NCBI GenBank assembly: GCA_036785375.1
Contig: JAWMAR010000508.1
Coordinates: 1,302,001 to 1,366,000, forward strand
Direction of reading: 5' to 3'
DNA from: Leucoraja ocellata
Lineage: Eukaryota
Length of the DNA: 64,000 nucleotides
Shown here: piece after piece, positions 1-64,000 of the stretch
Layout of the letters: each line of letters opens with the position of its first letter
Numbering within the stretch: position 1 is the stretch's first letter
Translations under genes and position numbers: made by a program
Notes under the pieces: model-generated
Database searches by the model: none
The model's input: only the letters and a program-made list of their open reading frames with translations
What the model was told of the DNA's origin: nothing

Positions 1-141
1 AGCATTACCTCCACTAAATCAAAGTCTTGCCCCATCAGGGATGAAAGGGGTTAAACCATTTGTCTATAAGGGAATACTTGCTTAGTACTTCCGTTTCTTG
101 ATGTCAATTTTTCCCTCTACACATCTGTGCTCTCCACACAG

Positions 142-207
142 TGGCGGAAGCTGAGGACAAGAGTTCGTCAGCCGTTACACCAGAGACAAGCAGTGGACAG
201 AACCCAG
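142..207 (+). other. 66-nt exon of the Siglec-like locus (5' leader exon or cytoplasmic exon of an upstream paralogue)
   Basis: ctccacacag|TGGCGGAAG...AACCCAG|gtacgt; open in phase 1 (xAEAEDKSSSAVTPETSSGQNP); paralogue with the same length and splice sites at 34360-34425. Confidence 0.6.
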
Positions 208-360
208 GTACGTACTTCCGTGTCTGTTGCTTATTCCCACGAGCAACCACCTGCTTAGTTGAGTTGTGAATTTGTACAGAGTCTGATCACTGAAATACTT
301 TGTGTATTAAGGTAACTGCAGATGCTGGTTTACAGCGAAGATAGACAAATTGCTGGAGTA

Positions 361-1088
361 ATAGCCGACTAGGAAAAGGGGAGATGCAGCGAGACCTGGG
401 TGTCATGGTACACCAGTCATTGAAAGTAGGCATGCAGTTGCAGCAGGCAATGAAGACAGCGAATGGTATGTTAGCTTTCATAGCAAAAGGATTTGCGTAT
501 AGGAGCAGGGAGGTTCTACTGCAGTTGTACAGGGTCTCGGTGAGACCACACCTGGAGTATTGCGTACAGTTTTGATCTCCAAATATGAGGAAGGACAATA
601 TTGCCATAGAGGGAGTGCAGAGAAGGTTCACCAGACTGATTCCTGGGATGTCAGGACTGTCTTATGAAGAAAGACTGGATAGACTTGGTTTATACTCTCT
701 AGAATTTAGGAGATTGAGAGGGGATCATATAGAAACTTACAAAATTCTTAAGGGGTTGCACAGGCTAGATGCAGGAAGAATGCTCCCGATGTTGGGGAAG
801 TCCAGGACAAGGGGTCACAGCTTAAGGATAAGGGGAAATCCTTTAAAACCGAGATGAGAAGAACTTTTTTCGCACAGAGAGTGGTGAATCTCTGGAACTC
901 TCTGCCGCAGAGGGTAGTCGAGGCCACAGTTTCATTGGCTATATTTAAGAGGGAGTTAGATGTGGCCCTTGTGGCTAAGCGGATCAGAGGGTATGGAGAG
1001 AAGGCAGGTACGGGATACTCAGTTGGATGGCTCGAAGGGCCGAATGGCCTACTCCTGCACCTAATTTCTATGTTTCTATGTTTCTATG
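361..1088 (+). mobile_element. 5'-truncated CR1 LINE, family B ((TTTCTATG)n tail)
   Basis: RT C-terminus [12 protein letters not shown]...RTFFAQRVVNLWNSLP; 8-bp microsatellite tail; absent from the paralogous site near 35200. Confidence 0.9.
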
Positions 1089-1426
1089 CTGGTTTACACT
1101 GAAGATACACACAAAGCGATGGTGTAATTCAGCGGGACAGGCAGCATCTCTGGAGAGTTAGTTTTGTTGCTATTAAGGTGGGCTCACCAAGTTAATTCCT
1201 GGGATGGTAGGACTGACAAATGATGAAAGATTGTTAATTCATTTAAAAAAAACCTCTGCAGCGCCCGTTGTACAAACATGCAAATCCAGACATTCTCGAA
1301 TAATTGCAGACTTGTCCAAGCAAGCAACCTTACCATGCACTGTGGAACAGGCAGTCACACCCTTTCGATTAAATATCTTCAATCGACAGGAAGGGGTGTA
1401 GGGCCCGAGTGGAGTGGGTGACAGAT

Positions 1427-2911
1427 AAACCATATAACAACCATATAACAATTACAGCACGGAAACAGGCCATCTCGGCCCTACAAGTCCGTGCTGAACA
1501 ACTTTTTCCCCTTAGTCCCACCTGCCTGCACTCATACCATAACCCTCCATTCCCTTCTCATCCATATGCCTATCCAATTTATTTTTAAATTATATCAACG
1601 AACCTGCCTCCACCACTTCCACTGTAAGCTCATTCCACACCGCTACCACTCTCTGAGTAAAGAAGTTCCCCCTCATGTTACCCCTAAACTTCTGTCCTTT
1701 AATTCTGAAGTCATGTCCTCTTGTTTGAATCTTCCCTATTCTCAAAGGGAAAAGCTGATCCACATCAACTCTGTCTATCCCTCTCATCATTTTAAAGACC
1801 TCTATCAAGTCCCCCTTAACCTTCTGCGCTCCAGAGAATAAAGACCTAACTTATTCAACCTTTCTCTGTAACTTAGTTGTTGAAACCCAGGCAACATTTT
1901 AGTAAATCTCCTCTGTACTCTCTCTATTTTGTTGACATCCTTCCTATAATTGGGCGACCAAAATTGTACACCATACTCCAGATTTGGTCTCACCAATGCC
2001 TTGTATAATTTTAACATTACATCCCAGCTTCTATACTCAATGCTCTGATTTATAAAGGCAGCACACCAAAAGCTTTCTTTACCACCCTATCTACATGAGA
2101 TTCCACTTTCAGGGAACTGTGCACAGTTATTCCCAGATCCCTCTGTTCACCTACATTCGTCAATTCCCTACCATTTACCATGTGCGTCCTATTTTAATTT
2201 GTCCTGCCAAGATGTAGCACCTCACACTTATCAGCATTAACCTCCATCTTACATCTTTCAGCCCACTCTTCCAACTGGCATAAATCTCTCTGTAGACTTT
2301 GAAACTCTACTTCATTACCCGCAACCCCACCTATCTTAGTATCATCTGCATACTCACTAATCCAATTTACCACACCATCATCCAGATCATTGATGTACAT
2401 GACAAACAACAGTGGACCCAACACAGATCCCTGTGGCACCACACTCGTCGCTGGCCTCCAACCTGACAAACAACCATCCACCATTACTCTCTGGCATCTC
2501 CCATTCAGCCACTGTTGAATCCATCTTGCTACTCCACCATTAATACCCAACCATTGAACCTTCTTAAGCAACCTTCCATGAGGAACCTTGTCAAAGGCCT
2601 TACTGAAGTCCATATATACAACATCCACTGCTTTACCCTCATCAATTTCCGAAGTAACATCTTTAAAAAATTAAAGAAGGTTAGTTAAACATGACCTTCC
2701 AGGCACAAATCCATGTTGACTGTTCCTAATCAGACCCTGTTTATCCAGATGCTTATATATATATTATCTCTAAGTATTATCTCTAAGTATTCCACCTTCA
2801 AGGAACTATGCACGGTTATACCCAGATCCCTCTGTTCAACTGTATTCTTCAATTCCCTACCACTTACCATGTACGTCCTATTTTGATTTGTCCTGCCAAG
2901 GTGTAGCACCC
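1427..2911 (-). mobile_element. 5'-truncated CR1 LINE, family A ((GGTTATAT)n tail)
   Basis: Minus-strand RT fragments ([24 protein letters not shown]); tail ataaccatataacc at the left end. Confidence 0.9.
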
Positions 2912-3074
2912 CACGTTAAAGGGAGGTGTGGAGGGACCGGAGGGGAAGGGGTTACAGAGACAAAAAGAGTATCGGGAACAGAGTGAGTTACATAGAGAGG
3001 GGGTTAGGAGCAGCTGTCAAATTATATTCTGCAGTCTGCTTTCTTTGTCTATTGTAATACCCCTTGAACACATT

Positions 3075-3432
3075 AGGAATGTTACAACATTTGGCGATTT
3101 TAAAAATCAAGCCTGTAATTTATCCCATCAGATAAAACATGAAAAGAATTGTAATGTGATACCTAATTCACTTTCATATCTTCAGTATTAAAAAGTTATG
3201 GTCATTTTCACACTCGGAAATTAGTATCTTATTCCCTAGTGCTTTTCCTATCAATGTTACAACATTTGAGATTTAAAAAATCAAGTCTGCAATTTATCCC
3301 ATCAGATAAAGCATAAAAAGAAGTTTAATTTGACACCTAATTCACTTTCATATCTCAAGTAATAAATCAATTATGGCCATTTTCATACTCGGAAATTAGC
3401 ATCTTGTTCCCTATTGATTTTCTATGGACATA
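3075..3432 (+). mobile_element. Two tandem left-end fragments of the ~1-kb non-autonomous DNA transposon
   Basis: aatgttacaacattt...aaaaatcaag...ttatcccatcagataaa occurs twice; matches the starts of 11171 and 27048. Confidence 0.8.
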
Positions 3433-3433
3433 A

Positions 3434-4277
3434 AGGTGAGACCACACTTAGAAACATAGAAACATAGAAATTAGGTGCAGGAGTAGGCCATTCGGCCCTT
3501 CGAGCCAGCACCATTCGCCATTCAATATGATCATGGCTGATCATCGAACTCAGTATCCCGTACCTGCCTTCTCTCCATACCCTCTGATCCCCTTAGCCAC
3601 AAGGGCCACATCTAACTCCCTCTTAAATATAGCCAATGAACTGGGCTCAACTACCCTCTGTGGCAGAGAGTTCGAGAGATTCACCACTCTCTGTCTGAAA
3701 AATGCTCCACACCTGGAGTATTGCGTACAGTTTTGGTCTCCAAATCTGAGGAAGGACATTATTGCCATAGAGGGAGTGCAGAGACGGTTCTCCAGACTGA
3801 TTCCTGGGATGTCAGGCCTGCCTTATGAAGAAAGACTGGATAGACTTGGTTTATACTCTCTAGAATTTAGGAGATTGAGAGGGGATCTTATAGAAACTTA
3901 CAACATTCTTAAGGGGTTGGACAGGCTAGATGCAGGAAGATTGTTCCCGATGTTGGGGAAGTCCAGGACAAGGGGCCACAGCTTAACGATAAGGGGGAAA
4001 TCCTTTAAAACCGAGATGAGAAGAACTTTTTTCACACAGAGAGTGGTGAATCTCTGGAACTCTCTGCCACAGAGGGTAGTCGAGGCCACAGTTCATTGGC
4101 TATATTTAAGAGGGAGTTAGATGTGGCCCTTGTGGCTAAGGGGATCAGGGGGTATGGGGAGAAGGCAGGTACGGGATACTGAGTTGGATGATCAGCCATG
4201 ATCATATTGAATGGCGGTGCAGGCTCGAAGGGCCGAATGGCCTCTACTCCTGCACCTAATTTCTATGTTTCTATGTT
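3434..4277 (+). mobile_element. CR1-B fragment with an opposite-strand CR1-B 3' end nested in it (about 3449-3705)
   Basis: ggtgagaccacac|inverted copy|ccacacctggag: ccacac duplicated on both sides of the insert. Confidence 0.85.
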
Positions 4278-4414
4278 TGTGTCTATGGTTTAGGAAAAAT
4301 CAACATCTACATTGTCTTCCTGCGCAGCAATTCAACGAGATTGGTCGCTGGAGTTTGACTGCAATTACTTTCTCTTCCAGATCGGGTAACTGACGGGATA
4401 TCTGGGATCGGACA

Positions 4415-4454
4415 ATGATCGGGAGATCATTCTTCCTCCTCTCCCTTCTCCAAG
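4415..4454 (+). CDS. Siglec-like gene 1: signal-peptide exon (MIGRSFFLLSLLQ); exon starts at 4381
   Basis: Acceptor ttctcttccag|4381; ATG at 4415; donor CAAG|gtacc; joins the V exon to give MIGRSFFLLSLLQAVVSG/QW; identical peptide at 62130. Confidence 0.85.
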
Positions 4455-4636
4455 GTACCATCAGCAGCAACTCAGAAGTATTTATGGGCGAGGGGGCTTT
4501 AACTGGTTGGCTGCCAGCGACTAGCGGAGTTCCGTAGGGGTCGGTGCTGGGGCTGCTATGATCGTTTCGCTGAATACCTCCGTTCAGTCCTCCTGGACCT
4601 ACCTGATCTCCCGGTTGCCAAACACTTTAATTACCC

Positions 4637-5585
4637 TGAAATGTCCTCATTATTCTGGGAACGGGGGTTCCCCTCCTCCACCATAAATGAGGCTCGCAGC
4701 AGGGTCTCTTCCATACCCCGCAACACTACTCTCTCTCCCCATCCCCCCACTCGCAACAAGGGCCGAGTCCCCCTAGTCCTCACCTTTCACCCCACCAGCC
4801 GTCACATACAAAAGGTAATCCTCCGTCAGTTTCGCCACCTCCAACGTGACCCCACCACTCGCCACATCTTCCCATCTCCCCCCATATCTGCCTTCCGCAA
4901 AGACCGCTCCGTCCATAACTCCCTTGTCAATTCTTCCCTTCCTCTCGTACCACCCCCTCCCCGGGCACTTTCCCTTGCAACCGCAAGAGATGCAACACTT
5001 GTCCCTTTACCTCCCCCCTCGACTCCGTTCAAGGACCCAAGCAATCGTTCCAGGTGCGACAGAGGTTTACCTGCATCTCTTCCAACCTCATCTATTGCGT
5101 CCGCTGCTCTAGATGTCAGCAGATCTATATCGGTGAGACCAAGCGGAGGTTGGGCGATCGTTTCGCCGAACACCTCCGCTCGGTCCGCAATAACCAAACT
5201 GACCTCCCGGTGGCTCAGCACTTCAACTCCCCCTCCCACTCCGTCTCCGACCTCTCTGTCCTGGGTCTCCTCCATGGCCACAGCGAGCAGCACCGGAAAT
5301 AGGAACAGCACCTCATATTCCGTTTGGGGAGTCTGCATCCTGGGGGGGCATGAACATCGAATTCTCCCAATTTTGTTAGTCCTTGCTGTCTCCTCCACTT
5401 CCTCAGTCCCCCTGCTTTCTCCTCCCATCCCCCAGCCTTCGGGCTCCTCCTCATTTTTCCTTTCTTGTCCCCGCCCACCCCCGCCCCCGATCAGTCTGAA
5501 GAAGTGTTTCGGCCCGAAACGTTGCCTATTTCCTTCGCTCCATAGATGCTGCTGCACCCGCTGACAGCTTTTTTGTGTAACTTTA
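4637..5585 (+). mobile_element. Penelope-like element 3' part (GIY-YIG endonuclease plus terminal repeat)
   Basis: NLIYCVRCSRCQQIYIGETKRRLGDRFAEH..VAQHFN; upstream Cys motif CNRKRCNTC. Confidence 0.9.
5496..5524 (+). ncRNA. Minimal hammerhead-ribozyme-like motif in the Penelope terminal repeat
   Basis: CTGAAGA-stem(gtgtttcggccc)-GAAACGTT; Penelope-like elements are known to carry minimal hammerheads. Confidence 0.55.
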
Positions 5586-5809
5586 AATACCCTTCCCATT
5601 CCCACACTGATCTTTCAATCCTAGTTCTCCTCCACTGTCAGTGAGGCCAAATGCAAATGAGAGGAACAGCATCTCATATTTTGCTTGGCAGCTTCCAACG
5701 CAGTGGTATGAATATTGATTTTTCTCACTTCAAGTATCTCTCTATCCCTATCCCACTCAAGTTGCACCAGCTTCTCGTTCTCACCACAACAAAAAGGAGT
5801 AAACGGGTC

Positions 5810-6815
5810 CTTTTCACAATGGCAGGCAGTGGACTAGTGGGGTACCGCAAGGCTCAGTGCTGGGACCCCAGCTATTTACAATATATATTAATGACCTGGA
5901 TGAGGGAATTGAAGGCCATATCTCCAAGTTTGCGGATGACATTAATGTGGGGGGCAGTGTTACCTGTGAGGAGGACGCTAGGAGACTGCAAGGTGACTTG
6001 GATAGGCTGGGTGAGTGGGCAAATGTTTGGCAGATGCAGTATAATGTGGATAAATGTGAGGTTATCCATTTTGTTGGCAAAAACGGGAAAGCAGACTATT
6101 ATCTAAATGGTGGCCGATTGGGAAAGGGGGAGATGCAGCGAGACCTGGGTGTCATGGTACACCAGTCATTGAAGGTAGGCATGCAGGTGCAGCAGGCAGT
6201 GAAGAAAGCAAATGGTATGTTAGGTATCCAGGACAAGGGGTCACAGCTTAAGGATAAGGGGGAAATCCTTTAAAACCGAGATGAGAAGAACTTTTTTCAC
6301 ACAGAGAGTGGTGAATCTCTGGAACTCTCTGCCACAGAGGGTAGTCGAGGCCACAGTTCATTGGCTATATTTAAGAGGGAGTTAGATGTGGCCCTTGTGG
6401 CTAAGGGGATCAGAGGGTATGGAGAGAAGGCAGGTACGGGAGACTGAGTTGGATGATCAGCCATGATCATATTGAATGGCGGTGCAGGCTCGAAGGGCCA
6501 AATGGCCTACTCCTGCACCTAATTTCTATGTTTCTATGTTTCTATGTTTAGCTTTCATAGCAAAAGGATTTGAGTATAGGAGCAGGGAGGTTCTACTGCA
6601 GTTGAACAGGGTCTTGGTGAGACCACACCTGGAGTATTGCGTACAGTTTTGGTCTCCAAATCTGAGGAAGGACATTATTGCCATAGAGGGAGTGCAGAGA
6701 AGGTTCACCAGACTGATTCCTGGGATGTCAGGACTCTAGTTATGAAGTCTGCTTTCCTGTTTTTGCCACCAAAATGGATAACCTCACATTTATCCACATT
6801 ATACTGCATCTGCAT
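5810..6815 (+). mobile_element. CR1-B fragments, one nested in another
   Basis: [20 protein letters not shown]...FADD; inner copy about 6224-6550 flanked by tgt(t)tag; short inverted piece near 6740-6815. Confidence 0.85.
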
Positions 6816-7059
6816 TTTTGGGGCGCCACAACTTTCCTGGCGGGCTGCCAGCCACTGTAGCGGGAGCTACACAGTTTGCTCATAACACCGCACACAGCCC
6901 AACACACGCAGACATGTCTTAAAATAAGTTTCTGCAGAGTTGCAGTGAGATGTACATGAGATGTTTATAGACACCACTGTACCTCCTCCAACTACCCAAA
7001 GATGTTTCAAACAACGAACTTGGGTGTTTTCGCGAGAGCTCCGACCCACGCACCTCCGA

Positions 7060-7768
7060 GCTGTGGGGGGGGGGGGGGGGGTGAGGTGGGGAGTGACACA
7101 CACTGTGGGAGTGGGGGTTGAGGTGGGGAGTGACACACTGTGGGAGGGAGTGACACACTGTGGGTGGGAGTGACACACACTGTGGGAGGGGGTGAGGTGG
7201 GGAGTGACACACATTGTGGGAGTGGGGGGGGTGAGGTGGGGAGTGACACACACTGTGGGGGGGGGGTTGAGGTGGGGAGTAACGCACATTGTGGGAGTGG
7301 GGGGTGAGGTGGGGAGTAACACACACTGTGGGAGGGGGGGTTGAGGTGGGTGACGCACTGTAGGAGGGAGTGACGCACTGTGGGAGGGAGTGACGCACTG
7401 TGGGAGGGGCGGTGAGGAGGGAATGACGCACTGTGAGAGGGGGGTGAGGTGGGAGTGACGCACTGTGGGAGGGGGTTGAGGTGGGAGTGACGCACTGTGG
7501 GAGGGAGTGACGCACTGTGGGAGGGAGTGACACACTGTGGGTGGGAGTGACACACTGCGGGAGTGACACACACTGTGGGGGGGGGGGGCGTGAGTGACAC
7601 ACTGTGGGTGGGAGTGACACACTGTGGGTGGGAGTGACACACTGTGGGTGGGAGTGACACACTGCGGGAGTGATACACTGTGGGAGGGACACACACTGTG
7701 GGAGGGGGGGGGGTGAGGTGGGGAGTGACACACTGTGTGGGGGGGGGGGGGGTGAGGAGTGAGGCTCT
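7060..7768. repeat. G-rich minisatellite (units such as GGGAGTGACACACTGTG), intron after the signal exon
   Basis: About 25-30 variant units; ends gtgaggagtgaggctct, as does the paralogous array at 63280-64000. Confidence 0.95.
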
Positions 7769-7892
7769 ACCAATACACCACCATGCCACTCTTCCCCGCT
7801 CTGTACACACCAGGCCCACGGCGCAGGATATAATGTGTGGAGAGTGAGTCCAGTGAACTGACAGGGTGTTCACTGCTAAAGATTGTTCCCTC

Positions 7893-8195
7893 AGACGGTG
7901 GAGGGCTCTACCCGAGCCAGCTGTCTGCCCCTTTTCCGGGGTTACGTCCGTGCCCGGGTGGGATTAGAAAGGGAATATGCCCTATCTGTGGGCACCCTGA
8001 GGGAGTTCCGGGAACGCCGGGCTCCGCAGGGTGTTGAATGTATCCTCAATAAGGATTCTATCATAATTGTATAATAGTTTATTATGGATATATGTTTGTA
8101 TTGTATTTATGGTGGTGGGTTCTGGCTTGTTTATTGTAGTGTAAATATTATTTTTTAATAATCGAATAAATGTTTTTGATTTAAAAAAAAACAAA
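7893..8195 (+). mobile_element. Tx1-like (L1 clade) 3' fragment with poly(A)
   Basis: CLPLFRGYVRARVGLERE..GTLREFRERRAPQGVECIL resembles the Tx1 ORF2 C-terminus; AATAAA followed by an A-run. Confidence 0.6.
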
Positions 8196-8199
8196 CATG

Positions 8200-8390
8200 T
8201 TCCTTAAGTGTCAGGGCTGATTTAACATTCTTAGAAACAGTTTTGGCTCATATTAGCCCATTAATCTATAATTTGTGCTGCCATTGTTACCTCCTCCAGG
8301 TAACATTTTAGGTATCTTCGATGATCTTATGGATGGGCATTGAATAGTATGCATCTATTATTCGAAGCCTACCATAAAGTATGCTAGAAA
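8200..8390 (-). mobile_element. Degraded DIRS-like RT fragment
   Basis: Minus strand gives DAYYSMPIH..HRRYLK (with frameshift), similar to 39210-39270. Confidence 0.5.
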
Positions 8391-8950
8391 TCTCTGGTGG
8401 TGAATCTCTGGAACTCTCTGCCACAGAGGGTAGTTGAGGCCAGTTCATTGGCTATATTTAAGAGGGAGTTAGATGTGGCCCTTGTGGCTAAGGGGATCAG
8501 GGGGTATGGAGAGAAGGCAGGTACGGGATACTGAGTTGGATGATCAGCCATGATCATATTGAATGGCGGGTGCAGGCTCGAAGGGCCGAATGGCCTACTC
8601 CTGCACCTAATTTCTATGTTTCTATGTTTCTATGAATCCATTGTTTGGTAGTTGCAAACGTTGCCAATTAAGAGTTAAGATTTAGCTGAAAGTTAAAGTA
8701 AACATAAACGTTTTCAGTCTTGTTTTAAAAGTGGTCAAAGTTGAGGCAAGTCTTAAATCTTCAGGAAGTTTATTCCAGCTATTTGTTGCATAGTAACTAA
8801 ATCCTGCTTTCCATGTTTTGTATTTAACCATATAACCATATAACCATATAACAATTACTTAACAGAAACAGGCCATCTCGGCCCTACAAGTCCGTGCCGA
8901 ACAATTACAAAAAAAAAACAAAAACAAAATCTTGTTCCTTCTCTCCTCAG

Positions 8951-9317
8951 CCGTGGTGTCGGGACAGTGGACTGCGGACAATCCACCACATGTGACAGCG
9001 CAGAATGGTTTGTGTGCACGGATCCCGTGTCACTACAGCCACCCGTCGACTCTGAACGATAAACCGCGGTTTGGAGTCTGGTTTAACAGCGAGACGCTGG
9101 ACTTCACGTCTGTAGCCTTTTTCTCCGAGACTGACATCACAGTATTACCAAAGTTTCTGCATCGGACCCGGCTGTCAGGAGTCCTGAGAGACAACGACTG
9201 CTCCCTGGTTATAGACAACGTCACTCAGGAAGACGCAGGTCCTTATTTTTTCAGGGTCGATTCCTCGACGGCCAAAATTATTACAACTATCAGCCTGCAA
9301 CACAGCTCCAGTAACTG
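8951..9317 (+). CDS. Siglec-like gene 1: V-set Ig exon (two 1-nt deletions, near 9260 and 9310)
   Basis: ctcctcag|CC..; LCARIPC, GVWF, NDCSL, DAGPYFFRV (Siglec Cys pattern and F-strand Arg, AGG 9253-9255); donor ACTG|gtaag; 367 nt, i.e. 2 short of 369. Confidence 0.92.
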
Positions 9318-9471
9318 GTAAGTGCTCCGTGTAATTTCTTCCCAGTTTCTTCCCAGCTGTTATCAGGCAACTGAACCATCCTACCACAACCAGAGAGCGG
9401 TCCTGAACTACTATCTATCGCTTTGATGACCCTCGGACTAGTCTTATGACCATATAACTAGGATATAAAAT

Positions 9472-10093
9472 GATTTGAGTATAGGAGCAGGGAGGTTCTA
9501 CTGCAGTTGTACAGGGTCTTGGTGAGACCACACCTGGAGTATTGCGTACAGTTTTGGTCTCCAAATCTGAGGAAGGACATTATTGCCATAGAGGGAGTGC
9601 AGAGAAGGTTCACCAGACTGATTCCTGGGATGTCAGGACTGTCTTATGAAGAAAGACTGGATAGACTTGGTTTATACTCTCTAGAATTTAGGAGATTGAG
9701 AGGGGATCTTATAGAAACTTACAACATTCTTAAGGGGTTGGACAGGCTAGATGCAGGAAAATTGCTCCCGATGTTGGGGAAGTCCAGGACAAGGGGTCAC
9801 AGCTTAAGAGTAAGGGGAAAATCCTTTAAAACCGAGATGAGAAGAACTTTTTTCACACAGAGAGTGGTGAATCTCTGGAACTCTCTGCCACAGAGGGTAG
9901 TCGAGGCCACAGTTCATTGGCTATATTTAAGAGGGAGTTAGATGTGGCCCTTGTGGCTAAGGGGATCAGAGGGTATGGAGAGAAGGCAGGTACGGGATAC
10001 TGAGTTGGATGATCAGCCATGAACATATTGAATGGCGGGCAGGCTCAAAGGGCCAAATGGCCTACTCCTGCACCTATTTTCTATGTTTCTATG
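9472..10093 (+). mobile_element. CR1-B 3' fragment
   Basis: ORF 9507-9941 RT C-terminus; TTTCTATG tail. Confidence 0.9.
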
Positions 10094-10223
10094 AGATGCT
10101 GTTCCTCCAACTTGCGTTTTGCCTCACTCTGACAGTGGAGGAGACCGAGGACATGCAGTAGCATGCAACAAAGGCTTTTCACTGTGCCTCGGTACACATG
10201 ACTAAAACCTAAACTGAAATAGA

Positions 10224-10999
10224 TGTCAAGTCAAGTCAAGTCAAGTTTATTTGTCACATACACATACGAGATGTGCAGTGAAATGAAAGTGGCAATGCTC
10301 GCGGACTTTTGTGCAAAAGACAAACACCAAAACAACCAAACAAATTATAAACACAATCATAACACACATATTCTTTTACATAATAAATAATGGAAGGAAA
10401 AACGTTCAGTAGAGTTAGTCCCTGGTGAGATAGGCATTTGCAGTCCGAATTGCCTCTGGGAAGAAACTCCTTCTCAACCTCTCTGTTCTCACCGCATGGC
10501 AACGGAGGCGTTTGCCTGACCGTAGCAGCTGGAACAGTCCGTTGCAGGGGTGGAAAGTGTCTCCCATGATTTTATTTGCTCTGGAGTTGCACCTCCTGTT
10601 GTATAGTCCCTGCAGGGGGGCGAGTGAAGTTCCCATAGTGCGTTTGTTCGGCCGAACGCACTACTCTCTGCAGAGCCTTCTTGTCCTTGGCAGAGCAATT
10701 CCCAAACCAGATGGTAATGTTCCCGGACAAGATGCTTTCCACCGCCGCTGCGTAGAAGCACTGGAGGATCCTCGGAGACACTCTGAATTTCCTCAATTGC
10801 CTGAGGTGGTAAAGGCGCTGCCTTGCCTTACTCACGAGTGCTGAGGCGTGTGATGCCCATGTCATATCCTCGGAGATGTGGACTCCCAGATATTTAAAAT
10901 AGTTCACCCTATCCACAGGATCCCCATTTATCCTCAATGGAGTGTACGTCCTCGGATGATGTTCCCTCCTAAAGTCCACGATCAGCTCCTTCGTTTTTT
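10224..10999 (-). mobile_element. Rex1/Babar-like LINE 3' fragment ((GACTT)n tail)
   Basis: ELIVDFRR..INGDPVDRVNYFKYLGVHISEDMTW..KARQRLYHLRQLRK; tail gtcaagtcaag. Confidence 0.85.
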
Positions 11000-11170
11000 A
11001 CATGATAAGGGAATAGCGTTTAGTGCAATGTAAAGCCAGCAAAGTCCGATCAAGGACAGCCCGAGGGTTACCAAAGAGGTAGATAGTAGTTCAGGAACGC
11101 TTCCAGGTTGCAGTAGGATGGTTCATTTGCCTAATATCAGTTGGGAAGAAACTGTCCCTGGAATTTTAAG

Positions 11171-12209
11171 TAGCAATGTTACAAAATTTTGAGATTTAAA
11201 AAATCAAGTCTGCAATTTATCCCATCAGATAAAGCATAAAAAGAAGTTTAATTTGACACCTAATTCACTTTAATATCTCAAGTATTTAAAAAGTTATGGC
11301 CATTTTCATACTCGGAAATTAGCATCTTGTTCCCTATTGATTTTCTATGGACATAACAAAAAAGCTGTGATCATGGACAGTCAAAAGCCCATAACCTTCT
11401 TAAAAATTAAGAGAACTGAATGAAATTTTCAGTTATCATAGATTGAAGCATTCTGAAACAAATATAAAATAATCTTTCTTGGATGACCTGAAATTAACGC
11501 ATATAATTAGTTAGTTACCCAATTGTAGCTAATTTCAAATTTCAATTACTAGATCTAAACATCTATCCATTTCTTAATAAATGATTAACATTTTTAAATA
11601 GTCCAAGTGTCCAAATAATATTCACAAATAATTCACAATAAAACATGATTTTTAAATCTCATTTACATCAATTTATAGGCCAAATGGAAGGAATTTAGTG
11701 TTCAATTGCAGTAAATTAAAGTCAATTTTAAATCAGCTTTCTAGTGGGTTCCTGTGAACGTGCTGGTTTAGAACGTTCACATTGCGCTGGATTTGTGCCT
11801 CAAATGCCCCGAAAAATACTGCGGGATATAAAGAGCCCAAAATGAACTACTCGCTATAGAAAACGTTATATACAGGGTTCTTAAGAAGCCCCTTTTAATG
11901 TAAAAATAAGGTACATACCTTTAATTGTTTGCTTTATAAAACCCTGGGGCTGCGAGAGGTCGCAGGTTGAGAGAGTGATTTTAAAACTATTATAACTATT
12001 ATTCGATGCCTATAAAACTAATAATACCTTTTGCGACGGGGTCTTTCAGCGATTTTTCGTTAATGATTTACTAGGCTGAACATTTTCGATTGCAACAGCC
12101 TAGTAAAAATCGCGTTTTAAACCCGCCCCCTCTAAACAGCGCCAAAATCGCGCACACGGGCTGGGGCAGATTCTCAACGACGATTCAGGTAGGTTTTGTA
12201 ACATACCTA
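11171..12209 (+). mobile_element. ~1.04-kb non-autonomous DNA transposon (hAT-like TAG..CTA ends, 7-bp TSD)
   Basis: TIRs tagcaatgttacaaaa / ttttgtaacataccta (14/16 match); TSD ttttaag on both sides; near-identical copy at 27048. Confidence 0.9.
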
Positions 12210-12401
12210 TTTTAAGGTGTGTGTTTTCACACTTCTATACCATTTACCCGATGGGAGAGGGGAGAAGAGGGAGTGAGACTGATCCTTGATAATCTGGAGG
12301 TGTTAATAAAAATATTATTTTCCCTGTGGGACTGGGATTGCCATGTGAGCCGATGTATCTCGTGATATTTACCTAACAGTATCTGTTTCTGTGTGTGTTA
12401 G

Positions 12402-12695
12402 ATTTCACAGATAAACCCACGATATTCCCTGCTGAAATGGTGGCAGGTCAGCCTGTGAACGTGACCTGCGTCTTCAACAGCACGTGTGATGGAACAGCCC
12501 CCACCTTAACCTGGGTCACCCCCGCTGATGATCCACCATCAGCCTCACGCAGCGTAACTCAGCAGGGAGACACTCTGACATATACTTCTGTTCTGTACCT
12601 GACCCCAGCGCTCAAACATCACGGGCAAAACCTCACCTGCAGAGTCACATACCCAACCGTCTCATCCGAGCAGATCCTCACAATGGCTGTTCAAT
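12402..12695 (+). CDS. Siglec-like gene 1: first C2-type Ig exon
   Basis: gtgttag|AT TTC ACA..; DFTDKPTIFP..VTCVFNSTCDGTAPTLTW..HHGQNLTCRVTYP..AVQ; donor CAAT|gtaag; 294 nt, phase 1-1. Confidence 0.93.
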
Positions 12696-12750
12696 GTAAG
12701 TACGGAGATTGTTTATTGTGCAGGAACAGCAATAATCCATTAGCAGTGCT

Positions 12751-13150
12751 NNNNNNNNNNNNNNNNNNNNNNNNNNNNNNNNNNNNNNNNNNNNNNNNNN
12801 NNNNNNNNNNNNNNNNNNNNNNNNNNNNNNNNNNNNNNNNNNNNNNNNNNNNNNNNNNNNNNNNNNNNNNNNNNNNNNNNNNNNNNNNNNNNNNNNNNNN
12901 NNNNNNNNNNNNNNNNNNNNNNNNNNNNNNNNNNNNNNNNNNNNNNNNNNNNNNNNNNNNNNNNNNNNNNNNNNNNNNNNNNNNNNNNNNNNNNNNNNNN
13001 NNNNNNNNNNNNNNNNNNNNNNNNNNNNNNNNNNNNNNNNNNNNNNNNNNNNNNNNNNNNNNNNNNNNNNNNNNNNNNNNNNNNNNNNNNNNNNNNNNNN
13101 NNNNNNNNNNNNNNNNNNNNNNNNNNNNNNNNNNNNNNNNNNNNNNNNNN
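12751..13150. other. Assembly gap (400 N)
   Basis: Run of N. Confidence 1.
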
Positions 13151-14030
13151 ACCGAAGTCTGAACGAAATTGCAGCAGTCATACATATAATACAATACAAT
13201 AAAACAACAATAAACACATATTAACATCCACCACAGTGAGTCCACCCAGCATCTCCTCACTGTGATGGAGGCAAAAGTCTTAGGTCTGCAGTCTCTTCCC
13301 TCTGCGCTGGGGCGATACCCCCCCGGGCGATGTTAAAAAACAGTCCCGCGGCTCAAACACCGCGGCCCGGGGTGGTTGAAGCTTCCGCCCACCCAGACCT
13401 GCAGACGCAGCCGCTGGCCCGCGGCCGAACCCCGGACTCAGGCCACCACCGCCAGAACACCGTCCCAGCCGCCCCCACGTGAGTACTGCGACGTCTTCAG
13501 CCTCGGGCTGGGCCGCCCCGACTTGGGCGCCGAACCTCCCCCGGACCGGGCGCCCCGACTTGGGCGTCGCTTCTTCCCCGGGCTGGGCTGCCCCGACTTG
13601 GGCGCCGAACCTCCCTCGGGCTGCCAGCGCCGCACCTTCCCGAGCTCGGCCGCTCCGACGGGAGCCTGGTTCCACCCTCAGGCTGGCCGCCCTCACGGGA
13701 GCGCCCCAACCTCTTCCAGCCCTGAGCCGGACCACCCTCACGGGAGCGAGCTCAGGGTGAGTCCTGACGGTGCTCTGCCTCCGGAGCCTCGAGGTCGTCA
13801 GCTCCATTAGGCCTCAGCGCAGACGGAGGCAGAGAAGGGGAATACGACAAAAAGGTCGTATTCCCCCGCAGGGAGAGACTGCAAACCCCGTTTCAACCCC
13901 CCCCCCCCCCCCCAAAAACACAAACTAAAACCAAAAAACTAGACTAACTAAAACAAAATAAACAACATAAAAAACACAAAACAACGGGACTGCCGGTAAG
14001 CCGCTGCAGCCAGAGCCGCGCTGCCACTCC
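13151..14030 (-). mobile_element. GC-rich non-coding retroposon (copy A; 3' end lost in the gap)
   Basis: Same architecture and hairpins as copies at 22494, 29816, 55491 and 57432; internal ccccgacttgggcg repeats. Confidence 0.65.
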
Positions 14031-14282
14031 GAAAGGAGTGCACAACCTAAAGTTATAAGACGACTTGTTCTATTTGATCCTATTTGATTGTGCATGCCAG
14101 GTTGATGTACAGGTTTGTAGGTGGATTGGCTTGAGATAAATGTAGATTGTCCCTAGTGAGTGTAGGATAGTGTTATTATGCGAGGATCAATGGTCGCAGA
14201 CTCGGTGTGCTGAAAGGCCTGTTTCTGCGCTGTATCTCTAAACTAAACTAAAGCAAAGAAAATTATGAATGGCATAGATATG

Positions 14283-14913
14283 AGTATAGAAGCTGGGATT
14301 GAGTATAGAAGCTGGGATGTAATGTTAAAATTATACAAGGCATTGGTGAGACCAAATCTGGAGTATGGTGTACAATTTTGGTCGCCCAATTATAGGAAGG
14401 ATGTCAACAAAATAGAGAGAGTACAGAGGAGATTTACTAGAATGTTGCCTGGGTTTCAACAACTAAGTTACAGAGATAGGTTGAATAAGTTAGGTCTTTC
14501 TTCTCTGGAGCGCAGAAGGTTAAGGGGGGACTTGGTAGAGGTCTTTAAAATGATGAGAGGAATAGACAGAGTTGATGTGGACAAGCTTTTCCCTTTGAGA
14601 ATAGGGAAGATTCAAACAAGAGGACATGACTTCAGAATTAAGGGACAGAAGTTTAGGGGTGATATGAGGGGGAACTTCTTTACTCATAGAGTGGTAGCGG
14701 TGTGGAATGAGCTTCCAGTGGAAGTGGTGGAGGCAGGTTCATTGGTGTCATTTAAAAATAAATTGGATAGGCATATGGATGAGAAGGGAATGGAGGGTTA
14801 TGGTATGAGTGCAGGCAGGTGGGACTAAGGGGGGGAAAAAGTTGTTCGGCACGGACTTGTAGGGCCGAGATGGCCTGTTTCCGTGCTGGAATTGTTATAT
14901 GGTTATATGGTTA
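14283..14913 (+). mobile_element. CR1-A 3' fragment
   Basis: ORF 14265-14828 RT C-terminus; GGTTATAT tail. Confidence 0.9.
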
Positions 14914-15957
14914 TAGATAGGGTAGACAGCCAGAACCTTGTGTTGCCTGGGTGGAAATATCAAAGACTTGAGGGCTTAGTTTTAAGTTGACAGGGGCAAG
15001 TTTTCTATGCATATAGTGAGGGTCTCAGGGACATGCTAGAGGCAGAAAACATCTTCCAGATGTTGGGCGAGTCCAGAACCAGGGGCCACGGTTTAAGAAT
15101 AAGGGGTAAGCCATTTAGAACGGAGATGAGGAAACACATTTTCTCACAGAGAGTTGTGAGTCTGTGGAATTCTCTGCCTCAGAGGGAGGTGGAGGCTGGT
15201 TTTCTGGATACTTTCAAGAGAGAGCTAGATAGGGCTCGCTATATTTAAGAGGGAGTTAGATGTGGCCCTTGTGGCTAAGGGGATCAGGGGGTATGGAGAG
15301 AAGGCAGGTACAGGATACTGAACCTGCACCGCCATTCAATATGATCATGGCTGATCATCCAACTCAGTATCCCATCCCTGCCTTCTCTCCATACACCCCA
15401 GATCCCTTGAGCCACAAAGGCCACATCTAACTCCCTCTTAAATATACCCAATGAACTGGCCTCAACTACTTTCTGTGGCAGCGATTTTTTCTCATTTCGG
15501 TCCTGAAATACTTACCCCTTTTCCTTAGACTGTGTGACCCCTTGTCCTGGACTTCCCCAACATCGGGAACAATCTTCCTGCATCTAGCTGGTCCAACCTC
15601 TTAAGAATTGTGTAATATTATATAAGCAGTGCTTTAGTTAAGAGGGGCAGTGCTTTAGTTAAGGTACAGTGGGTTAAAGGGGCAGTGCTTTAGTTAAGGT
15701 ACAGTGGGTTAAAGGTGCAGTTCTTTAGTAAAGGTACAGTGAGCCAAGGGTACAGTGGGTTAAAGGTACAGTTCTTTAGTAAAGGTACAGTGAGCCAAGG
15801 GTACAGTGGGCTAAAGGTACAGTGCTTTTTGTTTATATAATAAAGGTGCAGTTTAAAGGTCACGAGGGAGCAGCTGTTGTGAGTCAGATACCTGCTGATT
15901 TCTCCCAGCAGTTTCTATTGTGTTATACTGGTATCAGATCCAGGGTAATGCGGGAGA

Positions 15958-16889
15958 ATGACAGTCAGAGCAGTATACTGTTCTGGATGTCAGATGTGGG
16001 AGGTCATGGTTTCGGATGGCCCTCCGGACATCCACATCTGCACCAGGTGCAGCGAGATGGGGCTCCTAAGGGACCGTATTAGGATCCTGGAGCAGCAGCT
16101 CGATGACCTCGCTCTGATCAGGGAGAGTGAGGAGGTCATAGAGGGGAGTTATAGAGAGGTGGTCACTCCAAAACCACGGGAGAGAGACATGTGGGTCACG
16201 TTAAGGAAGGGCAAGGGGCAGAGGCAGGAACGGGTGAGTACTCCAATGTCGGTACACCTCGCAAGTAAGTACTCCTGTTTGAGTACGGATGGGGGTAACA
16301 GCCTACCCGGGGGTAGTGACAGCGGACGGGCCTCCAGCACAGAGACCGGCCCTGTTGCTCCAAAAGCTAGGGAAAAAAGAGGGCCATAGTAATTGGGGAC
16401 TCTATTGTTAGGGGGTCGGATAGGCGATTCTGTGGACGCAGTCGGGAGACCAGGATGGTGGTCTGCCTCCCTGGTGCCAAGGTCTCGGACGTGTCTCAAC
16501 GCATCCAAGATATCCTTAAATCAGAGGGAGAGGAGCCTGAGGTCGTGGTACATATAGGTACCAATGACATAGGAAAAACAAGGGAAGAGGTCCTGAAGGG
16601 AGGATTTAGGGAGTTGGGAGGAGAGTTAAGAAAAAGGACCAAAAAGGTAACCATATCAGGATTACTGCCTGTGCCACGCGACAGTGAGAGTAGGAATGGA
16701 GCGAGGTGGAGGATAAATGCGTGGCTGAAAGACTGGTGCAGAGGGCAGGGATTCAAGTTCCTGGATCATTGGGACTTCTTTTGGGGAAGGTGGGACCTGT
16801 ACAGAAAGGATGGGTTGCACTTGAACCCGAGGGGGACCAATATCCTAGCGGGGAAATTTGCAAAGGCAGCTGGGGAGACTTTAAACTAG
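15958..16889 (+). pseudogene. CR1 ORF1 (Zn-finger plus SGNH/GDSL esterase), frameshift near 16385
   Basis: CSGCQMW..CTRC; VIGDSIVRG, CLPGA, HIGTND, DGLH blocks. Confidence 0.88.
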
Positions 16890-19681
16890 AATGGTTGGGG
16901 CGAGGGACTCAAATAGCGAAAGGTAGTAGACAGAATGGGAGGCAGGAAGCAGAAATGGGAAGCACTCGGACACAAGAGGAGAAAGAAAAAAAAGGAAATA
17001 AACAGAGAATAAGAGACGGGGGTTTTCTTAAATGTGCATATTTTAATGCTAGGAGCATTGTAAGAAAGGTTGATGAGCTTAGAGTCTGGATAGACACCTG
17101 GAAGTATGATGTTGTGGCGATCAGTGAAACGTGGTTGCAGGAGGGCTGTGATTGGAAACTAAATATTCCAGGATTTCGCTGCTTCAGGTGTGATAGAATT
17201 GGAGGGGCAAGAGGTGGAGGTGTTGCATTGCTAGTCAGGGAAGATATTATAGCAGTGCTTTGGCAGGATAGATTGGAGGGCTCATCTAGGAAGGCTATTT
17301 GGGTGTAATTGAGAAGTGGGAAAGGTGTAGCAACTCTTATAGGGGTGTATTATAGACCGCCAAACGGGGAACGAGAATTGGAAGAGCAAATATGTAAGGA
17401 GATAGCAGATATTAGTAGTAAGCACAAGGTAGTGATTGTGGGAGATTTCAACTTTCCACACATAGACTGGGAAACACATTCTGTAAATGGGCTGGAAGGG
17501 TTGGAGTTTGTAAAATGTGTGCAGGATAGTTTTTTGCAGCAATACATAGAGGTACCTACTAGAGGAGGGGCAGTGCTGGACCTCCTGTTAGGAAATGAGA
17601 TGGGACAGGTGGCGGAGGTATGCGTTGGGGAGCACTTCGGGTCCAGTGATCACAATACCATTAGTTTCAAGATAATTATGGAGAGGGTCAGAACTGGACC
17701 TAGGGTTGAGATTTTTGATTGGAGAAAGGCTAACTTTGATGAGATGCGAGATGATTTAAAAGGAGTGAACTGGGACATTTTGTTTTATGGGAGATAAAAA
17801 GAGGGAGATCTACAATAATTATAGGCAGCATGAAGTAAATGAGGTGCTTGAGGAGTATAAGGAATGTAAAAAGAATCTTAAGAAAGAAATTAGAAAAGCT
17901 AAAAGAAGATATGAGGTTGCTTTGGCAAGTAAGGTGAAAGTCAATCCACTATTAATAGCAAAAGGATAACGAGGGATAAAATTGGTCCATTGGAGAAACA
18001 GAGTGGACAGCTATCTGCAGAGCCAAAAGAGATGGGGGAGATATTGAACATTTTTTTTTCTTCGGTATTCACCAAGAAGAAGGATATTGAATTATGTGAG
18101 GTAAGGGAAACTAGTAGAGTAGCTATGGATACTATGAGGTTCAAAGTAAAAGAAGTACTGACACTTTTGAAAAATATAAAAGTGGATAAGTCTCCAGGTC
18201 CTGACAGGATATTCCCTAGGACATTGAGGGAAGTTAGTGTAGAAATAGCCGGGGCTATGACAGAAATATTTCAAATGTCATTAGAAACGGGAATAGTCCC
18301 CGAGGATTGGCGTACTGCGCATGTTGTTCCATTGATTAAAAAGGGTTCTAAGAGTAAACCTAGCAATTATAGACCTGTTAGTTTGACTTCAGTGGTGGGC
18401 AAATTAATGGAAAAGATACTTAGAGACAATATATATAAGCATCTAGATAAACAGGGTCTGATTAGGAACAGTCAACATGGATTTGTGCCTGGAAGGTCAT
18501 GTTTGACTAATCTTCTTGAATTTTTTGAAGAGGTTACTAGGAACATTGACGAGGGTAAAGCAGTGGATGTTGTCTATATGGACTTTAGTAAGGCCTTTGA
18601 CAAGGTTCCTCATGGAAGGTTGGTTAAGAAGGTTCAACTGTTGGGTATAAATGCAGGAATAGCAAGATGGATTCAACAGTGGCTGAATGGGAGAAGCCAG
18701 AGGGTAATGGTGGATGGCTGTTTATCGGGTTGGAGGCAGGTGACTAGTGGGGTGCCTCAGGGATCTGTGTTGGGTCCTTTGTTGTTTGTCATGTACATCA
18801 ATGATCTGGATGAAGGTGTGGTAAATTGGATTAGTAAGTATGCAGATGATACCAAGATAGGGGGTGTTGTGGATAATGAAGAGGATTTCCAAAGTCTACA
18901 GAGTGATTTAGGCCATTTGGAAAAATGGGCTGAAAGATGGCAGATGGAGTTTAATGCTGATAAATGTGAGGTGCTACACCTTGGCAGGACAAATCAAAAT
19001 AGGACGTACATGGTAAATGGTAGGGAATTGAAGAATACAGTTGAACAGAGGGATCTGGGTATAACCGTGCATAGTTCCTTGAAGGTGGAATCTCATATAG
19101 ATAGGGTGGTAAAGAAAGCTTTTGGTATGCTAGCCTTTATAAATCAGAGCATTGAGTATAGAAGCTGGGATGTAATGTTAAAATTGTACAAGGCATTGGT
19201 GAGACCAAATCTGGAGTATGGGGTACAATTTTGGTCGCCAAATTATAGGAAGGATGTCAACAAAATAGAGAGAGTACAGAGGAGATTTACTAGAATGTTG
19301 CCTGGGTTTCAACAACTAAGTTACAGAGATAGGTTGAATAAGTTAGGTCTTTATTCTCTGGAGCGCAGAAGGTTAAGGGGGGACCTGATAGAGGTCTTTA
19401 AAATGATGAGAGGGATAGACAGAGTTGATGTGGACAAGCTTTTCCCTTTGAGAATAGGGAAGATTCAAACAAGAGGACATGACTTCAGAATTAAGGGACA
19501 GAAGTTTAGGGGTAATATGAGGGGGAACTTCTTTACGCAGAGAGTGGTGGCGGTGTGGAATGAGCTCCCAGTGGAAGTGGTGGAGGCAGGTTCATTGGTA
19601 TCATTTAAAAATAAATTGGATAGGCATATGGATGAGAAGGGAATGGAGGGTTATGGTACGAGTGCAGGCAGGTGGGACTAA
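16890..19681 (+). pseudogene. CR1 ORF2 (AP endonuclease plus RT); stop at about 17306, deletions at about 17790 and 17945
   Basis: YFNARS, SETW, GDFN, SDH; [12 protein letters not shown]; lesions seen by comparison with the intact copy at 58444-61391. Confidence 0.92.
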
Positions 19682-19815
19682 GGGGAAAAAAAATTGTTCG
19701 GCATGGACTTGTAGGGCCGAGATGGCCTGTTTCCGTGCTGTAATTGTTATATGGTTATATGTTATATGGTTATATCCCCCCTCTATCACGTTTAAATTTT
19801 TTCGTTTGTCTTTAG

Positions 19816-20097
19816 ATGCTCCACGGATTCAATCAATCACTTCCCCCGACAACGTGAATAATTCCGGAGTCAATGTAAAGGAAGGAAACTCTGTAGAGTT
19901 CCTCTGCTCCGTTCAGAGTTTCCCAGCATCTAACCTGACGTGGATACATCTCGATGCCACACTGAACACAACAGGATCCAGCAACGAGCTGTGGTTGAAA
20001 ATCCTTCAAGTGACTCGGCAGGACGCTGGGGACTATGAGTGTGTGGCGGCGAATGAGCATGGGACAGGGAAGGGGAATGTGACCCTCATTGTAGAAT
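19816..20097 (+). CDS. Siglec-like gene 1: second C2/I-type Ig exon
   Basis: gtctttag|AT GCT CCA; YAPRI..EGNSVEFLCSVQSFPASNLTW..DAGDYECVAANEHG..VTLIVE; donor GAAT|gtgag; 282 nt. Confidence 0.93.
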
Positions 20098-20199
20098 GTG
20101 AGTAGACACATGTCTCGTCTCTGTGAACATAAATGAGAAGTCAGTGGAATATATTGTGTTGTACCGGGATATTATGGTATATCCCGGTAAAGGAGGGTA

Positions 20200-21085
20200 A
20201 AGAAGAGGATTTCCAAAGTCTACAGAGTGATTTAGGCCATTTGGAAAAATGGGCTGAAAGATGGCAGATGGAGTTTAATGCTGATAAATGTGAGGTGCTA
20301 CACCTTGGCAGGACAAATCAAAATAGGACGTACATGGTAAATGGTAGGGAATTGAAGAATACAGTTGAACAGAGGAATCTGGGAATAACCGTGCATAGTT
20401 CCTTGAAGGTGGAATCTCATATAGATAGGGTGGTAAAGAAAGCTTTTGGTATGCTAGCCTTTATAAATCAAAGCATTGAGTATAGAAGCTGGGATGTAAT
20501 GTTAAAATTGTACAAGGCATTGGTGAGACCAAATCTGGAGTATGGTGTACAATTTTGGTCGCGCAATTATAGGAAGGATGTCCACAAAATAGAGAGAGTA
20601 CAGAGGAGATTTACTAGAATGTTGCCTGGGTTTCAACAACTAAGTTACAGAGATAGGTTGAACAAGTTAGGGCTTTATTCTTTGTAGCACAGAAGGTTAA
20701 GGGGGGACTTGATAGAGGTATTTAAAATGATGAGAGGGATAGACAGAGTTGACGTGGATAAGCTTTTCCCACTGAGAGTAGGGAAGATTCAAACAAGGGG
20801 GCATGACTTGAGAATTAAGGGACAGAAGTTTAGGGGTAATATGAGGGGGAACTTCTTTACTCAGAGAGTGGTAGCGGTGTGGAATGACCTTCCAGTGGAA
20901 GTGGTGGAGGCAGGTTCATTGGTATCATTTAAAAATAAATTGGATAGGCATATGGATGAGAAGGGAAAGGAGGTTTATGGTATGAGTGCAGGCAGGTGGG
21001 ACTAAGGGGAAAAATGTGTTCGGCACGGACTTGTAGGGCCGAGATGGCCTGTTTCCGTGCTGTAATTGTTATATGGTTATATGGT
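20200..21085 (+). mobile_element. CR1-A 3' fragment
   Basis: RT C-terminal ORFs 20133-20687 and 20709-21005; tail. Confidence 0.9.
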
Positions 21086-21351
21086 ATGGCATTTCTGCCT
21101 CTCCCCCACACACTCTCTCCTCTTGTAAGATGAAGATTAGATAAGGTTAGACACAAAAAGCTGGAGTAACTCAGCGGGACAGGCAGCATCTCTGGAGAGA
21201 AGGCAGGGGTGATGTGCCGAGTCGAGACCCTTCTTCAGACCGAGTCAGGGGAGATGGGGATACAGAGATAAGGAAGTGCAAGGTGTGAAAAGGAGACAGA
21301 AAAAATGTTGAATTGTCAGCTGGGAGAAGTTGACAACAAGTCAAAGATAAA

Positions 21352-22101
21352 ATGCAGATGCAATATAATGTGGATAAATGTGAGGTTATCCATTTTGGTG
21401 GCAAAAACGGGAAAGCAAACTATTATCTAAATGGTGGCCGATTGGGAAAGGGGGAGATGCAGCGAGACCTGCGTGTCATGGTACACCAGTCATTGAAGGT
21501 AGGCATGCAGGTGCAGCAGGCAGTAAAGAAAGCGAATGGTATGTTAGCTTTCATTGCAAAAGGATTTGAGTATAGGAGCAGGGAGGTTCTACTGCAGTTG
21601 TACAGGGTCTTGGTGAGACCACACCTGCAGTATTGCGTACAGTTTTGGTCTCCAAATCTGAGGAAGGACATTATTGCCATAGAGTGAGTGCAGTGACGGT
21701 TCACCAGACTGATTCCTGGGATGTCAGGACTGTCTTATGAAGAAAGACTGGATAGACTTGGTTTATACTCTCTAGAATTTAGGAGATTGAGAGGGGATCT
21801 TATAGAAACTTACACAATTCTTAAGGGGTTGGACAGGCTAGATGCAGGAAGATTGTTCCCGATGTTGGGGAAGTCCAGGACAAGGGGTCACAGCTTAAGG
21901 ATAAGGGGGAAATCCTTTGAAACCGAGATGAGAAGAACTTTTTTCACACAGAGAAGGGTAGTTGAGGCCAGTTCATTGGCTATATTTAAGAGGGAGTTAG
22001 ATGTGGCCCTTGTGGCTCAAGGGATCTGGGGTGTATGGAGGCTCGAAGGGCCGAATGGCCTCTACTCCTGCACCTAATTTCTATGTTTCTATGTTTCTAT
22101 G
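21352..22101 (+). mobile_element. CR1-B 3' fragment
   Basis: ORFs 21352-21687 and 21721-22077; TTTCTATG tail. Confidence 0.9.
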
Positions 22102-22493
22102 AAAGGTTCAGAGAGATATGGGCCAAATGGGACTTATTTAGATGGGACATCTTGGACGAGTTGGGCCGAATGGCCTGTTTGCGTGCTGTACCAATGCACA
22201 ACTCTGAAACAATGAAGGGTTAGGATGGAATGGATGTGGGGATGTGCAGAAGTGGAGGCCATCATCAGTAAACAGCCATTGAGACCTCAGAGGGACATGG
22301 CGTTGCTCAGAGAGAGGTGAGTGGTGGATCTCACTGCCCTCGGGATGGGTTGAGGCCACAGTAGAAGTAGATTTAGTGGGACATTCTGATAGATGAGGAA
22401 AGTAGGGTCAGTAGGACAAGATGGGCTGAATGGCCTGTTTCTGTTATGTAATTCCAGGTAGTGTGGTGCGAGAATCCTTTTTGCTACTCGGTC

Positions 22494-23202
22494 AAGATTC
22501 AAGATTCAAGATTCAATTTATTTGTCATTTGGACCCCTTGAGGTCCAAACGAAATGCCGTCAAAGCCCCCGGCTGGCGATGGCGATTGTCCCGCGGCCAT
22601 TAAAGCCACGCCGGGTGCTGCAAGGTCGCACACCGGTCTTGATGTTGGAGCCCCCGGCGTGCGCACGCAGAGTCCCGCAGCCATTCCAAGCCTCGCGGGG
22701 CGGTGCTGTAAGGCCCCGCTCCAGGAGCTCTTCGACCCCGCAACTCGGGCGGGAGAAGTCGCCGTTGCGGGTGCCCTGAAAAGCGGTCTCCCTCCAGGGA
22801 CCCGCGGGCTCCCGGTGCTGCCGTCCGCCAGACCCGCAGTTGCAGCCTCCGAATCTCCGGAGGTCGGGCCGTAGCAGCAGCAGCGCTCCACCACCGCTCC
22901 ACCCGCTCTGGACTCGGCCAGCTCCGCGACGGTGAGGTGAGTCGTCGGCACCAGAGCCCCCGGTCTTCCTGTTGGAGGCCGCTCCTCGTTGCAGCCCCAA
23001 CGACAACGGAGACCCAACAAAGAAAAGGTCGGTTCTCCCGTGCAGGGAGAGATTTAAAAGTTACCCCCTCCCTCCCACCCCACCCCCACCCCCCACACAC
23101 ACACATCAACAAAAAAATAACAAAAACTACATAAAAACATAGACAAAAAATAATAAAAACGCAGACGGGCTGCAGAGGCCGCTGCTGACGAGAGTCGCGC
23201 CG
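22494..23202 (-). mobile_element. GC-rich non-coding retroposon (copy B) with Rex1-like (TTGAATC)n tail
   Basis: Close match to 29816-30675 but with an internal ~140-nt deletion; short TSD cggtc. Confidence 0.75.
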
Positions 23203-23283
23203 GTCTGGGCTGGAGTTGAGGTTATGTTGTCTTGTCTGTTTGTCAGAGCTGGGCTTACATTGACTGCTTTCTCCACCCCTCAG

Positions 23284-23397
23284 TACGTGGCTCGGAAAGG
23301 TCCTGGAAATGCATCGTGGCCCTGATCGTTCTTGCCGTCATCTTCATAGGCGTAGTTCCTGTAATCGTCTGGGCAGAGTGTTGGCGCAACAAATGAG
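23284..23397 (+). CDS. Siglec-like gene 1: transmembrane exon, TGA at 23394-23396 just before the donor
   Basis: acccctcag|TA CGT..; LRGSERSWK-CIVALIVLAVIFIGVVPVIVWA-ECWRNK*; 114 nt, phase 1-1, G|gtgcgg. Confidence 0.82.
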
Positions 23398-23596
23398 GTG
23401 CGGGATGATCTGGAAACTGTCCGAATGTCTTCACTGCCATTTACTCACCGGAACGAGAAAGAGGGGAGGTACACACTGCGTCCGCCTAAAATCAGGGCCC
23501 TCTCCAATCATAACCGCCCCCCCCCCTCCCCACCCCACCGCTACAACTGTGTTTGGGAGAGGGGCAGGGCAGATTGCCCAAGTATCCTGGACCTGA

Positions 23597-24325
23597 TGTT
23601 TACTCAGAGAGTGGTAGCGGTGTGGAATGAGCTTCCAGTGGAAGTGGTGGAGGCAGGTTCGTTGGTATCATTTAAAAATAAATTGGATAGGCATATGGAT
23701 GAGAAGGGAATGGAGGGTTATGGTATGAGTGCAGGCAGGTGGGACTAAGGGGAAAAAAAGTTGTTCGGCACGGAGTTGTAGGGCCGAGATGGCCTGTTTC
23801 CGTGCTGTAATTGTTATATATGGATATATGGTTTATATCTCATCCATAGACATAGAAACATAGACAATAGGTGCAGGAGTAGGCCATTCGGCCGTTCGTG
23901 CCTGCACCATTCACCATTCAATATGATCACGGCTGATCATCCAACTCAGAATTCCTGTACCTGCTTTCTCTCCATACCCCCTGATCCCTTTAGCCACAAG
24001 GGCCACATCTAACTCCCTCTTAAATATAGCCAATGAACTGTGGCCTCAACTACCTTCTGTGGCAGAGAATTCCACAGATTCACCACTCTCTGTGTGTGAA
24101 AAATATTTTTCTCATCTCCGTCCTAAAAGATTTCCCCCTTATCCTTAAACTGTGTGGCCCCTTGTTCTGGACTTCCCCAACATCAGGAACAATCTTCCTG
24201 CATCTAGCCTGTCCAACTCCTTAAGAATTTTGTAAGTTTTTATAAGATCCCCCCTCAATCTTCTAAATTCTAGCGAGTACAAGCCGAGTCTATCCAGTCT
24301 TTCTTCATATGAAAGCCCTGACATC
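23597..24325. mobile_element. CR1-A 3' end (+) and CR1-B 3' fragment (-), tail to tail
   Basis: FTQRVVAVWNELP..GRWD plus tail; catagaaacatag start of the minus copy. Confidence 0.85.
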
Positions 24326-24620
24326 CCGATGCTGGGATGGGGGAGAGTTTAGTTACTTTTTAGTTTATTGTGACATGTGGGAAGGGGTTGGATCCGTGAG
24401 GAGAGAGTGGGGAGGTGATTGGGTCTATAGGCAGTGTGGGGAGTGGGAGATAGTTTTGCTCCATGGTGGGAGGGAATGGGGAGGAGATGGGAGTGTGGAC
24501 TGAGATAGATTGGGGTTGGAGTTTTGGTCCATGTGGAGTGGGGACAATGGGAGTGAAGTATTGGTAACAGCACGGAGATTGTTCCCAGATTATGTCGTTT
24601 TTGCAGATGCGGCAAAAGGA

Positions 24621-26600
24621 TCATCGCAAAAGGATTTGAGTCTAGGAGCAGGGAGGTTCTACTGCAGTTGTACAGAGTATTGGTGAGACCACACCTGGAG
24701 TATTGCGTACAGTTTTGGTCTCCTAATCTGAGGAAAGACATTATTGCCATAGAGGGAGTACAGAGAAGGTTCACCAGACTGATTCCTGGGATGGCAGGAC
24801 TTTCATATAATAATAATAATAATTGTATTTATAAAGCACTTTAAACAACTGCAGTTGCCACATAGTGCTGTACATGAGAACTCATAACCATATAACCATA
24901 TAACAATTACAGCACGGAAACAGGCCATCTCGGCCCTACAAGTCCGTGCCGAACAACTTTGTTTCCCCTTAGTCCCACCTGCCTGCACTCATACCATAAT
25001 CCTCCATTCCCTTCTCATCCATATGCCTATCCAATTATTTTTAAATGATACAAGATACAAGATACAAGATACAAGATAAATTTAATTCTCACGTGTGCCA
25101 GATGGCACAGTGAAATGAATTCCCATACAGCCATACAATAAAAATAAACAGGACTCAACACAATATAGAATTCAACACAAAACATCCCCACACAGCAGAA
25201 CCAGTTTCCCACTGTGTGGGAAGGCACCAAAGTCAGTTCATTGATACCAATGAACCTGCCTCCACCACTTCCACTGGAAGCTCATTCCACGCCGCTACCA
25301 CTCTCTGAGTAAAGAAGTTCCCCCTCATATTACCCCTAAACTTCCGTCCCTTAATTCTGAAGTCATGTCCTCTTGTTGGAATCTTCCCTATTCTCAAAGG
25401 GAAAAACTTGTCCACATCAACTCTGTCTATCCCTCTCATCATTTTAAAGACCTCGATCAAGTCCCCCCTTAACCTTCTGCGCTCCAGAGAATAAAGACCT
25501 AACTTATTCAACCTATCTCTGTAACTTAGTTGTTGAAACCCAGGCAACATTCTAGTAAATCTCCTCTGTACTCTCTCTATTTTGTTGACATCCTTCTTAT
25601 AATTGGGTGACCAAAATTGTACACCATACTCCAGATTTGGTCTCACCAATGCCTTGTACAATTTTAACATTACATCCCAGCTTCTATACTCATGGACAAG
25701 AAGTTATTACAAACCATTAAAAACTGTAAAACAAAGGACTATAAAACAGTAAAAAAGTCATTAAAAGCACTAAAAACAGGAGCAATGTCTCAGACAGTAT
25801 CGAAAAGCCAGAGAATAAAAATGAGTTTTTGGGGTGCACAAAATTGCTGGAGAAACTCAGCGGGTGCAGCAGCATCTATGGAGCGAAGGAAATAGGCGAC
25901 GTTTCGGGCCGAAACCCTTCTTCAGACTGATGGGGGGTGGGGGGGGGGGGGGGAGAAGGAAGGAAAAGGGGAGGGGGAGGAGGAGGAGCCCGAGGGCGGG
26001 CGGATAGGAGGGTGGGAGGAGACAGCTCGAGGGTTAAGGAAGGGGAGGAGACAGCAAGGGCTAGCAAAATTGGGAGAATTCAATGTTAATGCCATCCGGA
26101 CGCAAGGTCCCCAGGCGGAATATGAGGTGCTGTTCCTCCAATTTCCGCTGTTGCTCACTCTGGCAATGGAGGAGACCCAGGACAGAGAGGTCGGATTGGG
26201 AATGGGAGGGGGAGTTGAAGTGCTGAGCCACCGGGAGGTCAGGTTGGTTATTGTGGTCTGAGCGGAGGTGTTCGGCGAAACGATCGCCCAACCTCCGCTT
26301 CGTCTCCCCGCTGTAAATCAGCTGACATCTAGAGCAGAGGATGCAGTACATGAGGTTGGAGGAGATGCAGGTGAACCTTTGTCAGAGTTTTTAGGGTGGA
26401 TTTGAAGATGGACAGTGAGGGGGCCTGTCTGATGTGCAACGGCGGGGTGTTCCAGAGTGCCGGAGCAGCAACAGAGAAGGCTCTATCCCCTCTGAGCTTC
26501 CGCTTAGACCTTGGTACCTCAAGGAGCAGCTGATCAGCTGACCTGAGGCACCAGGCAGGAGAGTATGGGTGGAGCAGCTCAGAGAGGTAAGGCGGGGCTT
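24621..26600. mobile_element. Nested TE stack: CR1-B, L2 (-), CR1-A (-, 24886-25692), short retroposon tail (25048-25245), Penelope (-, 25833-26385)
   Basis: L2 RT end LRSADQLLLEVPRSKRKLRGDRAFSVAAPALWN on the minus strand with (TTA)n tail; TSDs actcat and gagttttt; GIY-YIG ORF 26061-26351. Confidence 0.8.
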
Positions 26601-26910
26601 ACTAAATTCCTAGAGAGTATAAACCAAGTCTATCCAGTCTTTCTTCATTTCTTTCTTTCGAAAGGATGAACCTCTTTAGCCAGAATGTCGTTTAATCAGT
26701 GGAATTCATTGCCACAGAGGGTTGTGGAGGCCAAGTCAGTGGATAATCTTAAGACAGAAATAGATAAATTCTTGATTAGAACGGGTGTCAAGGGTTATGT
26801 GGAGAAGGCAGGAAAATAGGATTAGGAGGCATGATTGAATGGCGCAGTAGACTAGATGGGCTGAATGGCCTAATTCTACTCCTATAACCTGTGAATTTCT
26901 TTCCCCACAG

Positions 26911-26967
26911 GAGCTGCATCTCGGAAACCGTGATCTGTACAGCGAGCTCAAGCCCAGCTACAAATGA
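26911..26967 (+). CDS. Terminal cytoplasmic exon ELHLGNRDLYSELKPSYK* (distal part of an ITAM, DAP12-like)
   Basis: Strong acceptor tttctttccccacag|GAG; phase-0 reading gives xxEL-x7-YSEL..YK*. Confidence 0.7.
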   Translation, partial: ELHLGNRDLYSELKPSYK

Positions 26968-27047
26968 GCCTCTGCTCAACCCTTCTCTGTCCACTCTGCC
27001 CACTTTCTCTGACGTTTCTCTCTGCCCATCTCTCTCTTTCCTTACTC

Positions 27048-28087
27048 TAGCAATGTTACAAAATTTTGAGATTTAAAAAATCAAGTCTGCAATTTATCCC
27101 ATCAGATAAAGCATAACAATAAGTTTAATTTGACACCTAATTCACTTTCATATCTCAAGTAATAAAAAAAGTTATGGCCATTTTCATACTCGGAAATTAG
27201 CATCTTGTTCCCTATTGATTTTCTATGGACATAACAAAAAAGCTGTGATCGTGGACAGTCAAAAGCCCATAACCTTCTTAAAAATTAAGAGAACTGAATG
27301 AAATTTTCAGTTATCATAGATTGAACCATTCTGAAACAAATATAAAATAATCTTACTTGGATGACCTGAAATTAAAGCATATAATTAGTTAGTTACCCAA
27401 TTGTAGCTAATTTCAAACTTCAATTACTAGATCTAAACATCTATCAATTTCTTAATAAATGATTAACATTTTTAAATAGCCTAAGTGTCCAAATAATATT
27501 CACAAATAATTCACAATAAAACATGATTTTTAAATCTCATTTACATCAATTTATAGGCCAAATGGAAGGAATTTAGTGTTCAATTGCTGTAAATTAAAGT
27601 CAATTTAAATCAGCTTTCTAGTGGGTTCCTGTGAACGCGCTGGTTTAGAACGTTCACATTGCGCTGGATTTGTGCCCTCAAATGCCCAGAAAAATATTGC
27701 GGGATATAAAGAGCCCAAAATGAACTATTCGCTATAGAAAACTTTATATACAGGGTTCTTAAGAAGCCCCTTTTAATGTAAAAATAAGGTACATACCTTT
27801 AATTGTTTGCTTTATAAAACCCTGGGGCTGCGAGAGGTTGCGGGTTTAGAGAGTGATTTTTAAACTACTATAACTATTATACAAGGCCATAAAAACTAAT
27901 AATACCTTTTGCGACGGGGTCTTCCAGCGATTTTCCGTTAATGATTTACTAGGCTGAACATTTTCGATTGGAACAGCCTAGTAAAAATCGCGTTTTAAAC
28001 CCGCCCCCTCTAAACAGCGCCAGAATCGCGCACACGGGGTGGGGCAGATACTCAGCGACAATTCAGGTAGGTTTTGTAACATACCTA
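27048..28087 (+). mobile_element. Second copy of the ~1.04-kb non-autonomous DNA transposon
   Basis: Same TIRs; TSD cttactc on both sides. Confidence 0.9.
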
Positions 28088-28509
28088 CTTACTCTCTATA
28101 ATCAATCTCCCTTCCATTGACTTCGTCTTCACCTCACGCTGCCTCGGCAAGGCCAGCAGCCCAGACCATCACACACGAACCAACCTCCCTTCCATCGCCT
28201 CCATCTACACCTCACGCAGCCCCGGCAAGGCCAGCAGCAAAATCAAGGACCAGTCTCATCCCCGGCCACTCCCTCTTCTCTCCTCTCCCATCGGGCAAGA
28301 GGTACAGAAGTGTGAAAACGAACGCACACCTCCAGATTCAGGGAGTGTTTCTTCCCGGCTGTTATCAGGCAACTGAACCATCCTGCCACAACAAGATGTG
28401 TACCCCGAGGAATTTGTAGCTGGAGACGCGCTCCACCTCAGTCCCGTTTATATGGATGGGGGTATGTCTGCCCCCTCTGACCTTCCTGAAATCAGTGTGG
28501 ACGGGTGAT

Positions 28510-29480
28510 CATAGAAACATAGAAATTAGGTGCAGGAGTAGATGCCATTCGGCCCTTCGAGCCTGCACCGCCATTCAATATGATCATGGCTGATCATCCA
28601 ACTCAGTATCCCGTACCTGCCTTCTCTCCATACCCTCTGATCCCCTTAGCCACAAGGGCCACATCTAACTCCCTCTTAAATATAGCCAATGAACTGTGGC
28701 CTCGACTACCCTCTGCGGCAGAGAGTTCCAGAGATTCACCACTCTCTGTGTGAAAAAGGTTCTTCTCATCTCGGTTTTAAAGGATTTCCCCCCTTATCCT
28801 TAAGCTGTGGACCCCTTGTCCTGGACTTCCCCAACATCGGGAGCAATCTTCCTGCATCTAGCCTGTCCAACCCCTTAAGAATTTTGTAAGTTTCTATAAG
28901 ATCCCCTCGCAGTCTCCTAAATTCTAGAGAGTATAAACCAAGTCTTTCTCCATAAGACAGTCTGACATCCCAGAAATCAGTCAGGTGAACCTTCTCTGCA
29001 CTCGCTCCATGGCAACAATGTCCTTCCTCAGATTTGGAGACCAAAACTGTACGCAATACTACAGGTGTGGTCTCACCAAGACCCTGTACAACTGCAGTAG
29101 AACATCCCTGCTCCTATACTCAAATCATTTTGCTATGAATGCTAACATACCATTGGCTTTCTTCACTGCCTGCTGCACCTGCATGCCTACTTTCAATGAC
29201 TGGTGTACCATGACACCAGGTCTCGTTGCATCTCCCTTTTCCTAATCGCCCAACATTCACATAATAGTCTGCCTCTGTTTTTGCCACCATAAAGTGGATA
29301 TCCCACATTTATCCGCATTAAACTGATCTGCCACGCTTCTGCCCGCTCCGAAACTCATCAACTCTTGTTATGAAGGCCAAAACTGTACACAATACTCCAG
29401 GTGTGGTCTCACCAAGACCCTGTACAACTACAGTAGAACCTCCCTGCTCCTATACTCAAATCCTTTTGCTATGAAAAATG
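28510..29480 (-). mobile_element. CR1-B fragments
   Basis: Reverse complement of the CR1-B 3' region, many indels. Confidence 0.85.
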
Positions 29481-29815
29481 CTATACTCAAATCCTTTTGC
29501 TACGATGGCCATCTTCTGGGCTGAAGGGCTGAAGGGCCTGTTTCCACGCTGCATCTGCACTGTACTCTAAACTAAATAAAACGGACTTATTGAGTGACTC
29601 CAGCTTTTGTGTCTATCATTGGTTTTAAGCCAGCATCTGTGTCCCTCCTTCAACTAAATTCACCCTCTTGACCGTAAACCCTCGTGATAACAGACCATAT
29701 CATGAGCGATTTTAGTTCTGTCAGACGGACTTGCTCACTAATGTCGATGCTTTTGCACCGCCTCCCTCTGCCACCTCTAGGTATGATATGAATATTGATT
29801 TCTCTAACTTCAAGA

Positions 29816-30675
29816 TTCAAGATTCAAGATTCAATTTAATTGTCATTTGGACCCCTTGAGGTCCAACGAAATGCCGTTTCTGCAGCCATACATTACAAAC
29901 AAATAGACCCAAGACACAACATAATTTACATAAACATCCATCACGTCGCTGTGATGGAAGGCCAAAAAAACTTATCTCTCCACTGCACTCCCCCCCCCCC
30001 CATGTCAGAGTCAAAGTCAAAGCCCCCGGCTGGCGATGGCGATTGTCCCGCGGCCATTAAAGCCACGCCGGTGATGCAAGGTCGCACACCGGGTCTTGGT
30101 GTTGGAGCCCCGGCGTGCGCTCGCAGAGTCCCGCGGCCATTCCAAGCCGCGCGGGGCGGTGCTGTGAGGCCCCGCTCCAGGGCTCTTCGACCCCGCAACT
30201 CGGGCTGGAGAAGTCGCCGTTGCGAGAGCCCTGAAAAGCGGTCTCCTCCAGGGACCCGCGGGCTCCCGGTGCCGCCGTCCGCCAGACCCCAGTTGCAGCC
30301 TCCGAATCTCCGGAGGTCGGCCGCAGCAGCAGCAGCGCTCCACCACCGCTCCACCCGCTCCGGACTCGGCCAGCTCCGCGACGGTGAGGTGAGTCGTCGG
30401 CACCAGAAGCCCCGGTCTTCCTGTTGGAGGCCTCTCCTCGTTGCAGCCCCAACGACAACGGAGACCCGACAAAGAAAAGGTCGGGTCTCCCGTGCAGGAG
30501 AGATTAAAAGTTACCCCCTCCCTCCCTCCCACCCCCACCCCCACCCCCCCCCCCCCCCCCACACACACCACCCCAACAAAAATAACAAACCTACATAAAA
30601 ACATAGACAAAAAACAATAAAAACGCGGACGGGCTGCAGAGGCCGCAGCTGACGAGAGTCGCGCCGCCTACCGCC
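29816..30675 (-). mobile_element. GC-rich non-coding retroposon (copy C, complete) with Rex1-like tail
   Basis: 5' ggcggcgcgactctcgtcagc; 3' aaatgacaattaaa(ttgaatc)n; TSD cttcaag. Confidence 0.75.
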
Positions 30676-30934
30676 TTCAAGTAACTTCAAGTAACCCCTG
30701 CGTTTCCCCTCTCTCCATCCCTCCCCCACCCAAGTTGCACCAGCATCTCGTTCTCACCATAGTAAATCCCTAACAACGGCCTGTTTCCTTTACCATTGTT
30801 ACTTATTTGCATCTTTCATTCATTTCTTCTATATATACATCACCGTCCATATCTCTCATTTCCCTCTACCTGACTCTCAGTCTGAAATGTCACCCCCGAC
30901 CCGAATCCTCCTCTCTAGAGATGCTGCCCATCCC

Positions 30935-31925
30935 AATGGCAGGCAGTGACTAGTGGGGTACCGCAAGGCTCAGTGCTGGGACCCCAGCTATTTACAATAT
31001 ATATTAATGATCTGGATGAGGGAATTGAAGGCAATATCTCCAAGTTTGCGGATGACACTAAGCTGGGGGGCAGTGTTAGCTGTGAGGAGGATGCTAGGAG
31101 ACTGCAAGGTGACTTGGATAGGTTGGGTGAGTGGGCAAATGTTTGGCAGATGCAGTATAATGTGGATAAATGTGAGGGTTATCCATTTTGGTGGCAAAAA
31201 CGGGAAAGCAGACTATTATCTAAATGGTGGCCGATTGGGAAAGGGGGAGATGCAGCGAGACCTGGGTGTCATGGTACACCAGTCATTGAAGGTAGGCATG
31301 CAGGTGCAGCAGGCAGTAAAGAAAGCGAATGGTATGTTAGCTTTCATTGCAAAGGATTTGAGTATAGGAGCAGGGAGTTCTACTGCAGTTGTACAGGGTC
31401 TTGGTGAGACCACACCAGAGTATTGCGTACAGTTTTGGTCTCCAAATCAGAGGAAGGACATTATTGCCATAGAGGGAGTGCAGAGACGGTTCACCAGACT
31501 GATTCCTGGGATGTCAGGACTGTCTTATGAAGAAAAGACTGGTTGACTTGGTTTATGCTCTCTAGAATTTAGAAGAATTGAGAGGGGATCTTATAGAAAC
31601 TTACAAAATTCTTAAGGGGTTGGACAGGCTAGATGCAGGAAGATTGTTCCCGATGTTGGGAAGTCCAGGACAAGGGGTCACAGATTAAGGATAAGGGGGA
31701 AATCCTTTAAAACCGAGATGAGAAGAACTTTTGAGGCCAGTTCATTGCTATATTTAAGAGGGAGTTAGATGTGGCCCTGTGGCTAAGGGGATCAGGGGGT
31801 ATGGAGAGAAGGCAGGTATGGGATACTGAGTTGGATGATCAGCCATGATCATATTGAATGGCGGTGCAGCTCGAAGGCCGAATGGCCTACTCCTGCACCT
31901 AATTTCTATGTTTCTATGGTTTCTA
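30935..31925 (+). mobile_element. CR1-B 3' fragment
   Basis: [16 protein letters not shown]; tail. Confidence 0.9.
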
Positions 31926-32000
31926 TCCGTTGAGTTACTCCAGCCCTTTGTGTCTAACCACCCCCAGATCCGCCGAGTTCCCCAGCATTTGTTTGCTCGA

Positions 32001-32031
<31 letters not shown>

Positions 32032-33145
32032 CTTTATTTATAAAGCGCTTTTAGACAACATCAGTTACCACAAAGTGCTGTACATGGGATGTCAACAAAA
32101 AGTTATTACAAACTACTAAAACCATTTAGACCACATGACTATAAAACAGTAAAAATTAAAAAGACATTAAAAGCATTAAAGGGAGTGTTATGCACCCTCA
32201 GCTTTGGGGAACTGCGATACATTTCCCATCATTCTGTGAAAGAACATTTTCATTTTAGCACTAGATTTCCTGTCACAACTTCTGTCTATTTCACTCATAT
32301 ATCAAGAGGTCGTTGGGCCTCTCGAGTTTCTGCCACTTCATAAGTTATAGTGATAATGCTAATATAGAGAGCAAACTCAATGCGAGCATATATTCGATAG
32401 GGCTGTTATACACACAAACAGGGATATTCATAGCAAAAGGATTTGAGTATAGGAGCAGGGAGGTTCTACTGCAATTGTACAGGGTCTTGGTGAGACCACA
32501 CCTGGGAGTATTGCATACAGTTTTGGTCTCCAAATCTGAGGAAGGACATTCTTGCCATAGAGGGAGTGATCAGCCATGATCATATTGAATCGCGGTGCAG
32601 GCTCGAAAGGCCGAATGGCCTACTCCTGCACCCTAATTTCTATGTTTTCTATGTTTCTATGTATATGGGTAGGACAGGTTTGGAGGGATATGGACCAAAC
32701 GTGGGTAGGGTGGGACTAGTGTAGCTGGGACATGTTTGCCAGTGTGGCAAGTTGGGCCGAAGGGCCTGTTTCCAACTGTATCACTCTATGACTATGACTT
32801 TGCATTTCCAATTTTCTACCCTCTATTCCCCAGTCTGAAGAAGGGACTCAATCTGAAATGTTGTTTGTGTAAACACTAGTCCACTCCATCCGCAGATCGG
32901 CTGAGTTCCTCCAGCACTTTGCTTTCTTGTTGAATAAAAGGACTGTTCTGCACCCTCAGCTTTGGGGAACTGTTCGAAACATTTTCCCTTCTATATAAAG
33001 GACATCGTGATTTTTTGCATTAAGTTTCCTGTTCCTACTTCTGTCCACTCCTATATGATGTCTCTGCAACTTCATTGTTTCCATGACTCTTACTCATACA
33101 CTAGGAACAACCTACGGGGGGAAATTAAGATCAGAGCTGAAAGCC

Positions 33146-33305
33146 GCGGCACGGTAGTGCAGCATTAGAGTTGCTGCCTCACAGCTCCAGAGACCGGGGT
33201 TCGATCCTGACTACGGGCGCTGTCTGTACGGAATTTACACGTTTCTCCCGTGACCTACGTGGGTTTTCTCCGAGATCTTCGGTTTCTTCCCACATTCTAA
33301 AGACA
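33146..33305 (+). mobile_element. tRNA-derived V-SINE (HE1-like), 5' part
   Basis: A box tagtgcagcatt, B box ggttcgatcc, V-domain-like gaatttacacgtttctcccgtg..gtgggttttctcc. Confidence 0.75.
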
Positions 33306-33308
33306 TTG

Positions 33309-33990
33309 AAACATAGAAACATAGAAATTACGTGCAGGGGAGTTAGCCATTCGGCCCTTCGATCCTGCACCGTTCGCCATTCAATATGATCATGGCTGAT
33401 CATCCAACTCAGTATCCCGTAACTGCCTTCTCTCCATACCCTCTGATCCCCTTAGCCACAAGGGCCACATCTAACTCCCTCTTAAATATAGCCAATTAAC
33501 TGTGGCCTCGAATACCCTCTGCGGCAGAGAGTTCCAGAGATTCACCACTCTCTGTGTGAAAAAAGTTCTTCTCATCTCGGTTTTAAAGGATTTCCCCCTT
33601 ATCCTTAAGCTGTGACCCCTTGTCCTGGACTTCCCCAACATCGGGAGCAATCTTCCTGCATCAAGCCTGTCCAACCCCTTAAGAATTTTGTAAGTTTCTA
33701 TAACATCCCCTCTCAATCTCCTAAATTCTAGAGAGTATAAACCAAGTCTATCCAGTCTTTCTTCATAAGACAGTCCTGACACCCCAGGAATCAGTCTGGT
33801 GAACCTTCTCTGCACTCCTCTATGGCAATAATGTCCTTCCTCAGATTTGGAGACCAAAACTGTACGTAATACTCCAGGTGTGGTCTCACCAAGACCCTGT
33901 ACAACTGCAGTAGAACCTCCCTGCTCCTATACTCAAATCCTTTTGCTATGAAAGCTAACATACCATTCGCTTTCTTCACTGCCTGCTGCA
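33309..33990 (-). mobile_element. CR1-B 3' fragment
   Basis: ORFs 33471-33857 and 33791-33991. Confidence 0.9.
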
Positions 33991-34359
33991 CTTCACTTTA
34001 AACCAGTATCTACAGTTCTTTCCCACACAATTCTTGAATCGGTGCAGTCTTGTTCAAATGAGCACTGTGGAACAGGAGACTGTCACACTCGCTAGATTCA
34101 ATACCTCCAATTTGACAGGGAGGGGAGTAGGGGCCGGTGGGGAGGGGGTTACAGAGACCAGGAATAGTTTCAGAGCCAGAGTAGGTTTGCAGAGATAGTG
34201 AGGGACTCATCCACATTACAGCACTCCCTCCACTAAATCAGTCATGCCCCATCAGGGATGAAAGGGGTTAACTATTTGCCGATAAAAGAATACTTCCTTA
34301 TTTTATTTCCGTTTCTTGATGTAAATTGTCCCCACTACACATTTGTGTTCTCCACACAG

Positions 34360-34425
34360 TGACGGCAGCTGAGGACAAGAGTTTGTCAGTCGATATTCCA
34401 GAGACTAGTAGCGGACAGAACCCAG
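34360..34425 (+). other. 66-nt exon paralogous to 142-207
   Basis: tccacacag|TGACGGCAGCTGAGGACAAG..AACCCAG|gtatgt; flank 34220-34359 aligns with 1-141. Confidence 0.6.
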
Positions 34426-34458
34426 GTATGTAATTCTGTCAGTCAATAACCAGTTTAT

Positions 34459-35120
34459 TAGGGTGGTAAAGAAAGCTTTTGGTGTGCTGGCCTTTATAAA
34501 TCAGAGCATTGAGTATAGAAGTTGGGATGTAATGTTAAAATTGTACAAGGCATTGGTGAGGCCAATTCTGGAGTATGGTGTACAATTTTGGTCGCCTAAT
34601 TATCGGAAGGATGTCAACAAAATAGAGCGAGTACAGGGGAGTTTTACCAGAATGTTGCCTGGGTTTCAGCAACTAAGTTACAGAGAAAGGTTGAACAAGT
34701 TAGGGCTTTATTCTTTGGAGCGCAGAAGGTTAAGGGGGGACTTGATAGAGGTCTTTAAAATGATAAGAGGGATAGACAGAGTTGACGTGGAAAAGCTTTT
34801 CCCACTGAGAGTAGGGAAGATTCAAACAAGGGGACATGACTTGAGAATTAAGGGACTGAAGTTTAGGGGTAACATGAGGGGGAACTTCTTTACTCAGAGA
34901 GTGGTGGCTGTGTGGAATGAGCTTCCAGTGAAGGTGGTGGAGGCAGGTTCGTTTTTATCATTTAAAAATAAATTGGATAGTTATATGGACGGGAAGGGAA
35001 TGGAAGGTTATGGTCTGAGCGCAGGTATATGGGACTAGGGGAGAATATGTGTTCAGCACGGACTAGAAGGGTCGAGATGGCCTGTTTCCGTGCTGTAATT
35101 GTTATATGGTTATATGTTAT
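34459..35120 (+). mobile_element. CR1-A subfamily 3' fragment
   Basis: ORF 34463-35038; tail. Confidence 0.9.
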
Positions 35121-35677
35121 AGGGTTATTGAATTGTGAATTTGTACAGAGTCTGATCACTGAAATACTTTGTGTATTAAGGTAACTGCAGATACTGGTTT
35201 ACACTGAAGATAGACGCAAAGTGCCGGAGTAACTCAGCAGGACAGGCAGCATCTCTGGAGAGTTAGTTTAGTTTTCTTGCTATTGAGGGAGTGCAGAGTA
35301 GGTTCACCAGCTCTGAAGAAGGGTCTCGCCCCGAAACATCACCCATTCCTTCTCTCCAGAGATGCAGCCTGTCCCGCTGAATTACTCCAGCATTTTGTGC
35401 CTACCTTCAATTTAAACCAGCATCTGCAATTCTAACCTACACATTTTTACTAGGTTAATTCCCGGGATGGCGGGACTGACATATGATGAAAGAATGGGTC
35501 AACTGGGCTTGCATTCACTGGAATTTAGAAGGATGAGAGGGCATCTTATACAAACATATAAAATTCTGAAGGGATTGGACAAGCTAGATGCAGGAAAATA
35601 TTCCTGATGTTGGCGGAGTCCAGAACCAGGGATCACACACAGTTTAAGAATAAGGGGTCGGCCATTTAGGACTGGGA

Positions 35678-36508
35678 TGCTGATGATTGGCCTCATCAGC
35701 AACAACGATGAGCTGGCCTACAGGGATGAGGTCCAGCACTTAGCAGCATGGTGCGCTGACAACAACCTGGCCCTTAACTCTAAGAAGACCAAGGAGCTCA
35801 TTGTAGACTTCAGGAAGTCCAGAGGCGGCACGCACACCCCCATCCACATTAACGGGACGGAGGTGGAACGTGTTTCTAGCTTCAGGTTCCTGGGAGTCAA
35901 CATCTCCGATTACCTCTCTTGGACCCACAATACCTCCACTCTGATCAAGAAGGCTCATCAGCGTCTCTTCTTCCTGAGGAGACTGAAGAAGGTCTATCTG
36001 TCTCCTCAGATTCTGGTGAACTTCTACCGCTGCACCATCGAGAGCATCCTTACCAACTGCATCACAGTATGGTATGGCAACTGCTCTGTCTCCGACCGGA
36101 AGGCATTGCAGAGGGTGGTGAAAATTACCCAAGGCATCACCGGTTCCTCGCTCCCCTCCATTGAGTCTGTCCAAAGCAAGCGTTGTCTGCGGAGGGCGCT
36201 CAGCATCGCCAAGGACTGCTCTCGCCCCAACCATGGACTGTTTACCCTCCTACCATCCGGGAGGCACTACAGGTCTCTCCGTTACCGAACCAGCAGGTCG
36301 AGGAACAGCTTCTTTCCGGCGGCTGTCACTCTACTCAACAACGTACCTCGGTGACTGCCAATCACCACCCCCCCCCCCCCCCCCCGGACACTTATTATTA
36401 TTTATTCAAATCGTTTGCTATGTCGCTCTTCCAGGGAGATGCTAAATGCATTTCGTTGTCTCTGTACTGTACACTGACAATGACAATTAAAATTGAATCT
36501 GAATCTGA
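35678..36508 (+). mobile_element. Rex1/Babar-like LINE 3' fragment nested in a CR1
   Basis: LALNSKKTKELIVDFRK..FLGVNIS..AHQRLFFLRRLKK; (GAATCT)n tail. Confidence 0.88.
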
Positions 36509-36611
36509 TGAGGAAACACTTTTTCACACAGAGTTGTGAATCTATGGAATTCTCTGCCACAGAATGCAGTGGAGGCCAATTCACTGGGTGTTTTCAAAAG
36601 AGAGTTAGATT

Positions 36612-36782
36612 TAAAGTGGCTTGCAAAAGTATTCATACCCCTTGAACTTTTCCACATTTTGTCACGTTGCAACCACAAACGTAAATGTATTTTATTGGGA
36701 TTTTATGTGATAGACCAACACAAAGTGGTGCATAATTGTGAAGTGCAAGGAAAATGATACATGGTTTTCAAATTTTTTTACA
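36612..36782 (+). mobile_element. Tc1-like transposon terminal inverted repeat fragment
   Basis: agtggcttgcaaaagtattcataccccttgaacttt resembles, from memory, fish/amphibian Tc1 termini. Confidence 0.65.
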
Positions 36783-36822
36783 ACAACACACCTCCATAGG
36801 GGGTAAGCAGTTCACTGAAGCT

Positions 36823-37786
36823 GGTGAATAAGGCAAGGCAGCGCCTTTACCACCTCAGGCAATTGAGGAAATTCAGAGTGTCTCCGAGGATCCTCCAGTG
36901 CTTCTACGCAGCGGTGGTGGAAAGCATCTTGTCCGGGAACATTACCATCTGGTTTGGGAATTGCACTGCCAAGGACAAGAAGGCTCTGCAGAGAGTAGTG
37001 CGTTCGGCCGAACGCACTATGGGAACTTCACTCACCCCCCTGCAGGAACTATACAACAGGAGGTGCAACTCCAGAGCAAACAAAATCATGGGAGACCCCT
37101 TCCACCCCTGCAACGGACTGTTCCAGCTGCTACGGTCAGGCAAACGCCTCCGTTGCCATGCGGTGAGAACGGAGAGGTTGAGAAGGAGTTTCTTCCCAGA
37201 GGCAATTCGGACTGTAAACGCCTATCTCACCAGGGACTAACTCTACTGAACGTTTTTCCTTCCATTATTTATTATGTAAAAGAATACCGATTCAGATTCA
37301 GATTCAGATTCAGATTTATTTTAATTGTCATTGTCAGTGTACAGTACAGAGACAACGAAATGCATTTTGCATCTCCCTGGACAACGTAGCAAACGATTTG
37401 AATAAATAATAATAAGTGTCCGGGGGGGGGGTGGTGGTGATTGGCAGTTACCGAGGTACGATGTTGAGTAGAGTGACAGCCGCCGGAAAGAAGCTGTTCC
37501 TCGACATGCTGGTTCGGCAACGGAGAGACCTGTAACGCCTCCCAGATGGTAGGAGGGAAAACAGTCCATGGTTGGGGTGAGAGCAGTCCTTGGCGATGCT
37601 GAGCGCCCTCCGCAGACAGCGCTTGCTTTGGACAGAATATGTGTGTTATGATTGTGTTTATAGTTTGTTTGGTTGTTTTGTTGTTTGTCTTTTACACAAA
37701 AGTCCGCGAGCTTTGCCACTTTCATTTCACTGCACATCTCGTATGTGTATGTGACAAATAAACTTGACTTGACTTGACTTGACTTG
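36823..37786 (+). mobile_element. Rex1-like fragment (same family as 10224) with another Rex1 3' end nested on the minus strand (about 37290-37632)
   Basis: ORF 36824-37240; (GACTT)n tail; inner copy matches 36170-36508. Confidence 0.85.
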
Positions 37787-38204
37787 AAAGCTGGTCACGG
37801 AAATATGATCAGAGCCGTCTTTCAAGGCAGACTCAGAATTCTGGCCAGAATTGTCCGACAAGGCAGGCTCAGTATGTTGAGGTTTTCAGACCAAGACCCA
37901 AGCAGAGGTCAGGAGAAACATGGAATCCACACTTCCTACCAGTCCTACTGCCCAATCAAGGAGAGAAAAGGAACCTGCATCAGGGGCCTTTGGGCTTACC
38001 ACAAGACCACCGGTAGCCATGGAGGTAGGTTGGTCTGGGTTTACTGAAACAAGGGATTGTGGACCAGTTACATGTTGGTAATTTTTACTCTTGTGTTTTT
38101 GTTCAAAATGACAATAACATGAATTTCAGATCTGGTTTAAAAAAACAGATAACAACATGTGATTATTTTTACTGCACAACATACAGAGGTTCCAAGCAGA
38201 CTTG

Positions 38205-41200
38205 GAACTCGGACCGGAATTGTCTTCAAGGCAGGCCCAGTATTTTGGGCAGGATTGCCTTCCAGGACAGGTGACAGATGGATGATGTCACTTATAACCA
38301 TATAACCATATAACAATTACAGCACGGAAACAGGCCATCTCAGCCCTACAAGTCCGTGCCGAACAAATTTATTTTCTCCTTAGTCCCACCTGCCTGCACT
38401 CATACCATAACCCTCCATTCCCTTCTCATCCATATGCCTATCCATTTATTTTTAAATGATACCTGCCAATTAACCTGCCTCCACCACTTCCACTGGAAGC
38501 TCATTCCACACCGCTACCACTCTCTGAGTAAAGAAGTTCCCCCTCATATTACCCCTAAACTTCTGTCCCTTAATTCTGAAGTCATGTCCTCTTGTTTGAA
38601 TCTTCCCTATTCTCAAAGGGAAAAGCTTGTCCACATCAACTCTGTCTATCCCTCTCATCATTTTAAAGACCTCTATCAGGTCCCCCCTTAACCTTCTGCG
38701 CTCCAGAGAATAAAGACCTAAATTATTCAACCTATCTCTGTAACTTAGTTGTTGAAACCCAGGCAACATTCTAGTAAATCTCCTCTGTACTCTCTCCATT
38801 TTGTTGACATCCTACCTATAATTGGGTGACCAAAATTGTACACCATACTCCAGATTTGGTCTCACCAATGCATTGTACATTTTTAACATTACATCCCAGC
38901 TTCTATACTCAATGCTCTGATTTATAAAGGCTAGCATACCAAAAGCTTTCTTTACCACCCTATCTATATGAGATTCCACCTTCAAGGAACTATGCACGGT
39001 TATACCCAGATCCCTCTGTTCAACTGTATTCTTTAATTCCCTACCATTTACCATGTAATTCCCTGCCATTTACCATGTAAATGGTAGGGAATACCTTCAT
39101 CCAGGTTTAACTCATTTGTGCAGTACAGACTTTCAGAACAGCAATTTTTTGTTACGGTCTAACTATTGTTCTATATGAGCTTCCTATAAAATGGTCACAT
39201 GGCATGCATCGACCTCAAAGATGCATACTATTCGATGTCTATTCACTAAGAACAGGAGATATTTGAAGTTTAACTGGATGGCATACCTCTGCCAAATGGG
39301 TTGACATCAGCTCCTAGACTATTGACGAAACTACGGAAAGCAATTCTGGGTCTACAAAGGTCTCAGAACCACATAGTAATGGCATATTTGGAGGACATTT
39401 TCATTTTGGAGTCACCAAGAATTGGCAGAAGCAAACCAAAACCCTGATTGAAAGACTTGGTTACCTCATCCATCCAGTTAAATCAAAATTGACACCTGCA
39501 AGGGTAATTGATTACCTAGAATTTACTATCAAAAACAGTAAATACGTTGGTGACTTTGCCTAGGGGCAAACAACAATATTTAATTAAGCCTGCTATGACC
39601 TGATAGTCAAATTCTAGCCATCTATCAGGCAAACAGCGAGTGTAATTTGCAAATAGTAGCTGCATTCCCAGTAGTATGGGCTTTTGCATTACCAGAACTT
39701 ACAGCAAGCAAAGGAACGAACACTCAAATTACATGCAGAGAGTGGTGAATATCTGAAATTCTCTGCCACAGAAGGTAGTTGAGGCCAGTTCATTCGCTGT
39801 ACTTAAGAGGGAGTTAGATGTGGCCCTTGTATCTAAAGGGATCAGGGGATATGGAGAGAAGGCAGGTACAGGATACTGAGTTGGATGATTAGCCCTGATC
39901 ATAATGAATGGCGATTAGTGCAGGCTCGAAGGGTCGAATGCCCTCTACTCCTGCACCTATTGTCTATGTTTCTATGTCCTGTTTCTGTATTGTACCTCAA
40001 CATAGAAACATAGAAATTAGGTGCAGGAGTAGGCCATTCGGCCCTTCGAGATAAATTCTAGAGAGTATAAACCAAGTCTATCCAGTCTTTCGTCATAAGA
40101 CAGTCCTGACATCCCAGGAATCAGTCTGGTGAACCTTCTCTGCCCTCCCTCTATGGCAATAATGTCCTTACTCAGATTTGGAGACCAAAACTGTACGCAA
40201 TACTCCAGGTGTGGTCTCACCAAGACCCTGTACAACTGCATTAGAACCTCCCTGCTCCTATACTCAAATCCTCTACGGCAAGAATGTCTTTCCTCAGATT
40301 AGGAGAGCAAAACTGTACGCAATACTCCAGGTGTGGTCTGACCAAGACCCTGTACAACTGCAGTAGAACCTCCCTGCTCCTATACTCAAATCCTTTTGCA
40401 ATGAAAGCTAACATACCATTCGCTTTCTTCACTGCCTGCTGCACCTGCATGCCTACCTTCAATGATTGGTGTACCATGACACCCAGGTCTCGCTGCATCT
40501 CCCCCTTTCCCAAGAACTAAAGACAGAAATAGTGTGTGAATGGGTGATTATTGGTCAGCACGGACTCGATGGGCTGAAGGTCCTGTTTCTGTATTGTATC
40601 TCAATAGCTAAACATATAACTAGTATGTGAATGGGTGATCGGTGGCCGGCATGGACTCGGTGGGCCGAGGGGCCCTGTCTCAGCGCCGCATCTCTGAACT
40701 AAACTAAACTAAACTAAGCTCTCAGCAATTTCTTGTGGTCTTGAGCGGAGCTGGTCCCAAACCAGGATGTAATGCAACATAACACAGTTTTTTCACAATT
40801 CACGTGGAGAGGTTGGTGTGAGTCAATGGAGAAGTGCCGAACTTCCTTCATCTTTTGAGGAAGATGAGACATTAGTCCGCCTTATTGACCACAGCTTCAA
40901 TGTAGTTGATGCAGGGTATGTTGTTGGTGATATTTACAGTCATGTGATAGTAGCAGAATTAGGATATTTGACCCATCAAGTCTACTCCACCATTCAATCA
41001 TGGCTGATCTATCTCTCCCTCCTAACCCCATTCTCCTGCCTTCTCCCCATAACCCCTGACACCCGCACAAATAACCATATAACAATTACAGCACGGAAAC
41101 AGGCCATCTCGACCCTTCTAGTCCGTGCCGAACACATAATCTCCCCTAGTCCCATATACCTGCGCTCAGACCATAACCCTCCATTCCCTTCCCATCCATA

Positions 41201-42591
41201 TAACTATCCAATTTATTTTTAAATGATAAAAACGAACCTGCCTCCACCACCTTCACTGGAAGCTCATTCGACACAGCTACCACTCTCTGAGTAAAGAAGT
41301 TCCCCCTCATGTTACCCCTAAACTTCTGTCCCTTAATTCTGAAGTCATGTCCTCTTGTTTGAATCTTCCTTATTCTCAAAGGGAAAAGCTTATCTATAAT
41401 CTATTCTAATCTATAAGATCATTTCGTTGTCTCTGTACTGTACACTGACAATGACAATTAAAATTGAATCTGAATCTGAAGATCCCCTCTCAATCTCCTG
41501 AATTCTGGTTTATACTCTCTAGAATTTAGGAAAGTAGGCATGCAGGTGCAGCAGGCAGTAAAGAAAGCGAATGGTATGTTAGCTTTCATAGCAAAAGGAT
41601 GTGAGTATAGGAGCAGGGAGGTTCTACTGCAGTTGTACAGGGTCTTGGTGAGACCACACCTGGAGTATTGCGTACAGTTTTGGTCTCCAAATCTGAGGAA
41701 GGACATTATTGCCATCGAGGGAGTGCAGAGAAGGTTCACCAGACTGATTCCTGGGATGTCAGGACTGTCTTATGAAGAAAGACTGGATAGACTTGGTTTA
41801 TACTCTCTAGAATTTAGGAGACTGAGAGGGGATCTTATAGAAACTTACAAAATTCTTAAGGGGTTGGACAGGCTAGATGCAGGAAGATTGCTCCCGATGT
41901 TGGGGAAGTCCAGGACAAGAGGTCACAGCTTAAGGATAAGGGGAAAATCCTTTAAAACCGAGATGAGAAGAACTTTTTTCACACAGAGAGTGGTGAATCT
42001 CTGGAACTCTCTGCCACAGAGGGTAGTCGAGGCCACAGTTCATTGGCTATATTTAAGAGGGAGTTAGATGTGGCCCTTGTGGCTAAGGGGATCAGAGGGT
42101 ATGGAGAGAAGGCAGGTACGGGATACTGAGTTGAATGATCAGCCATGATCATATTGAATGGCGAATGGTGCAGGCTCGAAGGGCCGAATGGCCTACTCCT
42201 GCACCTAATTTCTATGTTTCTATGTTTCTAATCAACAATCTATCTATCTCAGCCTTAAAAATATCCACTGACTTGCTCTCCACAGCCTGCTATGGCAAAG
42301 AATTCCACAGATTCACCACCCACTGACTAAAGAGAGAACTAGTGTGTGAACGGGTGATCGATAGTCAGCGTGGACTCGTTGGGCTGAAGGCCTGTATTCG
42401 CTCTGTATCTCTAAACTGAACTGAACTAAATTATATGTTACTAAAGTAAACTTTATTGTCAATTCAATTATGCAACAGTAGTTACACAGAGGATCGAAAT
42501 TACGTTTCCCCATACTCCAAATGTGCAAGTAACATTAAAAACACAGCTAGACAACATATCAATAAAAATAGACAATAGACATACATTATTT
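38205..42591 (+). repeat. Direct repeat copy 1 (~4.4 kb) left of the L1
   Basis: Collinear and nearly identical with 48941-54873, lacking about 50690-52243. Confidence 0.95.
39095..39735 (+). mobile_element. Degraded DIRS-like retrotransposon RT (duplicated at about 49826-50470)
   Basis: ACIDLKDAYYS..RRYLKF..LPNGLTSAPRLLTK..MAYLEDIFI..LGYLIHPVKSKLTP. Confidence 0.7.
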
Positions 42592-43004
42592 ATTTTTATT
42601 TTTTTTATTTATTTTTTTGTTTTTTTATTAGAAGTACGGTAAGTTACAATTCTACAAAACACATATATCTTAATACATTTTTAGTACCGCTTCATTTTTT
42701 TTTTTTGAGCTTTAAGAAAAAGGTAGAAGTAAGGAAAGTAAAGAAAGTGCAAGAGAGTCGTGCAGTGCAAGAGTGTAAGGAAAAGAAAGCCCCTTAGGAA
42801 AGAAGTTAGAGAAGGAAGTAAAGTGAGAAAATAGACCCTAGAAAAGAGAGAAAGAGAAAATAGAAACAATCGCTCTATTATAACATTAAACTCCGCAGAA
42901 AGGGGACTACCAACCAAGTCTGTTTTTGTTATTTTACCTCCCGTTACCAGGTCCTGATTCCGCTTATTTATATATTTGTTTTTTTTTTAGATTACTATTG
43001 CACC

Positions 43005-46000
43005 TCATACTTGTAATAGGTCCAGAAACATAGACCACGTCTTTTGGAATTGGTCTGCTTTACCTGCTAGGAGGAATCTCATCTCTTCCAGATGTAATGT
43101 TTCAAACATATTTGATATCCACATTTTTATTGTTGGTGTCGGCGCATTTTTCCAGAATTTAAGTATAAGCTTTTTTCCCATTATTAGCCCGTAATTAATT
43201 AAATTCTTCTGAAACACGTTTAATTCAGGGTTACCTTCCGATATTCCGAAGATAATCCATTCTGGTTTTGGTACCAGTTTTATATTGATCAATTTTGAAA
43301 AAATATCAAATATTTCATACCAGAATTTTTGGATTTTTGTACAAAAAACAAAAGAGTGCGCTATGGTAGCTTCTTGACATAGGCATTTATCACAGATTGG
43401 TGAAACATTAGGGAAGATTTTATTTAATTTAGTTTTTGAATAATATAATCTATGTAATGTTTTAAATTGGATGAGCGTATGTCGTACGTTGATCGAACAT
43501 TTATGCAACTGTAGTAAATGATTATCCCAGGTCTCTTTTGAGATTTTTATAGCTAATTCTTGTTCCCAATCTTTTCTAATTCCATCTGTTGTGGGTATTT
43601 CTATGTTTAAAATGATATTATATAGGTACGATATTAAATTAGCTGATTCCGCCTTGGTCTTCATTGCTTCATCCAATAAGTCGGAAGACATATTATGATA
43701 GTCTTTTGTGTGTTTTTTCAGATAATCACAAATTTGAAGATATTTAAAATATTGGTTATTTTTCAAATTATATTTCAGTTGTAGTTGTTGAAATGATAGT
43801 AAATTCCCCAATTCATACAGATCTTCGAGCGTTTTAATTCCCATTCTTTCCCATTGTATAAATGATTTGTCTATGATTGATGGTTTAAACGATGGATTAT
43901 TGACTATTGGTATTAAAAGAGATAGGTTTCTTAATTCTAAAGTCTGTTTTATTTGTTTCCATGTTCTTATTGTGTTATGTATAATTGGATTTTTATTATA
44001 ATTTTTATTATTCAAATTTGTTGGTGAGAGGATGGTCGCTCCTATATTATTCGGGGAGCAGTCCCCTTTTTCCATTACCATCCAGTCCGCCTGCTGTGCA
44101 GAATTGTCCAGCAGGTGAATCATATTTTTAATATTTACTGCCCAGTTATAATACATAAAGTTAGGGAGCGCTAGACCCCCCAGCTCTTTTCGTTTATTAA
44201 GGTGTGCTATTTGTATTCTATGGGATTTATAATCCCATATAAAATTTGTAATGTCTGAGTCCAATTTTTTGAAAAACTTTTTTGGGAGGTATATAGGTAT
44301 TAATTGAAATAGGTATAGAATTTGTGGTAAGAAAACCATTTTAATAGCATTTATTCTGCCTATTAAGGACATCGGAAGTGTTTTCCAGAATTTAATCAGA
44401 TTATTCAATTTCTTGAGTAAGGGATTATAATTGGCTTTAAACATATCCTGGTAATTTCTAGTAATTTCAATTCCCAAATATTTGAATTTTTCTGTAGCTA
44501 TTTTAAAGGGAAATTTCCGAAGCTGTGTTGAGTCTTTTGGTTTTATCGACATAATTTCACTTTTGTTCCAATTTATTCTATATCCTGAAAAGGATCCAAA
44601 GTCCTCAATTAAGTTTAATATGTTTGGTATACTAATTTGTGGTTTTGTGATGTACAGTAGTACATCATCGGCATATAGGGATATTTTATTCTTTGAGTAT
44701 TTTGTATTATAACCATAAATATCCGGATGTGTTCTTATTTTTTCAGCAAGGGGTTCAATTACCAAAGCAAATAACAGCGGTGATAATGAGCATCCTTGTC
44801 TATTGCCCCTTGATAGTTCAAATTTCGAGGATAAGATATTATTAGTTAATATTCTAGCCGTAGGTTTGTTATATAATAGTTTTATCCATGCGATAAAGTT
44901 TTCTCCCAATTGGAATTTTTGCAATACTTTAATCATATAATCCCATTCTACTTGATCAAACGCTTTTTCTGCGTCCAGTGAGATAATAGATAACTCTTGG
45001 TCGTGAGGTTTATGTGAGTGCATTATGTTAAGCAAACGTCTCAAATTATTGAATGAGTGTCTCTTAGGTATAAATCCTGTTTGATCTCCATTTATTAATC
45101 TACTAACGTACCTGCTTAATCTACTGGCTAGTGTTTTCGCTATTATTTTTTGATCCGTATTTAACAAAGCAATAGCTCTATATGAGCCTGGTTCTTCTAT
45201 GTTTTTATCTTTTTTAAGTATTAATGTGATCGTTGATTCTGCTAATGTTTCGGGTAAGCTTTGCTCTTTAAAAGCGTGTGTATACATTTTCTGTAATCGT
45301 GGGGTAACTATATCATAAAAGGCTTTATAGAATTCACTACTGAATCCGTCTGGTCCTGGTGTTTTACCATTCTTTAGTGTTTTTATTGTGTCTTCTATCT
45401 CCTTAGAAGTAATTATTGCTCCCAGTTCCTCTTGTTCCCTCAATTCTAATTTTGGAAGGTTACAATCTTCCAGAAATTCTGAAATTTTATTATTATCTAT
45501 TGACGTTTTAGATGTATATAGATTTTCGTAGAATTGAGCAAATCTTTTATTGATATCCTTGGGTAGTGTTAATAATTCCCCACTATCTGATTTAATCTTT
45601 AGTATTGCATTCTCTTTTTCCCGTTTTTTCAACTGGCGTGCTAAGAGTTTGTGGGGTTTGTCCCCGAATTCAAAGTGTTCTTGTTTTGTAACTTGGAATA
45701 ATGTTATAACTTTCTCTGACAATAATTTATTCAGCTTGAATTTCAATAATAGGATTTTATTATGTTTATCCATAGTTGGATCTTTAGCATTATCTGTATC
45801 TAATTGTTTTATTTGTTCTTCTAAATGTCTTTGTTCTTTCTTATTCTTTTTATTTTGGTAAGCTTGAAATGAAATAATGACTCCTCTAATAAATGCTTTA
45901 AAAGATTCCCATAATAGCGTGGGGGATATATCTGGTGTATCATTTATCTCAAAGAATAAGTCCATCTGTTTTTTTAGATATATACTCCCTTGTGTGTCTT

Positions 46001-46797
46001 TTAAAAGTTGCGAATTAAACCCCCAGAACGATTTATTCATAGATATTCCCTCTAATTTTAAAACAAAGGTTAAAGGAGAGTGATCTGAAATCGCATTAAT
46101 GTGGTATTTAGGATTCATAGTGTGTGTAATTAATTGTGTATCCACAAGAAAATAATCTATCCGTGAATATGTTTTATGCACCGTTGAATAGAACGAGTAG
46201 TCCCTTCCCGTCGGATTTGCAATCCTCCATACATCTGCTATATTTGTGTTTTCCATATATGTATGTAAGAGTTCACTGGTTTTAGATTTCATACTACCTT
46301 TTTGTTTTTTGCATCGATTTATCTAAATAAGGGTCTAAAACACAGTTGAAGTCTCCTCCGATTATAACATTTTGATAATTAAATTCGGCAATTTTATTCA
46401 GAATTTTATTTAAAAATTTAGGGTTATCAAAGTTGGGCGCATATATATTTACCAGCGTAATTGGCATATTATTGATCTCTCCTGCTACTATAAGATATCT
46501 CCCTTCCTTATCTGAAATAATATTCTTTGATTTAAATGGAATTCCTTTACGGATAATAATTGCAGTACCTCTAGATTTAGAAGTGAATGAAGAGTGAAAT
46601 GTTTGGCCTATCCAGTTAGCCCTCAATCTCGTCTGATCTTGATGTTTAAGATGAGTTTCCTGTAGGAACGAAATGTCCGTGTTGTATGCTTTCAATTGAG
46701 CTAGTATCTTGCCCCTTTTAATAGGTTCATTAATACCCCTTATATTCCAACTACATAGTGTGACTCCTCCCATTTTCCTTTGATTGTCGTCATACAT
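43005..46797 (-). CDS. L1 ORF2 (AP endonuclease, RT, CCHC), one +1 frameshift in an A6 run near 46310
   Basis: SWNIRG, LQETH, GGDFN, SRIDY, SDH; RQGCSLSP, LYADD; CDKC..H...C. Confidence 0.93.
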
Positions 46798-47774
46798 TTT
46801 TACCAATTTTAATGACCGTACTTATTATGGTGCATCCATACCTCAGGACTCTGGTTATTTTGGAAGCATTTATATTATAGACTTTCTTGGTAGTTCCCCT
46901 CTGCGATTGTCCTTGAGAAAAAAACACATAAATGTGACATATTGTAGTAAAAAAAAAAAGTATATAAAATAAATGTACGGTGTCTGGATTTCCGACACCG
47001 TAGTGAGTGGCCCACTCGTCTGTGGGATATGACATCAATATTGCTTCCGGCGTAGCTGTTATGAGGTTAGCCCCGCTGAATTTATTGCTCATAACCTAGG
47101 GGGTAGGTACCGTTTCCAAATCAGTTCTATTTCACCCCATTGCAGTATATATATATATATATATGTTTCATTCCGACTTATCAAATCTAATCAATTATTC
47201 AGTTACACATATTCCTCTCTCTTTATCTCTTAACTATTTGTAATTGGTTTTAGTATTGTTAAAAGTGAGCTGTTCGTTGAAAGGGTTAACCAGAGTCAGG
47301 CTCCTGGAATTAAGCCAGGTGTCTGAGTTTCTTCCCCTCCCCACTCGAGCTGCGGAACCTGTGAGATTACAATGTTATCTGCGTTATAACACATATTTAT
47401 CAATATCAGTTTATGTATTATGTATTAGTATTGTTAGTAATTAATTAGTAATAATTCTCTATACTTTGTAACAGTCTGTGAAAATATGTAGGTCATGTGA
47501 TGTTTTTCACTCTCTCTCAGCTTCGGCAGATCTGCATATTTCTGTTATCAGTGATTCCTGGCTTAAACATCGCATGTCCTTGAATTAAATTCGAGAGAAG
47601 ATTATAATGTCTAGACAAGTCTCATGGAAAATCTGTTGCAAATAGCCATTTTTAAATCTTGATGTTATTCACTTTTTACATTTTCTACTAATATTCTTGT
47701 TGGGGGAATAAGCACATTAATTAGTTCATGACGTCTGGTGATCAATCTTCTTCTGCAGCTGCCTTAGCAACGAT

Positions 47775-48752
47775 TTATTTAGCGTATTTAAGGGATTCTA
47801 CCGGATTAGTAAATGTTTTTGAGATTCCCTTAAAAGTGATACGCATCCTAGCCGGATAAAACACTCCAGATATGACGCCCTTGACACCGTAGAGAGCTTC
47901 TCTGGTCTGTGAGAACTTTCTTCTCTTTAGCACAATCTCATAAGGGTAGTCCCGTAGAAGTTTAATAGAATCATTTCCATATATCATCTTCTCTCCGTAT
48001 TTAATTTTTTTCAACAGCGCTTCCACTGTTGGGATATCCCGAAGTTTGACTATAATCTGTCGTGGGTAGGCTTGTTCTCCTTGGAATCTTGGTTTAAATC
48101 TAGGTAGTCGATGTGCTTCTTCAATTACTGGTGCTTCAGGTAAATTGAGTACATGTTTAATTAAATTGGCAGTGTACTCACGAGCATTTTCCCCCTCAGC
48201 TCCCTCTTTCACTCCACGTATTCGTATATTTTGACGTCTTGAGCGAGCTTCTAATTCAACACATTTATCAGATATTTTTGTAAATTGGCTCTTAAGGCTG
48301 TCTAATTCTGACTTCATTGCCTCCATTTCTCCAGCCATCTCTTCCACAACAGCTTCCAAATCTTTCACTGCATTTGCATTTGCGGAAATAGTTTCATGCA
48401 CAGCCTCAAACATCTTTGTGGACTCTTCTGCCACCTTAGTAATTTTCCCCGTTAGCTCTTCTTGCACATCATCAACTTTTTTTTGCACAGCGCCAATGCC
48501 CGCGAGAATTTTTTCATTACCAGCAATCAAGTTTAAATTTCCAGCTTTCACATCTTCTTTCAAATCTCTTACCGAGTTCCTTAATTCCTCCATTTCAGTT
48601 TTCTCTTTTGTGATCAACTCAGTCTTAGATCGTGTAGCCATTCCAGAATCCACTCCAGAGGTTAGTGTTGCAGTTTCTTGGTGTTCCTTAGTCTTCAGAA
48701 GTTGTTTTATCACTTTCCTCTGAGGGCTCTGACCTGTAGCTGTATTTTTCAT
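47775..48752 (-). CDS. L1 ORF1 (coiled coil, RRM, CTD), 325 aa
   Basis: Heptad-rich N-half; LEARSRRQNIRIRGVKEG, AHR, PRQIIVKL, FYPARMRI. Confidence 0.92.
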   Translation of the reverse strand: MKNTATGQSPQRKVIKQLLKTKEHQETATLTSGVDSGMATRSKTELITKEKTEMEELRNSVRDLKEDVKAGNLNLIAGNEKILAGIGAVQKKVDDVQEELTGKITKVAEESTKMFEAVHETISANANAVKDLEAVVEEMAGEMEAMKSELDSLKSQFTKISDKCVELEARSRRQNIRIRGVKEGAEGENAREYTANLIKHVLNLPEAPVIEEAHRLPRFKPRFQGEQAYPRQIIVKLRDIPTVEALLKKIKYGEKMIYGNDSIKLLRDYPYEIVLKRRKFSQTREALYGVKGVISGVFYPARMRITFKGISKTFTNPVESLKYAK

Positions 48753-48940
48753 TTAAAATCGGTTTCCCTCCGTTAAATCCACGGCGCTTACTGATGACGT
48801 CATCAGCACCGCGACATGAAACTCCGGTAAGTCTTTAAGATCGGTCCCGACCTCCAGACCCGAATTAACGCGAAAAATCGCGATTTTTTCAGCGGAGCTA
48901 AAAGGTTTGCGACTGCTAGCAAAGCATGTCGCCACCGGGA

Positions 48941-51900
48941 CTTGGACCGGAATTGTCTTCAAGCCAGGCCCAGTATTTTGGGCAGGATTGCCTTCCAGGA
49001 CAGGTGACAGATGGATGATGTCACTTATAACCATATAACCATATAACAATTACAGCACGGAAACAGGCCATCTCGGCCCTACAAGTCCGTGCCGAACAAA
49101 TTTATTTTCCCCTTAGTCCCACCTGCCTGCACTCATACCATAACCCTCCATTCCCTTCTCATCCATATGCCTATCCATTTATTTTTAAATGATACCTGCC
49201 AATTAACCTGCCTCCACCACTTCCACTGGAAGCTCATTCCACACCGCTACCACTCTCTGAGTAAAGAAGTTCCCTCTCATATTACCCCTAAACTTCTGTC
49301 CCTTAATTCTGAAGTCATGTCCTCTTGTTTGAATCTTCCCTATTCTCAAAGGGAAAAGCTTGTCCACATCAACTCTGTCTATCCCTCTCATCATTTTAAA
49401 GACCTCTATCAGGTCCCCCCTTAACCTTCTGCGCTCCAGAGAATAAAGACCTAACTTATTCAACCTATCTCTGTAACTTAGTTGTTGAAACCCAGGCAAC
49501 ATTCTAGTAAATCTCCTCTGTACTCTCTCTATTTTGTTGACATCCTACCTATAATTGGGCGACCAAAATTGTACACCATACTCCAGATTTGGTCTCACCA
49601 ATGCATTGTACATTTTTAACATTACATCCCAGCTTCTATACTCAATGCTCTGATTTATAAAGGCTAGCATACCAAAAGCTTTCTTTACCACCCTATCTAT
49701 ATGAGATTCCACCTTCAAGGAACTATGCACGGTTATACCCAGATCCCTCTGTTCAACTGTATTCTTTAATTCCCTACCATTTACCATGTAATTCCCTACC
49801 ATTTACCATGAAAATGGTAGGGAATACCTTCATCCAGGTTTAACTCATTTGTGCAGTACAGACTTTCAGAACAGCAATTTTTTGTTACGGTCTAACTATT
49901 GTTCTATAGGAGCTTCCTATAAAATGGTCACATGGCATGCATCGACCTCAAAGATGCATACTATTCGATGTCTATTCACTAAGAACAGGAGATATTTGAA
50001 GTTTAACTGGATGGCATAGCTCTGCCAAATGGGTTGACATCAGCTCCTAGACTATTGACGAAACTACGGAAAGCAATTCTGGGTCTACAAAGGTCTCAGA
50101 ACCACATAGTAATGGCATATTTGGAGGACATTTTCATTTTGGAGTCACCAAGAATTGGCAGAAGCAAACCAAAACCCTGATTGAAAGACTTGGTTACCTC
50201 ATCCATCCAGTTAAATCAAAATTGACACCTGCAAGGGTAATTGATTACCTAGAATTTACTATCAAAAACAGTAAATACGTTGGTGACTTTGCCTAGGGGC
50301 AAACAACAATATTTAATTAAGCCTGCTATGACCTGATAGTCAAATTCTAGCCATCTATCAGGCAAACAGCGAGTGTAATTTGCAAATAGTAGCTGCATTC
50401 CCAGTAGTATGGGCTTTTGCATTACCAGAACTTACAGCAAGCAAAGGAACGAACACTCAGATTACATGCAGAGAGTGGTGAATATCTGAAATTCTCTGCC
50501 ACAGACGGTAGTTGAGGCCAGTTCATTGGCTGTACTTAAGAGGGAGTTAGATGTGGCCCTTGTATCTAAAGGGATCAGGGGATATGGAGAGAAGGCAGGT
50601 ACAGGATACTGAGTTGGATGATCAGCCCTGATCATAATGAATGGCGATTAGTGCAGGCTCGAAGGGCCGAATGCCTACTCCTGCACTTATTTTCTATATT
50701 TCTATGATTGTAGTCATGTCTTGTCTTTCTGCTGACTGTATTTAACATGCGACAACAAGCTTTTCTCTGTAGACGTAATGAACTCAATTCCTTGTATTTA
50801 ACTATTGAGTCCAGTTGGTTATAACCACTGTGACCTGTGGTCATATGGTGAAATGGTTTATTCCCTTCTGGGCCTGCCTTCCATTCGTAAGATCACAAGT
50901 TTGTAAACCATCATAATCAGAGGTGACCTCATAATGTGCCTGGCCGGTGACCTCACAGTGAACTGCATCTGTAACCATGAGAGACGGGCTCCATTTCATC
51001 TGTCAATTTGAAGTGGGTGCACCAAACCCATTCTGCCAGGCATTGAAACAGCCGGCAGCTACTAGAGGTCGAAACTCTAACCTTCACAGTGTGGATCAAT
51101 AACCCAAGCAAGGAGCTTTGAGAATGCCGGAGAAAAAGGACAACACCAAGCAGACTTACAAGAGGAGATCTAAGGTAGATCTGAATCTGTTAATAGACCA
51201 AGATAAAAGATAGAGTGACTCAGCGGGTCTTATTCTTAAACTGTGACCCCTTGTTCTGGACTCCCCCTACATTGGGAACATAGGGGCGTAGGGCTCTTCT
51301 GCCACCTCTGAGCTTTTCTTTATGGGAGAGAATCCTATCCATCCAGTGACAATCCTGTCTCCAGTCTCCAACATTCCCCCAACCCCCCCCCCCCCCCCCC
51401 CCCCCTTCCCCATCCCCCCAGCCCCTACCCAGCCTCTACCCTCTCTGGACCTTTTTATATCCACTGTTGATGCAATAACTGTCTTCGATTCTCTACTCCA
51501 CTGGCCCACTCCAATGTGAAACGACGAATGTCAGGCAGCATCTGTGGAGAACTCGGATAGATGGCGTTTCACAGAGTGCTGGTGTAACTAATCGGATCAG
51601 GCAGCATCTGTGGAGAACATGGATAGGTGACGTTTCACAGGACAATGAAGCTAGTTGGATTAGGGTGGGGGAGGGATGGAGAGAGAGCTGCCTGTCGCGC
51701 TGAGTTTCTCCAGCATTTTGTGTCTATCTTCAGTGCAAACCAGCATCAGCTGTTCCTGCACATTTTGTCTTGCCCACATTGACCACATCTACACTAGTTC
51801 CTCCTGCCTGCATTTGATCCATATCTCTCCATACCTATCCTGTCCATGTACCCGTCAAGAGTCAAGATTATTTTATTGTCATATATCACAAAATGAACAA

Positions 51901-54873
51901 TTAAATACTGACTTACGATACGATAGAACATTATCTATCCAAGGAGGGAAATTGATCTGCCAACAGTCATAAAACACAAGATAAAGGCGGTCACGGTGAG
52001 CAGCGGTAATGTTGCTCCCTTACACCGAATGCAGCGCCGGAGACCCAGGTTCGATCCTGTTACGGGTGCTGTCTATACGGAGTTTGTACCTTCTCCCCGT
52101 GACCTGCGTGGGTTGTCTCCGAGAACTTCGGTTTCCTCCCATACCCCAAGGACGTACAGGTTTGTAGGTTAATTGGCTTCAGTAATATTGTAATTGTCCC
52201 TAGTGTGTGGAGTAGTGCAAGTGTACGGGATGATACGCAACTATTGTCTATGTTTATATGTCCTGTTTCTGTATTGTACCTCAACATAGAAACATAGAAA
52301 TTAGGTGCAGGAGTAGGCCATTCGGCCCTTCGAGATAAATTCTAGAGAGTATAAACCAAGTCTATCCAGTCTTTCGTCATAAGACAGTCCTGACATCCCA
52401 GGAATCAGTCTGGTGAACCTTCTCTGCCCTCCCTCTATGGCAATAATGTCCTTACTCAGATTTGGAGACCAAAACTGTACGCAATACTCCAGGTGTGGTC
52501 TCACCAAGACCCTGTACAACTGCAGTAGATCCTCCCTGCTCCTATACTCAAATCCTCTACGGCAAGAATGTCTTTCCTCAGATTAGGAGAGCAAAACTGG
52601 ACGCAATACTCCAGGTGTGGTCTGACCAAGACCCTGTACAACTGCAGTAGAACCTCCCTGCTCCTAGACTCAAATCCTTTTGCAATGAAAGCTAACATAC
52701 CATTCGCTTTCTTCACTGCCTGCTGCACCTGCATGCCTACCTTCGATGATTGGTGTACCATGACACCCAGGTCTCGCTGCATCTCCCCCTTTCCCAAGAA
52801 CTAAAGACAGAAATAGTGTGTGAATGGGTGATTATTGGTCAGCACGGACTCGATGGGCTGAAGGTCCTGTTTCTGTATTGTATCTCAAGAGCTAAACATA
52901 TACCTAGTATGTGAATGGGTGATCGGTGGCCGGCACGGACTCGGTGGGCCGAGGGGCCCTGTCTCAGCGCCGCATCTCTGAACTAAACTAAACTAAACTA
53001 AGCTCTCAGCAATTTCTTGTGGTCTTGAGCAGAGCTGGTCCCAAACCAGGATGTGATGCAACATAACACAGTTTTTTCACAATTCATGTGGAGAGGTTGG
53101 TGTGAGTCAATGGAGAAGTGCCGAACTTCCTTCATCTTTTGAGGAAGATGAGACATTAGTCCGCCTTATTGACCACAGCTTCAATGTAGTTGATGCAGGG
53201 TATGTTGTTGGTGATATTTACAGTCATGTGATAGTAGCAGAATTAGGATATTTGACCCATCAAGTCTACTCCGCCATTCAATCATGGCTGATCTATCTCT
53301 CCCTCCTAACCCCATTCTCCTGCCTTCTCCCCATAACCCCTGACACCCGCACAAATAACCATATAACAATTACAGCACGGAAACAGGCCATCTCGACCCT
53401 TCTAGTCCGTGCCGAACACATAATCTCCCCTAGTCCCATATACCTGCGCTCAGACCATAACCCTCCATTCCCTTCCCATCCATATAACTATCCAATTTAT
53501 TTTTAAATGATAAAAACGAACCTGCCTCCACCACCTTCACTGGAAGCTCATTCGACACAGCTACCACTCTCTGAGTAAAGAAGTCCCCCCTCATGTTACC
53601 CATAAACTTCTGTCCCTTAATTCTGAAGTCATGTCCTCTTGTTTGAATCTTCCCTATTCTCAAAGGGAAAAGCTTACCTATAATCTATTCTAATCTATAA
53701 GATCATTTCGTTGTCTCTGTACTGTACACTGACAATGACAATTAAAATTGAATCTGAATCTGAAGATCCCCTCTCAATCTCCTAAATTCTGGTTTATACT
53801 CTCTAGAATTTAGGAAAGTAGGCATGCAGGTGCAGCAGGCAGTAAAGAAAACGAATGGTATGTTAGCTTTCATAGCAAAAGGATGTGAGTATAGGAGCAG
53901 GGAGGTTCTACTGCAGTTGTACAGGGTCTTGGTGAGACCACACCTGGAGTATTGCGTACAGTTTTGGTCTCCAAATCTGAGGAAGGACATTATTGCCATC
54001 GAGGGAGTGCAGAGAAGGTTCACCAGACTGATTCCTGGGATGTCAGGACTGTCTTATGAAGAAAGACTGGATAGACTTGGTTTATACTCTCTAGAATTTA
54101 GGAGACTGAGAGGGGATCTTATAGAAACTTACAAAATTCTTAAGGGGTTGGACAGGCTAGATGCAGGAAGATTTCTCCCGATGTTGGGGAAGTCCAGGAC
54201 AAGAGGTCACAGCTTAAGGATAAGGGGAAAATCCTTTAAAACCGAGATGAGAAGAACTTTTTTCACACAGAGAGTGGTGAATCTCTGGAACGCTCTGCCA
54301 CAGAGGGTAGTCGAGGCCAGTTCATTGGCTATATTTAAGAGGGAGTTAGATGTGGCCCTTGTGGCTAAGGGGATCAGAGGGTATGGAGAGAAGGCAGGTA
54401 CGGGATACTGAGTTGGATGATCAGCCATGATCATATTGAATGGCGAATGGTGCAGGCTCGAAGGGCCGAATGGCCTACTCCTGCACCTAATTTCTATGTT
54501 TCTATGTTTCTAATCAACAATCTATCTATCTCAGCCTTAAAAATATCCACTGACTTGCTCTCCACAGCCTGCTATGGCAAAGAATTCCACAGATTCACCA
54601 CCCACTGACTAAAGAGAGAACTAGTGTGTGAACGGGTGATCGATAGTCAGCGTGGACTCGATGGGCTGAAGGCCTGTATTCGCTCTGTATCTCTAAACTG
54701 AACTGAACTAAATTATATGTTACTAAAGTAAACTTTATTGTCAATTCAATTATGCAACAGTAGTTACACAGAGGATCGAAATTACGTTTCCCCATACTCC
54801 AAATGTGCAAGTAATATTAAAAACACAGCTAGACAACATATCAATAAAAATAGACAATAGACATACATTATTT
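48941..54873 (+). repeat. Direct repeat copy 2 (~5.9 kb) right of the L1
   Basis: Starts cttggaccggaattgtc and ends gacatacattattt, as copy 1 does. Confidence 0.95.
51987..52240 (+). mobile_element. HE1-like V-SINE
   Basis: ggcggtcacggtgagcagcggt..ggttcgatcc..ggagtttgtaccttctccccgtg. Confidence 0.75.
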
Positions 54874-56396
54874 AAAATATTAAAATATTCACAGTATGCC
54901 AAATGTAGCAAAACCTTTGAGGTATTTTAAACAGGGTGCAACAATGAAAGGTGCAATATAGAAAAAGTGCAAATTCCTTACTGGAGACATTGAGCCAAAG
55001 TTATTTTCACAGTTTGTTGTCTTTGTTTGGGTACTGTTCATGGAATTTTCTTAAGTGTGTTGAGTAGTCTGATGGCCTGAGGTAAAAAGCTGTTTTTGAA
55101 TCTGGTGGTTTTGCTCTGCATGCTGCGGTAGCGCTTACCGGAAGGTAGGAGGGTGAACAGTTTGTGTGCTGGGTGGGTGGTGTCTTTGATGATATTGCTT
55201 GCTCTCTTGTGACAGCAAGATGGGTATAGGTCCTGGATTGCTGGTTGGGGTGATCTGGTGATCTTCTCCGCTGTCCTCACCACTCTCTGTAGGGCCTTCT
55301 GGTCAGCAGCAGAGCAACTGCTATACCAGACTGAGAGACTGCTGGTAAGAATGCTCTCAATGGCACCCCTGTAAAAAGTCGTGAGGGCAGAAGGGGGGAG
55401 GTCAGCTCTCCTCATCCGTCGAAGGAAGTGGAGGCGTTGCTGTGCCTTCTTGACTAGGGAGATGGTGTTGGTGGACTATGTCTGATCATCTGGGGCGCTG
55501 TTCTGGCAGCAGCCATGGCAGCAGCGCGTCAGCCTTTCAATTTTATTTTTTATTTTTAGTATGTTTTAAAGTGTGTATTTAGTGGGGTTTTGTGTGTTTT
55601 GTGTGGGGGTGGTATGGGGGTGGGGGGGGTAAGGGGGAAACCGCTTCGGTCGCCTCCTCCATGGAGAGGCGACTTTTTCCAGGTCGCCTCCCGCGTGGCC
55701 TACCATCAAGGATCGGCGAGGTCTTTCCCGGAGACGTGCCCGGGGCTTCAGCGGCAGGCGCAGCGTGGACTCGGCGTGGAGCGGGTGAGCCCTCGCTGGG
55801 GCTCGCCGGACGGGAGTGCTCCATTTCACTGGCCCGGGGCAGCCGGCAGCCTGAAGTCGCAGCCTGAAGCCGCGGTCTGCAGAGTTCCAGCTGCTGCGGC
55901 GTCTACAGCCCGGGATCCGTCGTGGGGGACCCGGGGGAAGAAGAAGCCTCCATTGCCGGCCCGTGGATAACTTCTACCGCGGGCCCGGCATGGACTTACC
56001 ATCACCCCTGGAGGGGAGCTTCGACCGCCGGCCCTGCAGTCTACGGTGCTTCTAGCTGTGGCAGGGACTTTAAATCTCAACCGCCGGCCTGCGGCCTACA
56101 CAATCTTGAAGCCGCGGTCTCCGGTGAGGAAAGACCGATCCTGGACTGGACCCTGGACTCTGGTCCGGTCCACTGGGGGGGGGGGGGGGATGGAGGAGGA
56201 CGGCCAAAAATTTGTGTGCCTTCCACCACAGTGATGAATGCTGTGGTGGATGTTTATGTTACATGTTGTGTCCTGTTTATGCATTTTAGTATTTTGTTAA
56301 CCCATCTTTTCTGCTTTGTATGGAACTGATTTTTAAATTATGTAAAGCACTTTGGGGTCAATGAAAATTGACTATAAATGTGCTATATACATAAAC

Positions 56397-56457
<61 letters not shown>

Positions 56458-56560
56458 CTGTGATGTGCACTCCCAGGAACTTGGTGCTTTTCACAGACTC
56501 CACTGCACTGCCATTGATGGTGAGTGGGGTGTGTGTTGTCTGTTTCTTCCTGAAGTCCAC
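54730..56560 (-). mobile_element. Rex1-like LINE fragment interrupted by retroposon copy D
   Basis: DFRKKQ..INGSAVESVKSTKFLGVHITD|insertion|..FYRGAIESILT..WY..LQRVVRTAEKI. Confidence 0.85.
55491..56456 (+). mobile_element. GC-rich non-coding retroposon (copy D) with L2-like 3' tail and (TTA)n
   Basis: 3' end tgtaaagcactttg..tataaatgtgctatatacataaac(tta)n; flanked by atctg. Confidence 0.7.
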
Positions 56561-56794
56561 AGTTATTTTGTTGTTATTGTACTTGCCTCAACTACTTCCT
56601 CCGGCATCTTGTTCCACATATCCACACAACCCCTCATCAACCTCTGTATGAATAGCCTCTTACTTCAACTTTAGCAATGATCAGCTTAGAACCAACCCTA
56701 AGCTGTTCCTCAGATACCTTCCCTAATTCATGAACCAGGCACCTTGTGGGAGGTAGCCACATGGCAGAACAGTAGCCGTTCATGTCAGTTGAGT

Positions 56795-57152
56795 TTAGTT
56801 TTCTAGTTTAGAGACACAGCGCGGAAACAGGCCCTTCAGCCCATCGAGTCCACGCCGACAATCGATCACCCGTTCGCAAACAAGTTCTGTGTTTAGTTTA
56901 GTGATACTGTGCAGAAACAGGCCCTTCGGCCCATGCTGACCAGTGACCAACGCTATCCTACACACACACACTTCGGACAAATAATTTTTGTTTTACCGAA
57001 GACTAATTAACCTACAAACCCATACATCTTTGGAGCGTGGAAGGAAACCAGATACCCCAGAGAAAATCCACGCAGATCACAGAGAGAACGTGCAAACTCC
57101 GTACAGACAGCACCTGTAGTCAGGATCAAAGTCGGGTCTCTACCGCTGCACC
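56795..57152 (-). mobile_element. HE1-like V-SINE
   Basis: Minus strand gtacggagtttgcacgttctctctgtg; (CTAAA)-type tail. Confidence 0.7.
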
Positions 57153-57431
57153 ATCATGCGCCATCATGTAACTTGGCAAAGATTAGCAGGAGGTCTAACG
57201 ATTGGGAAGCTTTTAAAAACCAAAAGAAGGCAACTAGATTGCTCAGGAGGTCATAAGTGATAGTAGAATTAGGCCATTTGGCCCATCAAGTCTACTCCCC
57301 CATTCAATCATGGCTGATCTATCAATCCCTCTTAACCCCATTCTCCTGCCTTCTCCCCATAACCCCTGACATCTGTACTAATTCATAATCTTTCTATCTC
57401 AGCCTTAAAAATATCCACTGGCTTAACCACC

Positions 57432-58305
57432 AGGTGGCGCTAGCAATGGCTGCCTCGCCAACAGTCTGTCTGTCCCTTCCTGTTTTGCTGTCTGTTTGTG
57501 TGTGTTAAATGTATGTTTTTAGTGTTCTTTAGCTTGTTTTATGTAGGGAGTGGGCGGGAGTTGTGGGAAACGTTTTATAATCACTTACCTCAACGGAGAT
57601 GCGATTTTCTTCCGTATCGTATTTCCGTCCGCACTGCGGTCTAACATCGAGGAGTTGGTGGCATTTGCATGAGACCGACTTCGAGAGGTGTACCCCGGGT
57701 GCCTGCAGGACTTACCATCACGGAGCTTACGATCCCAGTTGGGGTCAAGTTTGGGGCTCCACCCATGGGTGCCTGTGGACTTTAACATTGTGGAGCTTGT
57801 GGTCACTGGTTAGAGACCGACTTCGGGAAACTCCAAACCGCAGGAGCTTCGATCGCCCCGATGCGGGATCTTCCACCGCCCCGACGTGGGGTCTTCCACC
57901 GCCCCGACGCGGGGTCTTCCACCGCCCCAACTTGGGGTCTTCGATCGCCCCGACGCGGGGTCTTCGATCGCCCCAACGTGGGGTCTTCGATCGCCCCGAC
58001 ACGGGGTCTTCCACCGCCCCGTCGCAGGGTCTTCCACCGCCCCGACGCAGGGTCTTCGATCGCCCCGACGCGGGAGCTTCAATCCTCCCGACTGCGGATA
58101 GTTCGATTGCCCCGACCATGGGAGAATAAAAGAGGAAGAAGAAGTTTGGACTTTATTGCCTTCGGTCCCAGTGATGATCGTGGGGAGTCCACTGTGGTGG
58201 ATGTTTATGGTGACTTTTATGTAGTTGTGTCTCTTGTTGCTTTTTTTTGGTTATTCGAACTTCGCAGTACCTTAAATGGTACATGAGACAATAAACTGAC
58301 CTTGA
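57432..58305 (+). mobile_element. GC-rich non-coding retroposon (copy E) with internal 23-bp tandem array (about 57848-58115)
   Basis: 5' gtggcgctagcaatggctg; units gggtcttc(cacc/gatc)gccccgacg; 3' gacaataaactgaccttga. Confidence 0.7.
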
Positions 58306-58354
58306 AAGTTTGAATTGGCCTCCACTGCCATCTGCGTCAAAGAATTCCACACCA

Positions 58355-61300
58355 CCATATAACCGTATAACCATATAACAATTACAGCACGGAAACAGGC
58401 CATCTCGGCCCTACAAGTCCATGCCGAACAAATTTTTTCCCCCTTAGTCCCACCTGCCTGCACTCGTACCATAACCCTCCCTTCCCTTCTCATCCATATG
58501 CCTATCCAATTTATTTTTAAATGATACCAATGAACCTGCCTCCACCACTTCCACTGGGAGCTCATTCCTCACCGCCACCACTCTCTGCGTAAAGAAGTTC
58601 CCCCTCATATTACCCCTAAACTTCTGTCCCTTAATTCTGAAGTCATGTCCTCTTGTTTGAATCTTCCCTATTCTCAAAGGGAAAAGCTTGTCCACATCAA
58701 CTCTGTCTATCCCTCTCATCATTTTAAAGACCTCTATCAGGTCCCCCCTTAACCTTCTGCGCTCCAGAGAATAAAGACCTAACTTATTCAACCTATCTCT
58801 GTAACTTAGTCGTTGAAACCCAGGCAACATTCTAGTAAATCTCCTCTGTACTCTCTCTATTTTGTTGACATCCTTCCTATAATTTGGCGACCAAAATTGT
58901 ACCCCATACTCCAGATTTGGTCTCACCAATGCCTTGAACAATTTTAACATTACATCCCAGCTTCTATACTCAATGCTCTGATTTATAAAGGCTAGCATAC
59001 CAAAAGCTTTCTTTACCACCCTATCTATATGAGATTCCACCTTCAAGGAACTATGCACGGTTATACCCAGATCCCTCTGTTCAACTGTATTCTTCAATTC
59101 CCTACCATTTACCATGTACGTCCTATTTTGATTTGTCCTGCCAAGGTGTAGCACCTCACATTTATCAGCATTAAACTCCATCTGCCATCTTTCAGCCCAT
59201 TTTTCCAAATGGCCTAAATCACTCTGTAGACTTTGGAAATCCTCTTCATTATCCACAACACCCCCTATCTTGGTATCATCCGCATACTTACTAATCCAAT
59301 TTACCACACCTTCATCCAGATCATTGATGTACATGACAAACAACAAAGGACCCAACACAGATCCCTGAGGCACCCCACTAGTCACCTGCCTCCAACCCGA
59401 TAAACAGCCATCCACCATTACCCTCTGGCTTCTCCCATTCAGCCACTGTTGAATCCATCTTGCTATTCCTGCATTTATACCCAACAGTTGAACCTTCTTA
59501 ACCAACCTTCCATGAGGAACCTTGTCAAAGGCCTTACTAAAGTCCATATAGACAACATCCACTGCTTTACCCTCGTCAATTTCCCTAGTAACCTCTTCAA
59601 AAAATTCAAGAAGATTAGTCAAACATGACCTTCCAGGCACAAATCCATGTTGACTGTTCCTAATCAGACCCTGTTTATCTAGATGCTTATATATATTGTC
59701 TCTAAGTATCTTTTCCATTAATTTGCTCACCACTGAAGTCAAACTAACAGGTCTATAATTGCTAGGTTTACTCTTAGAACCCTTTTTAAACAATGGAACA
59801 ACATGCGCAGTACGCCAATCCTCGGGGACTATTCCCGTTTCTAATGACATTTGAAATATTTCTGTCATAGCCCCGGCTATTTCTACACTAACTTCCCTCA
59901 ATGTCCTAGGGAATATCCTGTCAGGACCTGGAGACTTATCCACTTTTATATTTTTCAAAAGTGTCAGTATTTCTTTTACTTTGAACCTCATAGTATCCAT
60001 AGCTACTCTACTAGTTTCCCTTACCTCACATAATTCAATATCCTTCTCCTTGGAGAATACCGAAGAAAAAAAATTGTTCAATATCTCCTCCATCTCTTTT
60101 GGCTCTGCAGATAGCTGTCCACTCTGTCTCTCCAATGGACCAATTTTATCCCTCGTTATCCTTTTGCTATTAATATAGCTGTAGAAACCCTTTGGATTGA
60201 CTTTCACCTTACTTGCCAAAGCAACCTCATATCTTCTTTTAACTTTTCTAATTTCTTTCTTAAGATTCTTTTTACATTCCTTATACTCCTCAAGCACCTC
60301 ATTTACTTCATGCTGCCTATAATTATTGTAGATCTCCCTCTTTTTCCGAACAAGATGTCCAATTTCCCTTGAAAACCAGGGCTCTTTACAATTTTTACTG
60401 TTTCCTTTCAACCGAACAGGAACATAAAGATTCTGTACTCTTAAAATTTCCCCTTTAAATGTCCTCCATTTCTCTTCTACATCTTTCCCATAAAACAAAA
60501 TGTCCCAGTTCACTCCTTTTAAATCATCTCGCATCGCATCAAAGTTAGCCTTTCTCCAATCAAAAATCTCAACCCTAGGTCCAGTTCTGACCCTCTCCAT
60601 AATTATCTTGAAACTAATGGTATTGTGATCACTGGACCCGAAGTGCTCCCCAAAGCATACCTCCGCCACCTGTCCCATCTCATTTCCTAACAGGAGGTCC
60701 AGCACTGCCCCTCCTCTAGTAGGTGCCTCTATGTATTGCTGCAAAAAACTATCCTGCACACATTTTACAAACTCCAACCCATCCAGCCCATTTACAGAAT
60801 GTGTTTCCCAGTCTATGTGTGGAAAGTTGAAATCTCCCACAATCACTACCTTGTGCTTACTACTAATATCTGCTATCTCCTTACATATTTGCTCTTCCAA
60901 TTCTCGTTCCCCGTTTGGCGGTCTATAATACACCCCTATAAGAGTTGCTACACCTTTCCCACTTCTCAATTCCACCCAAATAGCCTCCCTAGATGAGCCC
61001 TCCAATCTATCCTGCCAAAGCACTGCTGTAATATCTACCCTGACTAGCAATGCAACACCTCCACCTCTTGCCCCTCCAATTCTATCACACCTGAAGCAGC
61101 GAAATCCTGGAATATTTAGTTTCCAATCACAGCCCTCCTGCAACCACGTTTCACTGATCGCCACAACATCATATTTCCAGGTGTCTATCCAGACTCTAAG
61201 CTCATCAACCTTTCTTACAATGCTCCTAGCATTAAAATATGCACATTTAAGAAAACCCCCGTCTCTTATTCTCTGTTTATTTCCTTTTTTTTCTTTCTCC

Positions 61301-61693
61301 TCTTGTGTCCGAGTGCTTCCCATTTCTGCTTCCTGCCTCCCATTCTGTCTACCACCTTTCGCTATTTGAGTCCCTCGCCCCAACCATTCTAGTTTAAAGT
61401 CTCCCCAGCTGCCCTTGCAAATTTCCCTGCTAGGATATTGGTCCCCCTCGGGTTCAAGTGCAACCCATCCTTTCTGTACAGGTCCCACCTTCCCCAAAAG
61501 AAGTCCCAATGATCCAGGAACTTGAATCCCTGCCCTCTGCACCAGTCTTTCAGCCACGCATTTATCCTCCACCTCGCTCCATTCCTACTCTCACTGTCGC
61601 GTGGCACAGGCAGTAATCCTGATATGGTTACCTTTTTGGTCCTTTTTCTTAACTCTCCTCCCAACTCCCTAAATCCACCCTTCAGGACCACCC
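58355..61693 (-). mobile_element. CR1-A LINE, 5'-truncated in ORF1, ORF2 intact
   Basis: ORF1 C-terminus ..DGLHLNPRG..ETLN*; uninterrupted ORF2; GGTTATAT tail; near-identical to 15628-19776. Confidence 0.95.
58444..61391 (-). CDS. CR1 ORF2 (AP endonuclease plus reverse transcriptase), intact
   Basis: Open frame 58444-61572 with all APE and RT motifs. Confidence 0.93.
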
Positions 61694-62129
61694 TCTGACT
61701 AAAGAAATTCCACGTCATTTCCTTCCTAAAAGAACGTCCTTTAATTCTGAGACTGTGAACTCTCCCACTAGTGGAAATATCCTCTCCACATCCACACTCT
61801 CCAAGTCTTTCACTGTTCGGTAAGTTTCATTGAGGTCCCCCCTCATTCTTCAAAACTCCAGCGAGTAAAGGCCCAGTGCCGTCAAACGCTCATTGTATGT
61901 AAACCCACTCATTGCTATAAACCTCCTCTGATCCCATCCAGAGCCTGCACATGCTTCATCTGATATGGGGCTCAAAATTGCTCACAATATTCCAAATGTG
62001 GCCTGACCACTGCCTTGTAGAACCTCAGCATTACATCCGTTTCGTTTTATGTATATTGGTCGCTGGAGTTTGACTGCAATTACTTTCTCTTCCAGATCGG
62101 GTAACTGACGGGATATCTGGGATCGTACA

Positions 62130-62169
62130 ATGATCGGGCGATCGTTCTTCCTCCTCTCCCTTCTCCAAG
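62130..62169 (+). CDS. Siglec-like gene 2: signal-peptide exon (exon starts at 62096); rest of the gene lies beyond the window
   Basis: MIGRSFFLLSLLQ, same splice sites as 4381-4454; flanks 62056-62350 align with 4350-4636. Confidence 0.85.
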
Positions 62170-62444
62170 GTACCATCAGCAGCAACTCGGAAGTGTTTAC
62201 GGGCAAGGAGGCTTTTAGTGGTTGGCTGCCAGTGACTAGCGGAGTTCCGCAGGGGTCGGTGCTGGGGCTGCTATGATCATTTCGCTGAACACCTTTGCTC
62301 AGTCTGCCTGGACCTACCTGATCTCCCGGTTGCCAAACACTTTAATTACCCGTCCCATTCTCACACTGACCTCTCTGTCCTAGGTCTCCTCTACTGTCAG
62401 AGTGGGGCTAAATGCAAATTGGAGGAACATCATCCCATATCCTT

Positions 62445-63025
62445 AAAGATTTATCCTTTATCCTTAAACTGTGACCCTCCTGTCCTGGACTTCCGCAACA
62501 TCGGGAACAATCTTCCTGCATCTAGCCTGTCCAACCCCTTAAGAATTTTGTAAGTTCCTATAAGATCCTCCCTCAATCTTCTAAATTCTAAAGCCCAGTC
62601 TATCCAGTCTTTCTTCATATGAAAGTCCTGACATCCCAGGAATCAGTCTGATGAACCTTCTCTGCACTCCCTCTATGGCAAGAATGTCTTTCCTCAGATT
62701 AGGAGGCCAAAACTGTACGCAATACTCCAGGTGTGGTCTCACCAAGACCCTGTACAACTGCAGTAGAACCTCCCTGCTCCTGTACTCAACTCCTCTTGTT
62801 ATGAAGGCCAACAGGCCAGAACTGCACACAATACTCCAGGTGTGGTCTCACCAAGACCCTGTACAACTGCAGAAGGACCTCTTTGCTCCTAGACTCAAAT
62901 CCTTTTGCTATGAATGCTAACATACCATTCGCTTTCTTCTCAGCCTGCTGCACCTGCATGCCTACCTTCAATGACTAGTGTACCATGACACCCAGGTCTC
63001 GTTGCATCTCCCCTTTTCCAAATTG
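62445..63025 (-). mobile_element. CR1-B fragments
   Basis: ORFs 62581-62829 and 62786-62971. Confidence 0.85.
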
Positions 63026-63279
63026 GTCACCGCAAAGATGCAAGCAACTGTTCAGGCAAAGCCCTCTTCCGCCTGGCACGGTGACTCGCGGATGGCCAGC
63101 TTGGCCAGGCCCAGGAGCAACCCAGCCAGGCCATCTTCGGCCCTGCCAACTACCTAGATCCCATCAACAGTCCTTCGGTCGCTGACAGCAGAGTCACTCC
63201 TCCCCCTATGGGCCCGAAGTGGAGAGGCGGTGCTCCTTGCCCTCCGGACCCTGGCCCCAGGGACACTCTACTGGTCCCT

Positions 63280-64000
63280 GGGAGTGACGCACTGTGGGAG
63301 GTGCGGTGAGGAGAAAGTGACGCACTGTGGGAGGGGGGTTGAGGAGAGAGTGACACACTGTGGGAGAGGGGGTGAGGAGGGAGTGAGACACTGTGGGGGG
63401 GGTTGAGGGTGGAGTGAAGCACTGTGGGAGGGGCGGTGAGGAGGGAGTGACGCACTGTGCGGGGTAGTGACGCAGTGTGGGGGGGGGTGAAGAGGGAGTT
63501 ACACACACTATGGCGGGGGGGTGAGGAGGGAGTGATGCACTGTGGGAGGGGTGGTGAGGGCCGCGTGACGCACTGTGGGGGGGGCAGTAACGAGTGACAC
63601 ACTGTGTGAGGGAGTGACGCACTGTTGTAGGGAGTGACACACACACTGTGGGAGGGGCAGTGATGAGGGAGTGACGAACTGTGGGGGGGCAGTGAGGAGG
63701 GAGTGATGCACTGTGGGAGGGAGTGATGCACTGTGGGGGGTGGTGAGGAGTGACATACTGTGGGAGGGAGTGATGCACTGTTGTAGGGAGTGACACACAC
63801 TGTGGGAGGGGGGTGAGGTGGGAGTGACGCACTGTGGTAGGGAGTGGCACTGTGGGAAGGGCAGTGAAGAGCGAGTGATGTACTGTGGGGGGGGGTGAGG
63901 AGGGAATGACACACACTGTGGGAGTGACACACTGTGTGAGGGGGGGAGGTGAAGAGGGAGTGACGGACTGTGTGAGGGGGGGGGTGAGGAGTGAGGCTCT
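63280..64000. repeat. G-rich minisatellite, paralogue of 7060-7768
   Basis: Units GGGAGTGA(C/T)(A/G)CACTGTG; same terminal sequence. Confidence 0.95.

Follow-up and report, generated by a model that had tools for sequence, protein, structure and literature searches.

Can a family of retroposons be held together by RNA structure? To our knowledge, almost every SINE-like parasite can be traced either to a borrowed Pol III gene or to a deleted LINE. The question is raised by a 64-kb stretch of DNA from the skate Leucoraja ocellata (the window), for which a sequence-only reading had proposed five divergent, GC-rich, non-coding elements sharing a covarying 5' hairpin, here called H1.

Six copies with a shared layout

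Indeed, inspection of the coordinates located all five elements where they had been placed. The proposal is confirmed in part: the elements are real and best read as four lineages rather than five, because E2 and E3 represent one family (92% identity over 660 nt, with ~138 nt missing from E2). Together with E6, the window holds six copies, ~4.5 kb in total (TSD, duplication at insertion):

E1, 13151..14030, minus strand: complete at the 5' end, the 3' end having been lost to the N gap 12751-13150; internal repeats of 37-38 nt; beginning of a Rex1-type terminal stem-loop also present
E2, 22494..23200, minus strand: ~138-nt deletion takes out the second hairpin, H3; Rex1-type stem-loop and (TTGAATC)n tail; TSD GACCG
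E3, 29815..30681, minus strand: full length; Rex1-type tail; TSD CTTGAAGTTA, the 5' junction bearing a further 6 nt
E4, 55493..56455, plus strand: full length, within a Rex1-type ORF fragment; terminal stem-loop of another type (56338-56398), with a (TTA)n tail; TSD ATCTG
E5, 57425..58314, plus strand: full length; VNTR at 57847-58116 (23-nt unit x11.7); Rex1-type tail; 2-nt duplication TT
E6, 25052..25241, minus strand: 5'-truncated copy within a CR1, with H3, T-rich stretch, Rex1-type stem-loop and (TTGTATC)n tail; TSD GTATCA

The proposed succession of GC head, T-tract, G-run and U-loop hairpin is seen in all five original elements, with T4+ runs starting from +44 to +53 and a four-G-tract motif beginning at +109 to +118 in 5/5. 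Other G-runs in the window, at 7062, 25932, 36363 and 51376, have no H1 attached. The middles had been described as mostly unalignable, but E3 and E4 have 100 nt in common at 70% (E 2e-6), and a match of 32 nt at 84% (E 0.012) links E4 to E5. Tandem arrays occur in E1, E4 (33 nt only) and E5 and are absent from the E2/E3 body. The earlier reading had overlooked copy E6, hairpin H3 and the types of tail.

Congruent with the absence of a recognisable ORF, the elements contain stop-free frames of 126-252 aa, yet 0/18 match Pfam, and protein searches with two E3 frames recovered no homologue; a tandem-repeat protein matched by an E3 frame was discarded as repeat-inflated.

Tails, insertion and a second hairpin

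The 3' ends of E1, E2, E3, E5 and E6 resemble neighbouring LINE fragments of a type that we take to be Rex1, as judged from alignment of the terminal 50-60 nt only. The E4 tail is of a different type, likely the one that we presume to be L2, and matches two other tails in the window, neither linked to an RT. The relevant features are:

35665..36508, plus strand: 5'-truncated Rex1-type LINE, RT C-terminus with ALKBH8_N; 3' end matches the E1, E2, E3 and E5 tails
10226..10997, minus strand: 5'-truncated Rex1-type LINE, terminal stem-loop like the E6 tail
32003..32085, minus strand: lone tail, 82.6% identity to the E4 tail, no RT or H3 upstream
24807-24875: lone tail, 76.7% identity to the E4 tail, no RT linked

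The first of these is a candidate for the partner lineage of the E1, E2, E3 and E5 tails. A terminal stem-loop folds in all tails, with varying stems. A Rex1-type alignment scan confirmed one of 75 candidate stretches, 5'-truncated and in contig L001, where a Rex1-type RT is followed by the same tail type as in the Rex1-tailed elements; it carries no H1. Duplications of 2-10 nt flank all five testable copies (just 2 nt in E5; E1 was left out for its gap), empty-site homologues support the insertion junctions, and the L1-type poly(A) tail is not borne by these elements. Aggregated, LINE-type 3' stem-loops, short tandem tails, TSDs and one 5'-truncated copy uphold the proposal of non-autonomous retroposons, and dependence on LINEs is supported as far as the sequence of the ends can indicate. 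An excess of full-length copies (5/6 versus 0/7) was dropped as an argument, because two Rex1-type pieces reach ~850 nt and short tails are easily overlooked.

The second covarying hairpin, H3, lies near the 3' end of the elements:

13223..13271, minus strand: H3 of E1, 14 bp, z -3.6
29933..29961, minus strand: H3 of E3, 8 bp, z -2.3
56219..56254, plus strand: H3 of E4, 11 bp, z -4.2
25181..25224, minus strand: H3 of E6, two positions altered in both arms, z -4.2
58159..58205, plus strand: H3 region of E5, homologous sequence with broken stem, z -0.3

Sequence-only leave-one-out profiles recovered each omitted lineage (E 9e-8 to 4e-5), and E6 was found though absent from the profile, its H3 folding despite the changes in both arms. 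Pairing amounts to 38/40 (P=0.03) with E6 anchored on the loop side, and to 34/40 (P=0.30) otherwise. Two further profile matches, at 1177-1211 and 24764-24798, were weak (E at least 0.025) and excluded because both sit at CR1 junctions, and an H3 pattern scan of GTDB returned 0 loci. Nonetheless, two copies with damaged hairpins were inserted with tails: E2, in which H1 is degraded and H3 missing, and E5, in which the H3 stem is broken.

It is conceivable, at somewhat less than an even chance, that the head-to-H3 portion is nothing other than a long 5' UTR, taken from an autonomous LINE (Rex1-type or other) and fused to the 3' UTR of that LINE, with H1 and H3 being its UTR structures. Such bipartite deletion derivation bears on where the elements came from and can coexist with most of the mechanism proposed below. 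The 3' arm of H3 terminates in ATG in 5/5 copies, all 5/5 full copies bear an antisense splice-donor motif, as does the human L1 5' UTR, and every Rex1-type copy in the window is 5'-truncated, none reaching the 5' end, all of which fit this origin. On the other hand, two types of tail occur behind one and the same 5' part, tblastn with 81 named fish RT proteins and the four LINE proteins of the window detected no coding remnant, and the H1 and H3 profiles match no LINE part of the window. Comparison of the 5' part with LINE 5' ends covered the L1-type and CR1 elements of the window and gave no match. ORF-less derivatives thought to be transcribed by Pol II are known (PMC5786205), but the sources named in that paper are confined to RTE, Ingi, Vingi and R2.

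Covariation of the 5' hairpin

H1 was delineated as follows:

13837..13866, minus strand: H1 of E1, 12 bp, U-rich loop
23006..23041, minus strand: H1 of E2, degraded
30458..30493, minus strand: H1 of E3
55666..55690, plus strand: H1 of E4, 8 bp core
57593..57628, plus strand: H1 of E5, 13 bp with two G-U; only the sense strand folds

The stems originally printed hold for E1, E3, E4 and E5 but not for E2, the stem of which, GGAGAACCGAC/GTTGGGTCTCC, has one A-G mismatch and one G-U and differs from that of E3. The closing position falls 174-196 nt from the 5' end of each element, and the GG(C/T)CT(A/C) motif claimed 3' of the hairpin is exact in two of the five (E4 and E5) and degenerate in the others. 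Among the stem cells 42/44 are paired, with five columns compensatory on both sides (exact permutation P=8.7e-4, for four lineages picked post hoc and uncorrected for phylogeny); in slid registers only 15-24/44 pair. The own 3' arm is the most stable duplex partner of the 5' arm in 3/4 lineages, the exception being E5, for whose 5' arm the 3' arm of E3 is a marginally better partner. An unedited MAFFT alignment yielded a weaker signal, with 90% paired (reached in 5/500 shuffles), covariation reached in 7/500 and both-side pairs in 37/500. Sequence-only leave-one-out profiles of H1 recovered each omitted lineage (E 2e-5 to 6e-3); for the 60-nt head recovery was achieved in 1/4 trials. Covariance model R1 matched its five training copies and no additional H1. 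On both strands of the window, seven hairpins have at least eight Watson-Crick pairs and a TTTT-containing loop, and 4/7 are H1. Sense-strand folding gave z-scores of -4.7 (E1), -3.9 (E3), -2.4 (E4), -4.9 (E5, versus -0.2 for its antisense) and -1.5 (E2). The suggested conserved structured element is supported for H1, on only four lineages. Judged by eye, neither an iron-responsive element nor a histone stem-loop fits.

Stem covariation may also arise at the DNA level, through quasi-palindrome template-switch repair or ssDNA pairing, with selection on the promoter sequence only, which we hold to be unlikely. The sequence of the H1 3' arm is seen again upstream in E4 and, in part, downstream in E1, as template switching would yield, the antisense folds about as well as the sense strand in the same two elements, and copies with damaged stems exist. 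Less readily accommodated are the constant position and length of the stem over four lineages whose arms share just 5-9 of 11 letters, and the nature of the non-Watson-Crick cells on the sense strand (G-U in 3/6, A-C in 1/6).

It is improbable that H1 forms part of a self-cleaving ribozyme or of a switch governing 5' processing, despite the 5' ribozymes described for several LINE clades (PMC5786205). Rfam returned nothing at gathering score in the window, with only sub-threshold or off-element matches over E1-E6, the strict HDV descriptor found 0/6 (relaxed matches being confined to the E2 T-tract), and no CUGANGA followed by GAAA, as in a hammerhead, occurs in the elements. Moreover, with H1 located 175-195 nt inside the element, cleavage at that point would lose the upstream head that is kept in 5/5; the ribozyme suggestion is hence not upheld. 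A switch involving an upstream CTCC tract had likewise been put forward, and alternative folds do exist in 4/5 copies, following the stem sequence in E4, but they are weaker than H1 everywhere (-7 to -16.5 kcal/mol, H1 having -15.5 to -26.5 kcal/mol) and absent in E5, leaving a conformational switch weakly supported.

Transcription and CpG content

As had been noted, no tRNA head is present (ARAGORN 0). Exact A and B box consensus patterns are absent from the 5' ends, and the first 260 nt contain at least five T4+ runs that would halt Pol III, which points to Pol II. That the elements are Pol III SINEs of the usual kind, whose tRNA, 5S or 7SL head has decayed, is highly improbable in view of the blank ARAGORN, Rfam and box searches, the T-runs repeated from +44 and the length of 0.7-1 kb, although chondrichthyans do have tRNA SINEs that end in CR1 or L2 tails (PMC3747384, PMC5499810).

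The CpG observed/expected ratio of the elements is 0.80-0.98 versus a background of 0.42. Between E2 and E3, 4 CpG changes were observed versus 4.5 expected, and in the pooled neighbouring LINE pairs 36 versus 21.5, with no CpG excess in 2/7 LINE pairs either. The ratio used here, 0.85 versus 3.9, supersedes a raw CpG ratio of 1.4 versus 6.9 that ascertainment had inflated.

Proposed mechanism

We consider it fairly probable that these are non-autonomous retroposons that are transcribed by Pol II and depend on LINEs, with H1 serving as an RNA element for protein docking or stability and not as a ribozyme. From 5' to 3', the head is followed by the T-tract, the G-run and H1; next comes a variable body, GC-rich or VNTR, and then H3, a T-rich stretch, the terminal stem-loop of LINE type and a short tandem tail. 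Transcription would be by Pol II, from elements with a CpG-island-like body. The terminal stem-loop would then draw in the ORF protein of its partner in trans, presumably a Rex1-type LINE for five copies and a second LINE, likely L2-type, for E4; two partner types suggest past tail exchange downstream of H3. To judge from the junctions, insertion may proceed by target-primed reverse transcription where the target site and the tail repeat show microhomology, which would give 2-10-nt duplications and now and then 5' truncation. H1 and H3 would be RNA structures that selection on source copies preserves, most likely as binding sites for a protein by which the transcript is stabilised or helped to the protein of its partner. 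The shared layout, the recruitment in trans with tail exchange and target-primed insertion are very probable, transcription by Pol II is probable with good confidence, and selection on H1 as an RNA structure appears likely, while for protein docking as the role of H1 the balance is about even.

If so, a family united by RNA structure alone, with tails interchangeable between two LINE clades, would broaden the picture of SINE-like parasites, and ORF-less derivatives would reach past the four clades named in PMC5786205. H1 would be a precise handle on what a protein-less Pol II transcript needs, besides a tail, to capture a LINE reverse transcriptase. Moreover, the elements may remain unmethylated and, carrying antisense splice donors, could seed promoters or exons in cartilaginous fish genes.

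Comparison with known systems

No description of these elements was found in the literature, to which the search was confined; curated 'Erep' stingray repeats were chosen at >2 kb. The SVA and LAVA elements of hominoids are composite, non-coding and presumably Pol II-transcribed, with a low-complexity 5' tract and a GC-rich VNTR, and are mobilised in trans. The skate elements are likewise composite and non-coding, with a low-complexity 5' tract, presumed Pol II transcription and putative mobilisation in trans, and some of their GC-rich bodies contain tandem arrays, but no Alu- or ERV-derived part was detected in them, the tail is a structured stem-loop with tandem repeats rather than poly(A), and conserved hairpins lie on both sides of the body.

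The bipartite, ORF-less non-autonomous LINEs of Kojima 2018 (PMC5786205), described there as RTE, Ingi, Vingi and R2 derivatives, similarly have a LINE 3' end, no small-RNA head and presumed Pol II transcription. They differ in that the skate tails are Rex1-type and likely L2-type, clades absent from the list in that paper, and that the skate scaffold bears two tail types, with no parent 5' UTR found in the window. Conserved-domain SINEs (CORE, V and Deu; in chondrichthyans HE1, SacSINE1 and the CmiSINEs; PMC5499810, PMC3747384) also combine a common internal module with exchangeable LINE tails, but their heads are of tRNA or 5S type and they carry Pol III boxes, features absent here. Some avian SINEs (PMC7245038) resemble the skate elements in having a GC-rich head without small-RNA source, its origin being unknown, but bipartite RTE sequence follows it instead of Rex1- or L2-type tails.

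Finally, the CoeG-SINEs of coelacanth (PMC4255032) are likewise long and abundant (~1.0-1.4 kb, 205 shared insertions in 5.7 Mb, single copies without a second match at 80/80), a likeness in size and abundance; that paper labels them tRNA-SINEs and found no LINE-tail similarity. Coelacanth is also reported to have many CpG-island TEs (PMC3787270). Hence a tentative and somewhat doubtful extension is that the skate elements belong to an old, undescribed, Pol II-driven SINE-like superfamily defined by a two-hairpin RNA scaffold instead of a small-RNA head, with tail-swapping across LINE clades and a methylation-resistant CpG island, possibly shared with the CoeG-SINEs.

Element layout

The elements form a real family of LINE-dependent non-autonomous retroposons, richer than first reported. 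The five non-coding elements of the sequence-only reading (E1-E5) are all present in the order proposed, and a profile of a second hairpin, H3, recovered a sixth, 5'-truncated copy (E6) inside a CR1 element.

Elements, with target duplications and antisense GT splice-donor motifs
13151-14030, minus: E1; donor 13756-13762
22494-23200, minus: E2; duplication GACCG; donor 22936-22942
29815-30681, minus: E3; duplication CTTGAAGTTA; donor 30388-30394
55493-56455, plus: E4; duplication ATCTG; donor 55994-56000
57425-58314, plus: E5; duplication TT; donors 57583-57589 and 57710-57716
25052-25241, minus: E6; duplication GTATCA

The five elements amount to four lineages, since E2 matches E3 at 92% identity along 660 nt (~138 nt being missing from E2). 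The 5' arm of H1, the 5' hairpin with a U-rich loop, ends at +174 to +196 in 5/5 elements, a four-G-tract motif starts upstream at +109 to +118, and the head upstream of H1 is retained in every full copy. The H1 stems had been written correctly for E1, E3, E4 and E5, but not for E2, which carries an A-G mismatch and a G-U. Hairpins of 8 or more Watson-Crick pairs number 98 over both strands; seven of them have a TTTT loop, four of these being H1.

Two hairpins, H1 and H3

Good evidence backs the proposal that the H1 stem changes compensatorily, yet with four lineages only it falls short of proof. With the arms anchored at the loop, 42/44 cells pair across E1, E3, E4 and E5, with 5 of 11 columns changed on both sides (exact permutation P=8.7e-4); slid registers pair only 15-24 of 44 cells. 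Left unedited, the five-copy MAFFT alignment puts the E1 arm in the wrong place; on it, the 90% pairing of H1 was matched in 5/500 shuffles, the covariation score reached in 7/500 and the both-side pairs in 37/500. Using leave-one-out profiles, H1 of the omitted lineage was the next-best match in 4/4 trials (E 2e-5 to 6e-3), while the 60-nt head regained it in 1/4 only. Folding of H1 was confined to the sense strand in E5, present on both strands in E1 and E4, and not significant in E2.

H3, overlooked previously, is found in E1, E3, E4 and E5 at a distance of 76-206 nt from the 3' end, and was likewise regained in 4/4 leave-one-out trials. Its folding z is -2.3 to -4.2 in 4/5 copies, with E5 failing, and one pair reads U-G, U-A, C-G, U-G and A-U across copies. 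With E6 anchored at the loop side, 38/40 cells pair (P=0.03), and with E6 anchored at the outer side, 34/40 (P=0.30). The H3 3' arm ends in ATG in 5/5 copies (e.g. 56243-56258), possibly the point where a LINE 5' UTR ends; by eye, no conserved peptide was apparent. For E2 and E5, either the hairpins decayed after insertion, or intact hairpins are not strictly required.

Function and transcription

For H1, the favoured reading is a putative protein-docking or stability element. A switch through upstream pairing had also been suggested; the pairing is present in E1-E4, but 6-17 kcal/mol weaker there than the H1 fold, and absent in E5. The suggested ribozyme found no support, as the strict HDV descriptor matched 0/6 copies, no complete hammerhead core was present, and H1 is internal, with its upstream head kept in every full copy.

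As previously noted, the elements lack a recognisable ORF (0/18 long frames match Pfam) and a tRNA head, with no tRNA gene in the window and no A/B box in the elements. Two E3 frames gave no credible homologue, tblastn of 81 named fish RT proteins and four window LINE proteins against the elements gave no match, and no Rfam family was detected over them. Full copies hold 5-8 T4+ runs in their first 260 nt, and the bodies are 64-73% G+C. CpG o/e is 0.80-0.98 for whole elements vs 0.42 outside. Between E2 and E3, a single pair, 4 CpG changes were seen vs 4.5 expected without hypermutation (ascertainment-corrected), whereas seven neighbouring LINE pairs showed 36 vs 21.5 expected (P=0.003), with no excess in 2/7.

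The antisense splice-donor motif occurs in 5/5 full copies, three of the lineages having it between +261 and +282, with none on the other strand and an outside rate of 13 per 118 kb. E1 lies antisense within an intron of CD33-like Siglec exons (8926-20096, +), so its motif points along the gene direction. A similar motif is found in an L1-type 5' UTR (48826-48832).

Tails and insertion junctions

The 3' ends of E2, E3, E5 and E6 comprise a stem-loop, then an A-rich motif, then a tandem repeat of 5-7 nt, and resemble Rex1-type fragments at 36450-36508 and 10226-10292; in E1 the beginning of such a tail is visible before a gap. An outside contig, L001, carries a Rex1-type RT followed by the same tail type. 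This fish-like LINE 3' part (L001:1-2893) is filed under a bacterial MAG, likely reflecting host contamination. Beyond H3, E4 by eye resembles E3 and E6 for some way, then shows a different stem-loop and (TTA)n, a tail common to 32003-32085 (83%) and 24807-24875 (77%), which we take to be L2-type; no RT linked to it was found within the window. The insertion target is similar to the tail repeat in E3, E5 and E6.

Most likely, the elements would be parasites that are transcribed by Pol II and recognised by a LINE partner through their terminal stem-loop, with H1 and H3 a putative conserved RNA scaffold flanking a freely changing GC-rich body, and a tail that may be exchanged. That they constitute a structure-defined, tail-swapping Pol II superfamily appears rather doubtful.

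Genomic setting

The DNA is vertebrate and dense in LINE fragments. Three Siglec-type Ig exons (8926-9308, 12389-12694 and 19773-20096, all +) match CD33-like Siglecs, Amblyraja radiata being the best named match among 67 (86%), which makes a skate the likely host. Pfam ALKBH8_N was found on 4/4 tested 5'-truncated LINE pieces, presumably Rex1-type, and the long relatives of these pieces are RT proteins of fish that combine RVT_1 and ALKBH8_N; no paper joining DUF1891 to a retrotransposon was found in the literature. In the Rex1-type copies, coverage of a 987-aa relative starts no earlier than residue 759, and their 5' UTR is thus absent from the comparison with the elements.

Other features of the window
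38204-42592 and 48937-54874: 4.4-kb segment in two copies (~99% identity), the second with ~1.5 kb extra; either a giant duplication or an assembly artefact
~42593-48936, minus: near-intact L1/Tx1-type LINE between these copies; ORF1 of 325 aa, ORF2 spread over two overlapping frames
15949-19776, plus, and 58354-61826, minus: young, near-full-length CR1 copies; GDSL-esterase ORF1 piece, long intact ORF2
15274-15411: long palindrome of CR1-like pieces, source of sub-threshold miRNA-precursor matches
7061-7757 and 63280-63995: arrays of the same G-rich minisatellite, 20-37-nt unit

Comparison with known systems

No description of the family was found in the literature, including the available parts of PMC7245038, PMC6274825, PMC5381603 and bioRxiv 2025.06.08.657570; the family is quite possibly already catalogued. 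In the accessible portion of Kojima 2018 (PMC5786205), the only ORF-less bipartite derivatives given are those of RTE, Ingi, Vingi and R2, and the chondrichthyan SINEs in the available text of PMC3747384 and PMC5499810 are tRNA-headed. Compared by description, the coelacanth CoeG-SINEs, whose source paper is PMC3787270, share the size, abundance and divergence of our elements, but the accessible part of PMC4255032 names them tRNA-SINEs.

Follow-up and report, generated by a model that had tools for sequence, protein, structure and literature searches.

A skate Siglec-like gene with a homologue of an ITAM exon, probably untranslated, behind its stop codon

In mammals TYROBP, which encodes DAP12, lies near CD22 and MAG. 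DAP12 has an ITAM with a 7-residue spacer and a YSxL second module, a short C terminus and an exon boundary inside the first YxxL. Siglec-14, -15 and -16 have a basic residue in the transmembrane (TM) region and borrow the ITAM of DAP12; to our knowledge, all described activating Siglecs use the DAP12 ITAM in this manner, i.e. via a charged TM residue. No description of Siglecs with a built-in ITAM was found in the literature searched, which covered few subscription journals and in which phrases such as 'ITAM-containing Siglec' do occur. Built-in motifs are described in a different Ig family, that of the CEACAMs; according to PMC5112662, CEACAM3 and the ITAM-type CEACAMs of Xenopus are paired receptors with an ITAM or ITAM-like motif of their own, the first YxxL of CEACAM ITAMs being split by a phase-0 intron. 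An exon boundary that splits the first YxxL is stated for every classical ITAM in PMC4536121; the split is therefore no pointer to DAP12.

The preliminary description of this locus had proposed that the tandem family to which the gene belongs encodes adaptor-independent activating Siglecs, perhaps formed by capture of DAP12-type ITAM exons. By the window we mean the whole 64-kb stretch of Leucoraja ocellata DNA that was analysed. The idea of such a receptor class is supported by annotated models from Pristis and Rhinoraja, but not for the window gene itself, which has an in-frame stop and a phase-1 donor ahead of the ITAM exon.

The Siglec-like gene in the window

The gene lies on the + strand and opens with a leader exon at 4415..4454 (MIGRSFFLLSLLQ plus one base, G, followed by a donor GT), located by a tblastn match to the signal peptide of P0009, a sawfish (Pristis pectinata) RefSeq model annotated as 'MAG-like'. 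At the joint to the next exon, G and CC form the A of ..LLQAVVSGQW, identical in P0230, a 365-residue ORF derived from Logan transcript contigs of 1378-1550 nt that ends in ..CCRNK. The V-set exon (8951..9317), recognized by Pfam, by PDB matches and by tblastn with P0230, is of the Siglec type. It scores above the Pfam cut-offs for V-set (35.3 bits, cut-off 26) and Ig_CD22 (30.6 bits, cut-off 27), and 20 of its 24 PDB matches, including the best 19, are Siglecs; the naming of the gene as Siglec-like in the preliminary description is thus upheld, and the V domain matches Siglecs, not CEACAMs. The arginine of the YFFR motif in Siglec V domains has a role in sialic-acid binding. This arginine is present here, with GPYFFRVD aligned to GSYFFRVE of Siglec-5 (2zg1).

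As in Siglecs, C2-type Ig domains follow the V domain and precede a single TM region. The C2-set exon (12402..12695; phase 1 in, phase 1 out) scores 40.7 bits for Pfam C2-set_2 and matches P0230 at 95.1% of 102 residues; the I-set/C2 exon (19816..20097; again phase 1 in and out) scores 51 bits for Ig_3 and 49.2 bits for I-set. Across the three Ig exons identity with P0230 is 95-96%. The closest proteins to the window exons are P0230 (95.7% for the third Ig exon) and P0225 of Amblyraja (90.3%), both of which are tail-less, i.e. end shortly behind the TM region.

The exon at 23284..23397 encodes, on translation, the stalk, the TM region and a 6-residue tail (..KCIVALIVLAVIFIGVVPVIVWAECWRNK), followed by a stop, one further base and the donor; pieces of aligned contigs start exactly at 23284. 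Translation of 23284-23397 agrees with the earlier claim that the hydrophobic core, CIVALIVLAVIFIGVVPVIVWA, is free of charged residues. The TM of P0230 differs from that of the window at 5 of 37 residues (86.5% identity).

Stop codon, splice joint and terminal exon

The reading frame of the TM exon is set by the phase-1 Ig exon at 19816-20097 and reaches a TGA at 23394-23396 (..WAECWRNK-TGA-G|gt), one base ahead of the donor GT at 23398, so that the stop precedes the only good donor of this exon. In ITAM-type relatives the residue aligned with the TGA (23394..23396) is the R of ..GKR|E... Two other GTs ahead of the TGA were considered as donors and rejected, because neither that at 23378 (phase 2) nor that at 23380 (phase 1) opens the ITAM frame, and no GT in phase 0 precedes the TGA within the final codons of the exon. 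The donor at 23398 is in phase 1, and joined to 26911 it reads G|GA and then AASRKP*.

Downstream of an intron made up mainly of repeats (23398..26910), a pyrimidine-rich acceptor at 26910/26911 (..ttccccacag|) opens an ORF, ELHLGNRDLYSELKPSYK*, at 26911..26967. The preliminary description had taken this as a terminal exon used in phase 0; the strong acceptor and the ORF are confirmed, whereas its phase-0 coding use is contradicted by the TGA and the phase-1 donor. The bare pattern AG|x[LI]x6-8Yxx[LI] occurs at 10 sites in the window (6 on the + and 4 on the - strand), none of them credible as the second half of an ITAM other than that at 26911; the motif alone therefore means nothing. The case for the exon comes from homology. 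A tblastn search with P0009, the C terminus of which is a complete ITAM (..ESLYQ|ELRAGNRDLYSELKPSYN), matches 26908-26961 with 16 of 18 residues identical, at E values of 6.4e-05 for the whole protein, 8.2e-07 for its last 75 residues and 2.6e-07 for its last 48. Other ITAM tails agree with the exon at 14/19 (P0235), 12/19 (P0166) and 10/18 (P0152) residues. To judge from these alignments, the terminal exon is a homologue of the exon that encodes the second half of the ITAM in ITAM-type relatives, and not a chance ORF. The window exon begins at EL; a partial model, P0247, stops exactly at ..ESPYQ.

A classical ITAM consists of two YxxL/I modules in a single frame, with 6-8 residues between them. 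The exon holds the second module only; with the TGA before the donor, and with a phase-1 joint in the mRNA of a relative, even this module lies outside the coding sequence. It resembles DAP12 in its YSxL module and in the short stretch behind it. DAP12, however, is a small adaptor that has an Asp-bearing TM and is encoded by an independent gene, whereas the window exon is spliced to the TM exon of a Siglec, and neither the TM core of the window gene nor those of ITAM-type relatives contain Asp. For the comparison with DAP12, a PDB search returned no adaptor, only an unrelated dehydrogenase at E 0.45; among proteins of 42-131 residues, sharing of exact 5-residue words with the 75-residue Pristis tail gave one candidate, and none were scored.

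The direct joint of the two exons is seen in contigs from runs of two different studies; these runs are presumably RNA, the contigs being cDNA-like. In record 1 of run X1 (413 nt), letters 105-216 correspond to 23284-23395 and letters 217-413 to 26909-27105; in record 16 of run X2 (570 nt), letters 290-401 correspond to 23284-23395 and letters 402-570 to 26909-27077. The AG is common to both sides, placing the joint at 23397|GT..AG|26911. It was taken from the alignment pieces of the contigs and is absent from the 15 joints listed of 246. Beyond the ORF, the contigs follow the terminal exon over 26968..27105, where it enters a repeated 1-kb element from 27048. Transcripts joining the TM exon to a Yx|EL tail, as the preliminary description envisaged, were looked for; instead, the contigs of both studies go directly from the TM exon to 26911, in phase 1 and behind an in-frame stop, which gives the very reading (GAASRKP*) that it had named in advance as telling against its proposal. 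It follows from the phase-1 joint and the in-frame stop that no ITAM is translated from the window gene.

The X1 contig differs from the window at 5 of 112 letters in the first piece and 3 of 197 in the second, and the second piece of the X2 contig at 4 of 169; on these differences the contigs come from a close relative, be it a paralogue or another species, not from the window copy. Two of them, 23317 T>C and 23349 G>T, yield the A and the C of the TM of P0230. The letters of the window copy itself are found at 23349, 26980 and 27003, at low depth, in a further run, X12, for which no joint is listed. Unique bins of the intron (23444-23590 and 24473-24619) have zero depth in three contig runs and depths of 0 and 0.01-0.08 in the raw reads of run X24; in this raw-read RNA run there were zero reads on the TM exon. 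Contigs drop rare isoforms, so that a minor form with an extra exon may exist; this exon would still follow the TGA.

ITAM-tailed and tail-less relatives in batoids

A tail of the form Y.EL-x7-YS[DE][LI] is found in 11 of 251 fetched proteins, i.e. two RefSeq models from Pristis pectinata (XP_051901316.1 and XP_051901315.1) and nine from Rhinoraja longicauda (XP_078251517.1 and eight more), which have the order V-C2..-TM plus the tail. There is no acidic or basic residue inside their hydrophobic TM cores, nor is there one in that of the window gene. The Pfam ITAM profile (PF02189) gives 18.7 bits for P0009 and 11.5 bits for P0152, both under the cut-off of 22.2. Compared with the window gene, these models have a homologous last exon (10-16 of 18-19 residues), and their stalk, TM and ..FWA..CR.K align; they run on past the K, however, into R|E.. 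and a stretch closed by ..ES[PL]YQ, with the EL.. exon following in frame, whereas in the window gene the K is followed by a stop and the middle part is missing. As far as annotated models go, the existence of Siglec-like receptors with a built-in ITAM in batoids is thus supported.

In Pristis pectinata the ITAM-tailed P0009 shares 332 of 360 residues (92%) with P0151, the tail of which contains ..PLYCNM.. and ..TEYAEI.., tyrosine motifs like those of inhibitory Siglecs. Near-identical ectodomains are thus combined with unlike tails, as is characteristic of paired receptors. The same holds for the families of Siglec-14, -15 and -16, the difference being that the batoid ITAM type has the ITAM in its own tail; the type in the window has none.

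A second group, 6 of the 251 fetched proteins, ends tail-less with ..WA..R.K, the final ..R[NS]K being as in the window. These are XP_032868303.1 (Amblyraja radiata 'Siglec-12', P0225), XP_055521810.1 (Leucoraja erinacea 'MAG-like', P0168), XP_078288158.1 (Rhinoraja longicauda 'Siglec-13', P0214) and the Logan transcript ORFs P0230, P0242 and P0243. They share with the window gene the leader peptide, the order V-C2-Ig-TM and nearly the same TM, but the V exon of the window is frame-shifted relative to theirs.

Taken together, we consider it quite probable that the window gene is one member of a tandem skate Siglec-like family (leader, V, C2, I-set/C2, TM), that it belongs to the tail-less subtype and that its terminal exon is a relic ITAM exon serving as untranslated 3'UTR. 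In this subtype the codon after ..RNK is a stop where, to go by the proteins from which the exon borders and the R codon of ITAM-type genes were deduced, the latter have R and then a codon split in phase 1. The short ..ESPYQ exon (some 65-71 nt, entered in phase 1 and left in phase 0, as deduced from the models) would be missing, with the TM exon spliced straight to the old ITAM exon. Behind the stop and in the wrong frame, the ITAM motif would then be only 3'UTR, carrying the transcript on to its end. The predicted product spans the membrane as a type I protein; it has a tail of 6 residues, lacks tyrosine motifs and has an uncharged TM core, and would have no evident way of signalling by itself. 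Its V exon has two 1-nt gaps, which may, with lower probability, be errors of assembly; the window copy is therefore most likely a transcribed pseudogene of the tail-less subtype. We infer that the ITAM type came first, that the tail-less type is derived and that the stop arose by a C-to-T change. An odd feature, which speaks against the tail-less, 3'UTR reading, is how well the relic is kept for old untranslated sequence; its ITAM frame is still open, and it is nearer to the sawfish exon than the coding exons of Rhinoraja are.

Alternative explanations and implications

The alternative that survives best, and which we consider possible albeit somewhat doubtful, is that the tail-less state is itself functional, in which case the product would serve ITAM- or ITIM-type paralogues as decoy or partner, with the exon retained for 3'UTR or polyadenylation signals. 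The tail-less models of three genera end in the same residue, three Logan ORFs with that end are intact over 365 residues, and two studies show expression of the joint from the TM exon to 26911. Against this, the V exon of the window copy is frame-shifted, and the conservation of the relic is measured on one sequence only.

A second alternative, which we regard as improbable, takes the stop and the gaps in the V exon for assembly errors or private variants of an intact gene. The lesions are single-base ones, as would be expected. The position of the stop is, however, common to six independent relatives, and the direct phase-1 joint yields no ITAM even without the stop. Relative to P0230, its closest expressed relative, the V exon has two 1-nt gaps, near 9261 and at 9310/9311, and tblastn with P0230 switches accordingly from frame 1 (8935-9261) to frame 3 (9246-9308). 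The exon's own frame ends in phase 2 at a strong donor (TG|GTAAGT) and, followed by the A.. of the next exon, gives a stop at the V/C2 junction, so that the window copy lacks an intact frame through all its exons. Errors are an unlikely source of two separate gaps inside 50 nt, of which neither falls in a long homopolymer. A weaker donor, 9310|GTAACT, would preserve the window's own V frame (phase 1), with the last strand of the V domain replaced.

Very unlikely, too, is a self-signalling window gene, with a complete ITAM formed via an unrecognized Yx exon located behind the TM exon and ahead of 26911. The 26911 exon is by homology a true second half of an ITAM, its ITAM frame remains open and ITAM-tailed relatives are known as models; this reading nevertheless has to contend with a TGA before the only good TM donor, with no phase-0 GT ahead of it, and with contigs that join the TM exon straight to 26911. 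In addition, searches of 23398-26910 by regular expression, frame reading and tblastn yielded no exon with a Yx|GT end from which the first YxxL could come. Over 20100-26911 the expression Yx|GT[AG] matches 10 sites, three of which lie behind the TM exon (24671, 24701 and 26121); all three are in sequence repeated elsewhere in the window and were rejected. Reading of the unique intron segments in three frames revealed no ..ESPYQ-like sequence, and tblastn with the tails of P0009 and of six ITAM-type proteins recovered nothing beyond the last exon already known, even with E limits of 100-200; the six tails gave no match for the middle part. A weak match at 28211-28264 (E 0.17-0.45) was rejected as being downstream and in repeat-like sequence. 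That the terminal exon instead belongs to a separate small TYROBP/DAP12-like adaptor gene or pseudogene between tandem Siglec genes, as its short C terminus after the second YxxL and the synteny in mammals might suggest, is exceedingly unlikely given that contigs of two studies show it joined to the TM exon of a Siglec, that it ends Siglec-like proteins in 11 RefSeq models and that no other adaptor exon was found (by the first-half search and the 10 second-half sites).

On balance we lean towards a broader interpretation, i.e. that batoids have a class of Siglec-like receptors with their own ITAM, no TM charge and no need of an adaptor, which are paired with ITIM/ITSM twins and have repeatedly yielded tail-less genes, via a stop at the last codon of the TM exon and loss of the first-half exon, the present locus being a snapshot of this decay. 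The evidence for the class consists of automatic RefSeq models of two other batoids, outside the window, to which the window adds, more modestly, an example of ITAM tail loss. Should the ITAM forms be expressed and recruit Syk, they would represent the first activating Siglecs that work without an adaptor. A lineage of Siglecs in which the tail itself carries the ITAM would mean that this family has used both solutions, as in CEACAMs and Fc receptors, and ITAM-tailed Siglecs would offer a simple system in which to follow the turnover of activating, inhibitory and silent forms in a fast-evolving cluster. The locus also carries a caution, in that a motif exon can look intact yet be untranslated.

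With respect to the tandem family, no second copy of the terminal exon or of the Ig exons was found within the 64-kb window. Of the next gene, the window includes no more than the leader exon, at 62130..62169 on the + strand (tblastn with P0009); it encodes the same peptide as that of the first gene, and its flanks, starting some 100 nt upstream, hardly differ from those of the latter.

A Siglec-like gene with an ITAM-like last exon

The window DNA is vertebrate in character and rich in repeats, with a single N run (12751-13150), and one Siglec-like gene lies on its + strand. The leader exon (4415-4454, +) encodes MIGRSFFLLSLLQ plus one base and is followed by a V-set exon (8951-9317, +; Pfam), a C2-set exon (12402-12695, +; Pfam, boundaries read), an I-set/C2 exon (19816-20097, +; Pfam, boundaries and translation), a stalk and transmembrane (TM) exon (23284-23397, +; translation) and a last exon with an ITAM-like ORF (from 26911, +; acceptor and ORF). 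The V domain is above the Pfam thresholds for both V-set and Ig_CD22, and 20 of its 24 PDB matches (E up to 0.001) are Siglec chains, the best 19 all being Siglecs; its ..GPYFFRVD.. segment was aligned with ..GSYFFRVE.. of Siglec-5 in such a match. No further Ig, TM or tail exons of the family were found elsewhere in the window. A tblastn search located the leader exon of the next tandem gene (62130-62169), the flanks of which are nearly identical to those of the first; the near-identity (4341-4520 and 62056-62235) includes ~100 nt upstream of each ATG, beyond which the sequences are unrelated, and the two blocks likely represent a shared promoter and 5'UTR block.

Sequence reading and translation bore out the preliminary description with respect to the acceptor before 26911, the ORF ELHLGNRDLYSELKPSYK* (26911-26967) and a TM core without charge. 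The motif by itself is uninformative, as the window contains 10 instances of AG followed by x[LI]x6-8Yxx[LI]. When the V exon was searched against 1.84 billion representatives, 677 proteins matched at E up to 0.001, and among the matches listed (the best 150 of the 677) is XP_051901316.1 (P0009) from the sawfish Pristis pectinata, a V-C2-C2-TM protein of 415 residues with the C-terminus ..VESLYQELRAGNRDLYSELKPSYN. In a tblastn comparison, P0009 matches the window at 26908-26961, with 16/18 residues identical. The last exon is thus real by homology, not by motif.

Splicing and reading frame of the last exon

The Ig exon at 19816-20097 ends in phase 1, which sets the reading frame for the TM exon; the latter translates as RGSERSWKCIVALIVLAVIFIGVVPVIVWAECWRNK, then TGA (23394-23396), with one base (G) between this stop and the donor GT. 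The proposed phase-0 ITAM reading of the last exon in the window gene consequently does not hold: an in-frame TGA precedes the donor, the TM donor is phase 1 and its joint to 26911 reads G|GA then AASRKP*. The ITAM frame would need an intervening exon, entered in phase 1 and ending with ..Yx at phase 0, and none was found between the TM exon and the last exon. All three Yx|GT sites downstream of the TM exon lie within repeats, the translated unique intron segments encode nothing similar to the missing ITAM part, and tblastn of seven ITAM-type tails against the window gave the last exon as the sole match. A LOW QUALITY model from Rhinoraja longicauda (P0163) continues ..CRGKR into ..SGKCPNVFTGIYS, which matches the window intron just past the TM exon (23398-23460) in another frame, i.e. 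..SGNCPNVFTAIYS; P0163 has the appearance of a retained-intron model, and the match would show that the start of this intron is conserved between the genera.

Part of 26892-27480 is contained in 20 of 24 sequencing runs, the RNA status of those 20 being a guess, with none recorded as RNA; four were aligned to 23150-27550. Two contigs continue unbroken from the TM exon into the last exon; they come from separate studies of one and the same organism. In X1 (a contig run), letters 105-216 of record 1 correspond to 23284-23395 and letters 217-413 to 26909-27105; in X2 (likewise), letters 290-401 of record 16 correspond to 23284-23395 and letters 402-570 to 26909-27077. With AG at each side, this joint is equivalent to the canonical 23397|GT..AG|26911; it was taken from the table of aligned pieces and is absent among the 15 joints listed of 246. 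The first letter of either piece coincides with the TM acceptor, the 104 and 289 additional letters upstream fall outside the intron, and none of the three contig runs has any depth in the unique intron bins (23444-23590 and 24473-24619), observations which together identify the X1 and X2 contigs as spliced molecules. In the raw reads of the RNA run X24 the same bins have depths of 0 and 0.01-0.08.

Mismatches to the window amount to 5/112 and 3/197 letters for X1 and, in the last exon, 4/169 for X2; these contigs derive from a close relative of the window copy. In the TM exon, the two differences listed (23317 T>C and 23349 G>T) yield exactly the A and C that set apart the TM segment of P0230, a tail-less 365-residue ORF from Logan contigs, which identifies the spliced contigs as P0230-type mRNA with the ORF end ..RNK. 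X12, a contig run of low depth only, carries the window letters at 23349, 26980 and 27003. X24 has zero reads on the TM exon; over the intron repeats (23591-26383) its depth reaches hundreds to thousands on both strands, with none on exons, and transposon transcripts swamp the locus in ordinary RNA-seq.

Tail types among relatives

With the third Ig domain of P0020 (Rhinoraja longicauda) as query, 88 of 129 candidates matched at E up to 1e-5, all of them proteins from sharks and rays. The ITAM tail Y.EL-x7-YS[DE][LI] is present in 11 of 251 fetched proteins (2 from Pristis pectinata and 9 from Rhinoraja longicauda), an example being XP_078251517.1 (C-terminus ..FWAARCRGKRESSVAQPKEQKAEDGPVESPYQELRLGERDLYSDLNLRHK). 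XP_078251266.1, additional to the 11, separates YQ from EL by nine additional residues and has the end ..LYSELKPGYK, and the last residues of one partial model are precisely ..ESPYQ. Six of the 251 have the tail-less end ..WA..R.K, comprising RefSeq models from Leucoraja erinacea (XP_055521810.1), Amblyraja radiata (XP_032868303.1) and Rhinoraja longicauda (XP_078288158.1), and three Logan ORFs of 365 residues from contigs of 1378-1550 nt. When stalk, TM segment and tail are aligned, the window stop lies under the R of the ITAM-type ..GKR|E..; the third Ig exon of the window is 95.7% identical to P0230, 90.3% to the Amblyraja model and 72-77% to the ITAM-type Rhinoraja models. As judged from such alignments, the window exons are nearest to the tail-less set.

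The Pristis ITAM form shares 332/360 residues with a form whose tail contains ..PLYCNM.. and ..TEYAEI.., with divergence from the stalk on, the pattern of paired receptors; as in the CEACAMs, the batoid ITAM-type Siglec-like class combines pairing of Ig receptors with an ITAM in the receptor itself. We found no description of Siglecs with their own ITAM in the openly accessible literature, and the class seems to be undescribed though present in public RefSeq models. ITAM-like tails were also observed in Siglec-like RefSeq models outside cartilaginous fish, i.e. from Hyla sarda (P0104, XP_056399881.1, ..YEELKGQRNDIYYNF..), Aquarana catesbeiana (P0113, XP_073457897.1, YTALRKRETEDEYDTL) and Amia ocellicauda (P0141, XP_066575221.1, YTSLDKSAVSSDYDTI); Siglec-like tails with built-in tyrosine pairs may extend beyond batoids.

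The case made for DAP12 in the preliminary description rests on the split first YxxL, the spacing and the short end. The split is described for all classical ITAMs in PMC4536121 and for CEACAM ITAMs in PMC5112662. A search for small proteins with words in common with the Pristis tail came up empty and a PDB search with this tail gave no adaptor match, such that the likeness to DAP12 is neither supported nor refuted. That the last exon is a separate adaptor gene is ruled out by its splicing to the Siglec TM exon.

Probable decay of the window copy, and surrounding repeats

Compared with P0230, the window V exon is in frame 1 to 9261 and then in frame 3 (FLDGQNYYNYQPATQL, 9261-9308), and one further base is missing before GTAACTG|gtaagt; in the exon's own frame, TG| at the strong donor plus A.. 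of the next exon makes a stop. The window copy is therefore probably dead, although a weaker in-frame donor at 9310 might be used instead, or the V-exon lesions might be an assembly error. The tail-less end is common to three genera and hence no private accident of this assembly. The locus is a decayed, tail-less member of the family, for which the simplest inferred order of events would start from an ancestral ITAM-type gene, the form still annotated in Pristis and Rhinoraja. The final complete codon of the TM exon would then have become a stop, by a single change if the R codon (inferred from proteins) was CGA, after which the short first-half exon would have been lost or skipped, with the TM exon splicing to the old second-half exon, now presumably solely 3'UTR. 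The relic frame is still open, and the relic resembles the sawfish exon more closely (16/18) than do the coding Rhinoraja exons (12-14/19); a recent origin, slow change or gene conversion involving neighbouring ITAM-type genes could each explain this.

The unique sequence of the last exon gives way directly to a ~1-kb element (27048-28090), and since the spliced contigs extend 30-58 nt into it, the 3'UTR continues within the repeat. A 96%-identical copy lies in the V/C2 intron (11171-12212), and the first 188 nt occur as two tandem copies at 3074-3433. At 6870-7963 (-) and 63153-64000 (-), in the first intron of both genes and 1-2.5 kb past each leader exon, are long open frames made up of proline/threonine/cysteine/valine-rich repeats (..PPTVCVTPHL..), which look like a tandem-repeat block within the duplicated unit. 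A LINE copy at 58447-61584 (-) retains an unbroken ORF of 1046 residues with endonuclease and reverse transcriptase, and a broken copy of it is present at 15949-19678 (+), in the intron that precedes the third Ig exon.

Follow-up and report, generated by a model that had tools for sequence, protein, structure and literature searches.

Can a single L1 insertion duplicate several kilobases of its own target in a vertebrate germline? The question is raised by a window of 64,000 nucleotides of the Leucoraja ocellata genome, the whole stretch of DNA analysed here, in which an L1 lies between two long direct repeats (Table 1). The original prediction was that one TPRT event had duplicated about 5.9 kb, producing a giant target-site duplication (TSD).

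The duplicated unit and the L1

The duplicated unit sits between two Siglec-like genes of the skate, the second of which starts with a signal exon at 62130. Copy 1 is a patchwork of fragments from CR1, SINE and other repeats. When 68 Siglec-like proteins were compared with the unit, each copy gave one weak, repeat-derived match (E about 7e-4), which rules out an exon duplication; as the unit contains no exon, no immune gene has been duplicated with it. The locus does lie in a cluster of Siglec-like genes, in line with the immune gene cluster named at first.

Self-BLAST aligns 38204-39976 with 48937-50706 (98.6% identity) and 39953-42592 with 52237-54874 (99.0%). The direct repeats first reported are thus confirmed in the assembled sequence, but they differ in ways that had gone unmentioned. 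A global alignment has 42 substitutions in 4384 aligned columns (0.96%, 95% CI 0.69-1.29%; 24 transitions and 18 transversions) and two small indels, of 3 bp and 2 bp, and a segment of 1554 bp is present in copy 2 only. Alignment of the copies had been suggested as a check, and its outcome is not like a fresh TSD, which points either to an old event or to templates that already differed at birth.

The CR1 3' tails at the edges of the 1554-bp segment (50683-50706 and 52237-52260) are alike at 19 of 24 positions. Inside the segment lies a SINE body and just beyond its edge a SINE end, about as far apart as in an intact SINE at 14104-14252. The segment is likely ancestral and dropped from copy 1 between the two tails; given this spacing, an insertion into copy 2 is less likely.

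The ORF2 of the element between the copies encodes an APE endonuclease followed by a reverse transcriptase, the arrangement of the L1 clade, and matches human L1 ORF2p (E=2e-154) far better than R2 (E=4e-22). Its frame breaks between the two parts at about 46300 through one frameshift, and at 46305 the related contigs are one base shorter. ORF1 is of L1 type by its best PDB match, a weak assignment since no Pfam L1 ORF1 family matches at E<=1e-3. We call the L1 apparently full length on the basis of a complete ORF1 with about 0.2-0.3 kb upstream of it; contigs of the family reach up to the 48459-48921 bin. T makes up 80% of the + strand over 42593-42632, corresponding to a poly(A)-type 3' tail. 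A search of metagenome contigs for further copies of the L1 yielded 182 pattern matches by ORF1, none of them confirmed, and none by a 22-nt 3' pattern. The closest ORF2 proteins, among the best 120 of 333, are 52-56% identical, too distant for dating this L1 copy.

Table 1. Coordinates of the features discussed, in positions of the window.
Feature	Position	Strand	Remarks
Skate Siglec-like gene	4415..26961	+	signal, V-set, C2, Ig, TM and likely last exon; outside the duplication
Older internal repeat across left boundary of copy 1	37821..38247	+	37821-37879 vs 38190-38247, 78% over 59 nt
Copy 1 of duplicated unit	38204..42592	+	4389 bp, without the 1554-bp segment; 3' TSD in L1 orientation
L1 retrotransposon	42593..48936	-	6344 bp; apparently full length; 5' base placed to within a few nt
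L1 A-rich 3' tail	42593..42629	-	begins AATAAA; adjoins end of copy 1
ORF2, RT and C-terminal part	43005..46322	-	1105 aa stop to stop; RVT_1 E=6e-41
ORF2, endonuclease part	46294..46821	-	Exo_endo_phos E=5e-14; other frame than RT part
ORF1	47775..48752	-	325 aa; best PDB match human LINE-1 ORF1p, E=9e-4, residues 138-315
Copy 2 of duplicated unit	48937..54874	+	5938 bp, right flank continuous; 5' TSD in L1 orientation
1554-bp segment, copy 2 only	50687..52240	+	edges are two CR1 3' tails
Endonuclease-like site, outer end of copy 2	54870..54876	+	putative first nick

Junctions and outer boundaries

As first claimed, the copies abut the poly(A) end and the 5' end of the L1: both junctions lie at L1 termini, with neither gap nor N, and the A-rich tail begins one base past the last base common to the copies (42592/54874). 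Direct repeats adjoin both ends of the insert, as a large TSD would leave them. The letters quoted as microhomology at the 5' junction are just the first 14 aligned bases of both copies; microhomology proper would have to be defined from the 5' end of the family.

The resemblance of the outer end of copy 2 to the L1 endonuclease consensus was borne out. It can be read as ATTT/AA (cut after 54873) or as TTTA/AA (cut after 54874), each one mismatch from TTTT/AA; sites that match this well occupy 0.98% of + strand positions in the window. Both TTTA/a and ATTT/a occur among the sites tabulated for L1 insertions in human cells (Servant et al., 2017, PMC5223499). Site and tail do not favour a large TSD in particular, since they support insertion of the L1 3' end under every model.

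Both outer boundaries are native. On the left, an older internal repeat runs across 38204. On the right, the repeat interrupted at 42592, a candidate Rex1, does continue past 54874 as first reported: one of 32 contig pieces listed from public sequencing runs, representing another copy of the family, crosses that position (run X1, 54811-54931, over 31 letters to either side). Since native repeats continue at both outer ends, a composite LTR-like element inserted whole is ruled out; 3' or 5' transduction is likewise ruled out, as there is a single L1 and the flanks are local. The names of the DIRS-like and Rex1-like fragments are candidate names.

No short TSD was found: words common to the final 40 nt of copy 1 and to the 66 nt at the 5' junction of the L1 reach 5 nt at most. 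Nor was there flank homology that might explain a mis-join, the best local matches to the left of the copy starts and to the right of the copy ends being 8 and 9 nt in 300.

Age of the copies and competing origins

We favour, with a probability of about 0.5, one germline L1 insertion that ended 5.9 kb from its first nick and so duplicated the interval, after which the copies aged. The likely course is a nick by the L1 at 54873/4, copying that began at the poly(A) of the element, and attachment of its far end 5.9 kb further left. Each copy would later have aged by about 0.5%, and copy 1 may then have lost the 1554 bp between its two CR1 tails. The single TPRT duplication originally put forward agrees with the geometry, the native ends and the absence of a short TSD, although not as a fresh TSD.

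Comparison with further repeat copies in the window gave a direction for 27 of the 42 substitutions: 14 arose in copy 1 and 13 in copy 2 (9 and 8 by a strict count), and 53 derived letters in 2650 columns are common to both copies. This symmetry rules out that one copy is error-ridden. The coding bases of the L1 contain no premature stop and one frameshift. Over 4611 coding bases, a divergence of 0.48% per copy predicts 22 substitutions and 1.05 small indels, with a probability of 0.36 of no new stop and of 0.72 of at most one indel. The decay of the L1 thus fits the age suggested by the divergence of the copies, in a permissive test that a younger L1 would also pass. The symmetric 0.96% is compatible with such decay of copies identical at birth, and also with two haplotypes. 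Two young CR1s in the window differ by 1.0-1.1%, one of them with an open frame of 1046 aa.

Two considerations count against the favoured insertion: long TSDs are expected to recombine away, and the 0.96% divergence and 1.55-kb indel would be explicable without ageing by two haplotypes or paralogous units. An unlikely alternative is that the structure was made by L1 with its two ends on non-identical templates, the copies differing from birth. The cDNA might have been primed on one chromosome and resolved 5.9 kb upstream on its homologue; alternatively, a deletion mediated by the L1 might have started in one unit of the Siglec cluster and ended in a neighbour 99% identical to it. The tandem cluster, with its second paralogous gene start, speaks for such templates, as do published cases in which an L1 mediated a deletion (0.5 kb to 53 Mb) or bridged two chromatids (PMC7058536), and the reported excess of short deletions over duplications (10.1101/2024.12.14.628481). 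However, the sole paralogous unit measured here differs by 6.4% (19/297 nt), not 1%, and the L1 has decayed in step with the divergence of the copies. The L1 also differs from nearly all contigs of its family at about 7 of the 40 substitution rows listed and at 2-3 indel rows, with 171 rows beyond the listing, in runs that are probably from other species. A narrower proposal, that of an L1-catalysed unequal crossover primed on one homologue and finished on the other 5.9 kb upstream, stitching two alleles into an inherited tandem duplication, is improbable.

It is rather unlikely that the assembler or a gap filler joined copy 1 and the L1 of one haplotype to copy 2 of the other. False duplications in vertebrate assemblies are mostly heterotype and concern regions of raised heterozygosity, where adjacent copies of about allelic divergence share one scaffold, usually with an assembly or depth gap between them and sometimes only a read-depth gap (PMC9516828). 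In an immune cluster, alleles could differ by about 1% and by a large indel, and the single-base differences at homopolymers in the Siglec V-set exon and L1 ORF2 may stem from assembly error. Twenty public runs, available as contigs, were listed (best share of words 0.66), and four of them (X15, X16, X1 and X18) were aligned to 42440-56300. These four confirmed neither junction, but as the locus itself appeared in none of them, the absence of a junction or of an empty allele carries no weight. They gave short repeat-family pieces only (the longest listed is 231 nt with 13 differences), and none of the 32 contig pieces listed, beside 515,388 more, crosses 42592 or 48937, with 42577-42636 outside the alignment. 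On the other side, 38000-55200 contains 0 N, so that no such gap separates the copies, though a 400-N run is present elsewhere in the window, and both joins fall at L1 termini, the one at the L1 5' end lacking overlap homology. The short TSD and right flank that an L1-bearing haplotype would have of its own are absent, and the differences are spread across both copies, neither of which is therefore error-ridden.

Very improbable is an unequal crossover of two L1s of the same family and orientation, 5.9 kb apart on different haplotypes, leaving a hybrid L1 between allelic copies: it would produce the same anatomy and allelic divergence, the 3' end of the family is very abundant in related runs and L1-L1 recombination makes human structural variants (PMC12350158), but it requires two polymorphic insertions within 6 kb, the human events reported there are 219 deletions to 1 insertion, and the second L1 should have left its endonuclease site 7-20 nt inside copy 2, where the earliest sites with no more than two mismatches to TTTT/AA are candidates at 23, 24 and 43 nt.

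Known long duplications and significance

The mechanism of the favoured insertion is already known, since TSDs of 5.9-6.8 kb have been published for repair-deficient human cells. In NER-deficient cells, as in the skate, poly(A) L1s at endonuclease-type sites lie between kilobase direct repeats, and the largest TSDs listed, of 5896 and 6765 bp at TTTT/a or TTTT/g sites, are of the skate size, the 5896-bp case having no listed verification method (Servant et al., 2017, PMC5223499). Those cases, however, come from an engineered L1 in cultured repair mutants, are all 5'-truncated and have fresh copies, whereas the skate L1 is endogenous and apparently full length, between copies 1% diverged. In tumours and L1-induced clones an L1 likewise forms the bridge where the units of a direct tandem duplication meet, the 3' breakpoint showing an endonuclease motif, and the models proposed involve sister chromatids or break-induced replication (PMC7058536; PMC11702581, 2026 version 10.1101/2024.12.14.628481). 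Tandem duplications of 1-10 kb have been interpreted as large TSDs (10.1101/2024.12.14.628481). Unlike the skate case, these events are somatic, neither inherited nor aged, with sizes of 1-10 kb, 64 kb and 22.6 Mb, the last carrying a short L1 (PMC7058536; PMC11702581). The Dualen-4b LINE of Chlamydomonas mutation-accumulation lines makes heritable, long TSD-like duplications (median 900 bp), but belongs to another clade, has two endonucleases and makes long TSDs as its norm (PMC9977147).

Published surveys also count against the favoured insertion. L1 TSDs in vivo, outside HeLa cells, are reported as nearly all under 30 bp (PMC4805530), and full-length insertions have discrete TSDs of 10-18 bp, the long-TSD cases described being 5'-truncated (PMC2912911, PMC11702581, PMC5223499). 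A genome-wide survey covered TSDs of 5-30 bp only and stated that longer ones in vivo need study (PMC2912911). In the full-text passages covered, with most subscription papers and all supplements outside them, no multi-kilobase TSD was found for an L1 in a natural vertebrate germline, a weak negative.

What would be new here is a retained, aged duplication with an apparently full-length L1 in what is apparently a wild germline. Its weight is limited by a mechanism already published, a single locus, the lack of any copied exon and a structure known from the assembly alone. The product of such a duplication resembles an LTR element, in that the divergence of its flanks gives a date and that it may collapse to a single copy, and L1s with long direct repeats on both sides could be searched for genome-wide. 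Were the L1-catalysed unequal crossover true, it would represent a germline route to copy-number change in the Siglec cluster, invisible to TSD finders limited to about 30 bp. Kilobase TSDs have so far been treated as a trait of HeLa, repair-deficient and cancer cells; if verified, the skate locus, with its nearly intact L1, would mean that large-TSD events enter and persist in wild vertebrate germlines, where they can give rise to segmental duplications within clusters of tandem genes.

The duplicated blocks and the intervening L1

Self-alignment of the window confirms that the duplication around the L1 is truly in the sequence, as two direct-repeat blocks of 4389 bp (copy 1) and 5938 bp (copy 2) separated by 6344 bp with no N (Table). 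Aligned over 4384 bases, the copies show 42 substitutions (0.96%, CI 0.69-1.29%) along with indels of 3 bp, 2 bp and 1554 bp, the last segment being found in copy 2 only. This segment is flanked by two CR1 3' tails, alike at 19 of 24 positions, while copy 1 has a single tail with two mismatches to the downstream one and three to the upstream one; a SINE body lies within the segment and a SINE end just outside, at about normal spacing. We infer that copy 1 lost the 1554 bp through recombination between the CR1 tails, and the original unit would therefore have been 5.9 kb, the length originally predicted.

The intervening sequence is a minus-strand L1. Its ORF1 product (325 aa) has human ORF1p as top match among solved structures (E=9e-4), and ORF2 matches human ORF2p (E=2e-154), its endonuclease and reverse-transcriptase parts being separated by a single frameshift near 46300. 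The family is abundant in the four public runs compared, which are probably from relatives, and since most of their family contigs lack one base at 46305, the frameshift may be either a peculiarity of this L1 or an error of the assembly.

Features of the window
Feature	Position	Remarks
Siglec-like gene	4415 to about 26961	
Signal-exon regions	4340-4636, 62055-62351	paralogous, 6.4% apart
Second signal exon	start 62130	
G-rich minisatellites	7061-7768, 63280-64000	
V-set exon	8950-9311	frame change near 9255
AT-rich repeat pair	11171-12212, 27048-28090	1.04 kb, 96% identical
400-N run	12751-13150	intron after C2 exon; gap or masked stretch
CR1-like LINEs	16371-19770 (+), 58354-61689 (-)	inverted; second with 1046-aa open frame
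Copy 1	38204-42592	
Reverse-transcriptase-like fragments	39058-39735, 49791-50468	degraded; presumably DIRS-like, by motif
Second A-run in L1 3' UTR	42694-42707 (+)	
L1 inter-ORF region	46822-47774	long, ~950 bp
Copy 2	48937-54874	
1554-bp segment	50687-52240	

Boundaries and insertion site

An older internal repeat (37821-37879 versus 38190-38247, 78%) spans the left boundary of copy 1, and a public contig piece (X1 record 7), derived from a different copy in the family of the interrupted repeat, spans 54874; the new junctions are therefore those between tail and copy 1 and between the L1 5' end and copy 2. The AATAAA and A-rich tail start directly after the final base common to both copies. 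Against copy 1, the first 10-15 nt of copy 2 allow two alignments, one with two substitutions and one with a 7-nt loss. Because of this, and because metagenome contigs yielded no other full-length member of the family, the exact L1 5' base is uncertain; the microhomology proposed at this junction is accordingly not established. The site at 54873/4 has one mismatch to TTTT/AA, an equal match occurring at 0.98% of positions; it supports endonuclease-primed insertion but is compatible with every model placing the L1 3' end there. The L1 ends carry no short target-site duplication (TSD; longest common word 5 nt), and with no more than 8-9 nt common to the outer flanks there is no basis for an overlap mis-join.

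A Siglec-like setting

The original prediction placed the event inside an immune gene cluster. This stands for the setting, as Siglec-like genes lie around the locus, but no immune exon is duplicated, because the unit is intergenic, composed of repeat fragments, and gives only one weak repeat-derived match per copy against 68 Siglec-like proteins. Named proteins related to the V-set exon are Siglec-like and come from skates, among them one of Amblyraja radiata (85%); the match to the unnamed P0125 is 96%. The organism would accordingly be a skate. The frame change of the exon relative to P0125 and P0128, where a T run is one base short, may reflect a pseudogene or an assembly indel. The signal-exon regions, each with a CR1 fragment behind it and a minisatellite beyond, mark tandem gene units spaced by about 57.7 kb.

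Origin and age of the duplication

As seen in the assembly sequence, the feature most probably represents a giant TSD that has since aged, made by one L1 insertion with its far end 5.9 kb away, a reading to which we assign a probability of about one half. A first nick would have occurred at 54873/4, with priming on the L1 tail, the far L1 end would have been resolved 5.9 kb leftward, either on that chromatid or on its sister, and both copies would then have aged.

Other repeat copies within the window served as outgroup (a few calls rest on 1-3 copies) and polarised 27 of the 42 substitutions, 14 being new in copy 1 and 13 in copy 2 (9 versus 8 in a strict count), compared with 53 derived letters common to both copies in 2650 columns. 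Neither is an error-ridden duplicate. By hand count, 24 sites have A/T in copy 1 and G/C in copy 2 and 12 the opposite, which is borderline despite the even polarity. Had the copies been identical at birth, about 22 coding substitutions and one small indel would be expected in the L1; under ageing, P(no new stop)=0.36 and P(<=1 indel)=0.72, and zero stops and one frameshift are observed. Because these counts fit, and two young CR1s in the window are 1.0-1.1% apart, ageing is coherent, though the test is permissive and two haplotypes would be just as likely to show an even split of differences.

Bridging by the same L1 between non-identical templates, either the homologue or a near-identical tandem unit, is an unlikely variant, the sole paralogous stretch measured being 6.4% different. 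Slightly less probable still is a haplotype false duplication, whose hallmarks have been described (PMC9516828): the divergence is at allelic level, homopolymer errors are possible and reads give no support for the arrangement, but there is no gap, and the join coincides with the L1 5' end and shows no overlap. In public data, 48700-55600 is partly present in 20 runs, all as contigs (top share 0.66). Over 42440-56300, repeat-family contigs dominate in four runs, again probably from relatives and uninformative on the junctions (longest among the pieces listed 231 nt, with 13 differences), and none of the 32 listed pieces spans either new junction, with 515,388 further pieces and the tail region outside the comparison. 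Crossover between two displaced L1s is improbable, as the first 22 nt of copy 2 hold no good endonuclease site.

TSDs of 5896 and 6765 bp are reported in NER-deficient cells, together with the suggestion that recombination may remove long TSDs (PMC5223499), and a 22.6-Mb tandem duplication was bridged by L1 (PMC7058536). Duplications of 1-10 kb have been interpreted as large TSDs in PMC11702581 and its 2026 version, which also describe full-length pseudogene insertions with discrete 12-18 bp TSDs. Long TSDs in HeLa accompanied truncated L1s, the in vivo survey range being only 5-30 bp (PMC2912911), and appreciable TSDs >50 bp were seen in HeLa cells only (PMC4805530). TSD sizes are also reported for the human germline (PMC12350158), and heritable long TSDs for a Dualen LINE (PMC9977147). 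The available parts of PMC3956500 and 10.1101/522623 held nothing bearing on the case, and a literature search of partial texts, supplements excluded, found no natural vertebrate germline case of such size, a weak negative.

The duplication includes no gene, and the mechanism is already known; whereas the inserts of PMC5223499 were all 5'-truncated and arose in NER-deficient cells, what differs here is an apparently full-length L1 and its apparent retention in a wild vertebrate.
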